The notes under the pieces: model-generated
The model's input: only the letters and a program-made list of their open reading frames with translations
Databases searched by the model: none
What the model was told of the DNA's origin: nothing
Assembly: GCA_963838915.1 (NCBI GenBank)
Contig: CAWIUZ010000300.1
Location: 3,283 to 67,282, forward strand
Direction: 5' to 3'
Source: an uncultured Acidobacteriota bacterium
GTDB lineage: Bacteria; Acidobacteriota; Terriglobia; UBA7540
DNA length: 64,000 nucleotides
Made by a program: the position numbers and the translations under genes
Shown here: positions 1 to 64,000 of the stretch, piece after piece
Layout: each line of letters opens with the position of its first letter
Numbering within the stretch: the first letter of the stretch is position 1

Positions 1-1054
1 CTTTGCTGTCCACACGTGAACTATATGCCTCTATTTGCCCTCAGGCGTCAATTCGCCTTGTGGACTAATCCGTTTGGGTGATATGCAATTGGCGGCCTCA
101 ATGTCCGATGTCTTGCGGTTGAACTTAGAAGGGCATCCACGCACGAGTGGGGTGTACCGAGCATCTTGCAGCAACAGGACTTCGGCCGGAGTCCAGGCGA
201 TGAAAAAGGCGGCAGCGTTACACTCTTGCTTTCTCTCCGCCAGCAGCGATGACAGTCTTCGCATTTAGGACCGCTGACCGATGCGGCATACTCAACGGGG
301 CGAATGGCTAGAATTACTGAACCCCTCGTCGCAAAGTCCGCACATTATGAGGCCGGGAGTCCGCAAATTCGGCAGGCCTACGGGTGGGCGCACCCAATAA
401 ATTGTATCGAATAGGGGAATCATACCCGACCAGCTAGTACCAGTGTACTCTGGGCGCAAGGATCAAACAGTGTTAGTTAAATAGTAGCCGGTCACCCGGC
501 TCGAGACTATCGATGTCCAATTTTTGGGGTTGGCCAGAATGGCGCATCGGCTCTTAACAAGGTTCAGCGCCCCGCAGGTGTGTGTTCAAGAGCCAGTGAG
601 CAGCGACTATGAAGAACCACTGCACGGTTTGTGACGGGCGGCTGGATATGTGGGAGCGTCTGTGGGGACGATTCGATCATCCGACTTGCCGATCCAGAAG
701 CACAACAAAGCACCCGGCGCCCCCTGGCCCCAAGGCAAATTCGAGTATCCCAGCGGTAACGACCGTACCGGGAAAAGGGTTGGGAATCGGACTCAGGAAT
801 CCGGCAATTCTTCCCGGTAGTGAGGGAACACCGATATGAGCCAAGCGCAATTCGCGGCAGGTGGATACTACGTGGGCCGTCCCCTCCAGAAGGTGTGTGA
901 CGGCGAGCATCGTTGGTCGGATTCGGAATGGGCGAGTCGCACGTGCGCAGTGGCCAGCGTTAGCCCGTTCCGGAAGCATCAGTCTTCAGATCAGATAATT
1001 GGGAGCCATGGTCGAAGGGTATCGTGTTAGCGGTGCCTTTGGCGTGACGCCAGA

Positions 1055-1723
1055 TTGGTATCGGCTGGTCATAATCGTAGATTGGCGCTGAGTAGAAGGT
1101 CTGATCACGGCATGCTTACGTTGACCTCTTTGCGAAGAGTCTGGGCGGAAGGCAACGGGGAATTGACCCGTCCACTCCGGAAGGGAGAAGTTGAAGCGGC
1201 GCTCGAGCCCTCCGAGGCCGGCTTTCTCCTTCTGGATTCATCGCTGGTACCCATGTACGCCAACTGGGATGCCGCACAAATCCTCTGCTATCCGCAAACG
1301 CCAAAATCATCGCAAGCCGCGATAATGGCATTAAAGAAGCGACTACGCTCCTTGTTGCAAGACCGCCTTCCTGACGTGGGGTGCCCCTCCTTCGTGGAAT
1401 TTTCTTCAGAAAGAAGGCGGTATTTGCTGAAGGCATTTTGCCTCGATTCATTCATGAAAGGCCGTTGGCAGCCGGCCTATGCGCTGTTCATCGAGCGCGG
1501 GCATCACCCGGTACTCGATCTGGCGCACATCCGCAATGAATACGGCCTCACCAATCGTGAAATTCAGACCCTGCGATTCCTGCTGGGCGGGTTAACCAGT
1601 AAGGAAATAGGTTCTCGCATGAACATCAGTGCCAACACCGTAAAGGCCTTCCTGCGACAAATTATGTTGAAGATGGGCGTGACAACTCGCGCCGGAATCA
1701 TCGGCAAGTTCGTCAGCCGCTAG
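1055..1723 (+). CDS. LuxR/FixJ-family transcriptional regulator (C-terminal HTH)
   Basis: 222-aa ORF. The C-terminus 'LTNREIQTLRFLLGGLTSKEIGSRMNISANTVKAFLRQIMLKMGV' is a typical LuxR/GerE HTH. The N-terminal domain is unrecognised and the start codon is uncertain (internal Met alternatives). Confidence 0.8.
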   Translation: MVSAGHNRRLALSRRSDHGMLTLTSLRRVWAEGNGELTRPLRKGEVEAALEPSEAGFLLLDSSLVPMYANWDAAQILCYPQTPKSSQAAIMALKKRLRSLLQDRLPDVGCPSFVEFSSERRRYLLKAFCLDSFMKGRWQPAYALFIERGHHPVLDLAHIRNEYGLTNREIQTLRFLLGGLTSKEIGSRMNISANTVKAFLRQIMLKMGVTTRAGIIGKFVSR

Positions 1724-1839
1724 CTCATTTCGACTTCACTCAATCCTTTCAGCTCACGTCCCGCATCCGGGCTATCCTTCGGAACTAATCCTTTTGGGGA
1801 ATAGCGAGGCGCACAGCGCGGGATTATGCTGGGTTTGTT

Positions 1840-3051
1840 ATGAACAGACCAAGGCCCCAGCAACGGCGTACCGCCCCGCGCTTTCGCTTGCAACATCCTG
1901 TTCCTATGTACGCCTGCACTCTTCCGCTGGTGGCGGGACCAGCCTCCGAGTCACGCGTCATCGACGGCCACATTCAAAACATCAGTTGCACCGGATTGTG
2001 CCTGTTGGCGCGACAGCGTCTGAAAATCTCCGAACTGCTGGTGGGAGAAATTGGTTTTCCTGGCACACGGGCCAGTGTTCCGACGCTGCTGCAGGTGCGG
2101 TGGCTGCGCAAGAATTCGTTCGGAGCCCGCTATCGCGCGGGGTTGCACTTCGTTGTTCAAGCAGGAATTGTTGCCGCGCTGCGAGCGGGCCAGAACCGCC
2201 CCGGCTGTGGAAAAGACGCTCGCCTGGCGAGCTTGGAAATCGCTGCGCGATTCCCACTTTCCCACAGCCACGACGATGAGCTCCGGTTACATTCCCAATG
2301 TCTCGACGGCATCGCCCAAAGTAACATTCTTAAATGGCTTGATAAGGGAGCAACCGTCAGCCTGCAACCGTCAGCCAATCCTGTCCGCATTAGCCGAGGT
2401 CAAAGCGATGAGGGCCGGATCAGCCGCCACTGCTCCGCTACGGCCCCGGCGACGGGGCCGTTGTCTCTACCACTGCCGCTTTTCAACGCGTGGCCGCTCC
2501 GCCCGGCCCATGGATTTAACCTCTATGGCTGGGTGTTCGAGTCCGCGGAGTTCCTCAATGTTCGCGCAGACCTTCAGCACGGCGTCCGCGATATCATCCG
2601 TATCCTTCTTCGAACCGAGAAATATGTGGTGGGGCAGCCAAACGGACTCTTCGTAGGCCGCACGCTCGGATACGGGGCAGTGGAAACCGGATTTCAAATC
2701 GAGGGGCGTCTGGCGGCCCCAACTGAGCGCCGGCCATTCTGCCGGATCGACGGGAAAGAGCGCGCTCTTATATACGGGCTCGTAAAAGAGGCCGTCGCAG
2801 GGAACGCCTTCCATCTCCAGCGCGCCCAGGAACGCGGCGCGCGGAATGCCGCCGAAATATTCGGAGAGGTACTTGAAGACGAATTGGTATGCCGCCACGC
2901 GAGTTTGGCGTTTGTCGGGGGTGAGGAATCCGAGGCCCGGTGTCCCGCGCAACCGTTTGGCGAAGTGCTCCATATTGGCCTCGCGGACCTTGGCTTGTTT
3001 GGGCAGACGCTCAAGTTGCGCCGCCAGGATCACGGCTTGCAGTTCAGTTAG
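1840..3051 (+). CDS. PilZ-domain protein (only the N-terminal ~110 aa is supported)
   Basis: The N-terminus 'RRTAPRFRL...RVIDGHIQNISCTGLCLLARQRL...GEIGFPG...LQVRWLRKNSFGARYRAGLHF' fits the PilZ RxxxR / D-x-S-x-x-G pattern. The ORF stays open to 3051 only because it runs antisense to the aminotransferase pseudogene. The 3' ~600 nt are probably not genuine coding sequence. Confidence 0.5.
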   Translation: MNRPRPQQRRTAPRFRLQHPVPMYACTLPLVAGPASESRVIDGHIQNISCTGLCLLARQRLKISELLVGEIGFPGTRASVPTLLQVRWLRKNSFGARYRAGLHFVVQAGIVAALRAGQNRPGCGKDARLASLEIAARFPLSHSHDDELRLHSQCLDGIAQSNILKWLDKGATVSLQPSANPVRISRGQSDEGRISRHCSATAPATGPLSLPLPLFNAWPLRPAHGFNLYGWVFESAEFLNVRADLQHGVRDIIRILLRTEKYVVGQPNGLFVGRTLGYGAVETGFQIEGRLAAPTERRPFCRIDGKERALIYGLVKEAVAGNAFHLQRAQERGARNAAEIFGEVLEDELVCRHASLAFVGGEESEARCPAQPFGEVLHIGLADLGLFGQTLKLRRQDHGLQFS

Positions 3052-3784
3052 CCGGTAGTTGAATCCGATCAGGCGGTGCTGGAATTGTTGGTCGCACTGG
3101 CGCGTCCGCAATTCATGAAGGATTGGGCGCGTTCGTAGAATTCCAGATTGCTGGTGATGACCGCGCCCCCTTCGCCGCAAGTCATCAGCTTGCTGGATTG
3201 AAAGCTGAAGGTGCCCAGGTCGCCCGTGGCCCCGGCGCCGTGGTTGCGCCACTTCCCGCCATGCGCGTGGGCGCAATCTTCGATGACCAGCAGGTTGTGC
3301 TTCTTGGCGATGCGGCCAATCGCATCGAGGTCGGCAAAGCGCATCGCCAGGTGGACGGGGAGGATGGCGCGCGTGCGAGGGGTCAGGGCCGCCTCAATCA
3401 GTGTCGCATTCAGACAGTAGGTGGCGGGGTCGATGTCCACAAAAACCGGCACCGCATTGAGAAGCAGGATGGGGCCAACGGTGCCTTCCCATGTGTACGC
3501 CGGTACAATGACTTCGTCACCGGGCTTGATGTTCGCGGCTTTCGAGCGCGATCTCAATCGCGACGGTGCCGTTCGAGACCGCCAGCCCATACTTCGCGCC
3601 GTGCAGGCGGGCGAACTTCTGCGCGAAGGCGTCTGGCAATCTTGTTGGGGAAGGGATAGCCGCCCCAGTTGCGGCTGGTCAGAACCTTCTGCAGCCCGCG
3701 CGCCTCCTGCTGGGTGTAGGCGGGCCACGCGGTGAACGGCTTTTTGCGAACCGGTTTGCCCCCGGTTATGGCAAGTTTTCCCAT
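2467..3784 (-). pseudogene. DegT/DnrJ/EryC1/StrS-family PLP aminotransferase, split over four frame segments
   Basis: N-terminus 'MGKLAITGGKPVRKKPFTAWPAY..NWGGYPFPNKIA' (ATG at 3784). Next segments are 'AFAQKFARLHGAKYGLAVSNGTVAIEIAL' (third frame), 'KAANIKPGDEVIVPAYTWEGT...FSFQSSKLMTCGEGGAV' and 'FQHRLIGFNYRLTELQAVILAAQLERL...'. Frame changes lie near 3637, 3540 and 3095. Confidence 0.8.
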
Positions 3785-3965
3785 GAAATCCCCCCTTGCG
3801 GTCACAACTTCACGTGAGTGATATCGGAGCTGGTAGCCCGTACCTGACCTACAGGTCCGCGGGTGCGGCTCCCCGTCCGTGCACACAAAAACCGCGGACC
3901 TTGCGAGACAGGTCAGCGCTACTTTGTCCCCTAGCCGGTACTTCTCACAAGGTTTCGAGGTCGCC

Positions 3966-4122
3966 GGAAGGGCGGGGCTTCAGCCCCGCCGAAATCGCGG
4001 CACCGACTCTTTTCCTCGTCCCACACCCCGCGCAGCTTGCGGCTGCAAGCTGCGCGGGGTGTGGGGACAGGGCAATAATCATAAGGGGCCTTCGAACGGC
4101 GGGGCTGAAGCCCCGCCCTTCC
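3966..4122. repeat. Nested palindromic (cruciform-capable) intergenic element
   Basis: The outer arms 3966-3991 'ggaagggcggggcttcagccccgccg' and 4097-4122 are reverse complements, and each is itself a hairpin. The central 46-nt palindrome at 4020-4065 is 'cccacaccccgcgcagcttgc ggc tgcaagctgcgcggggtgtggg'. Confidence 0.8.
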
Positions 4123-4145
4123 AAAGTCGTGGTGAGAAATCCGGG

Positions 4146-5946
4146 CTACATCGCCACTCGAACTATATTGGAGTACGCAGACTCACCGGCCGGGGTTGAG
4201 CGCCCGCACACGATAGCTGAAGGTTCCGCCGGGCAGGCGGAATCGCGATAGGAGTTGGCGGTTGCGCCCAGCTTGGCAATGCGTTCCCACGCGCCGCTAT
4301 CCCCCGGGCTCCGCTCGATGCGACATTCGTGACCTCTCCACCGTGCAGTTCCCAAGACACCTCTACGGCTCCCCCGGCAGTCCTCGCCTTCAGCGAGCTT
4401 GGCGCTTCCGGCAGCACCGCCCAATCGAAATAGCTTTCATCGGCGATGGCCATCACGCTGTCTGGACCGGGACGTTCTCCAGTACGTTGCTCGGTGCCCT
4501 TCTTCCATTCGAGCGGCTTGATCTCTCCCGATACGACATCGATCAGCACGGGGTCGTTCGATGCCGGTGTTGGTAAGGGTCAGGCTCTCGTAAAAGGGAG
4601 TGAAGACGTTTCCCGGGCAAGCTGTGCGCCGCCAGCCAGTAAGCGACGATGGCCTTACCGTTTTTCCCTCGGAAGCCGTAGGCGATAGAAGGGAAAGCCG
4701 GAATGCCGCCGCAGCGCGGGGATTTCCGATCCCTCGATCCTTAATGGCCGGGTCCAAATGCGTATCCGAGAACAGCGCGTTGGTGTTCTGGTAGGCCTGG
4801 AAAGATCGGGCGCGGCGCAAAATCATCGGGGAGGTTGCGCAATCCGTGAATGAGCCCGAAATCGTCGTATTCATTTCCGTCGGTGCCCGCCGCCAGCAGC
4901 CACACGAACGTCTTGACGTGCGCCGCCCAGTTATACAGCAAGCCGCGCGGGACGTACTTGGCCTGCACGGACTCATCTGAACCTGTCCAGGAGGGGATGG
5001 AATTGAATTCGTCGTCCCAGAAGCGAATGTCTGGACGGATCCCCGGGTAGTGCTCGACCAGATCGCGCAGTTTTGCCGGAGAATTGGGGCCGTAGGCGCC
5101 GTAATCCATCGCCTCAGGGTTTAAGTTCTGGCCGTAGCCCGGATAGGTGTGATACGCAAACACATCAATACCCGCCGCGCAGTCGCACGCGTCAAGGAAG
5201 CGCTTGGCCCAGTCACTGACCGGGTCCGCCAAGCCCCCGGAAATAACCTTCGCCGCAGGATCAGCCGCGTGGACGGTCCGGACGAATGCCTTGAGCAAGT
5301 GGCCGAATTCCTCAGGATTTCCCCAGGGATTCCAATAGCCGATGTCCGGCTCGTTCCACAGAGCCCAGTAGTGAATCCGTCCCCGGAAGTGGTTCACCAT
5401 AAAACGGACGTAGTTGTCGAATGCCTCGATTTGCTCCGGGGTGCGCGGCGCCCAGAAAACTGAATACAGGCTGCGATCGTCATTATGGAAGGTGCCGGGC
5501 TCGGGAGTGATGGCGTCCGGTTTGCGGCCCGAGGGGGACGTGTACATCGGGTTGCCGTACATCAACTGGACTTGCACGTCGACGCCATTATCGACCAGCG
5601 AATTCACATAGTCGTCCAACTTGGGATCAACTGCATAGACGCCGCGCTTCTGCTCGATGTAGTCCCAGCTCGTATAGTCAGAGCTGTTCTCGTACTGGCC
5701 GATGCGGATCCACTTCACTCCGGCGTCGAACATGCGCGTCCACCACCAGCGCTCCCAGGGCAGGTAGGGGTCGCGCGGCATATCAGCGTTGATGCCGAAG
5801 CCATCCGTGATTTGCGAGGAACGCTTGGGCGGAATACGGTCGGGAAGCTGGCGGCGGGTCGCTTGGGCGAGAAGGTTCGTTCCCCCGGCACACAGCAGAA
5901 ATGTTAAGCCCCAAAAGAGCCGGTAAGGAGTGCAGTGTTTGTTCAT
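4146..5946 (-). pseudogene. Secreted clan GH-A (TIM-barrel) glycoside hydrolase with C-terminal Fn3-like domain, multiply frameshifted
   Basis: The intact part 4741..5946 has a signal peptide and a 'HYWALWNEPD' (NEP catalytic Glu) motif. The protein continues in other frames: 'QAYQNTNALFSDTHLDPAI', 'LIDVVSGEIKPLEW...EVSWELHGGEVTNV', 'RIERSPGDSGAWERIAKLGATANSYRDS', 'LPGGTFSYRVRALNP', 'AGESAYSNIVRVAM*'. That gives at least 5 frame changes. Confidence 0.7.
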
Positions 5947-6130
5947 GGTGAAGCTATCTCCGCGTCTGCTGCCGACCCGGGGACTCGGCGGCTAGTCTGG
6001 GATTCACACGACAGGTCTGGAAGGCTGGGGCCCGAGACTCGGTGCGAAAATCTCGATGGTAGCGGCGGTCTGCCCGCTGGCTTGAAAATCAGGAACCCCG
6101 GCGCCGAGAGAGCGCCGCTACCGCCGAATG

Positions 6131-6958
6131 TTATTCCTCGTTGAAGCCTGTAGATTTACGAAAAACCTCCACGTAGTGGCCGTCTTTCCTGGGCTGCTGG
6201 CTGGTCAATTCCTTCTGCAGCTTTGCCAAATCGGCAGGATCCCAGTCCGGGCGGTACTTGATGATGGCAGGCTCGAACTGACTCACGTGCTTGGATCCGG
6301 CTTCGAGCTTGAGCGGCATCACCGCATCGATGTTGACCCAGGTATTCGCCTCCTGCGGAGTGGTGTAATAGAAATACATCGAGGGCACGAGGTAGGGTTC
6401 CAAGTGTTGCTCCAGGCGCTGATTGGGGAAATAGAGCCAGAACTCCGCCGCTCGCACGGCGTCCACGGTATTGTTGGCGGCCATGCGGTGATCGGTTTTG
6501 TGCCAGCGCACATACCACTCGCCGGGATCGGGGCACAGCAGCACATCAGGACGGATCCGGCGGATGATCGCCGTCGCCTCCTCGACCAGCTTGGGCTGGG
6601 GAGCGTATTCCAGCATGCCGTCGTCGTAACCCATCCAGGAAAGGTTCTCTTTCGGAGTTCCCAGGACTGCTTCCGCGGATTCTTCTTCCGCCTTGCGAAT
6701 CCGCGCCAGCCGCTGCGAGCTCATCTCCGGGTCATAGGAGCCCTTGTCGTCGTTCGTGTACAAAACGATGTAGACCTTATTGTGGTGCTGATTCAGTAGG
6801 GCGATGGTGCCGCCCGCTCCCCACAATTCATCGTCGGGATGAGGCGTGAATATCAGCACCGTCTTGCCGGTGATGGACTCAAGCGCCGCCTCCTGGCTTC
6901 GCAGAGTGGACGGCGCGATCAAAAACGTCAGCGCCATCAGCCAGACAATACGTTTCAC
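6131..6958 (-). CDS. PIG-L/LmbE-family deacetylase, secreted
   Basis: 275-aa intact ORF with a signal peptide. It carries the 'VLIFTPHPDDELWGAGGTIALL' PIG-L signature (HPDD motif). Confidence 0.85.
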   Translation of the reverse strand: MKRIVWLMALTFLIAPSTLRSQEAALESITGKTVLIFTPHPDDELWGAGGTIALLNQHHNKVYIVLYTNDDKGSYDPEMSSQRLARIRKAEEESAEAVLGTPKENLSWMGYDDGMLEYAPQPKLVEEATAIIRRIRPDVLLCPDPGEWYVRWHKTDHRMAANNTVDAVRAAEFWLYFPNQRLEQHLEPYLVPSMYFYYTTPQEANTWVNIDAVMPLKLEAGSKHVSQFEPAIIKYRPDWDPADLAKLQKELTSQQPRKDGHYVEVFRKSTGFNEE

Positions 6959-7059
6959 GGTTCACCTCGCCTTCCGAATAGCCGTCTGATGGTTAGAAGA
7001 TCACCTGCAGGAGGGATGGATCCCACGGGTGGTCATGGCTCGTGCAGGTGATGATGCCG

Positions 7060-8444
7060 TCAGGGTGTCCCTCGGCGGTGAGTGATGGTGTAATCCTCTT
7101 TGGGATTCTCCGGCGCGTCGGTGAGCAGGCCGAGCATCTCGTAGACCTTGACCACGGCGTGATCGACCATGATTTCACCTGCGCCAGGTTCGATCCAAGT
7201 GGCGGCGCTGGCCGCCCCGTAGCCGCCCTCGGAGGCCGCTTTGATGGTGGGTAGATAGCCGAAGTAGCCGTTCGAGTAACCCGCGAGGAAACAATCCTCC
7301 ACCGGGCAGCGCGAACGCCAGTTCATCTGAAACTCGACAAAGGGCTCCCCGGGCATGCCGAGAACAGCGATCCGCTTGTTGATGAGCACGGTCGACACGG
7401 GCAGCCGCTGCTCATACTGGGTATCTGGCATGTACGCCTCGAGTCCTCCCTTGTCGATCTCAGAGCTGCCCATGATGGCCCGCTTGTATTTCTCGACGTT
7501 GTAGCGGAAGTGGAACAGCAGCGGTTCCTCAACGAAGTCCAAACTCGGCTCGGTTGCCGCCTGGGTCTGGATTCCCTGGGCCACCCGCGCCGCCTCATCG
7601 CCCAGCCGCTTTCCCGTCCAATCACGCCACTTGATGGCGTCCTCCTTCAGGGGGATGACGGCGTAATAAGGGTTGATGTCGCCCGGCGCGCCCTGCAAGA
7701 AGAAGCACATCGACTGGCCCACGGCCTGCTCCACCGTCTTTTCCATGACTCCCACCCAGTCGGTGGAGTATTGCGTGTTATCCGGACCAAAGACCACGGG
7801 ATGGCAGGCATAGTTCACGATTACGGCCAGAGGTTTTCCGTCTGCGGCGTCCACGCGCAGCACGGCCACGGTGGGATCGACCGGGCTGGTCGGAATTTCG
7901 GTGGGGTTGTGCTCAAACCAGGTTACCGTTCCGTCTGCATTTAGACGAAGCCGGTTGTGCCCAATGTAGGCGACTCCATAACCGACGCCGAGCTGCGCCG
8001 CTACGGCATTCTGGTGCGCCTCGGCGATGGCTTTGCCGATCTTGTCGAGCATTGCCGTCTCCCAGGCGGGAGTTCCGTTGCGGTATCTGTCCTGTAAACT
8101 CGGAGCCGAGTGGTCGTGGGTGGCGGCGACAAATACGTAGAGATCCCGCTGGATGCGGCGGCCGCACGGCGCAGCCGCTCGATGGAATCATGGCCAAAGG
8201 TCCGGCCCAGGTCGAGCGTGACCAGCGCCAGGCGCTTGTCCCCCACCTCCAAAACCAGGACACGGGCATAAAGCGGATCCAATGTTCCGGTGCTGGCGCG
8301 CAGCTCGTAACCCCAAAGCGGTACACCCACCGGCGGCGTGATATCCACCTTGGCGACGCCGGCTTTCAGGGTTGTGGCAGGAAGCCATTTTATCGTCACC
8401 AGTACCAGAAACGTCAGGGCCAGAACCCGCCTGAAGGCGCTCAT
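7060..8444 (-). pseudogene. Neutral/alkaline ceramidase-like hydrolase, one frameshift
   Basis: The N-terminal ORF (8444 downward) reads '[21 protein letters not shown]...LYARVLVLE'. The reading continues in another frame as '[16 protein letters not shown]...[13 protein letters not shown]...NYACHPVV'. The frame change lies near 8130-8145. Confidence 0.75.
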
Positions 8445-8545
8445 CGTGAGACCCTCCGATTGAATCCCAACTCAACTACCAAGTGCATGATTCTCGCCGA
8501 CTATGGCTAGGCGCGCCACGCTACTCTGGAGCCAGTCAGAAGTCA

Positions 8546-8577
8546 AGACCGTTGTTGGACCAGACCGTTGTTGGACC
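8546..8577. repeat. Perfect tandem duplication of a 16-nt unit
   Basis: 'agaccgttgttggacc' x2, in the divergent intergenic region between the ceramidase-like gene and ORF 8750. Confidence 0.85.
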
Positions 8578-8749
8578 GGTAGGTGCGCCGGAGAGGGCTG
8601 CGGTTTGGGCAACTCTGCTATCATCCGGGCGGGCTGGCGCAGGGTGAGCACAACCCTGCGATTTTGTGCGAATCCGTCGATCCGGGGAATCGCATGGCTG
8701 TGCTCGCCATGCGCCAGCCGGCGGGTAGCAGTCCAATCGGAGACTTCAC

Positions 8750-9205
8750 GTGCGGCTCAAAGGAAAACTCGGGATACTTTTGGTTTCGATTCTCGCCCTC
8801 GCCTTTGCAATCGTGGAAGCTACTCACTGGGCCAAATTTAGACACTTTGTTCCGCTCGGGCTGCACGCTGACGTATCGGTAAGAAAGGCCGATTACGGGA
8901 TACCGGGAATCTCGAAAGTATATGAAGCGAAGCTGACGAATTTCGGGGTTGTGCCAGTCAGGATAACGGTTTGCGATTTCGTATCCGATGCTTTTTCGTC
9001 ACACGGAACGCTGGTCGGCTCAAGCCTCGAAAAATGGGACCCCGCAAGAGAGCAGTGGCAAAGTGTGTTTACGGCAACTGAGGCCCCCTCTTGCCACCCG
9101 TACCCTCTAGGAATGGTGGAAGCGCATCTGGTGAACAGGCGACTATGGCCGGGCCAGAGCGTCTCAGCCGGGAAGGTGCGTATGCGGCATACGACGGATT
9201 CGTAG
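8750..9205 (+). CDS. Hypothetical membrane-anchored protein (possibly frameshifted near its 3' end)
   Basis: 151-aa ORF with an N-terminal TM helix 'LGILLVSILALAFAIV'. The plausible continuation 'EGAYAAYDGFVAGDKARFLILPGDGRTIPTVAFTIDE' lies in the frame of ORF 9091..9297. No recognisable family. Confidence 0.4.
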   Translation: MRLKGKLGILLVSILALAFAIVEATHWAKFRHFVPLGLHADVSVRKADYGIPGISKVYEAKLTNFGVVPVRITVCDFVSDAFSSHGTLVGSSLEKWDPAREQWQSVFTATEAPSCHPYPLGMVEAHLVNRRLWPGQSVSAGKVRMRHTTDS

Positions 9206-9319
9206 CAGGTGACAAAGCGAGATTCCTGATACTTCCGGGGGATGGACGGACGATTCCGACGGTTGCATTTACGATTGACGAACACCGGACGAGGTGACGA
9301 GGCGTGGAGGAGACCAGTG

Positions 9320-9787
9320 ATGGCAGACGCTAGCTACTTTGCAGTCGTCGAATCAGCCACGCTCCAATGGCCCACATCGCTCCGGCTGCCCTCAAGAAGA
9401 TTTCGCCTATTTGTCGCCGCCGATGCGAGCGGCTCAACAACCGAAGAAATCTCCGCCTTCGCTCATGCCGCCCTAAGTGCCGGGATGGTGTACTTCTGCG
9501 CATGGGGCCGGGACGCCGAGAGGTTCCATGACCTTGTTGATGCGGTCAGCATCGAAGACGAACTGGGGGACCGGCGATTCGCCCCGCCAACACCGAATGA
9601 CGTGATAATGACTACGTGGCATGATGACGAAACCTTGGAAGAGGCCCTCGACTTCTTCGCAACTTCCGCTCTGCCCACAAGCGGGTATGTGGCCGATAGC
9701 CGATACTGGATGGTGATATGCGTTGGCAATCCCGACTGGGCTGCCAGAGCGACCCGAGTTCTCGCCGAGACTGATTACCTTCACTAG
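9320..9787 (+). CDS. Hypothetical protein
   Basis: ATG at 9320 is preceded by GGAGGAG (9306-9312). The 155-aa product 'MADASYFAVVESATLQW...MTTWHDDETLEEALDFF' has coding-like composition but no family I can name. Confidence 0.5.
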   Translation: MADASYFAVVESATLQWPTSLRLPSRRFRLFVAADASGSTTEEISAFAHAALSAGMVYFCAWGRDAERFHDLVDAVSIEDELGDRRFAPPTPNDVIMTTWHDDETLEEALDFFATSALPTSGYVADSRYWMVICVGNPDWAARATRVLAETDYLH

Positions 9788-11892
9788 CCGCCGAACGCCT
9801 GACCCGATACCAGTCCATTTACGTTCCCCGGGAAAACCGGGGACGTTATACTAGTTTTAGGCGCGACAGGGTGCGCAGCCTGACCTCGACGCACGCCCGC
9901 AGCCGTACTGGAGAAGACTATTGATCGGCTAATTCTTCTTGCCGCCGCCACCCCCGCCTGATGGTGGGCCAAGGACGTCTTGCGCAGCTTCTCGGAGACC
10001 GCCAGCGATCGCGCCGCCAGATCAGTTTTTCCCAATTGCCGGTAGGCCTTGGACAGCAGGTAGTGCAAGTCGCCATCGCGGTCGGTGGAAGAGGCTTTCT
10101 CGAGCTCGGGCACGGCTCGGGTGGGCTGGTCAAGCCGCATATAGGCTCGTCCCAAGCCGGCGCGGGCCGGCAGAAATCCGGGATCAAAACGCACCGCAGC
10201 TTGGAAATATTCAACACTCTTTGGGATCTCGCGATTTTGGAAACACACGCGCCCCAGGAGATAAAAACTAAGCGCCCGCGTAGGGTCAATCTGTAGCGCC
10301 CGCTCGATCTCCGCCTTACCCGCGGCAGTCTGTTTTTCGAAGAGCAAGGCGTTTCCCAGTTGCTCGTGCAAATCCGCTGAGTCCGGATGTGTCTTCAGCG
10401 CGGTCGCGAATTCTGCCACCGCCCTTTTGTAATCCAACCGCGACTGCGCATACTCGCCTTGAATCTGGTGAACGCGCCAGGAATCCGGCGCCAGTTCCAC
10501 CATGTGGCTCAAGCACACGAGGGCAAGCTGCTGGTAAGACAACACGAGCCAGTAGCTGGAGGGCGCGCTCCTCCTGTCACGGTACAAGTTGTCCGCCAAA
10601 GCTGCCGCCGCCGACTCGTCGTCCCCTAGAGCTAATAGTGCCTTGGCCCGCAAAAGGTCCTGTTCCGGACTACGCACTTTCTGCGCCTGAATCCGCTGGG
10701 AACATTCGAGGTAGCGATGCGCAGCGCAGGCGGCCTCAAGCGTTCCAGTTCCGCCGGAAACGGTTTCTTGCGCCATGCTCCAGGCATGCAGGTTTTGCAA
10801 AAACCGGCTCCATTGCTCTCTGGCCTGGTCGCTTTGGCCAGCCGCCCGGTAGATACTTGCCAGCAGAAATTCACGGGCGCCGGAGTCGGGCGCGGACGCA
10901 AGGTCCTGCGCCATCACCGTGGGTTTCGGAGTTTCAACTCCAGCCCCGGGAAAGTCGGTCTGGCGGCTGAGAAAGGGTGGGAAAATATCCCAAACGTGGG
11001 CCACGTTATCGAGGGCCAGGGCCGTGCTGCCGCGTCCCAGATCCGTTGCCGCCAGGCCCATCAGAGCCGCTTCGCTATTAGGGTCATCGTGCAACTCGGC
11101 GCGAAATTCCACCTCCGCGTCTTGCAGCTTGCCCTGCCGCAGCAGCATGGTACCTAAAGCCGCATGTAACCCGGCAATCCTTTCATCCAGTCCCAAGGCT
11201 CGACGGTATTGGGCGGCAGCGTCCACCCACTCGCGTTCCTCAGCCAGAACATCACCCGCCAGTCTCGCCTCCCACGCCGTACCGTAGAACTTTTTTGAGA
11301 TTTCATCGCTCAACTGCTTGGCCATTTCCAGGTAATGCTGTCCCAGGGCATACCAGCCTTCGAGCGGGTCGGGATTCGAGGCAAAAAGCTTCCGATAGGT
11401 CTCGGTTGCGTCGCGGTAATTGTCCTGTTCCAAATAGCTGGCAGCGAGGTTCCGGAGTGCTTCCTGATTCGTCGAATCCTGGCGCAAGACCTCTTCCAGT
11501 GGTGGGATGGCTTTTGCCGGAATGCCCAATTTAAGGTAAACCATGCCCAGAAACAGGTTGGCCGCAATCAGGTGTGGTCGTTCTTTTCGCGCTCGCTCCA
11601 GTTCCACCGATGCCTGTTCATACTGCCCCGCCATGAAATAGTCCAGGCCCAGATTGACCCGCGCCTCGGTAGGATCCGGCCTGAGCCGCAAGACTTCCCG
11701 GTACTCCCGGATGGCGCGCCCGGCTTGCCCCGCGCGGGTGGCTTCCTGGCCTGCACTAAAATGCGCAGCAACTTGGCTGTCAGTGGACTCTGGGTGGGGC
11801 GTGGTTTGCCCAACCGCCTGGCCCGCACCGGAACTGCAAGCTCCGAGCGAAGAAAAAACCAAAGCAATGCAAAGTGTCGTGCGAGCCCTCAT
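9784..11892 (-). CDS. TPR-repeat lipoprotein
   Basis: 702-aa intact ORF with a lipobox 'LVFSSLGAC'. It has many TPR-like units (e.g. 'AIREYREVLRLRPDPTEARVNLGLDYFMAGQYEQA'). The last ~70 aa are non-TPR low complexity. Confidence 0.85.
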   Translation of the reverse strand: MRARTTLCIALVFSSLGACSSGAGQAVGQTTPHPESTDSQVAAHFSAGQEATRAGQAGRAIREYREVLRLRPDPTEARVNLGLDYFMAGQYEQASVELERARKERPHLIAANLFLGMVYLKLGIPAKAIPPLEEVLRQDSTNQEALRNLAASYLEQDNYRDATETYRKLFASNPDPLEGWYALGQHYLEMAKQLSDEISKKFYGTAWEARLAGDVLAEEREWVDAAAQYRRALGLDERIAGLHAALGTMLLRQGKLQDAEVEFRAELHDDPNSEAALMGLAATDLGRGSTALALDNVAHVWDIFPPFLSRQTDFPGAGVETPKPTVMAQDLASAPDSGAREFLLASIYRAAGQSDQAREQWSRFLQNLHAWSMAQETVSGGTGTLEAACAAHRYLECSQRIQAQKVRSPEQDLLRAKALLALGDDESAAAALADNLYRDRRSAPSSYWLVLSYQQLALVCLSHMVELAPDSWRVHQIQGEYAQSRLDYKRAVAEFATALKTHPDSADLHEQLGNALLFEKQTAAGKAEIERALQIDPTRALSFYLLGRVCFQNREIPKSVEYFQAAVRFDPGFLPARAGLGRAYMRLDQPTRAVPELEKASSTDRDGDLHYLLSKAYRQLGKTDLAARSLAVSEKLRKTSLAHHQAGVAAARRISRSIVFSSTAAGVRRGQAAHPVAPKTSITSPVFPGNVNGLVSGQAFGG

Positions 11893-12132
11893 TAGTCACC
11901 CAAGCGCTTAGTGACTCTAGGGCCCCTGCACGGCATCTGTCAAGGCGGGGAAAAGCTTCGCGGCGTGAGCGCAACGGGCGCGTCGCTATGCGCTTTTTGT
12001 CGCTATTATCCTTGACAAAAAGACATGGGGAGTAGTAAAAGCAAGCCTACGCTTCACATTTTGATGTGGCGGGGTGGCTTCCCTTGCTACTGCTTTCCGT
12101 CGGGCTTCGGCAATCCAATCAGGAGGGCGGCG

Positions 12133-15100
12133 ATGCGATCCATTGAGAGATCTTTCATGGGTTTGGTGTGGAGTTTGTGTTTACTCGTGTCCTTTACGCT
12201 GGCAGGGGCGGCTCCGGCCATAGCTCAAAGCTTTTACGGTTCCATACTGGGAACCGTCACTGACCCTGGCGGCGCTGTCATGCCGGGCGCCAGCCTGACC
12301 TTGACCAACCAGGGAACGCAGGAACGGCGGACTGTCCAGAGCGATGAGAGCGGCAATTACCGATTTGTGAACTTGATTCCGGGCAAGTACCGCCTGGACG
12401 TCGAAAAAGCGGGCTTCAAACACCTGGATCGACCGGACATTTTAGTCGAGGTGCAAGCCGATGTCCGCATTGACGTGACGTTAGAGGTCGGCCAGTTGCT
12501 GCAGACCGTGGAAGTGAAGGGCGCAAACTCCGTTGCTGCAAACCGACACCGCGGCGCTGGGCCAGGTGATTAGCCACCCCGAAGAGATGCCGCTGAACGG
12601 GCGCAATGTGCTCAGTTTGGCGGTGCTGGTGCCGGGCGTGATTGCTCAGGGCCAAGCCTATGCCAACCCAACCCTGACCAATAACACGGCTTGGGGGAAC
12701 TACCAGATTAACGGCGGCTTGGCCAATGAGAACGCAGGATTCGTCGATGGCGCTCCCATCAATGTGAACTATATCGACATGTTCGCGTTGGTTCCGACCC
12801 AGGATGCCATTCAGGAGTTTCGCGTGCAGACCAGCGATATGAGTGCAGAATGGGGCCGATTTTCAGGGGGCGTGATTAATCTCACCACCAAGTCCGGAAG
12901 CAATGCCTTTCATGGGGCTGCTTACGAGTATGTGCGCAATACGGTCTAAACGCGAACACCTTCTTTGCCAATGAGGGTGGACTCAGCGTCCCCTCCTACC
13001 AGCAGAACCAGTTTGGGGCGGACCTCGGCGGCCCGATCAGGAAGGATAAGACTTTTTTCTTTGGCAGTTACGAGGGTTTCCGCCAGCGGGAAGGGCAAAC
13101 GACCGTGCAAACTGTGCCGACCGCCGCGAACATACTAGGGGATTTCTCCGCGCCTGGTACACCCACGATTTATGATCCCACCACCACTTGTGGCGCCCCG
13201 GCCAACCCGGGAGGACCCACGCCGCCGGCGTGCGGGCCGGGGGCCAATCTTTACGACCGGCAACCGTTCGCGGGAAACATTATTCCCAACGGGACTAATG
13301 TCTCCGGGGTTCCCTCGCGTCTCGACCCCACGTCAACCATCCTCGCCCATGATATATACCCCTTGCCCAACCAGCCGGGATTGATCAACAACTTTGTGAA
13401 CAACTATTCCGTTGGTGGAGACAACGATCAGGTTAACGCCCGGATCGATCAGAACGTCAGCGACAAGCAACACATCTTTGGCCGTTACACGTATTGGACG
13501 ATCGACGACCTGCCGTTCTATCCTTTGGGACATGTGCCGGATCCGACCCAGTACAAAGCCTCAGACCTTACCCAGCAGATCGTGGTTGCGGACACGTATT
13601 CGTTCAACCCCACGACCGTGGGGGACCTTCACGTTTCCTGGATGCGGTACGATTACAATATCAACCAGCTCACTCAGGGCGTGGACCTTACCACCTATGG
13701 CTGGCCCGCCGCCCTCAACTCCATCCCTTACCGCATGGCTCCGCAGCCCTGTATCTCCGGTTTTGGCGGGGATCCTTGCTATAGCGGGATAATCATCGAC
13801 CGCAACATGGACTATGACGTGGCGGCGAGTCTGACCAAAATCCGGGGAAAGCACACGCTGAAGGTGGGATTTGAGCTGCGCAAGCTGGACGATTCGTACC
13901 TGCAAACGAACGACACTACCGGTAACTTCTATTTCGATAACGGTTTCACTTCGCAAAACCCCACCAACCCGGCGGGGTCAGGCTACAGTTTTGCGTCGTA
14001 CATGCTCGGCAACGGGTCGAGCGGAAGCGCCGATGAAGATGCACTTACCGGTTCGCACGAATGGTACAACGCGTTTTACTTCGAAGACACCTATCAGGTG
14101 ACGAACCGCTTGACCTTGAATCTGGGGGTGCGTGATGACGTGCCCTTTGGATGGGTCGAAAAGTACAATCGGATAAATGTTTTGCAGCCGAATGCGGTAA
14201 ACTTTCTGGCGCAGCCCACGGGCCTGCCCCTCCGGGGCGCGGCGGCGCTCGTGGGCTCCAGCGCGTACCCCGATCAGCATGAATTCACCAATCGGTGGGA
14301 TCTGATTGCGCCGCGTTTCGGGTTCGCGTATCGGGCGACCCACAATACGGTGGTGCGGGGCGGCTACGGGATCTTCCATTTGCCCGCCGATGCGGTTTTC
14401 CAAAACGCACCATTTGCCTCGCCGGTCAACAGTTATGTAACGCCGTGGCTGTCGACCGTCAACGGGGGCCTGACCCCGTATCTGCCGTTCAGCAACCCCT
14501 TCCCGAGCGGCATCATCTACCCCCTTCAGCACAACCCCGCGGCGCTGCAGCAATATCTGGCTGGAACCAACGTCGTAGCGGTGCTCCCGAGTAATTCCTA
14601 TGGGTACATGATGCAGTGGAATTTCAGCGTCGAACACGAATTGGCGCCCGGTACCATGTTGGAAGTCGCCTACTCAGCGTCACGCGGCGTACACCTTCCG
14701 GAAGGCGAGGAGAACTATCCCCTTCCCGATAATTATTTGTCGATGGGCAATGCGCTCCTAAACCAAGTGCCCAATCCGTTCGTCGGATTGATCACCACCG
14801 GACCGCCTTGCGCAACCGACGGTAGTCGCCGAGCAACTTCTGCTCCCAACCCGCAGTATACCGGCTACGGTAACACGGGTAGTGCGATCGGCGACTCCAA
14901 TTATCAAGGGATGCACGTGAAGTTTCAAAAGCGCTTCCAGTCAGCCGGCAACGTTCTCGTCTCCTACACCTGGTCCAAGTGGATGACCAATACGGAAACG
15001 AACACCAGTTGGGAGGAGAGCGACCTGGGCCTTACGACTGGGGGCGTGCAGGACTTCTACAATCGCCGCGCCGATTGGGCGCCGTCGAGTAATGATGTAC

Positions 15101-15659
15101 CGCACAATCTGGTGGTGAGTTACTCCCTCGGCCTTCCCATCGGGCAAGGCAAGCAGCCTCCTGGGCGAGCGCCACGGGGGCCGTCAACAAGCTGGTCTCA
15201 GGGTGGGGCGTCAACGGAATCTATACGCTGCAGAGCGGCCTCGCCCTGGTCATTACGGACGCAACCAACAACAGCTACTCCCTTAACAATGGCACGCAGC
15301 GGCCGAACCTGGTTGCGGGCTGCACGCTTAACACCACCGGATCGGCCCCCTCCCGGCTCAACGAATGGTTCAACCCCAACTGCTTCACCCAACCCGCGGC
15401 CTTCAGTTTTGGCGATGCCCCGCGCGAACTACCCAACACGCGTGGCGGCGGAATCAACAACTCCGATTTCGCGCTCTTCAAAGATACACGTCTGACCGAG
15501 CGCATGAAGCTCCAGTTCCGGGCGGAATTCTTTAACCTCTGGAACCGGGTGCAGTTCGGCGAGCCCGGGCAGATTTATGGCGCTCCAGGTTTTGGGGTGG
15601 TCAATTACCAACTCAATCAGCCGAGGTTAACTCAGTTGGCGCTTCGACTGGAATTCTAG
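12133..15659 (+). pseudogene. TonB-dependent receptor with N-terminal carboxypeptidase-regulatory-like domain, three frameshifts
   Basis: AGGAGG at 12121 and ATG at 12133, followed by a signal peptide. Recognisable segments are 'GTVTDPGGAVMPGASLTLTNQGT..SGNYRFVNLIPGKYRL' (CarboxypepD_reg), the plug 'MPLNGRNVLSLAVLVPGV', barrel sequence and a terminal '...RLTQLALRLEF*'. Frame changes lie near 12530, 12946 and 15150. The summed length is about 1175 aa. Confidence 0.85.
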
Positions 15660-16252
15660 ACGGGAAGAACCAGCGGCGAGTGGAGTTTGGTCCTGGCAAG
15701 ACACTCGACGAAGCCGTAACGAGGGAGAAGACACTAGAAATCTTGAAGTCCAGAATCTGGTGTAAATGAGTCAAGTTCTTGCACCGCAGTAAAGTACTTG
15801 TACACGGCTTCTCGGGCTGGGGCGCAGCCCCGTTAGTGTACTGAGTTAGAAGTCCATTTAAGAATTCAGCCCGCAAAGCGGGTGACATGCCGTCGCCCGT
15901 CGACGCAGCTTTCACGCGTAGCGTTTTGGACAGGAGAGAACACTCGGTCCAGACCGCTGGTGAGGCCAAAGACCTTTCGATAGAGGCCAAAATCGCGGCC
16001 TTCGCTGCATTTCGATGGTTTCGGCCCATAGCAAGCCTCCCGGCGCCGTTTTGGACAGGATCGTGAAGTTATCGGAGACCTGCTTTTCGATGAAACAACG
16101 CCGCATTCAAGATAAAAGACTTATCCCGTCCAAAACGCTATTTCCGGATTGTTTTGGACAACAGTGACATGCCGTAGCCCACGGGTAATAGCATGAACCC
16201 CTATCGTGAGACAATCTAAATAACCCATGATTACCGTTCAATGTTTTTGCCT

Positions 16253-17435
16253 TCACTTCGACCGACCGTTTCTGTCAGACTCGCGCCTGGCTGATGAAGC
16301 GGAAGCGAGCTCTGCTGGAGAGCAACTCGCCGAGGAATAGTCAGCTGGAGACTCATCGATCCGATGGGGCGGGGGGTCCTGAGGGCCCCCTGCTTTCCCG
16401 GTCTCGACACCTGTCGGCGAAGGGTCTTGCCGCATCGGAGAGATAGATTTCCCCATGCCTGGAAAACTCAACGTGACGCTCGCGGCCAGGGAAGTTGTCG
16501 ACGGCGCCAGGGGTCCGGCCGCTTCGAATTCGGCGGGGGAGCGGTAGCCGAGCGCCGAATGCAAGCGGCAGCGGTTGTAATAGTCCTCGATGAACTCCCG
16601 CAGGTGCGTCCGCAGGTCTTCCAGATCACGATAAGCGTGGCAGGAGATTTCCTCCTGCTTGAGCGTTCGGATAAAGCTCTCGCACTGAGCGTTGTCGTAG
16701 GGGTAAGCCGGTCGGCTCATGCTGGCCGTCATGCAGTGCTGGGCCAGCAGACTGGCGTACTCGGCGGCGGCATACTGAATGCCGCGATCGGAGTGGTGCA
16801 CCAGACCGGGAGCGGGCCGGCGTTGGGCAACGGCCATTTGCAGCGCCGCCACCGTCAAGCGAGTTTGCAGGCTGCGGTCCAGCGCCCAGCCCACCGCCCG
16901 CCGGGAAAAGCCGTCCACCACGACCGCCAGATAGACGAACTCCTGCGCCAAACGGAGATAGGTGATATCGGCCACCCAGAGCTGATCGGGGGCGCTCAGT
17001 TGCATCCGCCGCGCCAGGTTGACGTAAACCTGCAGCTCGTGCCCCGCCTCGGTCGTCGCCACGCCACGGCCGCCGCCGCAAAGCCAGCAAGTGGTCCTCC
17101 TGCATCAACCGCACCACCCGCTTGTGATTCACCGCCATACCGCGCCGCCGCAACTCCGCCGTCACCCGCCGATAGCCGTACCGCCGCCGGTGTTCCAGCG
17201 CGATCTGCTGCACCGCTGCTCGCACCGCCATCGCCTCCGCCTCGGGCGCTTTCTCCTTGAACCCCCGGTAATACCCCGCCCGGCTGACTTCCGCGAGTTG
17301 ACACATCCGCTCGACACTCAATCCGCCTTGCCCTGACTCCGTCCCTTTCCCGATGAACCCGTAGACGGCGTCTCGCCACGATCGCTCTGATCCTGGCGTC
17401 GAGCTCCGACTTGCTGCAAGGCTCCTTTGAAAAAA
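16253..17435 (-). pseudogene. IS3-family transposase OrfB (HTH_21 + rve integrase core) with an extra non-programmed frameshift
   Basis: The -1 frame after the slippery site gives 'LSVERMCQLAEVSRAGYYR...YGYRRVTAELRRRGMAVNHKRVVRLMQEDHLLALRRRPW'. The DDE core 'VATTEAGHELQVYVNLA..PDQLWVADITYLRL...HHSDRGIQYAA...GYRSPAEFE' is then in a different frame. The shift lies near 17063 in 'tggcgtggcg'. Confidence 0.75.
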
Positions 17436-17710
17436 TCCAGCTCCAGCGCCTTCTCCGCCAACAGCCGCTTCAACTGCCCGTTCTCCCGCCGCAAAGCCTC
17501 CAGGTCCGTCCCTTTCACCGCCTGCGTCGTCAGCTCCGGCGGCTGCCGCCGGGGCCGCCCCTCCTGCTTCCACTTCCATTGGTACATCATCTTCACGTCT
17601 AAACCTAACTCCCGCCCTAACCCCAAAATGTTCTTGCACTCGCGCATCCGCTTCACCACTTCCCGCTTGAACTCCTCACTGTGCCGCCGCCTTCTTGGCT
17701 TCTCCGACAT
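17318..17710 (-). CDS. IS3-family transposase OrfA (HTH)
   Basis: 'MSEKPRRRRHSEEFKREVVKRM...LRRENGQLKRLLAEKALELDFFKGAL' is a typical IS3/IS911 OrfA with a leucine-zipper region. Confidence 0.85.
   Translation of the reverse strand: MSEKPRRRRHSEEFKREVVKRMRECKNILGLGRELGLDVKMMYQWKWKQEGRPRRQPPELTTQAVKGTDLEALRRENGQLKRLLAEKALELDFFKGALQQVGARRQDQSDRGETPSTGSSGKGRSQGKAD
17429..17435 (-). promoter_or_regulatory. Putative programmed -1 ribosomal frameshift heptamer T_TTT_TTC (IS3 orfA/orfB)
   Basis: The minus strand reads GAT TTT TTC AAA in the orfA frame. A -1 slip yields ...FFQRSLAAS..., which matches the orfB-frame ORF. Confidence 0.55.
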
Positions 17711-18157
17711 CCGTTTTCCTCCATTCACTGTGTACACTATGGGCTAACGAATGTCTCAATTTTGGGGTTCACTCCACAGAAAGCACTGACCGTGGCTAAC
17801 TGCTGTTTCGATACTACTTAAGTAACCCGTACCGTCCCGAGACACTTTCCAGGACACGGGACACTTTACTGGAAAAGTTGGACACGACCGACCGTTACAT
17901 TTTCGCTGTATTTCACACAAATCTATGCTGGTTAACGGCACATTAAACCATTCTCAACGCCGGAAGACCGCGTGCAACGGAGATATATCGTTCCGGTGCA
18001 CCCGCCTGGAGGTGCCCCGCAAGATCGACTGTACGGTGGAACCACTTCTAAGTGGGATAGGCGAATTCATACTTCGGTACGCATATAAACTAGAGCGCCG
18101 CTGTTGTACTTAGTTCGATGCACAGGGAAGAGCTCACCAAGTATGATTCTTTCGTTC

Positions 18158-19039
18158 TCAATTCGGGATGAAGTGAGGCCTCTGGTGAAAAGGATTGTGC
18201 GCGTTGAGTTGGAGGTGTCGTATGCCAAAGGAAATTCCGGATCCGCGCGGCTTCGAGCCGAAGACTTGCTCGTGAAGCCGGACCGCTGCACGCAGTTGGT
18301 CGCGGGCATCTTCCGGGTGCTGAAAGCGACGGCGCGGCAACCGAATTCCCGGACGAGATTCCGCCGCGATATTGGAGTCGCAGAGAAGAGGAAGAATAGG
18401 ATGGTAGAAGGGTGACGTTGAGACCTCAATCTGCCCGCGCTCACTGGCGGATCTGTACTCATCCAGAACTCTGCGGAATAGTTCCACTTCCTTCTCACGC
18501 AGCACGGACTTATCGGCCTCGCGATAGCCCCGTTCCTGCGCCACGAGTCTTCTGATCTGCGGGTCGCCCGCCAGGTAGATTTCATCAAACCAGGCAAGCT
18601 GCGAAAGCAGTTGTAAATCGAGCAGGTCTTGCGCCGAGAAGAAACGCGCAGAGGAGGCGAGGTCCGCATTTCGCGATTTGTCCCACAATTCGCGGAAACG
18701 CGGGTAGCGGCTGAGAAGGTTCTGATGGTTAATCTGGAAAGCGGTTTGCAAAAGGAAGTCACGGTCGTCCTGGCTTAATCTTTCGGCAGGCTTGAACGAC
18801 ACCTCATACTGGCGCTCGAGCGCAGTCTGCTGCGCGTAATCCTGCACCTGCACCACCAGCGAAGGTACCAGATTGAAAGTCATGTGGACGGTCGGGAAAT
18901 CGCGCAGCATCGCCACCATGCCGAAATAGTCCTTCAACGCGTGAAGGCGCGTCCAAGGCATAGTGTAGCGGCCTTCCGCCAGGTCCTTGTAGAAGGGCTG
19001 GTGCATGTGCCAAAGCAGCATCAAGTAGGTCTGGGCCAT
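18158..19039 (-). pseudogene. Glycoside hydrolase family 57 (alpha-glucan-active), 3'-truncated
   Basis: 'MAQTYLMLLWHMHQPFYKD...WTRLHALKDYFGMV...VSTSPFYHPILPLLCD' is the GH57 N-terminal catalytic region. The frame closes after about 293 aa at 18158 and no convincing continuation follows. An IS3 lies about 400 nt further on. Confidence 0.7.
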
Positions 19040-19123
19040 AAGAAAGTAATCGGCAATCGGTAGTTTTCGTGTACGAGCGGCGTCAAGTCGCCCCTGCGAG
19101 GCTGCGGGAAAACTCTTGAACAC

Positions 19124-19153
19124 TGTCATTCTGAGCGCAGCGAAGAATCTCGG
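19124..19153. repeat. REP-like family B unit ('tgtcattc[ct]gagcg[ac]agcga[ag]gaatc')
   Basis: 'tgtcattctgagcgcagcgaagaatctcgg' is the same unit seen at eight other loci in this window. Confidence 0.8.
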
Positions 19154-19230
19154 CAGTTGTATATTCACGGAACTACAGAGATCCTTCCTTCGTTGCACTC
19201 AGGACCGCCTGCGCCTGCCCCGAAAATCAG

Positions 19231-19294
19231 GTCATTCCCGCGTAAGCGGGAATCCATTGGAGACTCAATGGGTCCCCGCTTTCGCGGGGACGAC
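19231..19294. repeat. REP-like family C composite (two hairpins)
   Basis: 'gtcattcccgcgtaagcgggaatccattg' plus 'ggtccccgctttcgcggggacgac'. The same composite recurs at 58290-58361. Confidence 0.8.
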
Positions 19295-19421
19295 AGCAAC
19301 CGGCTACGAACCGCGAGGTCACAACGCCGCTACAAAACCACCAACCCGTGTGCTACGATGAAAGCGAGGACGGCGCGAGGGACATCCGTTTCAGGCCCTC
19401 TTTCCGCCCGCGTCAGGAACC

Positions 19422-21728
19422 ATGCGGATACTTACCCGCTACATTTTCAAAGAGATCTCCTCTCATTCACTGCTGGGATTGCTGGTCTTTACGTTTGCAA
19501 TCTTCATTCCGCGGCTGGGGCGTCTGCTCGAGTTGGTGGTGCGCCATAGCTTGCCACTCCCCCAGATGCTGACCCTTTTCATGCTGCCCATCCCGAGCAT
19601 CCTGGTGCTCACGGTTCCCATGGCGGTTCTGGTTGGAACCCTGATCGGCCTCAGCCGCATGGCGGCGGACGGCGAGGTTATCGCGGCACGCGCCTCGGGC
19701 ATCGGGCTCTCGCAATTCGTCAGGCCGGTAATGCTCTTTGCAGTTGGTGGGTGGGCCCTCACCCTGTGGATGAGTGTGTTCCTCGCGCCCCAAGCCGGCC
19801 GCAGTTTGACTCGCATGGAAGCCGGGCTGAAGGCCAGCCAAGTGCCATACGAGATCCAACCGCGCGTGTTTATTGAACAATTCCCCAATTTACTTCTTTA
19901 CTTGGAAGATGTAACGGGCTCCCGTGCCAGATGGCGGGGCGTCTTCATTGCAGACACCACTCAGCGTGACCAAGTCAAGGTAACCTTAGCGGAAAGCGGA
20001 GTGCTTGTCAACGAAGCCGCCAACGGCCGACTGGTCATTCACCTGAATCAAGGCATGACCCACGAGATCGATCCGCAAAACCCGTCACAATATTCCGTGG
20101 TCACTTTCGCAAATACCGACATTCCCGTGCCGCTCGATCAGGCATCCACTTCCGGCCCCGAGAGCTTCCCCACTCCGCTGCTTTCGCTCCACAAATTGAT
20201 CGGGCAGACGCACTCGCCCCACGATCGGCAAGCCGCCCTCGTGGAACTGCATTATCGATTTGCTCTGCCTGTCGCCAGCCTGGTTCTGGCTCTGGTGGGA
20301 ATATCCTTGGGCCTCTCGACGCGCAAAGGCGGCAAGGCCGTGGGACTGATCCTGACGATGGCGCTGGTCTTTATCTATTACATGATCATGGTCTTCGGTC
20401 TGAGCTTCGCGAAACAAGGCCGCCTCCCTCCTGTCATCGGGCTCTGGATTGCCAACGTCATCTTCGCAGTCGCCGGGGTTCTGATGTTGGCCCAACTGCG
20501 CAGTGTGCGGTCCCGCTTGCAGTTCGTTCAGGACTGGATGGACGACTTGGCTCGCCGCTGGGAAGCCCGGCAGGCCCGCCCTCGACGTGGACGAGTCTCC
20601 GAACCGTCCCTGAAGACTCGCACCCCCGGCAGTCGGATCTTTCAGATTCTCGACATCTATATTATCCAGGGTTGGTTCTTCTACTTCTTCATCCTGCTGG
20701 TTACTTTCACGGGCATTTACATTATCTTCGACTTCTTCCAACTCCTGGGAGATATGGTTCGCAACCACGCTTCGGCAGGCCTGGTCCTGAATTACTACCG
20801 CTTCCTACTTCCTCAGATTATCTACTTGATGCTGCCGCTTAGCATCCTTGTCGCCACGCTGGTCAACTTCGGCCTGCTTACCAAGTCCAACCAGATTACC
20901 GCCATCAAAGCAGCGGGCGTCAGCCTCTACCGGATTTCCGCTCCCGTGCTGCTGGTGGCCGTGCTCATGAGCCTAGGCATGTTTTTCCTTTCCGATGATT
21001 TCCTGCCGCAAACCAACCAGCAGCAGGATGCCTATCGCAATCAGATCAAAGGGAAACCGCCACAAACCTTCTACCGCCCGGAGCGGCAATGGATCTTCGG
21101 GCAAGCTGATCGCATTTACAACTACAGATTCTTCGATCCTGATAAGAACGTTTTCGCAGATTTCACCTGCTTCGAGTTCGATCCTCAGTCCTTTCGCCTC
21201 ACTCGCCGGATTTATGCCGCGCGGGCATTCTGGGAACCTGCCATCCGAGGCTGGGTGCTCGAGAACGGTTGGGTACGCGACCTGAAGGGAGAACAGGTTG
21301 AGAAGTACTTTCCGTTTTCGGTTGACATGTTCTCTGAGATGTCGGAAGAACCCGCCTACTTCAAGAAGGAAGTGAGACCTTCTGAGCAGATGAGCGCACT
21401 CGAATTGCGGCATTACATCCGCGAACTCAGCCAGAGCGGGTTTGACGTGGTGCGCCTCTCCGTCCAATTCTACCGGAAGTTCTCTTACCCCCTGATTGCC
21501 TTCGTCGTGGCCCTGCTCGGGGTTCCCTTCTCCTTCACTACGGGCAGCAAGGGCGCGCTTTCCGGAGTCGCACTGAGTATCGGCATCGCTATTCTCTACT
21601 GGTCCATCTCCAGCTTGTTCGAAGCCATGGGCAACCTGAGTCAGTTGCCGCCCCTGGTCGCCGCCTGGTCACCGGACGTGCTTTTTGGACTGGCGGGGTC
21701 GTATTTACTGCTGAGGGTAAAGACATGA
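19422..21728 (+). CDS. Fused LptF-LptG lipopolysaccharide export permease
   Basis: 768-aa intact ORF with two YjgP/YjgQ-type halves. The halves start 'MRILTRYIFKEISSHSLLGLLVFTF...' and '...RIFQILDIYIIQGWFFYFFILLVTFTGIYIIFDFF...'. Confidence 0.85.
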   Translation: MRILTRYIFKEISSHSLLGLLVFTFAIFIPRLGRLLELVVRHSLPLPQMLTLFMLPIPSILVLTVPMAVLVGTLIGLSRMAADGEVIAARASGIGLSQFVRPVMLFAVGGWALTLWMSVFLAPQAGRSLTRMEAGLKASQVPYEIQPRVFIEQFPNLLLYLEDVTGSRARWRGVFIADTTQRDQVKVTLAESGVLVNEAANGRLVIHLNQGMTHEIDPQNPSQYSVVTFANTDIPVPLDQASTSGPESFPTPLLSLHKLIGQTHSPHDRQAALVELHYRFALPVASLVLALVGISLGLSTRKGGKAVGLILTMALVFIYYMIMVFGLSFAKQGRLPPVIGLWIANVIFAVAGVLMLAQLRSVRSRLQFVQDWMDDLARRWEARQARPRRGRVSEPSLKTRTPGSRIFQILDIYIIQGWFFYFFILLVTFTGIYIIFDFFQLLGDMVRNHASAGLVLNYYRFLLPQIIYLMLPLSILVATLVNFGLLTKSNQITAIKAAGVSLYRISAPVLLVAVLMSLGMFFLSDDFLPQTNQQQDAYRNQIKGKPPQTFYRPERQWIFGQADRIYNYRFFDPDKNVFADFTCFEFDPQSFRLTRRIYAARAFWEPAIRGWVLENGWVRDLKGEQVEKYFPFSVDMFSEMSEEPAYFKKEVRPSEQMSALELRHYIRELSQSGFDVVRLSVQFYRKFSYPLIAFVVALLGVPFSFTTGSKGALSGVALSIGIAILYWSISSLFEAMGNLSQLPPLVAAWSPDVLFGLAGSYLLLRVKT

Positions 21729-22141
21729 AGTTTTCTGACATGCCTGTGAAAATCGTAGCCGCCGCCGGTGGACTCGTTTGGCGGCCGACCAGCGATGGCC
21801 GTGAGCTGATCGTCATTCGTCGACGACGCCATCAGGATTGGACACTCCCCAAAGGCAAGGTCAAGCCGGGCGAATCCTGGCTACAGTGCGCCATCCGAGA
21901 GGTCCGGGAAGAGACTGGCTTTGATGTCGAGGTCGAGAGCCACGCGGGTTGGGTGTGTTACGACACGAGCGATATCACCAAGGTGGTTCGATTCTGGAAT
22001 ATGAAGCCGATGAGCGAATCCCGGTTTGAAAGCTCCGAAGAAGTGCTCTCTGTCCACTGGCTGGCGCCTCAAGAAGCGGTTATACGGCTAGACCATGAAG
22101 GCGAGCGGGTTCTAGTTATCGAGGCCGGCAGAAAATCCTAA
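21725..22141 (+). CDS. NUDIX hydrolase
   Basis: NUDIX box 'GKVKPGESWLQCAIREVREETGFDV'. There is a 4-nt overlap (ATGA) with the lptFG stop. Confidence 0.85.
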   Translation: MKFSDMPVKIVAAAGGLVWRPTSDGRELIVIRRRRHQDWTLPKGKVKPGESWLQCAIREVREETGFDVEVESHAGWVCYDTSDITKVVRFWNMKPMSESRFESSEEVLSVHWLAPQEAVIRLDHEGERVLVIEAGRKS

Positions 22142-22151
22142 TGTCTCGCGC

Positions 22152-22499
22152 TTAGACCGTCACCACACTGTCGGCTTCCACCAGGATGCCGACGATGTCG
22201 TTCATTCCCCCTATTTCCCCAACCGCGACCTTTTCAGTGAGCTGGAAGTGCTCGAGACACGTCCGGCACGAAACCAAGCGAACACCCTGGCTCTGGAGTA
22301 TCTTCAGACCCAACAGCGCCGGTGACCCGGTGCAGACCAACTTAACGCCGTCGGTGTAGAAGCACATGGCGTGAGGCTTGACCGGCTGACTCTCCCACGC
22401 GTGCAGAAGCCGGTCGAACATCTCCAATCCAAATTGTCTATCGTTGGCATCAACGTGGCCCAGGCCCTCACGCGTAACGAGCAGAACGAGTTTTGACAT
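22152..22499 (-). CDS. DsrE/DsrF-fold protein resembling the C-terminal domain of YedF
   Basis: 'MSKLVLLVTREGLGHVD...AMCFYTDGVKLV...GVRLVSCRTCLEHFQL...VGEIGGMNDIV' shows the DsrE-like pattern. The assignment comes from motif memory only. Confidence 0.6.
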   Translation of the reverse strand: MSKLVLLVTREGLGHVDANDRQFGLEMFDRLLHAWESQPVKPHAMCFYTDGVKLVCTGSPALLGLKILQSQGVRLVSCRTCLEHFQLTEKVAVGEIGGMNDIVGILVEADSVVTV

Positions 22500-22724
22500 A
22501 GGCACATTCTAGCCTACGATGCGGTCTTGTCAAGAGACGTGAAGTCCGAGCCCACGGCGGATTTGTTCTCAGAGTGGGCCGGAGCAGGCCTATCGACTTA
22601 GGGGTGTGAGCGCTGGCGACCGGCTACTTTTGCTCCGCCGCCGAGCGGGACGCACGGGGCAAGGTGGAGATCGAGCGGACGGCCTGGAACTACTTCCCAC
22701 CACAGGTTTATTGGGTCGTGCCGC

Positions 22725-23459
22725 TTAGTCCCGCCCTTGGCGAGCGCCTGAGTTTTCGGTCATGCGCAGGTAGTCGAAAACCAGGCGCACGCGGCATGCG
22801 AGCTGGCGCATTTTCTGCGGCACGCTCTTTCCTCCTTTCGACTTGATCACCCCGATGGCGAAGCGACGCAGCCGGGTCATGTTTTCCGGTCCGTAACCGG
22901 TACGGATGCGGCTGCGGTCTTCATCAAAGGTCCAATCCAGAATGTAGTGGCAACTGTTCTCGATCACCCAGTGGCCGCGGTTGACTTGGAGAACCCGCTG
23001 GGCCTTGGCTTGTTCCGGCGGGCGGCTGGTGATGCCGTAGGCGATCTCCGAGGAGACCTCGCCGGTCCTTTTCTCCATGCTCCGACGCTCCACCACGAAG
23101 GCTTGGCCAACGTGGGGGAAACGGAGGTAGTCGCTGAGCTCGGGGGTGGTCCAGATCTGGCGCGTTTCGATCCGTCCATGGTCAGGCGGCGTATGCTCGA
23201 CGTAATCGGGCGGCCGCTTCCCCCGATCCTGAAAGTACAAGGCCAAGTCTTCGAGCGTCCCCGCTTGATTGCCTTTGACGGTGAAATGGTAATGGCCCCC
23301 GCGCCGAACAATGTAGTCGGCCAACTCGCGCTGAGCCAGCAAGGCGTCGGCGGTCACGTCCTTGCCCCGGATGTCGATGACCTCCAACAGGGGGATGGCC
23401 ATCTTGATCTCGTTCGTGCGTTTGACTTCTTCCCGGCCTTCTACGGGCAAGGTACCCAC
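22725..23459 (-). CDS. ISAs1-family transposase DDE catalytic part (downstream ORF, -1 frame)
   Basis: 'IDIRGKDVTADALLAQRELADYIV..GGHYHFTVKGNQ...NRGHWVIENSCHYILDWTFDEDRSRIRTGYGPENMTRLRRFAIGVIK' is the typical ISAs1 C-terminal half. Confidence 0.8.
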   Translation of the reverse strand: MGTLPVEGREEVKRTNEIKMAIPLLEVIDIRGKDVTADALLAQRELADYIVRRGGHYHFTVKGNQAGTLEDLALYFQDRGKRPPDYVEHTPPDHGRIETRQIWTTPELSDYLRFPHVGQAFVVERRSMEKRTGEVSSEIAYGITSRPPEQAKAQRVLQVNRGHWVIENSCHYILDWTFDEDRSRIRTGYGPENMTRLRRFAIGVIKSKGGKSVPQKMRQLACRVRLVFDYLRMTENSGARQGRD

Positions 23460-24508
23460 TTTTTTTGGGTGTGGCAGATCTTGGTCTCATGACCGACGAC
23501 GCCCATGATGTGGGTCTGCTGACCCTGATCATCGAGGGCATTGCACAGGGTCTTGCCGTCGATGGCCAGACTCTCATCTTCCCCGGCGTAGAGTTCGTTC
23601 CAGCGTCGCAGGGCGTGGTCCAGGTCCGCCGGCTGGACGCGAATCAGCACGTTGCGGATGACGTATTCACTGGGCACCCCGTAGCGGCCTTTTTCCCAAC
23701 GACAGCCGAACCGCCGCCGCGCCTTCTGCCCCAGGCTCTGCGCCCAATCGGCGATGGCCTTGTAGCCGCGCATGCCGCACAACACCGCTCCGGCGGCAAT
23801 CGCCAGCACCGTGGGCAAGCGATGACGCTTGCCTTGAGCCCGGCGAGGGTCGGAAATCTCGGCAAAAAACGCAGGCAGGGATTGCATCTGAGCGGCACTG
23901 AGCATCATTTTCGACTCTCCTGGGCGATAAGGTGAAGGGAGCGTGGCCGAGCACAACAACTCGTGGGCATCGGCTCGCAGGGGTTTCAGGAAGACCATCT
24001 TGGGAGATTCGGGGTTAGCACTGTAGCCCCAACGCGTGCGGCGAAACCCGCGCGTGTTGCCCACATACGTCCAGTTCGCCGCCCGATAGACCGTGCCCCG
24101 GAAACGTTCAGGATCGACAAAGGTCTCCAGCAACACCAAGCCGTGACCGAAAGTCTCTTCCCAATCACGCCCCACACGCCTCTGGCACAGTGCCAGAACG
24201 CGTGACCCCAAGTTGGGCGCGTGCCATTCCGGCAGAATCAGAAAGCGGCTGTTGTTGGCCACCAACTTCAAACGGCGGTAACGCTGACGAAAATCCCAGC
24301 CGATCCAGCGATCCCGCGCCGCACACTTCAGCGCCGAGGCCGAGAAGCTCACCAGCGCCACCCAGGCTTCACCCCAACTGGCCACATACCATAGCGTCTC
24401 GCTGATCTTCGGCAAAGCGCCCAGATAGTGATGCCGCTGCATCAGCTCCTCGTAACGGGCCTCCTCAGTAGCACGAACCGGTCGGATGACGATCTCGTCC
24501 AGTTCCAC
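23441..24508 (-). CDS. DUF4338 (DruA-like) domain fused to the ISAs1 transposase N-terminal region (upstream ORF)
   Basis: 'HHYLGALPKISETLWYVA...RDRWIGWD...LVANNSRFLILPE...LLETFVDPERFRGTVYRAANWTYVGNTRG' is DUF4338-like. It is followed by 'FAEISDPRRAQGKRHRLPTVLAIAAGAVLCGMRGYKAIADWAQSL', the ISAs1/H-repeat N-terminal region. Confidence 0.8.
   Translation of the reverse strand: MELDEIVIRPVRATEEARYEELMQRHHYLGALPKISETLWYVASWGEAWVALVSFSASALKCAARDRWIGWDFRQRYRRLKLVANNSRFLILPEWHAPNLGSRVLALCQRRVGRDWEETFGHGLVLLETFVDPERFRGTVYRAANWTYVGNTRGFRRTRWGYSANPESPKMVFLKPLRADAHELLCSATLPSPYRPGESKMMLSAAQMQSLPAFFAEISDPRRAQGKRHRLPTVLAIAAGAVLCGMRGYKAIADWAQSLGQKARRRFGCRWEKGRYGVPSEYVIRNVLIRVQPADLDHALRRWNELYAGEDESLAIDGKTLCNALDDQGQQTHIMGVVGHETKICHTQKKWVPCP
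23459..23465 (-). promoter_or_regulatory. A_AAA_AAG slippery heptamer at the junction of the two ISAs1 ORFs
   Basis: The minus strand reads ACC CAA AAA AAG TGG in the upstream frame, and that frame stops 5 codons later. A -1 slip gives ...QKK-VGTLPVEGREE..., which joins the DDE ORF exactly. Confidence 0.5.
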
Positions 24509-24711
24509 AGCGCCTCCCCAGCAAGCACCATCGCAGGATACAAGCCCGTGAGGGAATTGTCCAGAGGAAGTTACAACTGGCTAAGGCTTAAAGGATTTAC
24601 AGGAAGGAACAAAATCACCCTGAGTCCGAGCCGGCGCGCTAGCGGACTTTGTGTCTCTCGACATCCAGAATAGCCGGTGACACAATGGCGTGCCCAAGGA
24701 GCATGTGAAGC

Positions 24712-26427
24712 ATGCAGCAGATCACTCATGATGTTTTGATTTTCGGAACCGGCCTTGCCGGGCTGCGCGACGCGGTCGAACTCTCGATCAAAACGCGCGG
24801 CAGCGCCGACATTGGGATCGTCTCAAAAGTGCAGGTCATGCGTGCGCATTCCGTGTGCGCGGAAGGTGGCACGGGAGCCGTGATGCGGCCCGAAGAAGGC
24901 GACAGCCTCGAACTGCACGCCTGGGACACCGTGAAAGGCTCCGATTTCCTGGCGGACCAGGACGTGGTGGACCGCTTCGTGAAGGCCTCGCCGGACGAAA
25001 TCCGGCTGCTCGAACACTGGGGATGCCCATGGTCGCGCCGCGAGGATGGGCGCATCATGCAACGGCCGTTCGGCGGCCATTCTTTTCCGCGCGCCTGCAT
25101 GGCGGCTGATAAGACGGGCTTCTTCGAAATGCAGGCTCTCTACGACACTCTTCTCAAGTACAAGAATTTCAGGCGCTACGACGAGTGCTTCGTGACTTCC
25201 CTGCTTCTCGAGGGCGGGCGCTTCGCAGGGCTGACGCTATACGATCTTCCTTCAGGCGAATTCTACGTGCTGCGCGGCAAGGCCCTGTTGATTGCGTCGG
25301 GCGGGTTGGGGAATCTTTACGGTTTCACGACCTATTCCCAAACCGTCACGGGCGACGGGCAGGCCATCGCCTACCGCGCTGGCCTGGCCCTCGAAGATCC
25401 GGAGTTCCTTCAGTTTCACCCTACCGGCCTCGTGCCCTCGGGAATTCTGATGACCGAGGGTTGCCGCGGCGAAGGCGGTTACCTGCGCAACAACAAGGGC
25501 GAGCGCTTCATGGAGAAATACGCGCCCAAGATGATGGAGCTTGCGCCGCGCGACATCGTTTCGCGCTCCGAAATGACGGAAATCCTCGAGGGTCGCGGCT
25601 TCCCGGGCCCTGACGGCCTTGATTACATCAACCTCGATTTGACCCACCTGGGCGCCGAGCGAATCAATAAGCGCCTGCCTCTTATTCGCGAAGTGTGCAT
25701 GAAGTTCTTGGGGATCGACCCGATCACTACGTCCATTCCCATCCGTCCCGTAGCGCATTACTCGATGGGCGGGATCGAAGCCGATATCAACGGCCGCACG
25801 AAAGTGGAAAACGTCTGGGCCGCGGGCGAGGTGGCCTGCCACTCGATGCACGGCGCCAACCGCCTGGGTTGCAACTCGACCGCGGAATGCCTCGTTTGGG
25901 GCGGCATCACCGGCGGTGAGATCGCCAAGTACCTGGCCGCAAGCCCCAAGCTGAGCGATCTGCCGGAAAGCAAAGCTCAGGAAGAAGAGAAACGCATTTT
26001 CGAAGGCCTGCTCAAACAAAACGGCTCCGAGAAACCTGCGCAAATCCGACGCGAACTTCGCACCTTGATGGATACACATGCCGGCGTCTACCGCACCGGC
26101 GAATCCATCCAAGAGGGTCTCGCGAAAATCGCCGAACTGAAGGAGCGGTTCAAGCACATCAGCCTTCAGGACAAGAGCCGCGTCTACAACACCAATTTGG
26201 TTCAAGCCCTCGAAACCGAGAACATGCTCGAGTTGGCCGAAGTGCTTCTATTCGCCGGCCTGGCGCGCCAGGAATCCCGCGGCGCCCACGCCCGGACGGA
26301 TTTCGCCAAGCGCGACGACGAAAAATTTCTCGGCCACTCGATGGTCTATTACACCTGCGGCGAGCCGAGGCTGGAGTATAAGCCCGTCACCATTACGAAT
26401 TGGAAACCGGTGGAGCGGAAATATTAA
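24712..26427 (+). CDS. sdhA: Succinate dehydrogenase/fumarate reductase flavoprotein subunit (divergent paralog, operon 1)
   Basis: 571 aa. Motifs are '[12 protein letters not shown]' (FAD), '[11 protein letters not shown]' (His for covalent FAD), 'FHPTG', '[10 protein letters not shown]', 'APRDIVSR' and 'HGANRLG'. Confidence 0.9.
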
Positions 26428-26705
26428 GAAATAGTGAGTGGTGAATTATAAATTCTTAGGGATGACAGCTGAATGCACGTTCCCACCGCGAAGCGGTGAA
26501 CCGTGAGTGGCCGTGGGCGCAAGCCCACGGTTGGCGGCTGAAAGACGCCGCAACCCCGAAGGGGTTGACCAAGAAGGATGTTCGGCCCCTTCAGGGCCGA
26601 GTGGCACTCGATGGTATGGCATCCGTGGCTTCCACCCACGGCTACTCACTGTGCTCCCCTTCGGGGAGCAAGGCCGGAAGTACACCGGATGATTGTGTAT
26701 CCATC

Positions 26706-26732
26706 TGTCATGCTGAGCGCAGCGAAGCATCC
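26706..26732. repeat. REP-like family B unit
   Basis: 'tgtcatgctgagcgcagcgaagcatcc', inside the 452-nt sdhA1-sdhC1 spacer. Confidence 0.75.
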
Positions 26733-26833
26733 CAGCAGTTCCTTTCGATGCCCGATGGCCGTTCTCACGAACGAACTGCTGAGATCCTTCGTCGCCCAAA
26801 AAGCCGGGTTCCTCAGGATGACAAGCAATTTGG

Positions 26834-26868
26834 CTGAATGCTGACGGCTGATAGCTGACGGCTTCTGC
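26834..26868. repeat. Heptamer tandem array (5 units, CTGANNG)
   Basis: 'ctgaatg ctgacgg ctgatag ctgacgg cttctgc', immediately before the SD and ATG of sdhC1. Confidence 0.75.
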
Positions 26869-26879
26869 AGGAGGCAGTA

Positions 26880-27317
26880 ATGGCCGCAATCCAACGGCAC
26901 GACAATCGGCTGGGAATCTGGGGATGGCTAGGGGGCGGGCGATGGGGCGTCGAGCGCTACGCTTACATCTTGCATCGCCTGACCGGCCTCGGTATTCTCT
27001 GCTACTTTTTGATGCACGTGGTGGTAACCAGCCTGCGCGCCACGGGCGTTTACTTGTGGGTCGAAGGCGGTCCGCTACACCAACCCCTTTTCAAGTTCGG
27101 GGAGTTTCTGGTTTTTGCGGCTTTTGCTTATCACGCTTTCAACGGCGTGCGTCTGGTGCTTGTTGAGCTCGGATTCGCGGTGGGTAAGCCCATCGAACCC
27201 GTGTATCCCTACAAGACGTCGCTGAACGTGCAGCGACCGCTGCTGATCGCTATGATGATTTTGGCGGCGCTGTTTCTTGCGGCGGGAGGTTATCAGTTCC
27301 TTGGATTGGCAAAGTAG
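26880..27317 (+). CDS. sdhC: Succinate dehydrogenase membrane anchor, cytochrome b subunit (operon 1)
   Basis: SD 'aggagg' lies 6 nt upstream. The 145-aa product has three TM helices. 'RYAYILHRLTGLGILCYFLMHV...AFAYHAFNGVRLVLVE' is clearly homologous to the SdhC of operon 2. Confidence 0.7.
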   Translation: MAAIQRHDNRLGIWGWLGGGRWGVERYAYILHRLTGLGILCYFLMHVVVTSLRATGVYLWVEGGPLHQPLFKFGEFLVFAAFAYHAFNGVRLVLVELGFAVGKPIEPVYPYKTSLNVQRPLLIAMMILAALFLAAGGYQFLGLAK

Positions 27318-27421
27318 CGCCGACCTTTAGAGCCTGCCCTGAGCGGAGCGAAGGGTCGGCACGTGCTGAGCTAAAGCTCAGCGCTACGAGATCAACCAGG
27401 GTGGTGGCGGCTTGAAAACGA

Positions 27422-27581
27422 CCCCTCACCCGTCCCGCGACGGCTGATGAATGCGCCGTCGCGCGACACCCTCTCCCCGCGGGAGAGGGCAGTAGTCGAA
27501 GATCACAGCCCTCTCCCCCTTGGGGGAGAGGGTGGACGGCAGCCGGCGGTTTCATCAGCCGGGGCGGGCCGGGTGAGGGGG
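27422..27581. repeat. REP-like family A: two inverted copies of a ~70-bp element
   Basis: The forward copy 27422-27490 is 'cccctcacccgtcccgcgacggctgatgaatgcgccgtcgcgcgacaccctctccccgcgggagaggg'. A reverse-complement copy sits at 27509-27581. Each contains the hairpin ccctctccc/gggagaggg. Confidence 0.85.
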
Positions 27582-27607
27582 TGGGCGGCGACTATTTTCG
27601 ACCAGAG

Positions 27608-27636
27608 CGAGATTCCTCGCTTCGCTCGGAATGACA
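27608..27636. repeat. REP-like family B unit (reverse orientation)
   Basis: 'cgagattcctcgcttcgctcggaatgaca'. Confidence 0.8.
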
Positions 27637-27661
27637 GCCGGCAATCGGCATAGGAGAGAAG

Positions 27662-28045
27662 ATGCGCGAAACGAAATACTGGACGTGGCACATGGCGGCG
27701 GGGGTGGTGATCCTCTTCCTGCTGGGCCTTCACATGCTGATCATGCATCTGGGCGGGACGACGCACTTGTTTGCTCCGCACGCAGGCGAAGCGGTCTCGA
27801 AGGCCAACAGCCTGTTTCGCGATGGCAGGCTATTTTTCACCGTCACTTACATTCTTCTGCTCGGAGTCGCTCTCTATCACGGCCTTTACGGCCTGCGGAC
27901 GATTCTGTTCGAGTTGACGCTGAAGCCTGCGGTGGAAAAACTTACGACTGTGGTCCTCGTGGTGGTGGGGTTGGGACTATTCGGATTGGGCACGTGGGCG
28001 GCCGTCGTTGCGCATGCCATCGCTCAAGCGGGAGGCAGGGGGTAG
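27662..28045 (+). CDS. sdhD: Succinate dehydrogenase hydrophobic membrane anchor subunit (operon 1)
   Basis: SD 'aggagag' lies upstream. The 127-aa TM protein reads 'WHMAAGVVILFLLGLHMLIMHL...LLLGVALYHGLYGLRTILFE' and is homologous to the SdhD of operon 2. Confidence 0.65.
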   Translation: MRETKYWTWHMAAGVVILFLLGLHMLIMHLGGTTHLFAPHAGEAVSKANSLFRDGRLFFTVTYILLLGVALYHGLYGLRTILFELTLKPAVEKLTTVVLVVVGLGLFGLGTWAAVVAHAIAQAGGRG

Positions 28046-28047
28046 CT

Positions 28048-28881
28048 ATGCCGGAAACCAGCAAAGCCGTACGCGAGATTAACTTTCACATCACGCGCTA
28101 CAATCCTGAAAGCGACCCCGCGCCTTACGTGAAGACTTACACCATCCCTGTGCGCGAGGGCATGACGGTGCTGGACGGGTTGCACTACATCAAAGAGAAC
28201 CTGGACGCGACGCTGGCCTGGCGCTACTCTTGCCGCATGGGCGTGTGCGGCTCGTGCGGCATGCTGCTGAACGGCAAACCGACCCTGGCCTGCAACACGC
28301 AAATCCTGCACATCGCCACGACCGATCTCACCGTTGGCCCGCTGCCGAATTTCGACATCGTGCGCGACCTGGTCCCCGATCTGACGACGATGTTGGACAA
28401 GCACCGCGCGTTGAAGCCTTACGTGACGCGCGCGGACGAGGACGAGATCAACGATCCGGCAGGCGAGTTTTATCAGTCACCGGAGGAACTCGAAGCCTAC
28501 CTGCAATTCACCTACTGCATAAAATGCGGCTGCTGCATGGCCGCCTGCCCCACTCTCGCCACCGACGCGCGCTACTTGGGACCGATGCCCTTGGCGGCGG
28601 CGGAGCGTTACAACCGTGACACGCGCGACGACGGGCGGCGCGAGCGCAACCAACTCACAGGCGGTGCGGGCGGCGCGTTCCGCTGCCACTACGCCGGCGA
28701 GTGTTCCCGTGCCTGCCCCAAGGGCGTGGACCCGGCGAGAGCCATCCAACTTCTCAAGCGGCAACTCGTTCTGGATTATCTCCACTTGGCTCGCCGCAAG
28801 AAACCATGCCAGAAATTGCACGGTCCGGGTGAAAGCAAGCCGCTTCCCAGCATCCCCGCCGCGCCGGCCAGGACGGTTTGA
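28048..28881 (+). CDS. sdhB: Succinate dehydrogenase/fumarate reductase iron-sulfur subunit (operon 1)
   Basis: ATG at 28048 lies 2 nt after the sdhD1 stop. Cluster motifs are 'CRMGVCGSCGMLLNGKPTLAC' (2Fe-2S), 'CIKCGCCMAACP' and 'CHYAGECSRACPKG'. The longer ORF from 27631 overlaps sdhD1 and is rejected. Confidence 0.9.
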   Translation: MPETSKAVREINFHITRYNPESDPAPYVKTYTIPVREGMTVLDGLHYIKENLDATLAWRYSCRMGVCGSCGMLLNGKPTLACNTQILHIATTDLTVGPLPNFDIVRDLVPDLTTMLDKHRALKPYVTRADEDEINDPAGEFYQSPEELEAYLQFTYCIKCGCCMAACPTLATDARYLGPMPLAAAERYNRDTRDDGRRERNQLTGGAGGAFRCHYAGECSRACPKGVDPARAIQLLKRQLVLDYLHLARRKKPCQKLHGPGESKPLPSIPAAPARTV

Positions 28882-29023
28882 AGGAATTTCAGCGGATTGC
28901 CGCTTTCGCGGGAATGACCGCGACTCGTGGCGCCAATGTCGAGCCAGCGACGCCTGTCCCCCGTTGCGCGCGGGGCTGAAAAAGCGTCCCACGTGTGATA
29001 TCCTCAACGCATAGAGGGTGTGA

Positions 29024-29584
29024 ATGGCTACCAAGACCTTGCTTACCATCGATGATTATCTGGCGCTCGAAGAACCCGTGGGCGTGCGGTACGAATTAAG
29101 CGAGGGGGAACTCATCGTGACGCCGTCCGCTAATTACTTTCACAACGAAACCCGTGATGAATTGAACTCGCGCTTGAGATCATTTGTCAAAGCGCGCAAA
29201 CTGGGGGGCGTAACCAGCGAAACCGACGTGCAACTCGCGCACGATGTGGTCCGGCGTCCGGATGTGGCATTCATCAGCACTGGTCGCTTGCACGGAGTTG
29301 ATCTTCACAAAGTCCCATTACCGCTTTCCCCCGATCTCGTGATCGAAATCGTCTCCGAGAACGACCGCGCCGACGATTTGATCCTCAAGGTCAGGCAATA
29401 CCTCACTGCCGGAACCAAGGCCGTCTGGCTCTTCTACCCGAGCACGCACCTCGCTTACCGTTACATTCCCGGAAGGCTCGAGCCGGAAGTCCGGAGCGCC
29501 GATGCGGCGCATGCGTTTGAGGAACCCCAGATGCTGCCCGGATTGTCTATCCCACTGGCGGAGATCTTCACACAAGCCGAGTAG
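29024..29584 (+). CDS. Uma2-family (DUF820) endonuclease
   Basis: 'TIDDYLALEEPVGVRYELSEGELIVTPSANYFHNE...RRPDVAFI...SPDLVIEIVSENDRADDLILKVRQYLTAGTKAVWLF' is the PD-(D/E)xK Uma2 pattern. Confidence 0.85.
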   Translation: MATKTLLTIDDYLALEEPVGVRYELSEGELIVTPSANYFHNETRDELNSRLRSFVKARKLGGVTSETDVQLAHDVVRRPDVAFISTGRLHGVDLHKVPLPLSPDLVIEIVSENDRADDLILKVRQYLTAGTKAVWLFYPSTHLAYRYIPGRLEPEVRSADAAHAFEEPQMLPGLSIPLAEIFTQAE

Positions 29585-29680
29585 ATTTTAGAGGCAGCCG
29601 TTTGGGCTGCCCGCGGGCAACCACAAGGGTTGCCCCTACGTTTCTTTGTGCGACCCTGGACCCTCAATCCCATGAACCGA

Positions 29681-29749
29681 CCCCTCACCCGGCCCGCGAC
29701 GGCTGGTGAAAGCGCCGTCGCGGTCCACCCTCTCCCCTCGGGAGAGGGC
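29681..29749. repeat. REP-like family A copy
   Basis: 'cccctcacccggcccgcgacggctggtgaaagcgccgtcgcggtccaccctctcccctcgggagaggg'. Confidence 0.85.
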
Positions 29750-29762
29750 TGCTTCTTTTCTA

Positions 29763-29790
29763 CTGACTCCTGACTTCTGACTCCTATCAG
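29763..29790. repeat. Heptamer tandem array (4 units, CTGACTY)
   Basis: 'ctgactc ctgactt ctgactc ctatcag'. Confidence 0.75.
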
Positions 29791-29820
29791 TTTGAAATCC
29801 CACACGCTATTCCAGTAGAA

Positions 29821-30234
29821 TTGAGTTTTAGGGCTGATCCAACAGCGAAGCGGACAGACATGGTCAAATTTCGAGAATACCTTACCTATCGGGGAGGACC
29901 GGGGCACTGGTCCTGGATTCTGCACCGCGTGACCGGCGTGGGCGTGTTTCTATTCTTGCTGGTCCACATCGTAGACATCGCATTAGTGGGTTGGGGTCCG
30001 GCGATTTTCAACAAGCTGCTTTTCCTTTACCGTTATCCGCCCTTTCGGGTGGGTGAGATCGCCTTGGTGGGAGCGGTGCTCTATCATGCCCTGAACGGGG
30101 TGCGGATTTGCGTCGTTGATTTCTGGCCGGAAGCCACGGTGGTCCACCGCAAGCTTGTTTACGCGGTGGGGATCGTATTTGCCGTGGTCTTCATTCCCAC
30201 GGCGATCTACATGGCAAGCACCATAATGAAGTAG
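29821..30234 (+). CDS. sdhC: Succinate dehydrogenase cytochrome b subunit (operon 2)
   Basis: 137-aa ORF (TTG start; the alternative ATG at 29860 gives 'MVKFREY'). It reads 'HWSWILHRVTGVGVFLFLLVHIVD...AVLYHALNGVRICVVD'. Confidence 0.75.
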   Translation: MSFRADPTAKRTDMVKFREYLTYRGGPGHWSWILHRVTGVGVFLFLLVHIVDIALVGWGPAIFNKLLFLYRYPPFRVGEIALVGAVLYHALNGVRICVVDFWPEATVVHRKLVYAVGIVFAVVFIPTAIYMASTIMK

Positions 30235-30296
30235 GGGCACATTGGGATGCACCCCCTGCGCCCCCACGAAGAACGCAGAGGAGAAAGAAGAAGCCG

Positions 30297-30665
30297 ATGA
30301 ACGGAGCGAGCACACCAAGACCGGAAAGCGGGCTGGAACTTTACGCCTGGATGTTCATGCGGGTGTCGGGCGTGGTATTGCTCTTTCTGGCATTGGGGCA
30401 TCTGCTGATTATGCACCTTATCCACAACGTCGATAATATCGACTTTCAGTTTGTGGCGCGCCGCTACGCCACGCCGTTCTGGAGGACGTACGACCTGGTG
30501 ATGCTCTGGCTGGCTCTCATTCACGGGCTGAACGGCATTCGAACCCTGGTGGGAGACTACGTGCGAGCAAAGGGCTGGCAGGTTGCCACCCTGGCCTCGC
30601 TTTATGTTTTTGGGTTTGTTCTTTTGACTCTCGGGTCGCTGACGATTTTAACGTTTCGACCGTAA
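30297..30665 (+). CDS. sdhD: Succinate dehydrogenase hydrophobic membrane anchor subunit (operon 2)
   Basis: 122-aa TM protein 'LELYAWMFMRVSGVVLLFLALGHLLIMHL...LALIHGLNGIRTLVGDY'. Confidence 0.7.
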   Translation: MNGASTPRPESGLELYAWMFMRVSGVVLLFLALGHLLIMHLIHNVDNIDFQFVARRYATPFWRTYDLVMLWLALIHGLNGIRTLVGDYVRAKGWQVATLASLYVFGFVLLTLGSLTILTFRP

Positions 30666-30670
30666 GGAAG

Positions 30671-30733
30671 TTGAGAGTCGAGAGTCAAGAGTACTCCGGA
30701 CTCTCAACTCTCAACTCTCGACTCTGGACTGCT
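30671..30733. repeat. Inverted pair of heptamer arrays (GAGAGTC family) forming a hairpin
   Basis: Left arm 'ttgagag tcgagag tcaagag'. Right arm 'gactctc aactctc aactctc gactctg gactgct'. The pair fills the sdhD2-sdhA2 spacer and ends 1 nt before the sdhA2 ATG. Confidence 0.8.
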
Positions 30734-30734
30734 T

Positions 30735-32459
30735 ATGGCACAACGCTACGATGCGGTGATTGTGGGAGCTGGGGGCGCGGGCCTTATGGCGGCGCTGCAA
30801 CTCGCCGGGCACGGCCAGGTGGCGGTGTTGAGCAAGCTTTACCCCACGCGCTCGCACACGGGGACGGCCCAGGGTGGAATTGGGGCGGCGCTCGGCAACC
30901 TCGAAGAGGACCATTGGGAATGGCACATGTTCGACACGGTGAAGGGCGGCGACTACCTTGTCGACCAGGACGCGGCGGAAATATTGTGCCGCGAGGCAAT
31001 CGAGACCGTGTACGACCTCGAGCACTGGGGTTTGCCCTTTAGCCGTACTCCTGAGGGCAAGATCGCGCAACGGCCCTTCGGCGGGCACACTAGGGATTAC
31101 GGCAAGGCAGCCGTGCGCAGGTCGTGTTACGCGGCGGACCGCACCGGGCACATGATTTTGCAAACCTGCTACCAGCAGTGCATCAAGAACCAGGTGCATT
31201 TCTACGATGAGTATCACGTGCTGGACTTGCTGGTCGAACAGGAACGATGCGCCGGAGTTGTGGCGATGTGCCTGGCCACTGGAGAGATTCACACCTTCCA
31301 TGCCAAGGCCGTGCTTTTCGCAACCGGCGGATGCGGGAAAATGTTCCGCGTCACCTCGAACGCCCATTCGCTGACCGGCGACGGCATGGCGGTGGCCTAC
31401 CGGCGCGGGATTCCGCTCGAGGACATGGAATTCTTCCAGTTCCACCCGACTGGAATCTACAAGATGGGAATTCTGCTGAGCGAAGCGGCGCGTGGAGAAG
31501 GCGCCATTTTGCGTAACAAGACAGGTGAGCGCTTCATGGAGCGCTACGCTCCCACGCTCAAGGACCTTGCCCCGCGTGACATGACGTCGCGCGCCATCTA
31601 CCAGGAAATCCGCGAAGGGCGCGGCATCGATGGAAAGAACTACGTTCACCTCGATCTGACCCATCTCGGCAAAGATGTGCTGGATAAGAAGCTTCCGGAT
31701 ATTACCGAATTCGTGCGTACCTACTTGGGTATTGAACCGCTCAAGGACCTAGTGCCCATTCAGCCGACTGCACACTACGCCATGGGCGGAATACCCACGG
31801 ATGTAGAGGGGCGGGTGGTCATCGATGAGAAAAGCACGCCGCTGCCCGGCTTCTACGCGGCAGGCGAAGTGGCCTGCGTTTCCGTCCACGGCGCCAACCG
31901 CTTGGGGACGAATTCCCTGGTCGACATTCTGGTGTTCGGGCGGCGCGGCGGGCGGCACGCGGCGAAGTTCATCAAGGAGAATGACTGGGCGCCATTGCCT
32001 GCCAAGGCCGACGAGCCCGCGCGGGCGCTCGCGAGCGAACTGAAGAATTCTCGCGGCACGGAGCGCCCGGCCGATATCCGTGACGCGCTCCAGGACGAGA
32101 TGATGGATAAAGCCTCGGTCTTCCGCGATGCCAAGGGCTTGACGGCGATGCGCGAACGGCTGCGCGAGCTTCGCGCCCGCTACCGGCAAGCCAAGGTCGA
32201 GGACCAGAGCGCTTGCTACAACACCGAATTGCTGGAAGTGATCGAGTTGGGCGGCCTGTTGGACCTTGCTGAGGTCCTGGTGGAAAGCGCTTTGGTCCGC
32301 CAGGAGAGCCGCGGAGCGCACTTCCGCGAGGACTTTCCAAAGCGCGATGATCCGAACTGGCTGAAACATACCCTGGCGTATAAGGGCGAAAAGGGGATCG
32401 AGTTTCGGTATAAGCCGGTGACGATTACGAAGTTCGAACCGAAGGAGAGGAAGTACTGA
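30735..32459 (+). CDS. sdhA: Succinate dehydrogenase flavoprotein subunit (canonical, operon 2)
   Basis: 574 aa. Motifs are 'YDAVIVGAGGAGLMAALQ', 'RSHTGTAQGGIGAALGN', 'FHPTGIY', 'EAARGEGAILRN' and 'HGANRLGTNSL'. Confidence 0.95.
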   Translation: MAQRYDAVIVGAGGAGLMAALQLAGHGQVAVLSKLYPTRSHTGTAQGGIGAALGNLEEDHWEWHMFDTVKGGDYLVDQDAAEILCREAIETVYDLEHWGLPFSRTPEGKIAQRPFGGHTRDYGKAAVRRSCYAADRTGHMILQTCYQQCIKNQVHFYDEYHVLDLLVEQERCAGVVAMCLATGEIHTFHAKAVLFATGGCGKMFRVTSNAHSLTGDGMAVAYRRGIPLEDMEFFQFHPTGIYKMGILLSEAARGEGAILRNKTGERFMERYAPTLKDLAPRDMTSRAIYQEIREGRGIDGKNYVHLDLTHLGKDVLDKKLPDITEFVRTYLGIEPLKDLVPIQPTAHYAMGGIPTDVEGRVVIDEKSTPLPGFYAAGEVACVSVHGANRLGTNSLVDILVFGRRGGRHAAKFIKENDWAPLPAKADEPARALASELKNSRGTERPADIRDALQDEMMDKASVFRDAKGLTAMRERLRELRARYRQAKVEDQSACYNTELLEVIELGGLLDLAEVLVESALVRQESRGAHFREDFPKRDDPNWLKHTLAYKGEKGIEFRYKPVTITKFEPKERKY

Positions 32460-32464
32460 AGAAA

Positions 32465-32535
32465 TTGAGAGTCAAGAGTCGAAAGTCGACAGTCGGCGGG
32501 GTGAAGGTTAAAGGCTGAAGTGTAAAGGCCAAAGG
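32465..32535. repeat. Two consecutive heptamer arrays (5 units TCNAGAG-like, then 5 units NNNAAGG)
   Basis: 'ttgagag tcaagag tcgaaag tcgacag tcggcgg' then 'gtgaagg ttaaagg ctgaagt gtaaagg ccaaagg', directly after the sdhA2 stop. Confidence 0.75.
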
Positions 32536-32580
32536 GTGCGCGCACAGCGATGAATGCGAAAGCCCGCCTTTGAATACACA

Positions 32581-32650
32581 GCCCTCTCCTCAGGGGAGAG
32601 GGTGTCCTGCTGCCGGCGCTTTCATCCGCCGGAGCGGGACGGGTGAGGGG
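32581..32650. repeat. REP-like family A copy (reverse orientation)
   Basis: 'gccctctcctcaggggagagggtgtcctgctgccggcgctttcatccgccggagcgggacgggtgaggggg'. It accounts for the spurious N-terminal extension of ORF 32570. Confidence 0.85.
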
Positions 32651-32674
32651 GCGGCCCAATCAGGGGAGTTACTG

Positions 32675-33373
32675 ATGCAAGTTGTTTTGAAAATCAAGCG
32701 GTTCAATCCTGAGTCGGACAAAGAACCGTGGTGGGGTGAATATAAGGTGGAAGCCGAGGCTACTGACCGGCTTCTGGACGCCCTGAACCATGTCAAATGG
32801 TACCTTGACGGATCGCTCACCTACCGCCGCTCTTGCGCGCACGGCATCTGCGGCTCGGACGCCATGGTCATCAACGGATCGAATCGTCTGGCTTGCAAGG
32901 AGCTGCTGAGGAATCTGGGCGAGCATATCACGGTCGAACCGATGCGCGGCTTTCGTGTGATCAAAGACCTATTGGTAGACATGGACGCGTTCCTGGCCAA
33001 GTACCGGAGTGTGAAACCCTACTTCATCACCCACTCACCGGAACCTGAGAAGGAAAGATTGCAATCGCCGCAGGACCGGGAAAAGTTCGATGACACCACA
33101 AAGTGCATCCTCTGTGGCGCCTGCACCACGAGTTGCCCTTCGTTCTGGGCGAACCAGGATTACGTTGGCCCGGCGGCGATCGTCAATGCCCACCGCTTCA
33201 TCTTCGACAGCCGCGACGAAGGCGCGGCGGAGCGTATGGAAATCCTGGATTCCGTAGACGGAGTCTGGCGCTGCCGCACCGTCTTCAACTGTCTGGAGGC
33301 TTGCCCCCGCGGCATCAACGTGACGCGCGCCATCGGCGAAGTGAAGAAGGCGTTGTTGTATCGCAAACTATAA
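32675..33373 (+). CDS. sdhB: Succinate dehydrogenase iron-sulfur subunit (operon 2)
   Basis: Starts at 'MQVVLKIKRFNPESD'. Cluster motifs are 'CAHGICGSDAMVINGSNRLAC', 'CILCGACTTSCP' and 'CRTVFNCLEACPRG'. Confidence 0.93.
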   Translation: MQVVLKIKRFNPESDKEPWWGEYKVEAEATDRLLDALNHVKWYLDGSLTYRRSCAHGICGSDAMVINGSNRLACKELLRNLGEHITVEPMRGFRVIKDLLVDMDAFLAKYRSVKPYFITHSPEPEKERLQSPQDREKFDDTTKCILCGACTTSCPSFWANQDYVGPAAIVNAHRFIFDSRDEGAAERMEILDSVDGVWRCRTVFNCLEACPRGINVTRAIGEVKKALLYRKL

Positions 33374-33379
33374 GGCGGA

Positions 33380-33531
33380 GGAAACTGGAAATTGGAAAAT
33401 AGAAAATAGAAACTGGAAAATAACTACTGGGAAGTAGGCCCCAGTTTCCATTTTCCAGTTTCCACTTTCCATTTTCCAGTTTCTATTTTCCAGTTTCCCG
33501 TTTCTGATTTCTAATTTCTGCTTTCTGATTT
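33380..33531. repeat. Large inverted pair of heptamer arrays (6 units RGAAANT, 13 units CNNNTTT)
   Basis: 33380-33421 reads 'ggaaact ggaaatt ggaaaat agaaaat agaaact ggaaaat'. 33441-33531 reads 'ccagttt ccatttt ccagttt ccacttt ... ctgattt'. The arms are partly complementary and the array ends 3 nt before ATG 33535. Confidence 0.85.
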
Positions 33532-33534
33532 CCC

Positions 33535-34785
33535 ATGACCCGCCGTACGATGCTCACCACTGCTGGACAGTCTTTAGTTCTATGCGCCGCGCCGCTTGTG
33601 CCGGGGCCGACCGCCGGGAGTTCTCCGCAAACCGGCGAACAGAAACCCTACGACCTGCTGATCAAGGGCGGAAAGGTAATCGATCCTTCGCAAGGCCTGG
33701 AGGCGGAACTTGACGTCGCGGTGCGCGGCGGGAAGATAGCAAGAGTGGCGCCGGATATTCCCGAGGGGCAGGCAGGGCAAGTCATCCGCGCCCAGGGGAA
33801 GATCGTAACGCCGGGGATCATCGACATCCATACTCACGTTTTCCCCTACGTCGGCCCGTACGGCATCGAGCCGGACCCCTACTGCGTGCGAAGGGGCGTC
33901 ACATCCGTCATCGATGCAGGAACTTCCGGCGCCTTCACCTTTCCCGCCTTTCGGCGCTTTATCATTGAGCGCTCGGCGACTCGGATTCGCGCTCTCCTGC
34001 ACGTGGTCTCGATCGGCATGGTAGCGGGCGGCACGCCCAACATGGGAGAACTCGAAGACCTGCGCTATTGCGTCCCGAAACTTGCCGTCGAAACGGCGAA
34101 TCAGAATCGGGAGTCAATCGTGGGATTCAAGATTCGCTTCTCGGAGCACTATACCGGACCCAATGATCTCGAAGGCATGAGGCGCGCTCGCGCGGCCGCG
34201 GACGAAGCCGGCTTGCCCATCATGATCCACATTGGTGGATCGTACACGCCCCTCAAGGAGTTCCTCGCGCTCATGAAAAAGGGCGATGTGGTGACCCACT
34301 CTTTCAATAGTCACCCCCATGGTTTGCTGGACGCCGGCGGCAAGCTCACACCGGAAGTGGTCGAGGCCCGTGAGCGGGGAGTTCTGTTTGACGTGGGACA
34401 CGGCGCGGGGAGCTTCTCTTTCGAGGTTATGGAGAAATGCTTGGGACAGGGCTTTTCACCGGACACCATTTCCAGCGATTTGTACTCCGCGAACATCAAC
34501 GGGCCCGTTTACGACCAGTTAACAACCCTTTCCAAGTTTCTGGTCTTGGGAATGAGCCTGCACGACGTCATTGCGCGCACTACCGTAAATTCTGCACGGG
34601 TCTTCAACTTCGGCGCCGAAATCGGAACTCTCAAACCAGGCGCCGAGGCGGATGTCAGCGTGCTGGAGTTGAAAGACGGAGAGTTCACCTTCACCGACTC
34701 TGACGGCAAGACCCGCACGGGACGCCAGAAACTTGAAGCTGTCACGACCGTGAAGGGTGGAAAGGTTTTCGAGCCCACTGGATGA
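33535..34785 (+). CDS. Amidohydrolase/deacetylase-family metallohydrolase with Tat-like signal
   Basis: 416 aa. It reads 'MTRRTMLTTAGQSLVLCAA', 'DLLIKGGKVIDPSQG...GKIVTPGIIDIHTHVF' (HxH metal motif) and '..GLPIMIHIGG'. Confidence 0.85.
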   Translation: MTRRTMLTTAGQSLVLCAAPLVPGPTAGSSPQTGEQKPYDLLIKGGKVIDPSQGLEAELDVAVRGGKIARVAPDIPEGQAGQVIRAQGKIVTPGIIDIHTHVFPYVGPYGIEPDPYCVRRGVTSVIDAGTSGAFTFPAFRRFIIERSATRIRALLHVVSIGMVAGGTPNMGELEDLRYCVPKLAVETANQNRESIVGFKIRFSEHYTGPNDLEGMRRARAAADEAGLPIMIHIGGSYTPLKEFLALMKKGDVVTHSFNSHPHGLLDAGGKLTPEVVEARERGVLFDVGHGAGSFSFEVMEKCLGQGFSPDTISSDLYSANINGPVYDQLTTLSKFLVLGMSLHDVIARTTVNSARVFNFGAEIGTLKPGAEADVSVLELKDGEFTFTDSDGKTRTGRQKLEAVTTVKGGKVFEPTG

Positions 34786-34800
34786 ACGCGTCGTGGCTGT

Positions 34801-34865
34801 CGCAGAGCGAAGCTCTGCGGCTTCAGGGTTTGGAAATGCGCCAAAACGCAGAGCTTCGCTCTGCG
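34801..34865. repeat. Two copies of a 19-nt self-palindromic unit
   Basis: 'cgcagagcgaagctctgcg' (34801-34819) and 'cgcagagcttcgctctgcg' (34847-34865). They can form two hairpins or one cruciform, a likely terminator after the amidohydrolase. Confidence 0.75.
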
Positions 34866-34935
34866 CCAGCCGGCTAAACCGACTAACTCATTGTGGTAAA
34901 CTCTCCCTATAGAATGTGAGAGGAGGGTTAACTGT

Positions 34936-36240
34936 ATGATAACCCGCCTGCGTGCCGAAAATTTCAAGTCATGGAAGGATACGGGCGACCTTCGGCTGGG
35001 CCGCCTCACCGGACTCTTTGGAACCAACAGCTCGGGGAAGACAAGCATTCTCCAAATCTTGCCTTTGCTCAAGCAGACCGCCGAGTTTTCAGACCGCAAC
35101 AGGGTTCTTTACACTGGGACGGATGAATCGCCAGTAACCTTGGGAACGCTTCTGGACATCATCCATGGTCACCACGCGGCTGAGGCGGTAAAGCTGTGTT
35201 TGGCCTGGACTGATGAACAATCGGTGGTGGACCATCAGAAGACGCAGCTTGATCCATTGTACAGCCCCAACGGGATTTCATTCAGCACTTCGATCTTCTT
35301 GGGGAAGGAGGGGCCGACGGTAGATTCCTTTCAGTATGGAATTGGCGAGCTCGGCCAACAACGGTTCGGAATGCGCCGGATCCTAGGGGCGGAGGAGAAG
35401 TATCAAGTAACTCAACAACTCGGCCAGGAGGAGTCCGTCAGTTCTCCAGTAGGCGCACCTATCAAGTGCTACGGTTTCCCGCCCGACGCGTTACGAGAAT
35501 TCGAACGCGTCGCATACTTACCTGATCTTCAACTTGCCTTTGAAAACCTATTCCGAAAGGTACACTACCTCGGACCGCTTCGCTCGTACCCTTGGAGAGT
35601 CTATGAATGGGGGGGAGAGAAGCCGCTGGACGCAGGATGGGATGGAGAGCAGGCAATTCCAGCCCTGCTGGCTTCGAAAACAGTGACCCAGGTCGCGAAA
35701 TGGTTGAAACAGATGGGTCTGATCTACTCCTTCAGGTTGCAGCCCGTGGGTGAATCGCAAACAATCTACCAGTGCCACGTCAAAATAACACCGAGCGCAA
35801 CGGATGTGCTTCTTCCCGACGTCGGATTTGGCGTGTCTCAAATACTCCCCGTCCTAGCCAATTGCGCGACGCTCCCAGACGGCTCAACGCTTCTTCTTGA
35901 GCAGCCGGAGATACACCTGCATCCTTTCGCTCAAGCCGCTTTGGCGGACGTCCTGATTGATGCAATTACGAACCGGAACTTGCAGATCATTGTGGAGAGC
36001 CACAGTGAGCACCTCCTGCGGAGAATCCAGCGACGGATTGCGCGAGAAGCTCTCAAACCAGAGGACACCGCCCTCTATTTCTGCCACCTTGAAAATGGAA
36101 GCTCCGCAATCGAGAAACTCGACGTGGATGCATACGGGAATATCAGGAATTGGCCGGCGGATTTCTTTGGTGACGAAATAGGTGAACTTGCCGACATGAC
36201 GGTCGCCGCCATGGAACGGCAGAAGGCAGGCCGCCAATAG
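34936..36240 (+). CDS. AAA/ABC-type ATPase with DUF3696-like C-terminal tail (COG4938-like)
   Basis: SD GGAGGG lies 8 nt upstream. Motifs are Walker A 'GTNSSGKTS', 'LLLEQPEIHLHP' (Walker B/D-loop), 'VESHSEHLL' (H-loop) and the tail 'YGNIRNWPADFFGDE'. The family name is from memory and was not searched. Confidence 0.85.
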   Translation: MITRLRAENFKSWKDTGDLRLGRLTGLFGTNSSGKTSILQILPLLKQTAEFSDRNRVLYTGTDESPVTLGTLLDIIHGHHAAEAVKLCLAWTDEQSVVDHQKTQLDPLYSPNGISFSTSIFLGKEGPTVDSFQYGIGELGQQRFGMRRILGAEEKYQVTQQLGQEESVSSPVGAPIKCYGFPPDALREFERVAYLPDLQLAFENLFRKVHYLGPLRSYPWRVYEWGGEKPLDAGWDGEQAIPALLASKTVTQVAKWLKQMGLIYSFRLQPVGESQTIYQCHVKITPSATDVLLPDVGFGVSQILPVLANCATLPDGSTLLLEQPEIHLHPFAQAALADVLIDAITNRNLQIIVESHSEHLLRRIQRRIAREALKPEDTALYFCHLENGSSAIEKLDVDAYGNIRNWPADFFGDEIGELADMTVAAMERQKAGRQ

Positions 36241-36756
36241 CCGTCATCATCGATACCAACGTCGGAGTCGTGGCCAACGGGCGCGGCCATGGCCCCCCAA
36301 GCGTCCCAGGATTGCGTCATTTCATGCGTGCGGCAACTAGAAGGGATCAAGGCCACAGGCAGAATTGTCTTGGATGACGGCTATCTGATACTTTCGGAAT
36401 ATCGAGCCCGATTACGCTCTGAAGGGGAACCGGGCGAAGGCGATGCTTTTCTGAAATGGGTATTGACCAATCAGGCGAATCCCCAAAGATGTGACCAGGT
36501 ACATATCAACCCCACTGAGGACGGAAGCAACTTTGCTGAGTTCCCTAATGACCCTGCTTTGACGGGCTTTGACCGGTCAGATCGCGTGTTCGTTGCAGTT
36601 GCACGCGCGCACCCGGACTCTCCTCCAATTCTAAATGCCGTGGACACCAACTGGTGGTTATTTCGGGCCGCACTCGAGCGGAACGGGGTGCATGTTGAGT
36701 TCTTGTGCCCACGGGATGTCGAGGGCTTTGCACGAACTCGCCACCTGAACAAGTAG
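36240..36756 (+). pseudogene. PIN-like nuclease domain protein, read across two frames
   Basis: Frame A (36240-36299) gives 'AVIIDTNVGVVANGRGHGP'. Frame B (ORF 36289..36756) gives 'QASQDCVISC..IVLDDGYLILSEY...FDRSDRVFVAVARAH...NAVDTNWWLF'. Together these supply the four acidic PIN positions. The frames meet at the C6 run 36293-36298. Frame A has no ATG/GTG/TTG after its stop at 36183. Confidence 0.6.
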
Positions 36757-37095
36757 CGGGTCGCCAACACGGTCACAGGTACACTTTTCTCGCTCAATTC
36801 TCTTTGACGCCGGTTTTCCTCTGCAAAATGGCCGAGTCCGCGCCGGACTCCGAAACTCGCGGTTCGGGTGCCAAAGTCTCCCAGTACGCGGAATTCCCTT
36901 GGCAAGCTACCCCTGAGAGTCTAGGCTGGAATCTGACGCCCGGCGGGCTCAGTGGACCGCATCGCCGGACTCGCCCGACCTTCGGCCCAGAGACGGCTTG
37001 GCGTGGCACCCCGCTTGAGGCGGGCGGTTGCGAGCCAAGAAGGTCTTGAACCCGTCACGGTGGCCCCCAATGAATTAATTCGACGAACGAACCGG

Positions 37096-37448
37096 GAATG
37101 TCTATGAAAACAAAGGATCGAGACGGCGTGACATGTAGGGGCCGGTTCGCGAACCGCCCCTAGGCCGGCCAGGAACGAAAAACGGTGGCGCCGACAAGAT
37201 CAGCCGCGCAGAATCGAGGGAACAAAGCGAGAATGTCTATGAAAACAAAGGGTCGGCCAAGAATCCAACCACCCCTGACCCCTCCTTATCCAAGGAGGGG
37301 AATCGCGAACTCCCCTCCTCGGGCGAGGTGGGGTTGGGGGTGGTGCGACTTTGCGTCCTCCGCGTTCTTTGCGCCGTCGCGCGAAACCGGTTGCAGGCAT
37401 TGAAAACGGTGGAACAAAGCGAGAATGTCTATGAAAACAAAGGGTCGG
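37096..37448. repeat. Dispersed direct repeats (3 copies of a 21-38 nt unit) in a non-coding block
   Basis: 'ggaacaaagcgagaatgtctatgaaaacaaagggtcgg' is identical at 37219-37256 and 37411-37448. A partial copy 'gaatgtctatgaaaacaaagg' sits at 37096-37116. GC-rich hairpins lie between the copies (37139-37165, 37280-37302). Confidence 0.8.
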
Positions 37449-37626
37449 GGAGTTGAGAAGTCAACGTGACTTGCCCGCGGCTTTCGTTGCGCCCCTCTTC
37501 CGCCGCAGACGCTATGTCTGTAGTATAATGGCAGATTAATTTCGCTGCGCCGGGATTTTATGCAGCACGCGCTCGGGTTCGTGCCCGATGGCCGCTGACC
37601 GGGCCGCAGAACAACAAGACCAAGCA

Positions 37627-39447
37627 ATGAAGCTTTCTCGTCGTCAAATCCTCGGTTCTTCGAGCGTCCTGTTGGGCTCCAAGCTCCTCGAAGTTCTTAC
37701 AACTCCTCTCTGGCGCTGGACACGCACGCCCACGCTCGAAGCGGCCACAGTTCCCCACCCGCAGGAAGCCTCGCCCGTGACTTTTGTGGACGTAGCGGAG
37801 GAGGCGGGCCTGAACGTGCCCAACGTCTGGGGCGGAGTGGCGAGTAAGAAGTACATCGTCGAAGCCAAGGGGAGTGGCGTAGCCTTTTTCGATTACGACA
37901 ACGACGGATGGCTGGATATCTACTTGACGAACGGCGTGCGGTTTGAAGAATTGCCGTACCCACCCGGCAAGGGTCCCATTCAACACCTGTTCAAGAACAA
38001 TCGCGACGGAACCTTCGCCGACGTCACAGAGAAGGCTGGGCTGGGCGTAACGGGATGGGGGACCGGGGTTTGCGTCGGCGATTACGACAACGACGGATGG
38101 GACGATCTGTTCAGTTGCTTCTGGGGCCACAACATTCTCTGGCACAACAACGGGGACGGGACTTTTACGGATGTGACAAAGAAGGCGGGGCTCTGGGAAG
38201 AGCGCGTGCGCTGGGGTTCAGGATGCACCTGGGTCGATTACGATCGGGACGGATTCCTCGACCTGTTTGTCTGCAACTACATTGAGCTGGATATCAAAAC
38301 CGTGCCGGTGCCCGGCGCGACCGGTTATTGCCAGTGGAAAGGCGTCCCCGTGATGTGCGGGCCGCGCGGCCTGCCGGGCGGCACGAACATCCTCTACCAC
38401 AACAACAAGGATGGCACCTTCAGCGATGTTTCGGATAAAGCGGGCATTCTGAAGCCGGGTCAACGGTATTCCATCACCTCCGTCGCATATGATTTTGATA
38501 ACGATGGCTGGCCGGACATCTACGTGGCAGTTGATTCTGAACCCAGCATCTTGTTTCATAATAATCACGATGGAACGTTTACGGATATCTCGGTCATGGC
38601 CGGCTGCGCCTATAACGAGGATGGGCAGGAACAGGCCGGGATGGGCGTCGGTGTCGGAGACTACGATTGCGACGGCTGGCTGGATATCTTCAAGACCAAT
38701 TTCACGGACGATACACCGGACCTTTATCACAACAATGGCGACGGCACTTTTACCGATGTCACCTTCGTCGCCGGCCTGGGCGTGAACACCCAGTACGTCT
38801 GCTGGGGCGCGGGGTTCATGGATTACGACAACGACGGTTGGACGGATATTTTTCACGTTACAGGACATGTTTATCCCGAGATCGAGAAATACCATCTCGA
38901 TGCAACCTTCAAGTCGCCGCGCCTGGTCTACAAGAATCTTGGCAACGGCAAGTTTAAAGATGTGTCGAAACAGATGGGCCCGGGGGTCACGGAACAATTC
39001 TCCAGCCGCGGCTGCGCCTTCGGGGATTACGACAACGATGGTGACATCGATGTCCTGGTCCTCAATATGAACGATCGTTTTTCCCTCCTCCGCAATGACG
39101 GAGGAAACAAGAACAATTGGATCAAACTCAAGTTAATTGGCACGCAGTGCAACCGGACCGCGGTTGGCGCGCGGGCCTTTGTGCGAACCGGAAAACACAC
39201 GCAGATCGACGAGGTCCACTGCGGAACTTCCGTAATGTCCCAGAGCGATTTGCGCTTGCATTTCGGCGTTGGCGACACGAAAGTGATCGATGAAATAGCG
39301 ATCAAATGGCCTACGACTCAGAAGACCGAGAAGTTCACCAAAGTAGAAGCCAATCAGATTCTCACCATTAAAGAAGGCTCCGGAATTATAAAAGCCGAAA
39401 AGCTGGACAAGCAGGAAAAGCCGTGGAAACTCGTGAGCATGAAGTAA
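37627..39447 (+). CDS. CRTAC1-family protein (FG-GAP/VCBS repeats + ASPIC/UnbV domain), Tat-like signal
   Basis: 'MKLSRRQILGSS', repeated 'DYDNDGW(L/P/T)DI' FG-GAP motifs, and a C-terminal 'NNWIKLKLIGTQCNRTAVGARAFV...HCGTSVMSQSDLRLHFGVG' UnbV/ASPIC signature. Confidence 0.9.
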   Translation: MKLSRRQILGSSSVLLGSKLLEVLTTPLWRWTRTPTLEAATVPHPQEASPVTFVDVAEEAGLNVPNVWGGVASKKYIVEAKGSGVAFFDYDNDGWLDIYLTNGVRFEELPYPPGKGPIQHLFKNNRDGTFADVTEKAGLGVTGWGTGVCVGDYDNDGWDDLFSCFWGHNILWHNNGDGTFTDVTKKAGLWEERVRWGSGCTWVDYDRDGFLDLFVCNYIELDIKTVPVPGATGYCQWKGVPVMCGPRGLPGGTNILYHNNKDGTFSDVSDKAGILKPGQRYSITSVAYDFDNDGWPDIYVAVDSEPSILFHNNHDGTFTDISVMAGCAYNEDGQEQAGMGVGVGDYDCDGWLDIFKTNFTDDTPDLYHNNGDGTFTDVTFVAGLGVNTQYVCWGAGFMDYDNDGWTDIFHVTGHVYPEIEKYHLDATFKSPRLVYKNLGNGKFKDVSKQMGPGVTEQFSSRGCAFGDYDNDGDIDVLVLNMNDRFSLLRNDGGNKNNWIKLKLIGTQCNRTAVGARAFVRTGKHTQIDEVHCGTSVMSQSDLRLHFGVGDTKVIDEIAIKWPTTQKTEKFTKVEANQILTIKEGSGIIKAEKLDKQEKPWKLVSMK

Positions 39448-39561
39448 CGCGGGCGCCGCAATTTAACGGGATGGTGGAATACCCATCGACCTGTCATCCT
39501 GAGGAGTCCGTCAGCCGACGGGCGACGAAGGATCTCGATAGTTCGTTCAAAATTCAAAAGC

Positions 39562-39590
39562 CGAGATTCTTCGCTCCGCTCAGAATGACA
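39562..39590. repeat. REP-like family B unit (reverse orientation)
   Basis: 'cgagattcttcgctccgctcagaatgaca'. Confidence 0.8.
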
Positions 39591-39634
39591 GGACGCAAGG
39601 TTTTTCACCGCCCTGAAGCACGAGGGACAGCAGA

Positions 39635-40318
39635 ATGAAGCGATATGGCGAGCATCGTTTCCCGGGAAAGCTCTTTGTGGTTGAGGGCATCGACGGTTCG
39701 GGCAAGTCCACCCAGTTGATGTTGTTGCACGAGTGGCTGCAAGCAGAAGGCTATGGGGTCATCTTCAGCGAATGGAATTCCTCGCCGCTCGTCCGCGACA
39801 CCACGCGGCGGGGAAAGAAGAAGCAGATGCTCACCCCCGCCACGTTTTCCTTACTTCACGCTACGGATTTTGCGGACCGGATAGAGCACAACATTATCCC
39901 TCTGCTCAAAGCGGGGGCGGTGGTGCTCTGCGACCGGTATATTTACACGGCCTTCGCCCGCGACGTGGTGCGCGGCATGGATCGCAAATGGGTTCGGGAG
40001 CTCTACAGCTTCGCCGTCAAGCCCACGGCGGCTTTCTATTTCCGCGTCCCCCTCGAGGTTGCCATGAAGCGCATCCTGGTGGGGCGCAGCGGCGTGAAGT
40101 TCTATGAGGCGGGGATGGACATGGGGTTACACGAAGACCCGGAGCAGAGCTTCCAGATGTTTCAAGGAAAGATCCTTGAAGAGTACGAAGGCATGATTGC
40201 GGAATTCGACCTCACGAGCGTAGACGCGACGCTTCCTATTGAAGAACAACAGGTCCAGATGCGTCAGATTGTTAAGGCCAAGCTGGCGCAGGCCAAACGA
40301 CTGAGGGTGGCCCCATGA
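39635..40318 (+). CDS. Thymidylate-kinase-like P-loop kinase (paralog 1, intact Walker A)
   Basis: 'LFVVEGIDGSGKSTQ' P-loop and 'VLCDRYIYTAFA' DRY-type motif. It diverges from canonical Tmk after the DRY motif. Confidence 0.8.
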   Translation: MKRYGEHRFPGKLFVVEGIDGSGKSTQLMLLHEWLQAEGYGVIFSEWNSSPLVRDTTRRGKKKQMLTPATFSLLHATDFADRIEHNIIPLLKAGAVVLCDRYIYTAFARDVVRGMDRKWVRELYSFAVKPTAAFYFRVPLEVAMKRILVGRSGVKFYEAGMDMGLHEDPEQSFQMFQGKILEEYEGMIAEFDLTSVDATLPIEEQQVQMRQIVKAKLAQAKRLRVAP

Positions 40319-41133
40319 GAGAAACCTATTCGGTGACATTGCCCAAAATGGGCCTGGCGGAACTCACAGGCCGGTTAATTGTGATTGAGGGCACCGACGG
40401 CGTCGGCCGCTCCACTCAGATCAAGCTGCTAAGGCCGTGGCTGGAGCAGCAGGGCCACGCGGTGCTGGATACCGGCATCAAGCGGTCGCAGTTGGCGTCG
40501 AGGGGAATCCAACAAGCCAAAGAGGGGCACACTCTGGGGCGCATTACCTTGAGCCTCTTTTACGCCACGGATTTCGCCGACCGGCTCGAGCACGAGATTA
40601 TTCCCGCCCTGCGCGCGGGATTTGTGGTCCTCACCGACCGATACATCTACTCGCTGATGGCTCGAGCGATTGTGCGCGGCCTCGACCCGGCATGGATCCA
40701 TAACGTGCACAGCTTCGCGCTGAAACCCGACGCCACGTTCTATTTACGCATCGGCGTCGACGACCTGATTCCTCGCGTGGTCTTTTCCACGGGATTTGAC
40801 TATTGGGAATCCGGCATGGATCTCTATCCCAGCGAGGACATGTACGAGAGTTTCCGCAGGTACCAGACGGCTCTGCTGGCGCAATTTGACGCCATGGCGC
40901 AGGAATACGACTTCACCGTGATTGACGCTTCGCCGGGTATCCAAACGGTTTTTGAGCGGCTACGGGCGGGTATTTCACGCGTTCTTAAGGGTGAACCGCG
41001 CGAACCGCTCTTCGAAGTGCCTGCCGCGGCGCCGGCAGTCGCGAGTCCCGCCCCCAGTGAAGCGGCAGGTGCTGGAAAGGCGAAACGAGCTGGAGCAGAA
41101 AAGCAGACAGGTGACCTGCGAGAATCCGCTTGA
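40315..41133 (+). CDS. Thymidylate-kinase-like protein (paralog 2, Walker A Lys replaced by Arg)
   Basis: There is a 4-nt ATGA overlap with paralog 1. It reads 'LIVIEGTDGVGRSTQ' (GxxGxGR instead of GK) and 'VLTDRYIYSLMA'. The C-terminal tail is Ala/Pro-rich. Confidence 0.75.
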   Translation: MRETYSVTLPKMGLAELTGRLIVIEGTDGVGRSTQIKLLRPWLEQQGHAVLDTGIKRSQLASRGIQQAKEGHTLGRITLSLFYATDFADRLEHEIIPALRAGFVVLTDRYIYSLMARAIVRGLDPAWIHNVHSFALKPDATFYLRIGVDDLIPRVVFSTGFDYWESGMDLYPSEDMYESFRRYQTALLAQFDAMAQEYDFTVIDASPGIQTVFERLRAGISRVLKGEPREPLFEVPAAAPAVASPAPSEAAGAGKAKRAGAEKQTGDLRESA

Positions 41134-41152
41134 AGACTCCAATTTAAACATT

Positions 41153-42190
41153 TCAAACCTTGGCCAAGGCGGGCGCTGCCTGGAGACCCTGCATCCAAGC
41201 TTTGATCTCCAAATGGCTGGGAGGATTAAGCGTCATCCGAAAGTATTTATCCCGATATCCCTGCTTGGTGGCGCGATTGCGCAAAATCAGTTTGCCGGTA
41301 ACTAAAGCGAGCGGCAAATGATCGCGCAAAAACTGCGGCCTGGCCATCATCTCGACAATCATGTCTTCCAGAACTTCCATATCGTGCCAATCGCCGAGAT
41401 GCTGTTGGATTCTCCGCAGCCAGGCGAGCGCCTGTGAGCTGCCCGGCATCCCGAACTGGCTCACCACCTCGAGCAGGTAACGGAGTCGTTTTGCGCTAAT
41501 GCGCGCGGCATGAATGGAGGTCGCGCGGGGATCACTCTGGGAGACGGCAACCTGCTTCTCGAATTCGTTCCAGACCCGCACCAGCGCCTGGGCCAAACGT
41601 ACCGGGAAGGGCTCAAGAACCACACCATTTGTGTGAGCCCGAGGCAGTGCGATGTGCCCCTGGTCAGCTTTGGGCCCGAGGCGATCCAGAATCGCTTTGG
41701 TGCGCATGTAAAAAACAGCTAAGTTCAACTTGCTGAGCTTCCGAATGGCCCTTGCGAAACTCTCGTTGCGGCGCTCTTGGATATACTGTTCGACGGCCGT
41801 CCAGGCTTCCCGGTTTGAGTTGCGACGCCTTGCCAGCCGCCGCTCCGCGTGCTCGAGCAGCACGTCGCAATTCCGTACGTCTCCGAGAGTCCTCCGGCAT
41901 CGCCGGATCTTGCGCCGCAATCGGCGCGCCTCACGCGGCAGTGGAGCGGGGAAAATCAGGTCGAGTATTTGCTGCAGGCGCCGGCTTGCTACACGCATGT
42001 CGTGAATCGCGTCCGGGTCATCGCCTTTCAACACCTTCGCCTCCAGGGAAATGAAGCGGTTGAGGTGCCGCAGCGCCAGCTTCCTGACTTTATTCCATTC
42101 ATCTGCCGGCGGAACTGTCTCGCCGCTAATGGCCGTCCCGTGGACCTGCTGGATATGATTGCGAGAAATATGGGCTTGGGTCTCGTTCAT
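41153..42190 (-). CDS. CHAD-domain protein
   Basis: 345 aa. 'DAIHDMRVASRRLQQILDL' and 'IHAARISAKRLRYLLEV' are the repeated CHAD helical motifs. Confidence 0.85.
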   Translation of the reverse strand: MNETQAHISRNHIQQVHGTAISGETVPPADEWNKVRKLALRHLNRFISLEAKVLKGDDPDAIHDMRVASRRLQQILDLIFPAPLPREARRLRRKIRRCRRTLGDVRNCDVLLEHAERRLARRRNSNREAWTAVEQYIQERRNESFARAIRKLSKLNLAVFYMRTKAILDRLGPKADQGHIALPRAHTNGVVLEPFPVRLAQALVRVWNEFEKQVAVSQSDPRATSIHAARISAKRLRYLLEVVSQFGMPGSSQALAWLRRIQQHLGDWHDMEVLEDMIVEMMARPQFLRDHLPLALVTGKLILRNRATKQGYRDKYFRMTLNPPSHLEIKAWMQGLQAAPALAKV

Positions 42191-42535
42191 AGAAATGGGC
42201 CGAAAGGGGTTGAAGGCCGAGGGATTCTGACCCCTCGTCCCGCTCTTTAAGCCGCCCCCCTTTGTGCTGAATTAAAGCCAAGCCTGTCGGCTTCTAACTG
42301 ATAGTCTAAACTGAGTGCAGCCAACTTACAAGAAGTGTGGTGGACATCCCTGAACACCCTGGCGGTGTAGGGGCAGGGCTCGCCGTACCCACTTGCCCTA
42401 CCCATCTGCCGCCTGTCCGGCGAAAGGGGACGGCAAGCCGTCCCCCTCCGCGGGGCGGTTACCGACGGATTGGGGTGGCCGCACAAAACTCTTGCCAGCC
42501 GAGCGCGCTACATGTTAATTGAATAGGTTGCGAGC

Positions 42536-43915
42536 ATGAAGCCCGCAGCATACAGCATGAGCCGACCCAGAATCCAGTTCGTGAGCCACGAAACCGCTCC
42601 GCGAGGGGCACGCAGGACCGCCCGGCTGGCCGTAATTGGGCTCGGCACGGTTGGAACGGGCACGGTCAAGGTTTTGGTCGAGCACCAAAGTGAAGTCCAG
42701 CGGCGGCTCGGCTGCAAGCTGGAACTGAAGACCATCTGCTCGCTCGGTATTCGTCAGAAAGACGTGGCCTGGCTGGGCGGGCAAGTAAAGACCACGGTGG
42801 ACTGGCATGATGTCGTGCGCGATCCTGAAATTGACATCGTGGTGGAAATGGTTGGAGTTCTCCCCGCAGCCCGCGCCATCGCCTTTGCGGCCGTCGACGC
42901 CGGCAAGCACCTGGTGACCGCAAACAAACAACTCATTGCGGAATACGGCGTGGAACTTGCCGAGCGCGCCCGCGCTGCGGGTGTGATCCTGGGCATCGAA
43001 GCGTGCGTGGCGGGTGGCACGCCCATCCTGCACGCCATCCGCGAGGGGCTGGCAGGCGAGCAGTTTGTGGGGGTGTACGGCATTCTGAACGGCACCACGA
43101 ATTACATCCTCACGGAAATGGAGGGCCGCGGCTGTAGCTTCGCCGAAGCGCTGGCCGAAGCGCAGCAAAAAGGCTATGCCGAGCCCGACCCCACATTCGA
43201 TGTCCAAGGCTACGACGCGCGCTACAAAATCGCCATCCTCGCCATGCTCTGTTTTGGCCAGGCCGTGCGGGTGGAAGAGATTCCCGCAGAAGGGATCACC
43301 GCCGTCGAGCAGGTGGATTTTGCCTACGCCCGGCGCTTGCGCCGCACCATTCGCTTGATCGCCTCCGCGCGCCGCCGCTCCCGAGACCGCCTGGAGATTT
43401 TCGTGCGGCCCATGATGATCCCCGCCAGCAGCCAACTGGCCAACGTGCTGGGCTCGCTCAATGGCGTCCTTCTGATCGGGAACAAAGGAGGAAACACCAC
43501 CCTCACAGGGCGCGGGGCAGGCGGTGAACCCACCGGAGTGGCGGTGCTCTCCGATGTGGTTCAAATCGCCCGCACCATGACGGCGGGCGGAAAAGGCGCG
43601 ACTCCGCTGGGCTACGAGACATGGCACCCCTCCAGAATCGCTCCGGCTTCCGACAACATCATCTCCGCATACCTCCGCCTCGTGGTGCGCGACCGCCCCG
43701 GCATCCTGGCGCGCGTCTGCGCCCTGCTGGCGCGGCACCGCATCAATATCGACTCCGTGCTGCAAGAGCCTTCCATGCCCAAGAACCAACTGCCGTTTGT
43801 CATGACCCTCGAGCCACGGCGCGAGAAAGATGTCTCGCAAGCCGTCGCCGAAATCGCCCGCCTGCCCTTCATGGCCCGCCCGCCGGTCATGATGCCCTTC
43901 GCAGACCTGCCGTAA
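42536..43915 (+). CDS. hom: Homoserine dehydrogenase with C-terminal ACT domain
   Basis: 'LAVIGLGTVGTGTVKVL', 'VTANKQLIAEYG', 'GILNGTTNYILTEM' and 'AEALAEAQQKGYAEPDPTFDVQGYDA'. The ACT-like region is 'YLRLVVRDRPGILARVCALLARHRINIDSV'. The N-terminal ~30 aa extension leaves the start uncertain. Confidence 0.9.
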   Translation: MKPAAYSMSRPRIQFVSHETAPRGARRTARLAVIGLGTVGTGTVKVLVEHQSEVQRRLGCKLELKTICSLGIRQKDVAWLGGQVKTTVDWHDVVRDPEIDIVVEMVGVLPAARAIAFAAVDAGKHLVTANKQLIAEYGVELAERARAAGVILGIEACVAGGTPILHAIREGLAGEQFVGVYGILNGTTNYILTEMEGRGCSFAEALAEAQQKGYAEPDPTFDVQGYDARYKIAILAMLCFGQAVRVEEIPAEGITAVEQVDFAYARRLRRTIRLIASARRRSRDRLEIFVRPMMIPASSQLANVLGSLNGVLLIGNKGGNTTLTGRGAGGEPTGVAVLSDVVQIARTMTAGGKGATPLGYETWHPSRIAPASDNIISAYLRLVVRDRPGILARVCALLARHRINIDSVLQEPSMPKNQLPFVMTLEPRREKDVSQAVAEIARLPFMARPPVMMPFADLP

Positions 43916-43921
43916 GCACGG

Positions 43922-43950
43922 GAGTCAGAAGTCAGGATTCAGGATTCAGG
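43922..43950. repeat. Heptamer tandem array (4 units, NNNTCAG)
   Basis: 'gagtcag aagtcag gattcag gattcag', starting 7 nt after the hom stop. Confidence 0.75.
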
Positions 43951-44075
43951 AGAAGAGCTTTTCAATAGCAGAGCGACTGTGTCGGCGTAAGAGCGAGCCA
44001 ACCGCAAGCAGTGAGCAACGGGGAATAGTGAATGCTCTCTGTTTGCTGTTTGCGACTTTCTGCTCTGAAATGCGC

Positions 44076-44169
44076 TGTCATTCCGAGCGAAGCGAGGAAT
44101 CTCGCCCTGGTCTTTCTGGGGCCCTATACCCGATGCAGAGCAAGATTCCTCGCTTCGCTCGGAATGACA
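44076..44169. repeat. Inverted pair of REP-like family B units
   Basis: 'tgtcattccgagcgaagcgaggaatctcg' (44076-44104) and its reverse complement 'agattcctcgcttcgctcggaatgaca' (44143-44169). Confidence 0.85.
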
Positions 44170-44212
44170 TTTCATGGTTTCTGGGTGCCCGTCAGCCAAC
44201 GGGCATGGGCGA

Positions 44213-44240
44213 CTGCTTTCTGCTTTCTGTTTTCTGCCTG
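44213..44240. repeat. Heptamer tandem array (4 units, CTGYTTT) abutting the tRNA 3' end
   Basis: 'ctgcttt ctgcttt ctgtttt ctgcctg'. The last unit overlaps the CCA end of tRNA-Lys. Confidence 0.75.
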
Positions 44241-44312
44241 GTGAGCCGGCTGGGACTCGAACCCAGAACCCCTGCCTTAAAAGGGCAGTGCTCCACCATT
44301 GAGCTACCGGCC
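44238..44312 (-). tRNA. tRNA-Lys (anticodon UUU), CCA encoded
   Basis: The reverse complement reads GGGCCGGTAGCTCAATGGTGGAGCACTGCCCTTTTAAGGCAGGGGTTCTGGGTTCGAGTCCCAGCCGGCTCACCA. It has a 7-bp acceptor stem (one G-U), anticodon stem CTGCC/GGCAG with loop CTTTTAA, and a T-arm GGTTCGAGTCC. Confidence 0.9.
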
Positions 44313-44543
44313 CGGCGTTGACGGCGCAAGGTCTCCTTCAGCGAACCTGCCGCTGATGGCCAACCTGCTCAGTCTCCCTCGTCAGTCAATGTGGGAAGAC
44401 ACCAAACGGCGTGGCCTCGCGCTGCTTCTACTACCAACTTACACCACTGAGACCGCAGGCGTAAATACCAATCACAGCAAAGACGGTACGTGCGGCCGGG
44501 AAGATGGCCATCTCCCGAAGAAGTTGTGAAACAATCAACCGCC

Positions 44544-44869
44544 TGTCATCCTGAGCGCAGACTTCATGATCCTTCGGCTCACCACTGTGCATGAAAATGG
44601 CTCTTTGGAGGTAACTCCTGTATTTTCAACAAAAGCTTCCGCCATTTTCATAGCAGCGAAGGATCTCCGCAGTTTCCCGCGATTCACGAACGACGAACAA
44701 CTGCAGCGATCATTCGCTGCCATGAAAGTAGCGAACCCGGCCCCCCTCACCCGACCCGTGCCGGCCGGTGAAAGCGCCGTCGCGAGCCACCCTCTCCCCC
44801 AAGGGGGAGAGGGTATTTTCACGACTAGTGGTGAGCCTAAGGATCATGAAGTCTTCGCTCAGGATGACA
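44544..44869. repeat. Composite MITE-like element: inverted family-B-like ends enclosing internal hairpins and a family A copy
   Basis: The ends are 44544-44572 'tgtcatcctgagcgcagacttcatgatcc' and 44841-44869, its reverse complement. The interior holds 'atgaaaatggc...gccattttcat' and the family A copy 44743-44813. Confidence 0.75.
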
Positions 44870-44980
44870 CGTTCAGAATATCCTCGCACCTTCTTCGTAA
44901 TTGGGCGTCGGTTCAAAAAGGGGGTTGTTGTGATAGACGCGGTCCGGAGCTATACTTTCGCGGCGACGAAAGGAGCATTC

Positions 44981-45931
44981 ATGGCCAAGCCATATGAGAG
45001 CATGTCTCCGGATTGCACATCGCGGAGGAATTTCCTAAAGTTAACAACCGCGGCCATCGCGGTTGGAAGTGGCGTCGGATCGCTGGCGGCGCTGCGACCA
45101 GGGCAACTCACCGCGGGCAAAAAGAAAAAAGTAGTCGTGGCGGCGCATCCCTGGGTGTATGCGGCGCCGCTCCCGGAGTACGACATCACACCAGTGCTGG
45201 AACAGGTCTTCTCGGACATGAGCTATGCTGGGATCGACGCGATCGAACTGATGCATGAAGCCCTGCGCCATCCGGATTCGGTGGAACGCATCAGCGCGCT
45301 GTCGCACAAGTATCACCTGCCGGTACTCGGCGCGTCGTTTGGCGCTGACATGTGGGACCGCGCGAAGCACGCCGCCATTATGGATTATGCGGCGACGATC
45401 ATCACCCGCATTCAAAAACTTGGCGGACGAACCTTGGGCACATCGGTGGGCGAGGCGCGGCAGAAGAAAACGCCGGATCAGCTCGACGCCCAGGCGGAGC
45501 TTCTGCGCAAAATCATAGCCTTCGGAAACCAGCACGGCGTAGTGCTGAACCTTCACAATCACACGTATGAAGTCAGGGACAACGAATACGACCTCAATGG
45601 AACGCTGGCCCGGATTCCTGACGCCAAGCTGGGCCCGGATCTTAATTGGCTTGTTCGAGCCGGCGTCGACCCGGTGGATTTCATCCGCCGTCATTCAGCA
45701 CAAATTGTTTTTATGCATCTTCGCGACCAGAAAGCGGACGGCACTTGGTCTGAGGCTATGGGTGAGGGCGTGACAGACTTCGCCGCCGTCGGCAACGAGC
45801 TTCACAAAATAGGTTATTCTGGTGATATGGCCATTGAGCTTGCCCACGAGAGAAAATTCGCGCGAACGCGGCCCCTGCGCGAGAGCTTGAAGATGAGCCG
45901 TGAATATGTTCGGAAAACGATGGGATATTAA
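44981..45931 (+). CDS. Sugar phosphate isomerase/epimerase (xylose-isomerase-like TIM barrel) with Tat signal
   Basis: AGGAGC SD and ATG at 44981. It reads 'TSRRNFLKLTTAAIAVGSG', followed by a TIM-barrel pattern 'GIDAIELMH...NLHNHTYE...MAIELAHE'. The upstream part of ORF 44768 is repeat-derived. Confidence 0.85.
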   Translation: MAKPYESMSPDCTSRRNFLKLTTAAIAVGSGVGSLAALRPGQLTAGKKKKVVVAAHPWVYAAPLPEYDITPVLEQVFSDMSYAGIDAIELMHEALRHPDSVERISALSHKYHLPVLGASFGADMWDRAKHAAIMDYAATIITRIQKLGGRTLGTSVGEARQKKTPDQLDAQAELLRKIIAFGNQHGVVLNLHNHTYEVRDNEYDLNGTLARIPDAKLGPDLNWLVRAGVDPVDFIRRHSAQIVFMHLRDQKADGTWSEAMGEGVTDFAAVGNELHKIGYSGDMAIELAHERKFARTRPLRESLKMSREYVRKTMGY

Positions 45932-45949
45932 TCTGAGAGGAGAGGAATC

Positions 45950-47764
45950 ATGGCAAACGTCAAAGATCTGAAGGTGAACGAACCGGCGCAACGCTTGCGC
46001 GGCACCTTGCCGAAGATCGGGATCAGGCCGGCCATCGACGGGCGGCGCAAAGGGGTCCGGGAATCGCTCGAAAACCAGACCATGGAAATGGCCAAGGTGG
46101 CCGCCAAGTTCTATCAGGAACATTTGCGCCATCCCAATGGACTACCGGTGGATTGTGTGATTTCCGACACCTGCATCGGCGGCGTGGCGGAGGCTGCGGA
46201 GGCTGCGGATAAGTTTGCGCGCCAAGGTGTGGGCCTTTCCCTCACGGTTTCGCCCTGTTGGTGCTACGGCTCGGAGACCATGGATATGGATCCGCTCATC
46301 CCCAAAGCGGTCTGGGGATTCAATGGCACCGAACGGCCCGGCGCGGTTTACCTGGCCGCGGTATTGGCGGGACACAATCAAAAGGGGCTGCCCGCCTTCG
46401 GCATTTATGGGAAAGACGTGCAGGACGCGGGAGACACAACCATTCCTAAGGATGTGCAGGCGAAACTCCTGCGCTTCGCCAAAGCCGGTCTGGCCGCGGC
46501 TGAAATGAAAGGCAAGTCCTACCTTTCCCTCGGCTCCGTTTCCATGGGCATTGCCGGCTCCATGGTCGATGCGGCTTTCTTCCAGAATTTTCTGGGCATG
46601 CGTAATGAGTATGTGGACATGTCGGAATTCGTGCGGCGCATCGACGAAAAAATCTACGACCAGAAAGAATACCTCAGCGCCGCTAAATGGGTGAAAGCGA
46701 ACTGCCCCGAGGGAAAGGACTACAACGTTCCGAAAATGTCGCGAACTAGAAAGTATGACGACTGGCACACAGTGGTGAAGATGGCCCTCATCGCGCGTGA
46801 TCTGATGATAGGGAATCCCCGGCTGGCGGAGCTGGGATTCGGCGAAGAGGCGCTGGGGCACAACGCGATTCTGGCAGGGTTCCAGGGACAGCGGCATTGG
46901 ACCGACCACTTCCCCAACGGCGACTTCATGGAGGCGATCCTCAATTCCTCCTTCGATTGGAATGGCGTTCGGGAGCCCTTTGTTTTCGCTACCGAAAACG
47001 ATTCGCTCAACGGGGCCACGATGCTGTTTGGCCATTTGCTGACGGACACGGCCCAGATCTTCGCTGACGTGCGAACCTATTGGAGCCCGGAAGCGGTGAA
47101 GCGCGTCACCGGAAAGGATTTGACCGGAAAGGCGAGCGGAGGCATCATCCACCTGATAAACTCCGGCGCCGCCACTCTCGATGCCACGGGTGAACAAATG
47201 AGAGACGGCGTCCGGGTGATGAAGCCTTACTGGGAAATTACTCCTGAAGAAGTGGGCCGGTGCCTGGACGCGACCCAGTGGAGCCCTGCAATCACCGAGT
47301 ACTTCCGGGGCGGCGGGTTCTCTTCGACGTTTGCAACCAAGGGAGAATTGCCCGTCACCATGGCGCGCCTCAACCTGGTGCAGGGCTTGGGGCCGGTGCT
47401 CCAGATCGCTGAGGGTTTCACGGTGGAGTTGCCAAAGGACGTGCACCAGACACTCGATCTGAGGACCAATGCCACCTGGCCCACCACCTGGTTTTCTCCC
47501 ATCCTTACGGGCGAAGATCCTTTCAAAGACGTTTACTCAGTCATGAACAACTGGGGAGCGAATCACGGCGCCATCAGCTATGGCCACGTCGGCGATCTGC
47601 TAATCTCCCTCGCCGCGATTCTGCGCATCCCGGTCTCGATGCATAACGTGCCGGAAGAACGAGTGTACCGCCCCAGCGCCTGGACGGCTTTTGGAGCTCA
47701 AGATCCGCAGGGAGCGGATTATCGCGCCTGCGCAAACTTCGGCCCCGTCTACGGGAGGAAGTGA
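45950..47764 (+). CDS. fucI: L-fucose isomerase
   Basis: 604 aa, collinear with E. coli FucI as I recall it: '[26 protein letters not shown]', '[17 protein letters not shown]', '[15 protein letters not shown]', '[15 protein letters not shown]', 'ATENDSLNG', '[12 protein letters not shown]', 'NWGANHGA'. Confidence 0.92.
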
Positions 47765-47783
47765 TACGGCCATCGCGTTGTTG

Positions 47784-47850
47784 CCCTCTCCATAGGGGAG
47801 AGGGTGGCCCGCGGCGGCGCTTTCCCGAGGCGCGTGGGTCGGGTGAGGGG
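47784..47850. repeat. REP-like family A copy (reverse orientation)
   Basis: 'gccctctccataggggagagggtggcccgcggcggcgctttcccgaggcgcgtgggtcgggtgagggg'. Confidence 0.85.
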
Positions 47851-47962
47851 TTTCTTCAACTTCGTACTTAGCGGACGATCGAGCCTTTCGGTTAGTTCTG
47901 CCGAGGAGCACAGGGAATGAAGTCGCGGACGGAAATTGATGATGCCGAACCCCGGCAAGTGA

Positions 47963-48030
47963 CCCCTCACCCGTCACGCTCCGGCTGGTGAAGTCGCCGT
48001 AGCGTGACACCCTCTCCCCAAGGGAGAGGG
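47963..48030. repeat. REP-like family A copy
   Basis: 'cccctcacccgtcacgctccggctggtgaagtcgccgtagcgtgacaccctctccccaagggagaggg'. Confidence 0.85.
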
Positions 48031-48072
48031 TTTTGTTTCCAACATCCGACCCGTGTCCACCCGAGCATTCCC

Positions 48073-48978
48073 TCACGCGATCAACTTTTCCAAATACGCT
48101 TTTTCCTTGCGAATGTCCTCGAGTTGGCGCGGCCCTGAGATCTCCCTCTCAATCGTAAGAGGCCCGTCGTAGCCGAGTTGTTTTAGACGAGGAATGAGCC
48201 TGGGGAAATCCGCTTTGCCCTGGCCGATGGCAACCTCTTCGCCAATCTTCTTCGGATCGGTTGGGAAGAGACCGTCTTTGGCGTGGGTGCCGCGCACCAG
48301 TTTGCCGATTACGTCCAGGGCGTCGTTGGGATTGCCTTTGCCGTAGAGGATCAGGTTGGCAGTGTCAAGGTTAACAAACTGGCTATCAACGCCCACGTCC
48401 GTGATCGCCCGCAGCAGGGTTATGGGAGTCTCCTGCCCCGTCTCATATAACATCATTTGACCGTTCCCTTTTAAATAGGTCGCAACTTCGCGAAGCGCCG
48501 GCAGCACATCCTTGTAGGCAGGATCGTTGGGGTTTTCGGGTATGAACCCGAAGTGGGTGTGAATAGCAGGAATCCCCAACTTCTTGGCGAAATCGGAAGC
48601 CTGCTTGAAGTGCGCGATGCGCTGGGCCCGGTACTTCACAGGCACCAAGCCGATGGTCAGCGGCCCTTGGTAGAAGTCATAAACGTGCGGCCCGGGGCCA
48701 CCGGTATTGAGTGCGGTCACCTCGATATTGAACTTCTGAACCGCGTCGCGGATGCCCTTCTCCATCTGGTCCGAAAAATCCTCCGTTGAAACCTGGCAGG
48801 TAGGGACTCCGAAATCATGAACTCTCTTGAATGCTGCGTCAGGATTCTTGCCCATGCCGATAATGATGCCCAGGCGCATGCCTTTTCCAGCCGGAGCAGC
48901 GGGTGCGCCGGACATCAGCCCCGCGGCCCCCGCAGCAGCCGTAGCTTTCAGGAAATCGCGTCGGTCGAATGTTTTCAT
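48073..48978 (-). CDS. Sugar phosphate isomerase/epimerase (TIM barrel) with Tat signal
   Basis: 'MKTFDRRDFLKATAAAGAAGLMSG', followed by a xylose-isomerase-like TIM-barrel pattern 'GIPAIHTHFGFIPE...MMLYETGQE...VNLDTANLILYG...THAKDG'. Confidence 0.85.
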   Translation of the reverse strand: MKTFDRRDFLKATAAAGAAGLMSGAPAAPAGKGMRLGIIIGMGKNPDAAFKRVHDFGVPTCQVSTEDFSDQMEKGIRDAVQKFNIEVTALNTGGPGPHVYDFYQGPLTIGLVPVKYRAQRIAHFKQASDFAKKLGIPAIHTHFGFIPENPNDPAYKDVLPALREVATYLKGNGQMMLYETGQETPITLLRAITDVGVDSQFVNLDTANLILYGKGNPNDALDVIGKLVRGTHAKDGLFPTDPKKIGEEVAIGQGKADFPRLIPRLKQLGYDGPLTIEREISGPRQLEDIRKEKAYLEKLIA

Positions 48979-49000
48979 AGAAGATTACCTCGTCGGAAAT

Positions 49001-49049
49001 AGGATTCAGGATTCAGGGCTCCCGCGCGCCAATACCTGAATCCTGATTG
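49001..49049. repeat. Inverted heptamer arrays (AGGATTC / CTGAATC) forming a hairpin
   Basis: 'aggattc aggattc agggctc ... ctgaatc ctgattg', upstream of the 48978 start. Confidence 0.75.
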
Positions 49050-49137
49050 CCGTCTTGTTGACAACTTCTGAGACTACAGCATAGTATCCAATTTTGAGCA
49101 AAAATGCTCGGGATTAGCCGATGATTCGAGGATGTCC

Positions 49138-49172
49138 TGACTCCTGACTCCTGAATCCCGAATCCTGCTTTT
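49138..49172. repeat. Heptamer tandem array (5 units, TGAMTCC) ending at the larC start codon
   Basis: 'tgactcc tgactcc tgaatcc cgaatcc tgctttt', followed directly by ATG 49173. Confidence 0.8.
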
Positions 49173-50393
49173 ATGAAACAAGCATACCTGGATTGTTTCT
49201 CCGGCATCAGCGGCGACATGTTTGTGGGCGCGTTGCTCGATGTAGGCTTGCCCCTGGAGCGGTTGCTCGCCGAACTGAAGAAGATCCCACTGGGCTCTTA
49301 CGAGTTCGAGCGCACGCGCGCGTTGCGGGGGCATCTGGTAGGGACGCGAGTGGAAATTCGCGTGCCGGGCAAGCAGCCAAGCCGCAAGCTCGGAGACATC
49401 GAGACGCTCATTCGAGACAGCGCACTCTCTGCGGGCGTCAAAGAACAAACCCTGAAGGTCTTTGGCCGCCTGGCGGAAGCTGAAGGAAAGCTGCACAATA
49501 TGCCGCCCGGGCAGGTGCACTTCCACGAGGTCGGCGCGGTCGACGCGATTCTTGACATCGTGGGAACTTGTGTCGGACTTGAGCTCCTCGATATCTCGCA
49601 CCTTACTTGTTCGCCGGTGAACGTGGGCAGCGGTTGCGTCCAGGCCGCGCACGGCTCGTTGCCGGTTCCCGCGCCCGCCTCCCTCGAACTGCTCAAGGAC
49701 ATCCCCATCTATTCTTCCGGCGTCGATGGCGAGCTAGTGACGCCCACCGGAGCGGCGCTTATCTCTTCGCTCTCGAGTGGTTTCGGACCCATTCCGGCCA
49801 TGAGAGTGGAGCGCGTAGGGTACGGCGCCGGAGCGCGGGAAATCCCGGGGCATCCGAACCTGGCGCGCCTGCTGCTCGGGGAGAGCGCCGAACCTGTGAG
49901 CGTTCGCGAGGGCGCAGCGGGCGATGAAGTGGTTTCGGTGATTGAGGCCAACGTCGACGATATGAGTCCGCAGCTTTACGGCTTTTTCATTGACCAGGCG
50001 CTGGCCGCCGGAGCCCTGGATGTAACCTGCACGCCCATCCAGATGAAGAAGGACCGGCCTGGAATTCTGCTGAGTGTGCTTTGCACCCCCGAGAAGAGCG
50101 ATGCGCTGGCCCAGATGCTCTTCGAGCAAACCACCACCATCGGAGTGCGAATCTACGAGGCGCGGCGCAAGATTCTGGAACGGGAGCTTGTGAACATCCA
50201 GACCCCCTACGGCACGGTCAAGGTCAAAGTGGCGAAGCGCGACGGCAAAGTCTTGAATTTTGCGCCCGAATACGAAGACTGCCAGCGTTTGGCCACCGAG
50301 AAAGGCATCCCGCTCAAGCAGGTTATGATCGCCGCGCAAGCCGCGTACCTGGCGCACGCTGAGCAAATAGCCCTCTCCCAGGGGAGAGGGTGA
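49173..50393 (+). CDS. larC: LarC-family nickel insertion protein (DUF111)
   Basis: 'MKQAYLDCFSGISGDMFVGALLDVGLP', 'FHEVGAVDAILDIVG', 'SPVNVGSG' and 'TPTGAALI'. The last 7 codons and the stop lie inside a family A repeat. Confidence 0.88.
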   Translation: MKQAYLDCFSGISGDMFVGALLDVGLPLERLLAELKKIPLGSYEFERTRALRGHLVGTRVEIRVPGKQPSRKLGDIETLIRDSALSAGVKEQTLKVFGRLAEAEGKLHNMPPGQVHFHEVGAVDAILDIVGTCVGLELLDISHLTCSPVNVGSGCVQAAHGSLPVPAPASLELLKDIPIYSSGVDGELVTPTGAALISSLSSGFGPIPAMRVERVGYGAGAREIPGHPNLARLLLGESAEPVSVREGAAGDEVVSVIEANVDDMSPQLYGFFIDQALAAGALDVTCTPIQMKKDRPGILLSVLCTPEKSDALAQMLFEQTTTIGVRIYEARRKILERELVNIQTPYGTVKVKVAKRDGKVLNFAPEYEDCQRLATEKGIPLKQVMIAAQAAYLAHAEQIALSQGRG

Positions 50394-50438
50394 ACCGCAG
50401 CCGGCGTCTTCTTCAGCCGGGGCGGGCCGGATGAGGGG
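50370..50438. repeat. REP-like family A copy (reverse orientation)
   Basis: 'gccctctcccaggggagagggtgaaccgcagccggcgtcttcttcagccggggcgggccggatgagggg'. Confidence 0.85.
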
Positions 50439-50527
50439 TTAGTTTCACGATGAACAGGCCGGACGAGAATCAACACGGTCCTGGCTAGGTCATTGGCATG
50501 ACACCAAACACCTGGCACCTGATACCC

Positions 50528-52939
50528 ATGAAAACGTTCTACCTCACAACTCCCATTTATTATCCCAACGCCCGGCCCCACGTGGGCTCAGCCTACACGA
50601 CAATTGTTTGCGACGTAATCGCGCGCTACAAACGCATGTGCGGGTACGATGTGGCCTTCCTCACTGGCACCGACGAGCACGGGGAGAAGATCGAGCGCGC
50701 CGCGGCGGCGGCCAGCCAGACGCCCAGCCAGTTCGTGGCGGAAAAGCGGAAACTGTTTGTTCAGCTTTGGGAGAGACTCGGCATCCCAGTGAGCGTTTAT
50801 CCCGAGGGCAGGCCCGATTCCCTGCGTTTCATTTACACCACTCATCCCGACCACGAGAAGTCCGTGCGGCGAATGCTCCTGCTGGCAAAGAATTACCCGC
50901 TGCGACACTGCGCTAATTGCGATCTTTATGTACATGGCGTCGAACCCGAGGCCTGCCAGAATTGCAACGGGATCTTAGAGTCGACGCCTGTAATCTATAA
51001 GAAGCAATACCAGGGTCGCTACTGCGTCTCCGATGAACGGTACGTTTCGGACGGCACCGATCCGGTGGACTGCGACATTTGTGGCCGCCCTGCGGAGCTG
51101 ATCAGCGAAGAGAATTACTTCTTCAAGCTTTCAGCATTCCAGGACCGCCTGCTCGAGCTCTACGAGAAGCGCCCGGATTTCGTGCAGCCGGACTATCGCC
51201 GGAACGAAGTCAAGAGCTTCGTGAAGAGCGGTTTGCGCGACATTTCGGTAAGCCGTAAGCGCCTCAAGTGGGGCATCCCGTGGCCGGATGACCCCGATCA
51301 GGTGGTTTACGTCTGGTACGACGCGCTCACCAGCTACCTCACCGGCATTGGGTATGCGCAAGACGAAAACGGCGGCCCGGATTTTCAAAAGTACTGGCTG
51401 CACACCGAAGGGCAGGGTGAGGTCGTTCACATGATCGGGAAAGACATCCTGCGCTTCCACGCCGTCTACTGGCCCGCGTTCTTGATGGCCGCGGGGCTCC
51501 CCCTGCCGAAGACGGTGTTCGCTCACGGCTGGATTTATTACGAGCAGGATAAGATGTCGAAGTCGAAGGGCAACGTCGTCTATCCCGAGCCCATAGTAGA
51601 AGGCGAAGGGTTAGTTCCAGAACGTCCGAAGAAAGCGTCAGATCAGGAATATGCAAAGCTCGTTGCCGCTACCAAGCTGGTCGGCAACGACGCCCTGCGC
51701 TATTACCTTCTCCGCGAGGCTCCGTTCGGACAGGATACGAGCTTCTCATATGAGGGCTTGATTCAGCGCTACAACTCGGACTTGGCGAACGACTTGGGGA
51801 ATTTAGCCAGCCGCACGCTCGCGATGCTGCATCAGTTTTGTGGGGCGGAGGTACCTCCGAGGCCGACGCTAAGCAAACGGGACCCGTACTGGGATATTGA
51901 AGGGGCGTATAGCGTTTTCCGACAGGAAATTCAAGCAATGAGTTTCTCCACCGCGCTAGCCTCCATGGGGCTTCAAGTCTCCGCCTTCAACAGGGAGATT
52001 AACGACGTTAGGCCCTGGGAGTTGGCCAAGTCCTCGTCGGCAAACGACAAAGAAGACCTCCAAAGGATACTTTACCAAGCTGCAGACTTCTTGAGGGTGG
52101 CGTGTATTCTGCTATATCCCGTGATGCCCAGCGGGATGATACATCTCTGGGTTCAACTCGGCTGCGCAGAGTATCTCGGCACGGTCACGGAGCAACGCCT
52201 CGACCAACTCAAGTGGGGTGCATTGAAACCCGGCACAAAAGTCGGTAAGCCAGAACCCATTTTCCTGCGCCTCGACAAAGCCAAGACGCTCGCCAAGCTC
52301 GAAGAACTCGCCGAGGTTGACCGTGAGCGTGGTAAGCCTGCGGTAGGGGCGCTTCGCGAAGCGCCCCTACAGACGCCCCCACAAACGCCCCGGCAAGCGC
52401 CAGTACAGCTCAGCCTTGCCGGAACCGGCGGCGAACCTGACAAATCCAAGGAGGCATTCCTACCCGTGCAAACAGAGAACAAACCCGAAGCAGCGCCTAA
52501 GCCCGCACCAGAAGCCAAAGCCCCAAGCTCCCAAGCCCCAGCCCCCAGCCCCCAGTCCCTAGTCCCTGGCCCTCAGTCCCCAGCCCCTAGCCCCCAACCC
52601 CCAGCCCCCAGCCTGATTTCCATTGACGACTTCGTCAAGGTCGAGATGCGCGTGGGCGAAGTGAAGGCTGCCGAGCACGTTCCCGGTGCGTCGAAGCTTC
52701 TGAAGCTGATGGTGGACATTGGCTCGGAAGTTCGCCAGGTTGTGGCCGGCCTGGCAGAGTACTATCGGCCGGAAAACCTTGTCGGAATGAAGGTCGTGGT
52801 GGTCACCAATCTCCAACCCCGCAGGCTTCGCGGCGTGGAATCAAACGGCATGATCATTGCTGCTTCGGTAGGCGACCACGGCCGTCCCGTGCTCGTGACG
52901 TTTAAGGAAGACGTGGAGAACGGAGCGCGATTGAAGTGA
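50528..52939 (+). CDS. metG: Methionine--tRNA ligase with C-terminal tRNA-binding (EMAP/Trbp111-like) domain
   Basis: Starts 'MKTFYLTTPIYYPNARPHVGSAYT' (HIGH-type motif). It has Zn knuckles 'CANCD..CQNCNG' and 'CDICGRP', a 'KMSKSKGN' loop, and a C-terminal 'VKVEMRVGEVKAAEHVPGASKLLKLMVDIG...VVVVTNLQPRRLRGVESNGMI'. An earlier in-frame ATG at 50498 is less likely. Confidence 0.93.
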   Translation: MKTFYLTTPIYYPNARPHVGSAYTTIVCDVIARYKRMCGYDVAFLTGTDEHGEKIERAAAAASQTPSQFVAEKRKLFVQLWERLGIPVSVYPEGRPDSLRFIYTTHPDHEKSVRRMLLLAKNYPLRHCANCDLYVHGVEPEACQNCNGILESTPVIYKKQYQGRYCVSDERYVSDGTDPVDCDICGRPAELISEENYFFKLSAFQDRLLELYEKRPDFVQPDYRRNEVKSFVKSGLRDISVSRKRLKWGIPWPDDPDQVVYVWYDALTSYLTGIGYAQDENGGPDFQKYWLHTEGQGEVVHMIGKDILRFHAVYWPAFLMAAGLPLPKTVFAHGWIYYEQDKMSKSKGNVVYPEPIVEGEGLVPERPKKASDQEYAKLVAATKLVGNDALRYYLLREAPFGQDTSFSYEGLIQRYNSDLANDLGNLASRTLAMLHQFCGAEVPPRPTLSKRDPYWDIEGAYSVFRQEIQAMSFSTALASMGLQVSAFNREINDVRPWELAKSSSANDKEDLQRILYQAADFLRVACILLYPVMPSGMIHLWVQLGCAEYLGTVTEQRLDQLKWGALKPGTKVGKPEPIFLRLDKAKTLAKLEELAEVDRERGKPAVGALREAPLQTPPQTPRQAPVQLSLAGTGGEPDKSKEAFLPVQTENKPEAAPKPAPEAKAPSSQAPAPSPQSLVPGPQSPAPSPQPPAPSLISIDDFVKVEMRVGEVKAAEHVPGASKLLKLMVDIGSEVRQVVAGLAEYYRPENLVGMKVVVVTNLQPRRLRGVESNGMIIAASVGDHGRPVLVTFKEDVENGARLK
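52521..52611. repeat. Heptamer array (about 13 units, YCCCYAG) inside the metG coding sequence
   Basis: 'cccccag cccccag tccctag tccctgg ccctcag tccccag cccctag cccccaa cccccag cccccag'. It translates in frame as 'APAPSPQSLVPGPQSPAPSPQPPAPS'. Confidence 0.8.
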
Positions 52940-53038
52940 TTGAGTCATTGAGCCATTGGGTCATTGACTCCTTCAATTAGCTGGTTTTTCAATGGCCCAA
53001 CGACTCAATGACCCGATGACCCAATGAATCAATTGCTG
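52939..53038. repeat. Inverted pair of octamer arrays (ATTGAGYC / complement)
   Basis: 52939-52970 reads 'attgagtc attgagcc attgggtc attgactc'. 52991-53038 reads 'aatggccc aacgactc aatgaccc gatgaccc aatgaatc aattgctg'. The pair spans the metG stop to the tatD start (ATG 53024 lies inside the array). Confidence 0.8.
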
Positions 53039-53818
53039 GATTCCCATGCTCACCTTGACGACCCCGATTTCGACGCTGACCGCGCGGCGGTGATGGCGCG
53101 CGCCCGTGCCGCCGGAGTGCGCTATCTCCTGGTTGTTGGGGGCGGCACCGGGCCGGATAACCTCGAAGCTCCCGTCGCCCTTGCCGAGAGCCACGATTGG
53201 ATTTACGCCGCGGTGGGCGTTCACCCGCACGATGCGAAACATTTCACGGAACGTCACGCCGAGCAAATCGGCAAGCTGGCGCAACGCCCAAGAGTAGTGG
53301 GCATCGGCGAGATCGGCCTTGACTACCATTACGACAACTCACCCCGCGACGTTCAGAAGTCCGTGCTCATTCGGCAAATGGAATTGGCTCGTCAAGCTCG
53401 GCGCCCCATTATTATTCACTGCCGCGAGGCGTGGCCGGACCTCACCGAAGTCACTCAAGCTCACTGGCAATCGAGCGGGCTGGGCGGCATTCTGCATTGT
53501 TTTTCGGGCTCACGTCTGGACGCGATGAGGTTTCTCGACTGGGGATTTCTGGTTTCGTTTGCCGGCAACGTGACGTATAAGAAGGCGGAGGAACTCCGTG
53601 AAGTGGCGCGCGAGATTCCCCTGGATCGTTTGCTGACCGAAACCGACTGTCCTTACCTGGCTCCCGTCCCGTATCGCGGCAAGCGCAACGAGCCGGCCTT
53701 TGTAATCGAGGTTGCGCGCACCCTGGCCGCTCTTCGTCACTTGAGCGCTGAGGAACTGGGAGAAACCGTAGTGCGAAACTTTGAACGGCTATTTGGGTTA
53801 GCCTCGCACGGAGCGTGA
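53024..53818 (+). CDS. TatD-family metal-dependent hydrolase
   Basis: 'LLDSHAHLDDPDFD', 'AVGVHPHDA', 'IGEIGLDYHY', 'PIIIHCREAW', 'ILHCFSG' and 'LLTETDCPYLAP'. Confidence 0.9.
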   Translation: MNQLLDSHAHLDDPDFDADRAAVMARARAAGVRYLLVVGGGTGPDNLEAPVALAESHDWIYAAVGVHPHDAKHFTERHAEQIGKLAQRPRVVGIGEIGLDYHYDNSPRDVQKSVLIRQMELARQARRPIIIHCREAWPDLTEVTQAHWQSSGLGGILHCFSGSRLDAMRFLDWGFLVSFAGNVTYKKAEELREVAREIPLDRLLTETDCPYLAPVPYRGKRNEPAFVIEVARTLAALRHLSAEELGETVVRNFERLFGLASHGA

Positions 53819-53977
53819 CTATCGAGGAAGGGTTCACGCAAAGGCGCCAAGGACGCAAAGCTCGCAAAGAAATGAAGTGCTTCCCCTGCGCGTTTTCTTG
53901 CCAGTGGCGTCTTTGCGGAGCTGTTTGGATTTGTGAGTTAAGCAGCGCTATAGGAAACTTGCGGTGACGGTGCTCGT

Positions 53978-54005
53978 CACTCGTCACTTGTCACTCGTCA
54001 CTATG
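53978..54005. repeat. Heptamer tandem array (4 units, CACTYGT) running into a start codon
   Basis: 'cactcgt cacttgt cactcgt cactatg'. The last unit contains ATG 54003. Confidence 0.75.
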
Positions 54006-54284
54006 TATTTCAACTGCTGGAAGTGCCGCCAGAAAATCGAATATCCTTCCGGAAGCCGCGTGGGCACGCGCGACATCTGCCCCCAGTGTGGCTCCGACTT
54101 GCATGCCTGCTGCAATTGCCAATTCTACGATCCCGGCAAACACAATCAGTGCGCCGAAACCCAGGCCGAATGGGTCCGCGATAAAGAGGCCGCGAACTAC
54201 TGCAATTACTTTCGCCCCAATCCCACCCTGCTGGCCAGCGCCGATACAGGGGAAGCCATGCAAGGAAATTGCAGTGGCTCTTGA
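54003..54284 (+). CDS. Small Cys-rich (zinc-ribbon-like) protein
   Basis: 'MYFNCWKCRQKIEYPSGSRVGTRDICPQCGSDLHACCNCQFYDPGKHNQCAE' has CxxC pairs. No family can be named. Confidence 0.5.
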   Translation: MYFNCWKCRQKIEYPSGSRVGTRDICPQCGSDLHACCNCQFYDPGKHNQCAETQAEWVRDKEAANYCNYFRPNPTLLASADTGEAMQGNCSGS

Positions 54285-54320
54285 ATTCTCTGATAGACTC
54301 ACCCGGAATTGTGGAATCAA

Positions 54321-54348
54321 AATTCCAGATTCAAGATTCCAGATTCAA
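54321..54348. repeat. Heptamer tandem array (4 units, GATTCMA)
   Basis: 'aattcca gattcaa gattcca gattcaa'. It is the reverse complement of the array at 54887. Confidence 0.8.
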
Positions 54349-54358
54349 GAGGGCTAGC

Positions 54359-54875
54359 GTGGGATACGAACGGTTTGAGGAACTTCCAGTCTGGCAGGCC
54401 AGCGTCGAACTGGCTCTCGCGACCTACGCCATGACCGCACAGCCGGCCTTCCGGCGGCAGCACAGTCTGCGCGACCAACTCGAGCGTGCCGCGGTCTCTG
54501 TTTCTAACAACATCGCGGAAGGCTTTGAAAGGGGCACGAATCAGGAACTGTTGACTTTCTTGTACATTTCGCGTGGTTCTGCAGGTGAAGTGCGCTCGAT
54601 GCTCTGCCTGCTTGAGCGTATGCCCGGCTTTCGTGATCTGGAATCCGGAATCTTGAATCTGAAATCCAGTGTCGAAAGGGCAACTCGGCGCGTGGATTCG
54701 CTCGTTGCGCGATTCAGAGCTTAAAGGCCAGCGCTACGTCTCGGAAAAGACGCGCCGGGCGGACAAGGCTCGCCTGGAGCGCGAGGAGTTTCTGAAGAAA
54801 CTCGAGCAGATAAGAAAGGGAGGCGGCACGGTCACTGGCAGCGCAGATCCAGCCTCTGGGACTCAAAAAGTGTGA
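54359..54875 (+). pseudogene. Four-helix-bundle protein (23S rRNA IVS-type) with C-terminal extension, out of frame by one heptamer
   Basis: GTG at 54359. 'YERFEELPVWQASVELALATY...LRDQLERAAVSVSNNIAEGFERGTNQELLTFLYISRGSAGEVRSML' is the four-helix-bundle family pattern. The C-terminal 'VSKGQLGAWIRSLRDSELKGQRYVSEKTRRADKARLEREEFLKKLEQ' is in the next frame, starting at 54669. Confidence 0.75.
54638..54665. repeat. Heptamer array (4 units, CNNGAAT) inside the four-helix-bundle ORF at the frameshift point
   Basis: 'ctggaat ccggaat cttgaat ctgaaat'. Confidence 0.8.
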
Positions 54876-54886
54876 AATAAGGCGGT

Positions 54887-54914
54887 TCTTGAATCTTGAA
54901 TCCGGACTCTGGAA
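54887..54914. repeat. Heptamer tandem array (4 units, TCTTGAA-like)
   Basis: 'tcttgaa tcttgaa tccggac tctggaa'. Confidence 0.8.
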
Positions 54915-54924
54915 TGCGAACCCT

Positions 54925-56376
54925 TCAGCCAACTTCAAACCCACCCGCTCTCTCGAACGCGTCGGCGACGCGCAGCAGCCTTGCTTCGTCGAAGTGCCGG
55001 GCGAGGAGTTGCATGCCCACCGGAAGGTGCGGCTCAGCTTTCGTCTTCCCGCAGGGAACGGAAATGCCGGGAATGCCGGCCAGGCTCGCGGTGACGGTGT
55101 AGATGTCGGCGAGATACATTTGCCACGGGTCGTCCATACGCTCGCCGAGTTTGAAGGCGGGAATGGGGGAGGTGGGAGTAACGATGATATCCACATCATC
55201 GAAGGCTTCTAGAAAATCGCGGGTGATGAGGGTGCGCACTTTCTGGGCTTTCAAGTAATAGGCGTCGTAATAGCCAGAACTCAGGACATAGGTGCCAAGC
55301 ATAATGCGCCGCTTCACCTCAGCCCCGAATCCAGCGTAGCGGGTTTGTTTGTACATCTCCTGCAAATCCCCGTGCTCGCTGGAGCGAAATCCGTAGCGCA
55401 CGCCGTCGTAGCGCGCCAGGTTGGAGCTCGCCTCCGCCGTGCAGATGATGTAGTAGCAGGCGATGGCATAATCGGTGTGAGGAAGGCTGATGGGTGCGAC
55501 CACGCATCCCAACTGCGCCAGCAGATCAATTCCCCTCTGGATATTGTCCCCAGTTTCCGGATTTAGCCCCTTGAGATATTCGCCCGGAACGCCCACCCTA
55601 AGGCCGCGCACGTTTTGATCGAGGCCGGCGACGTAGTCCTCTACGGGAACATCTGCGGATGTGGAATCATGCGGGTCGCGGCCCGCAATGGTCTGGAGAA
55701 CGCGCGCCACATCGCGGACCGTGCGCCCAAAAGGCCCAATGTGATCGAGTGAAGAGGCGAACGCCACCAGTCCGTAGCGCGAGACCCTGCCGTAAGTCCC
55801 CATCATGCCCGCCAAGCCGCAAAACGCCGCCGGTTGGCGAATCGAACCTCCGGTGTCAGAGCCGAGCGATGCCACCGCCATGTTGGCTGCAACCGCCGCC
55901 GCAGAGCCGCCGCTCGAACCACCCGGAACGCGCGTCAAATCGTTCGGATTGTGAGTCGGGAAAAAGCCGGAGTTTTCCGTGGAAGATCCCATGGCGAATT
56001 CGTCGCAATTCGTTTTCCCCAGGATGACTGCGCCTGCTGCCTCCAGCCTTTCGACCGCCGGAGCGTCATAGGGTGCCACGTAGTTCCCCAAAATCTTCGA
56101 CGCACAAGTATTGCGCACTCCGCGCGCCAGAATCACATCCTTGATCGCTACCGGAATTCCAGCCAGCGCCCCCACCGGCTCACCTGCCGCGATCTGCCGA
56201 TCGATCCTGGCGGCCTGCTCAAGGGCTCGTTCCGGACACAACTGCAAGTAGGCACGCACCTCTTTGTCGCGCCGCTCGATGTGGTCGAAGTGCGCGCGCG
56301 CAACCTCCGTAGCAGAGACTTTGCGCTGCACGATAAGCTCGCGCAGCGAGTCGATGGTGAGTTCAGTCAGGTTCAT
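54925..56376 (-). CDS. gatA: Asp-tRNA(Asn)/Glu-tRNA(Gln) amidotransferase subunit A
   Basis: 483 aa with the amidase signature '[15 protein letters not shown]', 'IPVAIKD' and '[15 protein letters not shown]'. Confidence 0.95.
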
Positions 56377-56407
56377 TCGTAAGAGCTAACTTCCCCTTCG
56401 CCTCTTG

Positions 56408-56556
56408 TGTCATTCCGAGCGCAGCGAGGAATCCCGCTCTGCTCTCGCCACGTGAATTTCTCCGGCAGAGCGAGATTCCTCGCGGAGTTTACCCTGAGCA
56501 CCCAGAGCGAGATCCTTCGCTTCGCTCAGGATGACAGCGAAGGGCTCGGAATGACA
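56408..56556. repeat. Cluster of REP-like family B units in the gatC-gatA spacer
   Basis: 'tgtcattccgagcgcagcgaggaatcc' (56408-56434), 'cgagattcctcgc' (56471-56483), 'cgagatccttcgcttcgctcaggatgaca' (56508-56536) and 'ctcggaatgaca' (56545-56556). Confidence 0.8.
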
Positions 56557-56608
56557 TTGATAGTATGTATCGCCTTTAGCCGTGTTGTCGCGCCCATGGC
56601 GCCGGCCT

Positions 56609-56914
56609 CTACTCCTCTTTCTCAATGACGCGCGGGATGCGGAAAAAGCCCGCGATTGGGTCGGGCGCATTGGCGAGGGCTTCATCCTGGTCGAACGTCT
56701 TTTTTGGCTGATCGGCCCGCAGAGAAGGGTTCGCGGCAGCGGGATAAGTCACCTGAGCCATCGGCTCGACTTGCGAGGTATCCAACTCATTCAGCTTTTG
56801 CATATGCTGAAGGATGGAATCGAGCTGAGGCAGGAACTTCTTCACCTCCTCGGCCGTCAGCTCGAGATGAGCGAGTTCGGCGACGTAGCGCACGTCTTTT
56901 TCTTCGAGTGGCAT
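56609..56914 (-). CDS. gatC: Asp-tRNA(Asn)/Glu-tRNA(Gln) amidotransferase subunit C
   Basis: 'VRYVAELAHLELTAEEVKKFLPQLDSILQHMQKLNELDTSQVEP' is the typical GatC pattern. Confidence 0.9.
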   Translation of the reverse strand: MPLEEKDVRYVAELAHLELTAEEVKKFLPQLDSILQHMQKLNELDTSQVEPMAQVTYPAAANPSLRADQPKKTFDQDEALANAPDPIAGFFRIPRVIEKEE

Positions 56915-56943
56915 CAGTCGACCTTTCCGTGCTTGCGTCCGAC

Positions 56944-57357
56944 CTACTTGACACGCGAACGTCCGATTGGCTCCGCCCCGCTGAACGCAGGGCGGTGGCG
57001 CCGCCAGTCCCCAGGCTCAGAGACAGCAAGCGATTCAAGCCGGCGGTGCACGGTGTTACCCCGACTTAATTCGTGAATACACTCAATCCTGATATGTCGC
57101 ACCACTGGTTTGCCCAGGAAGCGGTTTACATGGGTGCGGATTTCATCTGCCATCTGTCTCAAGGGAACCGCCCACTCGGGATCCGTTGTGGCGAGCGTCA
57201 ATGTTCCCGTGCTGAACGCCGCGGGCCGGCACTGCCTGGCCAGCGCCTTGCCCGCCACTTGACCCCATAGAGGGGTCAGAACCTCGATCACAGGAGGTTC
57301 GAGGCGAGAAAACTGAGGTCTTAGAACCTTGGGCAGAATCTTCCCAATCTCTTCCAT
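56944..57357 (-). CDS. DUF721 (DciA-like) protein
   Basis: 'LTPLWGQVAGKALARQCRPAAFSTGTLTLATTDPEWAVPLRQMADEIRTHVNRFLG' matches the DUF721 pattern. Confidence 0.75.
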   Translation of the reverse strand: MEEIGKILPKVLRPQFSRLEPPVIEVLTPLWGQVAGKALARQCRPAAFSTGTLTLATTDPEWAVPLRQMADEIRTHVNRFLGKPVVRHIRIECIHELSRGNTVHRRLESLAVSEPGDWRRHRPAFSGAEPIGRSRVK

Positions 57358-57551
57358 GGCTCGCGTCCTAGATTATTGGAGTCGTTTGTAGACAGTTTTG
57401 AAGTCTAACACAACGAGGCCCATTGGGGAAATCGCTGTCGAGGAAAAATCGTGGATGAGGTTTTTGTCGCAGCGGCGAGGATCACCTCGCCATGTGGCGG
57501 CGTAAAGCCGCCGCTACATCATTCTGCCAATGTCGCTTATAATTCTTACAC

Positions 57552-58136
57552 ATGCGTCTCATTCTTGCCTCAGCTTCGCCGCGCCGCCGCGACCTATTGC
57601 GCAATGCCGGCATCGATTTCGAGGTCCGGCCTGGCCAGGTGGTTGAGGAAATCCAACCGGGCGAATTACCTGAGGAGTTTGCTCGCCGCGTCGCACGCGA
57701 GAAAGCCATGCAAATCGTAGCCTCAGTGCCTCCTGGTCTCCTCGTCTTGGGAGCGGATACGGTCGTAGTCATTGACGGGCAGACGCTAGGAAAGCCGTCG
57801 GACCCTCAGGATGCCGCGCGTATGCTTCGCCTGTTGTCGGGTCGAACCCACCAGGTGCATACCGGCATTTGCCTCGTGCGCGCGCCCGGTGGAATTGAGG
57901 CGCTCAAACACGAGACAACCCTGGTTACATTCCGCGAACTCGATGAGGAAGAGATTCGCCAGTACGTCGAGAGCGGTGAGCCCTGGGACAAGGCGGGAGG
58001 CTACGCGATTCAAGGGCTCGCATCCAAATTCGTCATTCGGATCTCGGGCTGCTACTCGAACGTGGTGGGCTTGCCGGTGGCTCTGCTTTACGAGGTTCTG
58101 AAGCCGCTCATGAAGGCGGAAGGCAGTAGGCAGTAG
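57552..58136 (+). CDS. maf: Maf-family nucleoside triphosphate pyrophosphatase
   Basis: 'MRLILASASPRRRDLLRNAGIDFEV', 'VLGADTVV' and 'GKPSDPQDA..ML..LSGRTHQVHTG'. The stop lies within the GGCAGTN array. Confidence 0.9.
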   Translation: MRLILASASPRRRDLLRNAGIDFEVRPGQVVEEIQPGELPEEFARRVAREKAMQIVASVPPGLLVLGADTVVVIDGQTLGKPSDPQDAARMLRLLSGRTHQVHTGICLVRAPGGIEALKHETTLVTFRELDEEEIRQYVESGEPWDKAGGYAIQGLASKFVIRISGCYSNVVGLPVALLYEVLKPLMKAEGSRQ

Positions 58137-58170
58137 GCAGTTGGCAGTTGGCAGTTGGCAGTTGGCAGAT
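58122..58170. repeat. Heptamer tandem array (7 units, GGCAGTN)
   Basis: 'ggcagta ggcagta ggcagtt ggcagtt ggcagtt ggcagtt ggcagat'. Confidence 0.85.
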
Positions 58171-58289
58171 GGGCTGAGGAGAGTTGCCGGAACACCTTTG
58201 GGGTGGGGCGAATGTCTGAAAAACCAGAGCGAGATTCCTCGCTCCGCCCTGGACCGTCCGGCCCAGGACTCCCCTCTCTCGGAAATCAC

Positions 58290-58361
58290 GTCATTCCCGC
58301 GAAAGCGGGAATCCATTGTGTTCCCGACCAACGATGGGCCCCCGCTTTCGCGGGGGCGACA
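58290..58361. repeat. REP-like family C composite (second copy)
   Basis: 'gtcattcccgcgaaagcgggaatccattg' plus 'gggcccccgctttcgcgggggcgac', in the same order and orientation as 19231-19294. Confidence 0.8.
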
Positions 58362-58459
58362 ACGCATGTGATTTTCATTCCTCAGGGTGAGCGCAGGCCC
58401 CTGACCGCTCGGAACGACGGGTACCAATCGGCAATCGACCATCGGAAATCGGCAATGAA

Positions 58460-60376
58460 CTAGAGGATAATCCGCTCGTCGCCGTCCCGCCTCGTCACAT
58501 GTTCGCGGTCGAGGTACTCAAGCAGAGGGATAGCGTACTTCCGGCTCAGCCCGGTGATTTCCTTGAAAACGGTGACGTTGATGCGGTTGCTTCGCGCTTT
58601 CCGCCGGGCAAGCAGGTCCTTCAACTTCCTCAATGCCGAGCGGTGAAAAATCAGCTCCTCGTTTACCTTCGAGAGCACGTTTTCACGCAGCAGAATCTGA
58701 AGCAGTTTCTCGGCCCGCAGGCGGTCGATGCGCAGCTTAGCCAGGACCTCCGGCGGGCTCGGGACCTCGAGTCCTCTTTTCTCGAATGCCTCGCTGATCT
58801 GCTCTTTGGCAGCCTGCTCTTCCGGTGTCATTTGGATCTTCCTGCCGGCGAGCCGCACCGTTTCGCCCTGCACATCGATTTTGCCCTGCGCCGCCAGGGC
58901 GTGAAGAAGCGCATTGAAGAGCAAAGTCGAAGGCGCCACGGGGCGCAGAGGACCGCCGGCACCCGTTCTCGAGCGCAGGTCTTCCTTGGGTAGACCAGCA
59001 ACCAGGGGGTTTGCAGCGTGGAACTTCTCGAGCTGATCAATCAGCTTCGTTGCCAATTCCTGGAAATGCTCCACATGCACGAACAGTTCCGGCGGCTGCC
59101 CCAGCAGCAAGATCCGATTTGCGGAGGCTAGCGCCCTGGTGAGGCGCAGGACCTCCGCAGGAAGCAAGCCGGTACGCGAGACAAGTCCGGAAAGGAGAGC
59201 TTCGCCGGTTTGCCGCACCAGGCATTCGAGTCTTGCCTGCGAATCGCCTTTTTCCAAAGCGTCGAGGAGCGGCACGACGCTGGAATCTCGAACGCGATGC
59301 CGTTCAGGCTGGTTGTCGAGGACCGTTCCGCCCCCGATCGTAGTGACGGGTGAAAACTGCCGGATGATAAAGCGATCTCCCGGCATGAACACGCCGGGCT
59401 CGGAAAGCCGCAGTTGTGCGAAGGCGCTGCTCCCTGGCGGCAGATCTTTCCGGTCCAACAAAACCACTTCGGCCAGAGTTTCAGAAGTATGGCAGTGGAA
59501 ATGCACTCGCGCGCAGTTCTTCAGCGGTCGAGCGTCAGGCAGCAGGTTCAGGCGGCAATCTAATTGCCCGGTCGCCTGGAAAATCCCGGGCGGCGCCAGA
59601 ATCATTCCGCGAGAGATTTCCTTGGCTTCAAGGCCGGGCAAGTTCACTGCCGTTCGTTGCCCGGCCAAGGCGGTCTGTGCGGCCGCGTTGTGGACCTCGA
59701 TGCCGCGCACCCGCACCCGCCGGGCCAGCGGGTAAATCTCCACTTCCGAATCTTTTTCGATCCTCCCTGCCAAAAGCGTTCCAGTCACCACCGTTCCAAA
59801 GCCCTTCATCACAAAAGCGCGGTCGATGGGCAGCCGAAAGGGCAGATCTTCAGGCTTGGGAGTAATCATCAGGGCCAGCCGCTGCAACTCGTGTTTTAGG
59901 GGCTCGAGGCCCTCGCCGGTCCTGGCGCTCACCGGGAGCGCCGCCGCGGTTTCGAGGAAGGAGCCGCGCACAAACTCCTGAATCTCCAGCCGCACCAATT
60001 CGATGATGTCGGGGTCTACCAAATCGGTTTTGGTGATGGCCACCAAACCGTGACGTACCCCCAGCAGTTTGCAAATGTCGAAGTGCTCACGCGTCTGGGG
60101 CTTGATGGACTCATCGGCCGCTACCACAAGCATGACCAGGTCGATCCCTCCCACTCCAGCCAGCATGTTGCGCACGAACCGTTCGTGCCCGGGCACGTCG
60201 ATGAAGCCTACACGCACTCCTTCGCCGAGGTCCAGGTGGGCGAAACCCAGGTCAATCGTGATTCCCCGCCGCTTCTCTTCTTCCAGACGGTCGGGGTCGG
60301 TGCCGGTCAGCGCCAGCACCAGTGCTGACTTGCCGTGATCGATATGCCCCGCCGTTCCGACAGTGACGTAACGCAT
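58460..60376 (-). CDS. selB: Selenocysteine-specific translation elongation factor
   Basis: Starts '[43 protein letters not shown]', then 'DVPGHERF', 'TKTD' and a long winged-helix C-terminal region. The earlier ATG at 60415 is less likely. Confidence 0.9.
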
Positions 60377-60585
60377 CTGGTCCTTGATTATGCGAGAAAG
60401 GCCGAGGGGAAGCAATCGCTTCCATGATTCCGTAGTGTCCTAATTTGACTCGTAGCGCTGGCCTTTAGGACAGCGCTACGCTGAAATTAGGACACCACCC
60501 TTGATTCCCAATAGTGGCCAGAATTCATCCCGCATGTTACGCTAAAGCGAACGGGCAGCACGCACATATTATCGGAGGTGAGAAC

Positions 60586-61665
60586 TTGAAACTCACACTA
60601 ACCACTCTTCTGGTATTCATCTGTCTGGCCGCATCGGCACACGCGGACGTGGCGACCCTCAAGAACGGAGACCGGGTTACAGGAACACTAGTCACGATCA
60701 AAGGAGGAACTTTGCAACTTAAGACCGCCAACCTCGGGATCGTATCGATCCCCATGGCCCAGGTGGCGACTTACTCCTCAGATAAACCCGTAGCGGTTGT
60801 TATTAAAGGCCAGGAACCCGTCGAAGGCATGCTGGAACTCCTGCCTTCCGGCGACTGGCAGATTAAAGGCGAGAACGGCCAGACTCAGACTATCGCCGCC
60901 GCCAAACCCGAAGTCATCATGCCGGCCGACGATTACCAGAAAACCGAACAGGCCCCTGGGATCTTGCAAGCGTGGAAAGGCGGCGCCAGCCTGGGGTACA
61001 GCCTCCAGAACGGCAACCAGGAATCGAACACTCTGACCACAAGCGTTGCCGCGTCCCGTGAACGTCCGGCGACGCCCATTTTTGAACGGCATATGCGCAC
61101 AACCTTCGACTTTACTACGCTTTTCTCGCATGCCGAGCAGAAGAGCATCACAGCGCCATTCGTCGTCACCAGCACGGTGTCCTCGCGCACCCTCACCGCA
61201 GACCTGCGGCAGGACTACCTTTTCAGTCCGGACAACTTTGTGTTTGTATTCGGTCAAGTCAACCACATCTCAACCCAAGGCCTCTATCTGCAACAGACCT
61301 ACGGCGGCGGCTTCGGGCGCGACGTTTTCAAAAACGCGCGAACGACGTTCAGCGTCCTCGGCGGCCCGACCTACGTTCAAGAGAAGTTCTTTAATGGGCA
61401 GCTCACCCAGACCATCGAACTGCTGCTGGCAGAGACACTCGGCGTGCAATTCTCCAAGCGGCTTCGGCTCGACCATTACTTTCAAGTTTACCCGGACCTG
61501 ATTCACGGCGGACAATACCGTTTTGATACCAGCGCAGTCTTGTCCTACAAGCTGCTCAACAAGTTTACGGTGAATGCCAGCCTGATCGATCTTTACCTAA
61601 GCAATCCGCCCACCGGGGAGAAGAACAACGTCACGCTTTCTGTCGGCATTGGATACGCGTTCTAA
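60586..61665 (+). CDS. DUF481-family outer-membrane beta-barrel protein
   Basis: TTG at 60586 lies 6 nt after GGAGGTG. It has a signal peptide 'LKLTLTTLLVFICLAASAHA' and 'LKNGDRVTGTLVTIKGGTLQL', and ends with a terminal aromatic residue '...GIGYAF*'. The longer ORF from 60514 is possible. Confidence 0.75.
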   Translation: MKLTLTTLLVFICLAASAHADVATLKNGDRVTGTLVTIKGGTLQLKTANLGIVSIPMAQVATYSSDKPVAVVIKGQEPVEGMLELLPSGDWQIKGENGQTQTIAAAKPEVIMPADDYQKTEQAPGILQAWKGGASLGYSLQNGNQESNTLTTSVAASRERPATPIFERHMRTTFDFTTLFSHAEQKSITAPFVVTSTVSSRTLTADLRQDYLFSPDNFVFVFGQVNHISTQGLYLQQTYGGGFGRDVFKNARTTFSVLGGPTYVQEKFFNGQLTQTIELLLAETLGVQFSKRLRLDHYFQVYPDLIHGGQYRFDTSAVLSYKLLNKFTVNASLIDLYLSNPPTGEKNNVTLSVGIGYAF

Positions 61666-61761
61666 GACGGAAACAGGCGCGGGGCAACCGCTATAATCTG
61701 GTCGAGAGGCAGCGCTCAGTCTACTCTCGATGATGTTCTGGGGAGAGGGGACGGCAAGCCG

Positions 61762-62835
61762 TCACTCATCCGTCGGCTTGCCCGGCGGGGGAGGTGCCTG
61801 CTTCTCAGATTCGGACCCCAGCCAGACGCTCACCACCTCCCAAATCCCCAGCCGCTTTTGCAGAACCAAGTCATACTTCGCGACGGCGGAGGGGTCTTCG
61901 AGCGATACACCAGCCAGCGCTCTTTGCTGGTCCGGCGAGAAAGTGAGGTTTTGAATCTCCACCTTGACTTCCGGTTTCGCAGGGGTGCGGTGAGCGGCGG
62001 TATCCGCCGGCGATGGAGGGGGTGGCAGAAGCGCCGGAATGAAATATGTGCGGACAGCGGCATCGACGGAGCCGCCTGCTTTCTTGCCATCGGGAGTGGC
62101 CAAATATTTGGAACGAATCTGAATGACGTCCCGGGCGTTTTCCAGGTCGTCGTGGATGACCACATCGTTCACCCTTTTTTCTGCCTGCCGAATCAAGTCC
62201 GCCAGCTTCGGCCCAGTGCGGACTGTCAGGGCCATGATTGCAGCCTCTGTCACCGTGCGGTCTGGTTCAGCATCCGACTTGTCGATAACTCGGAAAAGCG
62301 CTTGCGTGGCCTGATCGGTATCGTACTCACCCAGGGCGCCATAACAGAAGCGCCGCAGGTTAAGATCGCGCTTGTCATCCTGAAGCTTCCAGAGAATCTG
62401 CATCGCCTGGTCGCCACCGATGAAGGCCAGGGATTGTGCCGCAAACTCGGCCGTACGGTCGTCCTTGAGCGCTTGGGCCAATTGCGGAATGATGCTCGAG
62501 CCCGCCGCGAATGCGGCGCGGAAGAGTGAGTCTGCCGCCTCCGCGTTCGGCGCGCTCAGAATCCCGTCCAATAGCTCCGGCGCCCAGTCGCCGGGGAGTG
62601 GCTCTTCAGACTGCTCGCCGGTCGCATTGTCAGAAGGTTGCGATGCAGGAATCTTCTGTGCCGGTGCAGGCGGCGATGACTGTTGCGCCACGCCTCGGGC
62701 GGAAACGAAAGAGCAACAGGCCATGAGCAACAGGCTCTGCCACACACGCCAAGCCAGCGCTCGGTGCCCCCGTCTAACCGCGATGCGTCTCGTTGTGTAC
62801 ATTCTGAATTCTGACCTTAGTTGGATGCCCGGCAA
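61762..62835 (-). CDS. Hypothetical secreted protein with HEAT/ARM-like helical repeats
   Basis: 357-aa intact ORF with a hydrophobic N-terminal segment. Helical repeats such as 'IIPQLAQALKDDRTAEFAAQSLAFIGGDQAM' are present. The start may be Met12. No family can be named. Confidence 0.55.
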   Translation of the reverse strand: MPGIQLRSEFRMYTTRRIAVRRGHRALAWRVWQSLLLMACCSFVSARGVAQQSSPPAPAQKIPASQPSDNATGEQSEEPLPGDWAPELLDGILSAPNAEAADSLFRAAFAAGSSIIPQLAQALKDDRTAEFAAQSLAFIGGDQAMQILWKLQDDKRDLNLRRFCYGALGEYDTDQATQALFRVIDKSDAEPDRTVTEAAIMALTVRTGPKLADLIRQAEKRVNDVVIHDDLENARDVIQIRSKYLATPDGKKAGGSVDAAVRTYFIPALLPPPPSPADTAAHRTPAKPEVKVEIQNLTFSPDQQRALAGVSLEDPSAVAKYDLVLQKRLGIWEVVSVWLGSESEKQAPPPPGKPTDE

Positions 62836-62867
62836 GCTGGAAGAGTTGGGGAACCCGGCAAAGAGTA

Positions 62868-62909
62868 GGCAGTGGGCAGTCGGCAGTAGGCAGTCGGCAG
62901 TCGGCAGCG
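62868..62909. repeat. Heptamer tandem array (6 units, GGCAGTN)
   Basis: 'ggcagtg ggcagtc ggcagta ggcagtc ggcagtc ggcagcg'. Confidence 0.85.
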
Positions 62910-63007
62910 AGCCACAGAATGACCTGATCAGTGCGCGTTACGGGGCGCACAGAACCGGCTGGCGTGAGCCGCGTATACACGCTGTTGGATTTCCCCCCGT
63001 TCGTCGG

Positions 63008-63070
63008 CTGCCTTCTGCTTTCTGCCTACTGCCTTCTGCCTACTGCCTACTGCTTACTGCCTACTGGTCT
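63008..63070. repeat. Heptamer tandem array (9 units, CTGCYTN), reverse complement of the GGCAGTN family
   Basis: 'ctgcctt ctgcttt ctgccta ctgcctt ctgccta ctgccta ctgctta ctgccta ctggtct'. It overlaps the stop of the HAD gene. Confidence 0.85.
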
Positions 63071-63741
63071 TCTCCAGTCCCCAGCACGCGGGGCAAATCC
63101 CGCAGGTCATCCAAAAGCAAATCCGGACCCGCTTTTCTCACCGTTTCCGGGGCGAATCCATAGGTCACGCCGCATGTCCAAACATCGGCGTTGCGGCCGG
63201 TCTGCACATCAGTATCGGAATCTCCGACCATGAGCGTATGCTTGGCTGGGGTCGACGAATTATTCATCAGAGTCTTAATTCCCACCGGATCGGGTTTTTT
63301 CAAGTTGAAGCTATCTCCGCCATAGATCTCGAAGAAATAGCGGGCGAGCCCCAAGCCGGCAACTATTTCGCGGCTGAAATCTGTGGGCTTGTTTGTCAGG
63401 ATAGCCAACTTTCGATTCCGGAGCTCCTCCAGAGCTTCAGGCACTCCCGGGTAGGCGACGGTGTTATCGAGCAGGTGCCGGGCGTAGTGGTCCAGAAAGA
63501 ATCCAAGCCCCTTCTGAACGTCGCCCTCGGCGGCTTGATCACCCAGCGCCCTCTTGATCAGAACGGTCACTCCATGTCCAATGTAAGACGTGACGGCTTC
63601 GAGAGGCAGAGGACCCAACCCCATAGACTCCCGCATAGCATTAACACTGAGCGCCAGGTCCCTCTTGGTGTCCGCGAGGGTGCCGTCTAAGTCGAAGACG
63701 ACCAGTTGGATTCCCGGGAGAGTACGCCGTTCTATGGTCAT
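63061..63741 (-). CDS. HAD-family hydrolase (phosphoglycolate-phosphatase-like)
   Basis: Starts 'MTIERRTLPGIQLVVFDLDGTLADT' (DxDGT motif). It also has 'LAILTNKP' and 'MVGDSDTDVQTGRNA'. Confidence 0.85.
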   Translation of the reverse strand: MTIERRTLPGIQLVVFDLDGTLADTKRDLALSVNAMRESMGLGPLPLEAVTSYIGHGVTVLIKRALGDQAAEGDVQKGLGFFLDHYARHLLDNTVAYPGVPEALEELRNRKLAILTNKPTDFSREIVAGLGLARYFFEIYGGDSFNLKKPDPVGIKTLMNNSSTPAKHTLMVGDSDTDVQTGRNADVWTCGVTYGFAPETVRKAGPDLLLDDLRDLPRVLGTGEDQ

Positions 63742-63808
63742 CAATATTCCTTTCGATCGCGACTTCCGTTCGCTACACAGCACAGCGCGGCAAAGCCGCA
63801 ACCAAATG

Positions 63809-63862
63809 CAGATTCTTCGCTTCGCTCAGAATGACATGTCATCCTGAGCCCGTTCGCTTCGC
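63809..63862. repeat. Back-to-back REP-like family B units
   Basis: 'cagattcttcgcttcgctcagaatgaca' followed by 'tgtcatcctgagcccgttcgcttcgc'. Confidence 0.8.
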
Positions 63863-64000
63863 TCTGGGTAAACTGCGCGAAGGATCTGCTTTTCTTCGCG
63901 CGCCGCGAAGAAACTCCCCCTTACAGAGGGGTCTTCATGCCACGATCAACTCTCACGTAACAGGGCTACGCAGCCGGCGCGGCCCCAGATTCCGGCTCGA

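Follow-up and report, generated by a model that had tools for sequence, protein, structure and literature searches.

The tandem heptamer arrays of the window (the whole 64-kb stretch of DNA analysed) are the acidobacterial form of a known class of heptanucleotide repeats, the LSSR/STRR arrays of Nostoc, Xanthomonas, Geobacter and Beggiatoaceae. New here are the polarity of their inverted pairs, the long stems into which these fold, and the finding that array pairs form the arms of cassettes carrying a PF05635 gene. The reading as a whole, i.e. LSSR/STRR-type arrays with the anatomy of an IVS-like IVP cassette, changing by slippage and acting at the RNA level, is one that we consider probable, if by a modest measure.

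About 23 imperfect period-7 arrays were found in the 64-kb window, where ~1.5 are expected by chance; at a looser threshold there were 25, where 30 Markov shuffles gave 1.5 on average and 5 at most. At ≥85% self-identity period 7 gave 19 arrays and period 8 one, and none was seen in the window at periods 5, 6 and 9–12. TRF placed the period-7 starts at 26832, 29763, 30669/30699, 32477, 33380/33441–33533, 43921, 44213, 49001, 49135, 52519, 53973, 54317, 54636, 54887, 58122 and 62864/63008, and the period-8 starts, at the sole locus with 8-nt units, at 52930/52990. Both the positions reported in a preceding sequence-only reading and its single 8-nt locus are thereby borne out, the run at 32501 being a degenerate one read by eye. 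Neither TRF nor the looser-threshold scan returned a period-7 array before 26.8 kb, in line with its claim of none in the first 26 kb. The arrays at 44039 (CTGTTTG) and 58425 (CAATCGG x4.6) were absent from its list, and the described heptanucleotide LSSR/STRR class was not recognised in it. At least eight unit families occur in the window, most of them not G4-capable. The features are as follows (SD, Shine-Dalgarno sequence).

26832..26863, + strand: GGCTGAM x4.6, G-rich; the Sdh_cyt start (26880) follows 17 nt downstream, with SD AGGAGG between
29759..29786, + strand: CTGACTY x3.3–4, single C-rich array upstream of sdhC
30666..30694, + strand: GAGAGTC x3.4, G-rich 5′ arm directly after the sdhD stop (30665)
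30693..30731, + strand: GACTCTC x4.6, C-rich 3′ arm 4 nt before the sdhA ATG (30735), without SD
32467..32537, + strand: GAGAGTC-type x4, then degenerate NNNNAAG x5, just 3′ of the sdhA stop; unit family as in the arms preceding sdhA; does not fold by itself
33378..33421, + strand: GGAAAMT x6, purine-rich 5′ arm after the sdhB stop (33373)
33440..33536, + strand: CCAKTTT/TTTCTGA x13, pyrimidine-rich 3′ arm that reaches into the amidohydrolase ATG (33535)
43921..43954, + strand: GGAKTCA x4.6, single G-rich array; the homoserine dehydrogenase stop (43915) lies 6 nt before it
44033..44053, + strand: CTGTTTG x2–3, weak
44211..44239, + strand: CTGCTTT x3.6, abutting the 3′ end of tRNA-Lys (44239–44313, − strand)
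48995..49047, + strand: AGGATTC x2.4–3 (G arm) plus short inverted copy CCTGAATCCTGA, between the AP_endonuc_2 start (− strand) and the larC promoter
49132..49167, + strand: CTGAMTC x4.7, C-rich larC leader 6 nt before the ATG (49173), without SD, downstream of the conserved larC promoter TTGACA-N18-TAGTAT at 49058–49087
52519..52615, + strand: AGCCCCC x13.6 inside metG, encoding a Pro/Ser/Gln-rich linker before the C-terminal tRNA_bind domain; length variable in relatives
52930..52967, + strand: 8-mer ATTGAGTC x4.6, 5′ arm overlapping the metG stop (52937–52939)
52990..53027, + strand: 8-mer CAATGACC x4.8, 3′ arm overlapping the tatD ATG (53024), without SD
53968..54004, + strand: CTCGTCA x4.3, single C-rich array that ends where a conserved small Cys-rich ORF begins (ATG, 54003)
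54317..54351, + strand: TCAAGAT/TCCAGAT x4.9, upstream arm of the IVP cassette
54359..54724, + strand: IVP gene (PF05635/TIGR02436 four-helix-bundle, 23S-rRNA-IVS protein, Avd-like, subtype C; E 3.5e-24)
54636..54666, + strand: ATCTGGA/ATCTTGA x4.4, inverted partner of 54317, within the IVP ORF towards its 3′ end
54886..54909, + strand: TCTTGAA x2.3–3.4, unit family and orientation as at 54636, adjoining the gatA stop
58111..58174, + strand: GGCAGTN x7–9, single G-rich array supplying the maf stop codon (TAG, 58134–58136)
58424..58456, + strand: CAATCGG x4.6, adjoining the selB stop (58460, − strand), conserved in relatives
62863..62912, + strand: GGCAGTN x6.3, G-rich arm
63005..63068, + strand: CTGCCTN x8.4, C-rich arm pairing with 62863–62912 across a 100-nt loop

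An assembly artefact was ruled out by identical arrays in independent metagenome assemblies. Contigs of eight JGI metagenome assemblies, compared with window positions 18243–22679 and 24496–62939, match it at 99.95–100% over the covered stretches with no indels in arrays; the sole near-array mismatches are the last bases of a contig ending inside the array at 32474. The DNA itself comes from a peat-soil acidobacterium, an uncultured member of the Terriglobia.

Inverted pairs are polar: among 97 pairs the G-rich arm comes first in 80 and the C-rich arm in 5. That many loci consist of an array plus its reverse complement, giving long hairpins, had been proposed from the letters and was confirmed by folding, as the stems fold far better than shuffles (z = −5.4 to −7.7). 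In the window, values were −39.7 kcal/mol (z −5.4) for the 8-mer hairpin between metG and tatD, −40.5 kcal/mol (z −5.65) between sdhD and sdhA (arms 30666..30694 and 30693..30731), −63.4 kcal/mol (z −6.6) between sdhB and the amidohydrolase gene and −116.7 kcal/mol (z −7.7) for the stem of 62863–62912 with 63005..63068. Single arrays showed no fold relative to shuffles (z ~0). No fine-scale covariation of arms between genomes was found and stem stability is equal on the sense and antisense strands, so that nothing favours RNA over DNA as the level of action. Strong hairpins between genes could also be intrinsic terminators or insulators marking transcript ends, as had been suggested, and between sdhB and the amidohydrolase gene an inner GC hairpin (33426–33445) followed by the T-rich arm is indeed terminator-like on both strands. 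It is, however, the only such pair. Other 3′ arms enter the next start codon without a T-run, also inside the sdhCDAB operon and at Xanthomonas accB/accC, and single arrays do not fold; a terminator role for the arrays is thus very improbable.

By reading, arrays are present in ~14 of the 27 spacers that measure at least 60 nt in the interval 26.4–63.1 kb, and many of the array-less spacers hold two other REP-like repeat families. Several arrays lie inside operons (sdhD/sdhA, sdhA/sdhB, metG/tatD). The statement that arrays mark almost every operon boundary was therefore too strong, being correct for about half of the spacers. Where an array abuts a start codon it is C-rich in the sense of the gene (51:6), and where it abuts a stop codon it is G-rich (62:14). 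In the window, none of the five genes with a C-rich arm directly at the ATG has an SD, which most other genes possess.

REP families, CRISPR and coding constraint had rightly been set aside as explanations. REPs are single imperfect palindromes of 20–40 nt, and RAYT is a Y1 transposase. Like the window arrays, REP/BIME elements are abundant intergenic palindromes, often paired, found within operons and with proposed roles in mRNA stability, and the action of RAYT on REPs gives a second parallel to arrays and IVP, a dedicated protein gene flanked by repeats. REPs are not tandem 7-mers, however, and in contrast to RAYT the IVP has no known catalytic motif.

One full cassette is present in the window (54317–54724). 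Its IVP gene has PDB matches 2GSC and 2RLD and a dN/dS of ~0.06, and the Pfam match stops at residue 88, where the inverted array 54636..54666 lies. The sequence-only reading had noted an ORF at 54638, missing its identity as a 23S-rRNA-IVS-type gene flanked by arrays. A home-built IVP profile, searched over 2.06 Mb of Terriglobia loci, found 41 IVP ORFs, of which 38 have a heptamer array directly upstream and three are 3′ fragments. An IVP gene occupies 32 of the 34 arm-to-arm loops of at least 300 nt. All Terriglobia loci are centred on metG/tatD, which biases the IVP share upward. These genes are under strong purifying selection (dN/dS 0.05–0.07). They fall into three subtypes, each with its own unit (AGGTGTC...GACACCT, GTCCGTT...AACGGAC and CAGATTC...ATCTGGA), the units of subtypes B and C being confined to their own cassette. 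Subtype A shows a weak DivGenRetAVD/bAvd match scoring under the Avd family cut-offs.

In other phyla 7–8-nt arrays adjoin the IVP gene in all 19 sampled loci (cyanobacterial plasmids and chromosomes, Gemmatirosa of the Gemmatimonadota, Xanthomonas accB-XCC0516-accC and the Azospirillum 23S IVS), with G-first inverted pairs at 15 of them. The Xanthomonas IVP gene XCC0516, between accB and accC, is flanked by the published GGGAATC unit; in Azospirillum the arms of a true 23S rRNA IVS are heptamer arrays; and one cyanobacterial assembly contains, in two different contexts, 100% identical copies of a 480-nt block of arm, IVP and arm. The association of IVP and arrays is near-complete across five phyla. 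The earlier suggestion that the arrays are footprints of a mobile process gains support from these Avd-like cassettes and from the identical copy in different contexts. In the window only 2–3 of the ~23 arrays touch an IVP gene, and its abundant families (GGAKTCA, GGCAGTN, GAGAGTC, GGAAAMT and the 8-mer) were not seen with an IVP gene at any of the Terriglobia loci sampled. Within one genome, ORF-less pairs of a given family have loops with no sequence in common, and such pairs are thus not copies of one common-core element.

Period-7 arrays characterise the lineage as a whole: in 1.33 Mb from 80 related Terriglobia loci there are 237, compared with 34, 14, 31, 2 and 1 arrays at periods 5, 6, 8, 9 and 10. 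Syntenic relatives at dS 0.3–1.1 have arrays in equivalent spacers, with the unit family kept and the copy number changed at AP_endonuc_2/larC, the maf 3′ end, HEAT/HAD and the IVP flanks. The copy number of the maf array (GGCAGTN) differs among relatives, and L088 and L008 are 99.94% identical yet different at this array. Copy number is narrow, 3–5 units in 88% of arrays. The unit vocabulary is common across genomes, many unrelated families occur within one genome, and in one spacer the family was swapped entirely between relatives. The metG/tatD spacer holds a full cassette in L007, L092, L093 and L098 as well as L089 and L096, a 127–142-nt remnant with residual IVP similarity in L100 and L075, and a bare hairpin in the window, L087, L088 and L097; on sequence comparison we take these states to be a decay series of the cassette.

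Upstream 7-bp repeats of the Haemophilus hmw genes are a slipped-strand on/off switch. Contingency loci of this kind, switching neighbouring genes, had been considered for the window, where start codons and promoters have tandem heptamers nearby, with copy numbers that vary among relatives. With imperfect units in low copy (3–5), housekeeping neighbours (sdh, metG, tatD, maf) and arrays identical in all assemblies of the strain from different samples, this is hardly credible. Slippage products without function, drifting in tolerant non-coding DNA and linked to the IVP by coincidence, would account for different copy numbers in close relatives, imperfect units, arrays filling spacers up to coding borders, the array absorbed into the metG protein linker and the lack of both fine-scale covariation and strand asymmetry. 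According to Mrazek et al. (2007, as cited in PMC4679880 and PMC4692102), units of 7 nt are the ones that slippage during replication favours. Such drift is nevertheless unlikely: unit family and position persist at dS ~1, where neutral sequence is scrambled, complementary pairs have 80:5 polarity, the IVP–array association is near-complete in five phyla, and the IS-bounded segment 1–18.2 kb holds no arrays although spacers are present.

The arrays could also be multivalent sites for a host protein unrelated to the IVP, either a single-strand binder of the cold-shock/S1 type or a global regulator, through which translation or transcription of the neighbours would be affected; such a role has been put forward for the Beggiatoaceae unit TAACTGA and the Geobacter unit MTYCTGA. 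Periodicity, the narrow copy number, C-rich arrays abutting SD-less start codons and the shared unit vocabulary would fit such a protein, and CspB, as cited in PMC4679880, binds heptamers with one protein per unit. Many unrelated families per genome are hard to reconcile with one sequence-specific binder, however, as is the complete swap of family in one spacer, and the inverted pairs around IVP genes are left unexplained. We consider such a protein quite unlikely. The earlier suggestion of binding sites for a periodic DNA- or RNA-binding protein does gain support, in that it now has a concrete candidate, the cassette's own protein, the IVP.

According to the cassette model that we prefer, spacer arrays are polar palindromes, with a G- or purine-rich arm at or over the stop codon of the upstream gene and a complementary C- or pyrimidine-rich arm ending at the next start codon, the two able to pair into stems of ~20–60 bp. 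Arm, loop and arm make up an IVS-like cassette with an Avd-like four-helix-bundle gene (IVP, PF05635) as cargo, the same element as the intervening sequence of 23S rRNA genes. Other pairs of the window may be ORF-less cassettes, and single arrays half-sites or remnants. Units are gained and lost by replication slippage, while place and unit family are long maintained. The arrays are probably transcribed together with flanking genes, and the paired arms would then form long double-stranded RNA, cut by RNase III in analogy to the 23S IVS stems, or alternatively would segment or stabilise the transcript. After such processing the downstream cistron would begin with a C-rich leader devoid of an SD, and the IVP, as a relative of the RNA-stem-binding Avd, may bind its own periodic arms. 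Both processing and IVP binding are suggested by analogy. A counter-point is the G-arm/C-arm pair 48995–49047, which lies upstream of the larC promoter.

The 23S IVS of Coxiella and Leptospira resemble the window cassette in having a PF05635 ORF within terminal inverted repeats and a long stem; in Coxiella the S23p ORF follows a variable number of GACAGAT heptamers, the first of which is the site of RNase III cleavage (PMC4990558). The window cassette, however, lies in an mRNA spacer, and RNase III excision is demonstrated solely for the rRNA IVS. Avd of diversity-generating retroelements (DGR), a homologue of the IVP family, is a pentameric four-helix-bundle barrel that binds RNA stem-loops (bioRxiv 10.1101/2023.10.23.563531). 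The IVP differs in scoring below the Avd family cut-offs, and no reverse-transcriptase family is among the Pfam matches listed for called genes at 24.5–62.9 kb or among scanned ORFs.

In Beggiatoaceae, TAACTGA repeats lie a few nt upstream of start codons, close as in the window, and a role in translation was proposed (PMC4679880), but they are direct repeats only (one inverted case) of a single unit in 2–6 copies. The heptanucleotide and octanucleotide sites of Geobacter metallireducens have 4–5 tandem units, mostly in inverted pairs (PMC2700814); judged by that description, their consensus MTYCTGA belongs to the same unit family as CTGAMTC of the window, which likewise has an octamer class. 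They are annotated as putative global-regulator sites with no associated gene reported, whereas the window has an IVP cassette.

The Xanthomonas GGGAATC arrays are, like those of the window, intergenic imperfect heptamers of typically ~4 units with many inverted pairs (70 of 186 arrays in Xcc; Rehm et al. 2015, PMC4692102). Most of them are transcribed, and between species 83% have retained their position while length changes. Each Xanthomonas genome has a single dominant unit family, which was investigated for G-quadruplex formation, in contrast to the at least eight families of the window, and the paper does not mention an IVP link. According to the published accounts (bioRxiv 10.1101/2022.06.06.494920, PMC4692102), the cyanobacterial STRR of Calothrix and Nostoc likewise comprise several heptamer families, intergenic and near start codons, although inverted pairs of the Nostoc 7120 GGGGAYT family are reported there as rare, unlike in the window. 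Cyanobacteria are a different phylum of lower G+C, and arms of the CCCCAGT type, GGCAGNN and GGGAAAA are common to them and the Terriglobia.

Tandem Repeats Finder returned a period of 7 at each array position that the sequence-only reading had reported, the one at 32501 being a degenerate run only, and a period of 8 for the arrays at 52930 and 52990. Two further arrays, at 44039 and 58425, had been overlooked. Set to a minimum identity of 85%, an autocorrelation scan of the window picked up 19 period-7 arrays and a single period-8 array, with nothing at periods 5, 6 or 9–12; at a looser threshold 25 period-7 arrays were seen, where Markov shuffles averaged 1.5. The units are contiguous head-to-tail 7-mers, commoner than expected by chance and than repeats of other periods. 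The same scan found no period-7 array before 26.8 kb, in agreement with the earlier remark that the first 26 kb are free of them.

An assembly artefact was considered as a trivial explanation. Eight JGI peat metagenome contigs, compared over window positions 18243–22679 and 24496–62939, match the window at 99.95–100% identity with no indel in any array, which rules out such an artefact. Contigs of several JGI peat metagenomes encode proteins of the window in identical form, and the genomes nearest to it are MAGs of uncultured Terriglobia (Acidobacteriota) from peat. No copy-number polymorphism within the strain was seen among these consensus assemblies, in which assemblers collapse such variation. 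In a contingency locus the repeats are perfect, and changes of their number within a population gate a surface or restriction-modification gene. Such a role, proposed earlier, is not supported: the units are imperfect, the neighbours are housekeeping genes and the strain assemblies are identical.

The arrays fit the heptanucleotide LSSR/STRR class (PMC4692102, PMC4679880, PMC2700814): tandem 7-nt units occur in excess, lie between genes, belong to families recurring across loci and genomes, and form arrays whose length varies between relatives. Inverted pairs, positional conservation and about four units are shared with the Xanthomonas system, and the MTYCTGA pairs of Geobacter belong to a unit family also present in the window. 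Strict STRR of heterocystous cyanobacteria are not matched, as the host belongs to the Terriglobia and only CCCCAGT-like units are common to both; Mazel is said to have described STRR from heterocystous cyanobacteria in 1990, with the units CCCCAGT, TTGGTCA and CAACAGT. REP and CRISPR elements, already discounted from the sequence alone, remain so. The arms are tandem 7-mers and not a single palindrome of 20–40 nt with a GTAG/CGTC head, separate REP-like families are present in the window, and no RAYT gene is among the Pfam hits of the window genes. CRISPR would consist of 23–50-nt repeats with unique spacers; here, the units are contiguous, with no spacers of similar length.

The repeats are a trait of the lineage. 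In 80 Terriglobia loci around metG (1.33 Mb) there are 237 period-7 arrays, as compared to 34, 14, 31, 2 and 1 arrays of periods 5, 6, 8, 9 and 10, respectively. Related genomes have a limited unit vocabulary in common, and 88% of the arrays contain 3–5 units. CAG/CTG was examined as a core of all units and rejected: it occurs in 57% of arrays versus 25% under the null but in only 32% of families versus 25%, so that the excess is driven by the abundant families. Syntenic relatives at dS 0.3–1.1 carry the same unit family in the same spacers, with differing copy numbers and variants; such persistent sites are the AP_endonuc_2–larC spacer, the 3′ ends of maf and selB, the HEAT–HAD spacer and the IVP flanks (IVP, a small Avd-like four-helix-bundle protein of the 23S-rRNA-IVS type, PF05635). 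Neutral sequence is scrambled at these distances, so the arrays must be maintained, by selection or by some homogenising process. Two contigs 99.94% identical to each other differ in the maf array.

The arrays are predominantly intergenic; spacers account for about 20% of the 26.8–64 kb region. The two exceptions are a 13.6-copy AGCCCCC array encoding a MetG linker and the array at 54636 in the 3′ end of the PF05635 gene. The earlier statement that arrays mark almost every operon boundary holds in part. An array is present in about 14 of the 27 spacers of at least 60 nt between 26.4 and 63.1 kb, for which ‘almost every’ is too strong; arrays also occur within the sdhCDAB operon and in the metG–tatD spacer, so that ‘operon boundary’ is too narrow. 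The arrays span their spacers from end to end. G- or purine-rich arrays start at or overlap stop codons (sdhD, sdhA, sdhB, hom, the metG TGA and the maf TAG), and C- or pyrimidine-rich arrays end at starts (sdhA, amidohydrolase, larC, tatD and a Cys-rich small ORF at 54003). None of the five genes starting at a C- or pyrimidine-rich array has a Shine-Dalgarno sequence, while most other genes of the window have one. For annotation it matters that arms replace Shine-Dalgarno sequences, supply stop codons and become absorbed into ORFs (MetG linker, IVP C-terminus); they also break metagenome assemblies.

Several observations concern individual sites. The metG array (52519–52615) encodes the linker that joins the C-terminal tRNA_bind domain to the MetRS core and is present with differing length in all relatives, which explains why MetG identity (~60–70%) falls well below that of the neighbouring proteins (~90–98% in L007). 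A sigma-70-like promoter (49058–49087, TTGACA-N18-TAGTAT), conserved in all relatives, is flanked by a G-arm/C-arm hairpin and the C-rich array of the larC leader; arrays thus lie on both sides of a promoter and not in transcribed spacers only. The Cys-rich, zinc-ribbon-like ORF of 93 aa (54003–54284), whose ATG directly follows a CTCGTCA array, is found downstream of tatD in all close relatives at 80–94% identity and had no match in Pfam or NCBIfam. The CTGCTTT array at 44211 abuts the 3′ end of tRNA-Lys(UUU), the sole Rfam match in the window at gathering thresholds; array and tRNA together span 44211–44313. Metagenome contigs from other samples end ~250–350 nt beyond it (44551–44670), in a spacer packed with REP-like elements.

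Inverted pairs had been proposed to form long hairpins, and the four pairs computed fold far better than shuffled sequence. Single arrays showed no folding of their own in the same comparison.

Predicted folding of four inverted pairs of the window (free energy; z-score)
sdhD–sdhA pair: −40.5 kcal/mol; z −5.7
metG–tatD pair: −39.7 kcal/mol; z −5.4
sdhB–amidohydrolase pair: −63.4 kcal/mol; z −6.6
62855–63075 pair: −116.7 kcal/mol; z −7.7

A role as terminators, also suggested earlier, is not supported by a terminator scan: intrinsic terminators (GC-rich stem, short loop, T-run) were not enriched at arrays, and only 33426–33445 qualifies. The pairs have a pronounced polarity. Among 97 inverted pairs from all loci, a count that includes orthologous pairs repeatedly, the G-rich arm comes first in 80 and the C-rich arm in 5, with 12 ties, and this order is seen in about ten unit families and in several phyla. 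Where an array abuts a start codon it is C-rich in the sense of the gene (51:6); where it abuts a stop codon it is G-rich (62:14). Both biases reduce to one geometric rule: for either gene orientation, the G-rich strand is the one that reads 5′ to 3′ outwards from the gene into the spacer. As a test for G-U-based selection at the RNA level, sense and antisense stems of 37 IVP cassettes were compared, and stability did not differ (sense better in 13, worse in 23; p = 0.43). Nor did the two arms covary at a fine scale, the 3′ arm of a cassette pairing no better than that of another genome; evidence that both arms switch together is therefore confined to the level of whole unit families, and such joint switching may be the replacement of whole cassettes. 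A search for MITE-like copies in one family found no common core in the loops of ORF-less pairs (arms without an IVP gene).

What the arms enclose became apparent at the metG–tatD spacer.

Contents of the metG–tatD spacer in the window and in related loci
8-mer hairpin: window, L087, L088, L097
AGGTGTC...GACACCT arms around an insert of ~400 nt: L007, L092, L093, L098
GTCCGTT...AACGGAC arms around another insert: L089, L096
GTCCGTT...AACGGAC arms kept, with a 127-nt remnant between them: L100

The inserts encode four-helix-bundle proteins of PF05635/TIGR02436 (‘23S rRNA intervening sequence protein’), a family related to the DGR protein Avd (PMC10053308). At this one orthologous spacer, cassettes (arm, IVP gene, arm) are shown to decay to ORF-less hairpins. 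A profile built from the insert proteins was run on 2.06 Mb of Terriglobia sequence, sampled around metG/tatD, and matched 41 ORFs. In 38 of them a heptamer array lies directly upstream, and the remaining three are 3′ fragments. Conversely, 32 of the 34 loops of at least 300 nt between arms contain an IVP gene, and two short loops hold detectable remnants. Three subtypes, each with its own unit, can be distinguished. Purifying selection on the genes is strong (dN/dS 0.05–0.07 at dS 0.5–1.7).

The window itself carries a subtype C gene at 54359–54724 (PF05635, E 3.5e-24; TIGR02436, E 2.8e-23), a relative of PDB 2GSC and 2RLD, between tatD/Zn-ribbon and gatA. Its arms (54317–54351 and 54636–54666) pair in the predicted minimum-free-energy fold, as do those of the other subtypes. 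The PF05635 ORF and the enclosing inverted arms that pair into a long stem are shared with 23S rRNA intervening sequences (IVS). The latter, however, sit in helix 25 or 45 of 23S rRNA, and the window contains no rRNA. Only about 2–3 of the ~23 arrays of the window touch the IVP gene, and for the abundant unit families of the window none of the Terriglobia loci sampled showed an IVP gene. For subtype A, loci with the gene have 8-fold more non-cassette arrays of its own unit (p = 0.015); for subtypes B and C, loci carrying the subtype had no such arrays (one for C).

The association extends beyond the Terriglobia. Tblastn of subtype A against 72,556 plasmids matched only 34 records, of which 30 are cyanobacterial and from taxa known for heptamer repeats. 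Non-Terriglobia IVP loci were then fetched by protein similarity alone, giving 19 distinct loci. All 19 have 7–8-nt arrays next to the IVP gene, in 15 as G-first inverted pairs; two have an array on one side only with an adjoining transposase, and two have arrays on both sides in the same orientation.

G-first inverted pairs at IVP loci outside the Terriglobia
Nostoc: GGGAGTA
Anabaena: AGGTGAC
Calothrix: GGGTGTA
Nostoc C052: GGGAACA
Stanieria and Lusitaniella: GGCAGNN
Geminocystis and Cyanobacterium: GGGAAAA
Other loci: Picosynechococcus, Leptolyngbya, two further cyanobacteria, Gemmatirosa, Xanthomonas, Azospirillum

The Xanthomonas gene, XCC0516 (PDB 2GSC, five chains), occupies the accB–accC interval and has the already published GGGAATC repeats as its arms, the C-rich one stopping precisely at the ATG of accC; the paper on these repeats leaves XCC0516 unmentioned (PMC4692102). 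In Azospirillum the locus interrupts a 23S rRNA gene, and heptamer-array arms thus occur in a true rRNA IVS. In the Coxiella IVS, the S23p ORF is preceded by GACAGAT heptamers of variable number, at the first of which RNase III cleaves (PMC4990558). One cyanobacterial assembly shows directly that arm, gene and arm are copied as a unit and that the arms slip: a 480-nt block (16 nt, GGCAAAA array, IVP gene, TTTTGCC array, 12 nt) occurs there at 100% identity in two contexts unrelated to each other, and a third copy has 8 units instead of 5. IS605 OrfB/TnpB-like genes adjoin one copy of this block (L179, 3792–5066 and 6089–6423). Cassettes also lie inside operons, at cas6/cas4, cmr2/cmr3 and accB/accC, in cyanobacterial plasmids (L170, L189, L190) and Xanthomonas (L183–L187). 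Published work had already placed 23S_rRNA_IVP genes in cas loci (PMC3936711), with which these positions agree; the genes may be there through spacer insertion and not because of a role in CRISPR.

The arrays are thus real, lineage-wide, polar, paired and persistent, and IVP genes are almost always embedded between heptamer arms in five phyla, the order of G-rich arm, IVP gene and C-rich arm being found in Acidobacteriota, Cyanobacteriota, Gemmatimonadota, and Gamma- and Alphaproteobacteria. The PF05635 ‘S23p/23S-rRNA-IVS/four-helix-bundle’ family comprises thousands of proteins and is represented by two crystal structures, and we know of no role for it outside DGRs. Tandem heptamers likewise have, to our knowledge, gained no agreed origin or function since their description in cyanobacteria decades ago and the report in 2007 that heptamers are over-represented among bacterial simple repeats (both as cited in PMC4692102). 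The kind of repeat is already named and is newly seen in Acidobacteriota; what is new, and apparently unreported, is that in its paired form it makes up the arms of IVP cassettes across phyla. Full-text literature open without subscription yielded no link between the IVP family and heptamer arrays beyond Coxiella.

By analogy with the IVS and Avd literature, the arms might be processed by RNase III and bound by the IVP, and any view of their level of action, RNA or DNA, likewise draws on that literature. In DGRs the Avd gene is accompanied by a reverse transcriptase and by template and variable repeats. The window cassette does not look like a DGR: no reverse-transcriptase family was found in Pfam hits of the genes at 24.5–62.9 kb or in further ORF scans. 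A far-reaching and rather doubtful extension is that heptamer arrays generally (STRR, Xanthomonas GGGAATC, Geobacter, Beggiatoaceae and the window) might be cis-acting arms of a single widespread and hitherto overlooked class of selfish or domesticated cassettes built on Avd-like IVP/S23p proteins, with 23S IVS as the best-known insertions and ORF-less pairs and single arrays as non-autonomous or decayed forms. A pentameric IVP would then bind about five units per array, and the G-strand-inward polarity would reflect the way arrays are made or copied, possibly with a reverse transcriptase like the one that accompanies Avd in DGRs. The link would tie the heptamer-array and PF05635 puzzles into one testable hypothesis, for which Xanthomonas accB-XCC0516-accC or Nostoc 7120 are tractable carriers.

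The array-free beginning of the window differs in other respects. Positions 1–18.2 kb deviate from other assemblies of the same strain, and a GH57 gene is truncated (18158–19198) beside transposase fragments while being full-length (763 aa) in L167, a locus of the same strain. An HTH_21 transposase fragment lies at 16626–17639, and a second transposase-like gene (DruA and DDE_Tnp_1_assoc, 23441–24508) coincides with contig breaks, metagenome contigs ending at ~22.7 and ~24.5 kb. Positions 1–24580 hence form an IS-bounded variable segment. Two other intergenic repeat families are also missing from the array-free segment although spacers are present, and the alternative arrangement in L167 carries a GGAGTCA...CTGACTC pair. 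The absence of arrays is therefore real and accompanies the IS-bounded segment. A 702-aa TPR protein encoded there (9784–11892) had no record elsewhere.

Further repeats occur in the spacers. A REP-like element, CCCCTCACCCG ... CACCCTCTCCCC-N4-GGGAGAGGG, has 7 copies and is absent from the first 26 kb; its GC hairpin and T-rich tail account for the flags of the terminator scan. A second family, GTCATYCYGAGCG.../GAGCGAGATTCCTCGC, has ~10 copies, often as inverted pairs, and also occurs within heptamer-arm loops of relatives.

Sites of the two intergenic repeat families
REP-like element: 27415–27590, 29681–29760, 32578–32650, 44743–44815, 47790–47855, 47962–48040
GTCATYCYGAGCG/GAGCGAGATTCCTCGC family: 19125, 27605–27635, 39577, 44077–44156, 44545, 44856, 56409–56523, 58227, 63823

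Compared with contig Ga0311301_10001134, the window has a single-base indel at 48829, within the AP_endonuc_2 gene (48073–48978), which shifts the gene call from 301 to 230 aa. The two tandem succinate dehydrogenase/fumarate reductase-like clusters (24712–28881 and 29860–33373) are separated by a Uma2-family gene (PF05685, 29024–29584), and a Uma2 gene also adjoins heptamer arrays in the cyanobacterial locus L182.

Follow-up and report, generated by a model that had tools for sequence, protein, structure and literature searches.

The window, i.e. the whole stretch of 64,000 nucleotides that we analysed, carries on its forward strand an intact gene for an ABC-type ATPase with a C-terminal DUF3696 tail (34936-36240), followed directly by a gene for a small PIN-like protein that is split over two reading frames. 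The ATPase assignment as the HEC-03 ATPase component is based on the open reading frame, its motifs, Pfam and PADLOC-DB. The ORF encodes 434 amino acids, ends with the stop codon TAG at 36238-36240 and contains GTNSSGKTS, LLLEQPEIHLHP, ESHSEHLL and NIRNWPADFFGDE. An earlier note on this DNA had listed this ORF, these motifs and a tail resembling DUF3696, all of which are present, and Pfam matched each of the ATPase families it had proposed: AAA_15 (E-value 3.1e-21), AAA_21 (9.2e-20) and DUF3696 (2.3e-9). Judged from its letters, GAGGAGGG at 34920-34927 on the forward strand, ending 8 nt 5' of the ATPase ATG, resembles a Shine-Dalgarno sequence and may serve as one.

The labels of the two HEC-03 components differ between sources: the original paper calls the ATPase HEC-03A and the PIN protein HEC-03B (10.1101/2024.01.29.577857), while PADLOC-DB has them reversed, with HEC-03B for the ATPase and HEC-03A for the PIN protein. 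Residues 1-429 of our ATPase align with positions 1-452 of the 458 in the PADLOC HEC-03B profile (1.8e-119). The NsnB profile of Menshen matches it as a full-length relative (3.8e-54), and partial matches to AriA (1.3e-23), GajA, Old, AbiLi and PtuA cover the conserved ATPase ends only.

The PIN-like gene

Frame 3 directly after the ATPase TAG reads AVIIDTNVGVVANGRGHGPP. The N-terminal segment of the PIN-like effector, AVIIDTNVGVVANGRGHGP, is found there at 36240-36296 on the forward strand, with the first catalytic Asp in DTNV. The remainder of the effector, from QASQDCVISC to the stop, lies in frame 1, which is the ATPase frame, at 36298-36756 on the same strand and contributes E54, D112/D115 and D136. 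It is contained in the called ORF 36289-36756, which reads from its ATG at 36289 as MAPQASQDCVISC...LILSEY...FDRSDRVFVAVA...AVDTNWW up to the stop at 36756. Deleting one C from the run of six at 36293-36298 joins the two frames as ...GRGHGPQASQDC..., and we could reproduce the earlier observation that the gene is readable only through such a joint at this run. The repaired protein matches PADLOC HEC-03A over profile positions 3-153 of 159 (4.9e-30) and no other PADLOC model.

The AlphaFold2 model of the repaired protein, built with 27 aligned sequences, has a pLDDT of 91.1 and a pTM of 0.88. Its top match in a Foldseek search against PDB is chain 7vwo_A of an M. tuberculosis toxin-antitoxin complex (probability 1.00, TM 0.53/0.61), which we take to be the VapC toxin, followed by the PIN entries 3i8o, 2fe1 and 3ix7 and then by the PIN domain of SMG6. 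These VapC/PIN matches have probabilities of 0.9-1.0 and TM scores of 0.4-0.6 with weak E-values of ~1e-2, and the predicted structure appears to resemble VapC and other PIN structures to a moderate degree. At the sequence level, no Pfam match was found at E<=1, the PIN models included, nor was any found in NCBIfam, and a search of the PDB sequences with the PIN-family profile returned noise only and no PIN match.

The acidic residues are conserved across 84 homologues, with D6 at 100%, E54 at 99%, D112 at 95%, D115 at 99% and D136 at 99%, and so are T7 (99%) and N8 (100%) next to the first Asp. All of the D-E-D-D residues are present across the two frames of the window. The protein is ~165 aa long, and four cysteines are conserved in the homologue alignment. 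The model, the Foldseek matches and the 95-100% conservation agree with the suggestion of the earlier note that the small ORF has a PIN fold, and the conserved residues are the four acidic positions that it had named.

Homologues and gene linkage

We found 355 database relatives of the PIN family, and 415 candidate stretches encode a PIN relative in the species-representative genomes (185,579 in the collection). Of the 80 best loci, 79 have an ATPase homologue (38-72% identity) immediately 5' of the PIN gene and in the same orientation; in the sole exception the PIN gene is located at the contig edge. The two families, whose co-occurrence the earlier note had left to be checked, are hence strictly linked among these loci. 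Homologues are also carried by plasmids that are conjugative or mobilizable, where their neighbours include AbiEii, Hok/Gef, a helicase fragment and genes of a similar kind. The HEC-03 models of PADLOC match these plasmid homologues along the full length as well, and hhalign aligns them with the family alignment at 8.5e-46.

Start of the PIN-like gene

From the upstream stop (36183-36185) to the C run, frame 3 contains no ATG, GTG or TTG. It does contain an ATA at 36237-36239 on the forward strand, which overlaps the ATPase stop as ATAG and was picked out by homologue comparison and dN/dS. The window and the 15 loci examined in its clade (11 distinct sequences) have this ATA without variation, always in an ATAG or ATAA overlap. 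It lies five codons 5' of the catalytic Asp, at precisely the position taken by ATG or GTG in other clades. Among the 80 best loci, the PIN start overlaps the ATPase stop in 53; an ATG, GTG or TTG is at this overlap position (xTGA) in 40, and the arrangement is TAATG or TGATG in 13. Two Caldilineaceae loci have GTA at the PIN start position.

The 19 codons after the ATA have a dN/dS of ~0.09, indicating purifying selection, and their third positions vary in 14 of the 19 codons against 4-5 for the first and second positions. The low dN/dS implies that this segment is translated. Translation of the PIN gene probably starts non-canonically at the ATA, with AUA initiation coupled to the upstream termination. 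Gene callers miss this conserved ATA, which overlaps the stop of the upstream gene, and therefore shorten the PIN proteins throughout the clade; the database entries are 135-146 aa long. The earlier note had taken the missing canonical start as a hint that this copy may be inactivated or mis-sequenced. Its absence from frame 3 is confirmed, but it is not a sign of damage here since the ATA is invariant across the clade. A fusion of the ATPase with the PIN protein by a -1 frameshift was also considered and rejected, as the ATPase stop is not preceded by a slippery heptamer and the majority of homologues have an ATG or GTG of their own at this place.

The extra C in the C run

As closest relatives we compared loci from Terriglobia genomes and from contigs of peat metagenomes. 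Each of the 15 loci examined in this clade, which represent 11 distinct sequences, has a single frame across the site, reading AGC/AGT CCC/CCT CAA and encoding ...GRG(Q/H/R/L)SPQAS... through the C run. The window reads GGC CCC C CAA at the same site, i.e. one C more, so that the C6 homopolymer at 36293-36298 (forward strand) has a +1 insertion relative to the clade. The same gapless C6 allele is found in nine assemblies from nine JGI and Logan sample accessions, namely 3300000567, 3300009700, 3300001356, 3300030707, 3300027854, 3300027905, 3300030659, SRR5214707 and SRR27973136. Its presence in nine assemblies shows that the extra C results from a real mutation and not from the error of a single assembly. 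The earlier note had warned that this copy could be inactivated or mis-sequenced; the second concern is largely removed by the nine assemblies, and the first is well founded as the frameshift is real and stands against in-frame relatives.

The carriers of the C6 allele are a widespread, essentially clonal population present in many peat metagenomes. The pair is 100% identical across all contigs carrying the allele, which leaves no divergence from which to measure selection since the frameshift. A scan of metagenome contigs for the exact junction gave 0 matches for both C5 and C6, and the closest hit of a second scan was 86%, the strain being evidently absent from that collection. Another genome with a frameshift at the same site was encountered only once (locus L081), and there the ATPase is also frameshifted within ~200 nt, which looks like an assembly error rather than a true recurrence.

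Based on the reading frames, the change from C5 to C6 falls after codon 19 or 20 of the PIN gene. Normal decoding would give a ~49-aa peptide with the DTNV strand, or a 155-aa protein if the ATG at 36289 is used; the latter product is without the first strand (beta-1) and the invariant catalytic Asp. The PIN frame is otherwise undecayed. Two of 43 highly conserved positions differ (Q64E and K117V), and our check for extra decay found that two such deviations are typical of intact homologues. As the gene is undecayed outside the shift, the lesion must be very recent or tolerated.

Genomic setting

The pair is flanked by an amidohydrolase gene upstream and a gene for an FG-GAP/UnbV_ASPIC protein downstream, and sdh genes are also nearby. 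The flanks are as the earlier note had described them, with the amidohydrolase, a CRTAC1-like gene, palindromic units and a repeat block, and the lower GC content that it had seen by eye is a real but small dip, at 0.550 for the pair compared to 0.586 for the window and 0.59 and 0.58 for the 10-kb flanks. The only defence candidate in the neighbourhood is a Uma2/PDC-S03 gene ~5 kb upstream, the other neighbours being metabolic. An Rfam search of 34700-37700 gave no match, and a promoter and terminator scan gave nothing above the shuffle expectation.

Positions 34795-34871, just 3' of the amidohydrolase stop, form an inverted repeat whose two arms of 25 nt are 96% complementary and separated by a 27-nt spacer; the arms occur nowhere else in the window. 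It is probably a transcription stop or a boundary hairpin, and it marks the left edge of a more divergent, pair-bearing segment. Compared with the related strain L090 (86% identical), the nucleotide identity is 96% up to 34793 at the amidohydrolase end and ~84-85% from 34791 onward, the pair itself being ~85% identical, and the DNA downstream of the pair in L090 is unrelated to that of the window. The site is therefore variable, as L090 differs at the pair and downstream of it. None of the contigs with an identical amidohydrolase or ASPIC gene provides an empty insertion site. They all carry the identical pair except for one (L105), which ends at 34902, 5' of the pair.

The pair is followed by a repeat-bearing non-coding block of 834 nt with three copies of a 45-nt direct repeat at 37077-37448. 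The earlier note had taken this block as a boundary of the module. We found it in the window's own strain, and it is missing from L090 and every other fetched locus; judging by its distribution, it is not part of the module, and neither are the other flanking repeats.

Identity of the pair and its possible mechanism

HEC-03 stands for Hma-embedded candidate 03, one of nine such systems, and was described as an ABC ATPase with a PIN protein "similar to VapC family ribonucleases" (Payne et al., bioRxiv 10.1101/2024.01.29.577857). In E. coli, a HEC-03 homologue reduced phage plaquing, both of its genes were required and its induction was toxic (10.1101/2024.01.29.577857). The window has the arrangement of this system, with the ATPase gene first and the PIN gene adjacent to it on the same strand, abutting or overlapping, while its two genes are not both intact owing to the +1 insertion in the PIN gene. 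The earlier proposal of a defence module with an ATPase sensor and a PIN nuclease is upheld by the HEC-03 matches, the linkage and the PIN fold. What has to be given up is its view of the pair as an unnamed and uncharacterised system, since PADLOC places both proteins in HEC-03, which has already been tested against phages. We consider it likely that the pair is a chromosomal copy of HEC-03 in a peat-soil Terriglobia (Acidobacteriota) bacterium, with a frameshifted effector and probably inactive.

HEC-03 consists of two translationally coupled genes, the first for an ATPase of the ABC type that ends in a helical DUF3696 tail and the second for a small PIN-fold nuclease with the metal-binding residues D-E-D-D. 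If it acts like Menshen, PARIS, Septu and Gabija, an oligomer of the ATPase may bind the PIN effector through the DUF3696 tail, as predicted for NsnC of Menshen and its ATPase NsnB, to which the window ATPase is related. The ATPase may also, as in such systems, sense an infection cue, upon which ATP binding or hydrolysis could release or activate the nuclease. The nuclease would most likely cut RNA as VapC does and thereby stop phage growth; RNA is suggested as the target because of the VapC-like fold and because an RNA-ligase-family gene lies directly 3' of the PIN gene in four loci. The effector step is expected to be lost in the window copy. As HEC-03 in its published form needs both of its genes, the locus most likely is a defence system that was inactivated recently and still has its ATPase intact.

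Alternative explanations

The ATPase could be thought of as a housekeeping repair protein of the RecF, RecN or SMC type, with the adjoining ORF being incidental, as its N-terminal P-loop has weak matches to SMC_N (3.3e-4, 20.6 bits) and RecF (0.0076, 15.5 bits). These matches span only ~40-47 residues around Walker A and are far under the curated cut-offs of 40 and 172 bits, respectively. The full-length match is to HEC-03B, the homologues are constantly paired with a PIN gene, and the family is patchy in its distribution and plasmid-borne. The RecF/RecN origin that the earlier note had named as a danger to its proposal is effectively refuted by the HEC-03B match and the PIN linkage, and this explanation is extremely improbable. 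It is also highly unlikely that the gene is truly intact (C5) and that the additional C arose in sequencing or assembly or belongs to a minor phase variant. The lesion does sit in a homopolymer and the remaining ORF is pristine, as such an explanation would have it, but the gapless C6 in nine assemblies from nine sample accessions argues against an artefact, and six C make a short homopolymer for phase variation.

A different possibility is that the locus is functional through recoding. GGC CCC CCA is a type of sequence that allows some +1 slippage by tRNA-Pro, and both CCC-C slippage and stalling at Pro-Pro are known phenomena. After a weak AUA start, the P-site tRNA-Pro would shift from CCC to the overlapping CCC, restoring ...GHGPQASQ... 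and giving a trickle of the full-length toxic PIN protein. Such a slip at the C run gives a protein identical to the homologue-guided repair, nothing else in the PIN gene is decayed, the C6 allele is fixed in nine assemblies, and the toxicity of HEC-03 on induction means that low expression could be tolerated or even favoured. No intact relative shifts here, however, all 15 of the 15 clade loci being in frame, and neither a Shine-Dalgarno-like stimulator nor a slow codon can be read at the site. Background slippage would yield roughly 1% or less of a product that is already weakly initiated, and with zero divergence among the contigs the fixation may reflect a clonal population only. Slippage may produce a little full-length PIN protein, while recoding as an account of the whole locus seems unlikely. 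We could further speculate about a two-step translational throttle on an abortive-infection effector, with the clade-wide AUA start (termination-reinitiation) as one step and the CCC-CCA +1 slip in the window lineage as the other, which we regard as quite improbable. The 155-aa product of the ATG at 36289 might instead be a catalytically dead PIN-like partner with a non-nuclease role, comparable to NsnC of Menshen. An in-frame ATG exists, the gene callers call the ORF, and the DUF3696 ATPases of Menshen do pair with inactive PIN-like domains. Yet the truncation removes the modelled beta-1, helix 1 and the 100%-conserved Asp, no Shine-Dalgarno sequence precedes the ATG at 36289, the inactive PIN of Menshen is fused to a separate nuclease domain that is absent here, and no other family member has such a form. 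We hold this to be very unlikely.

Implications

For annotation, the pair should be labelled as HEC-03 rather than as a new system, and its effector as a frameshifted pseudogene. Catalogues built on the truncated gene calls lose the catalytic N-terminus of the PIN protein across the whole acidobacterial clade. The locus provides a case from a natural peat population in which a toxic effector has been knocked out with the sensor ATPase left intact, which is in line with the view that abortive-infection effectors are costly and easily discarded. Two curiosities are left, the ATA start seen throughout the clade and the frameshift seen throughout the population.

Comparison with known systems

In pairing an ABC-type (AAA_15/AAA_21) ATPase with a nuclease effector, the window pair is similar to PARIS (AriA/AriB), Gabija (GajA/GajB), Septu (PtuA/PtuB) and OLD/AbiL. 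The effectors of those systems are Toprim, HNH or helicase proteins and not PIN proteins, and the systems have no DUF3696 tail. The effector itself has the PIN fold and the four acidic residues of VapC in VapBC, with 7vwo_A as its best structural match. The pair differs from VapBC in having an ATPase as the partner and no VapB antitoxin, and the window PIN protein differs from VapC in its larger size of ~165 aa and in the lack of detectable sequence similarity. To our knowledge, the four conserved cysteines of the PIN homologues are not known from VapC.

Menshen (NsnA-NsnB-NsnC) is closer with respect to the ATPase, which in the window is likewise an ABC ATPase with a DUF3696 tail, and to the logic of pairing an ATPase with a PIN protein. 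Its DUF3696 ATPase is paired with an inactive PIN-like domain fused to a separate nuclease, and AlphaFold 3 predicts that NsnB uses its DUF3696 tail to hold this domain of NsnC (PMC12065111). Unlike in Menshen, the window PIN protein keeps its D-E-D-D residues and would itself be the effector, and the pair has no third gene and no ParB/DUF262 sensor (NsnA). The NsnB-like ATPase does not have NsnA and NsnC beside it, and the repaired PIN protein has no match among the NsnC models of PADLOC.

HEC-03 agrees with the window pair in both families, in gene order, strand and abutting arrangement, and in full-length profile matches. The window copy differs in that it is not embedded in Hma or another defence island, which was the route of discovery and is not strictly defining for HEC-03, in that its PIN gene is frameshifted, and in that its clade has ATA in place of the ATG or GTG start. 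The window copy is a new, degenerate member of the known and experimentally supported HEC-03 system.

Results and discussion

The N-terminal segment of the PIN-like nuclease is, judging from the sequences compared, translated despite having no canonical start codon. An ATA occupies the probable start position of its gene in the window (36237-36239) and in the related HEC-03 loci of the Terriglobia clade, i.e. L007 (7923-7925), L010-L013 and L090-L099, and this codon, which overlaps the stop codon of the ATPase gene as ATAG or ATAA, is invariant in the window and all the loci of this clade examined. HEC-03 loci of other clades have ATG or GTG at the equivalent position. The dN/dS across the 19 codons downstream of the ATA is ~0.09 in the Terriglobia-clade loci, and it is this value that argues for translation. 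The public gene calls of the PIN proteins in this clade, at 135-146 aa, are N-terminally truncated. In the Caldilineaceae MAG L081 (8040-8300) two frameshifts lie within ~200 nt, one in the tail of the ATPase and one in the N-terminus of the PIN protein, which most likely reflects homopolymer assembly error rather than biology.

The pair is followed in the window by a non-coding block of 834 nt (36757-37590), in which a 45-nt repeat occurs three times (at 37077, 37212 and 37404) alongside an inverted repeat with 34-nt arms (37268-37344). The block has no match in Rfam. We observed this block only in contigs of the same strain, with no second copy elsewhere in the window. The metagenome contig L104 is identical to the window over the amidohydrolase gene and the pair but unrelated to it upstream of 33444 (L104 1-514), and this break just upstream of the amidohydrolase gene suggests that the region varies in structure or that the assembly is chimeric.

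Two other window genes match PADLOC candidates. A Uma2-family putative restriction endonuclease gene (29024-29584, +; PDC-S03, 6.5e-20) lies between two sets of succinate dehydrogenase/fumarate reductase genes (24712-28881 and 29821-33373). These sets are paralogues of each other, both encoding a flavoprotein and an Fe-S subunit and the second additionally two Sdh_cyt membrane subunits. Two thymidylate-kinase-like genes lie side by side, and the second of them (40315-41133, +) weakly matches PDC-M51B (1.4e-9).

HEC-03 may in some genomes include a third gene or act with a partner in RNA repair. On two plasmids of proteobacteria and two chromosomes of myxobacteria, the gene directly 3' of the PIN gene is annotated as an 'RNA ligase family protein' (L107 8927-9619, L108 7928-8629, L057 10510-11169 and L077 10513-11166). 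The window encodes no such gene, and PADLOC has no model for the one found next to HEC-03.

Four cysteines are 95-100% conserved among the 84 PIN homologues, namely a CxxxC motif, i.e. C26 (36314-36316) and C30 (36326-36328) of the repaired protein, and the distant C85 and C157. Their conservation suggests a possible metal or disulfide site, and we know of no such cysteine site in VapC-type PIN domains.
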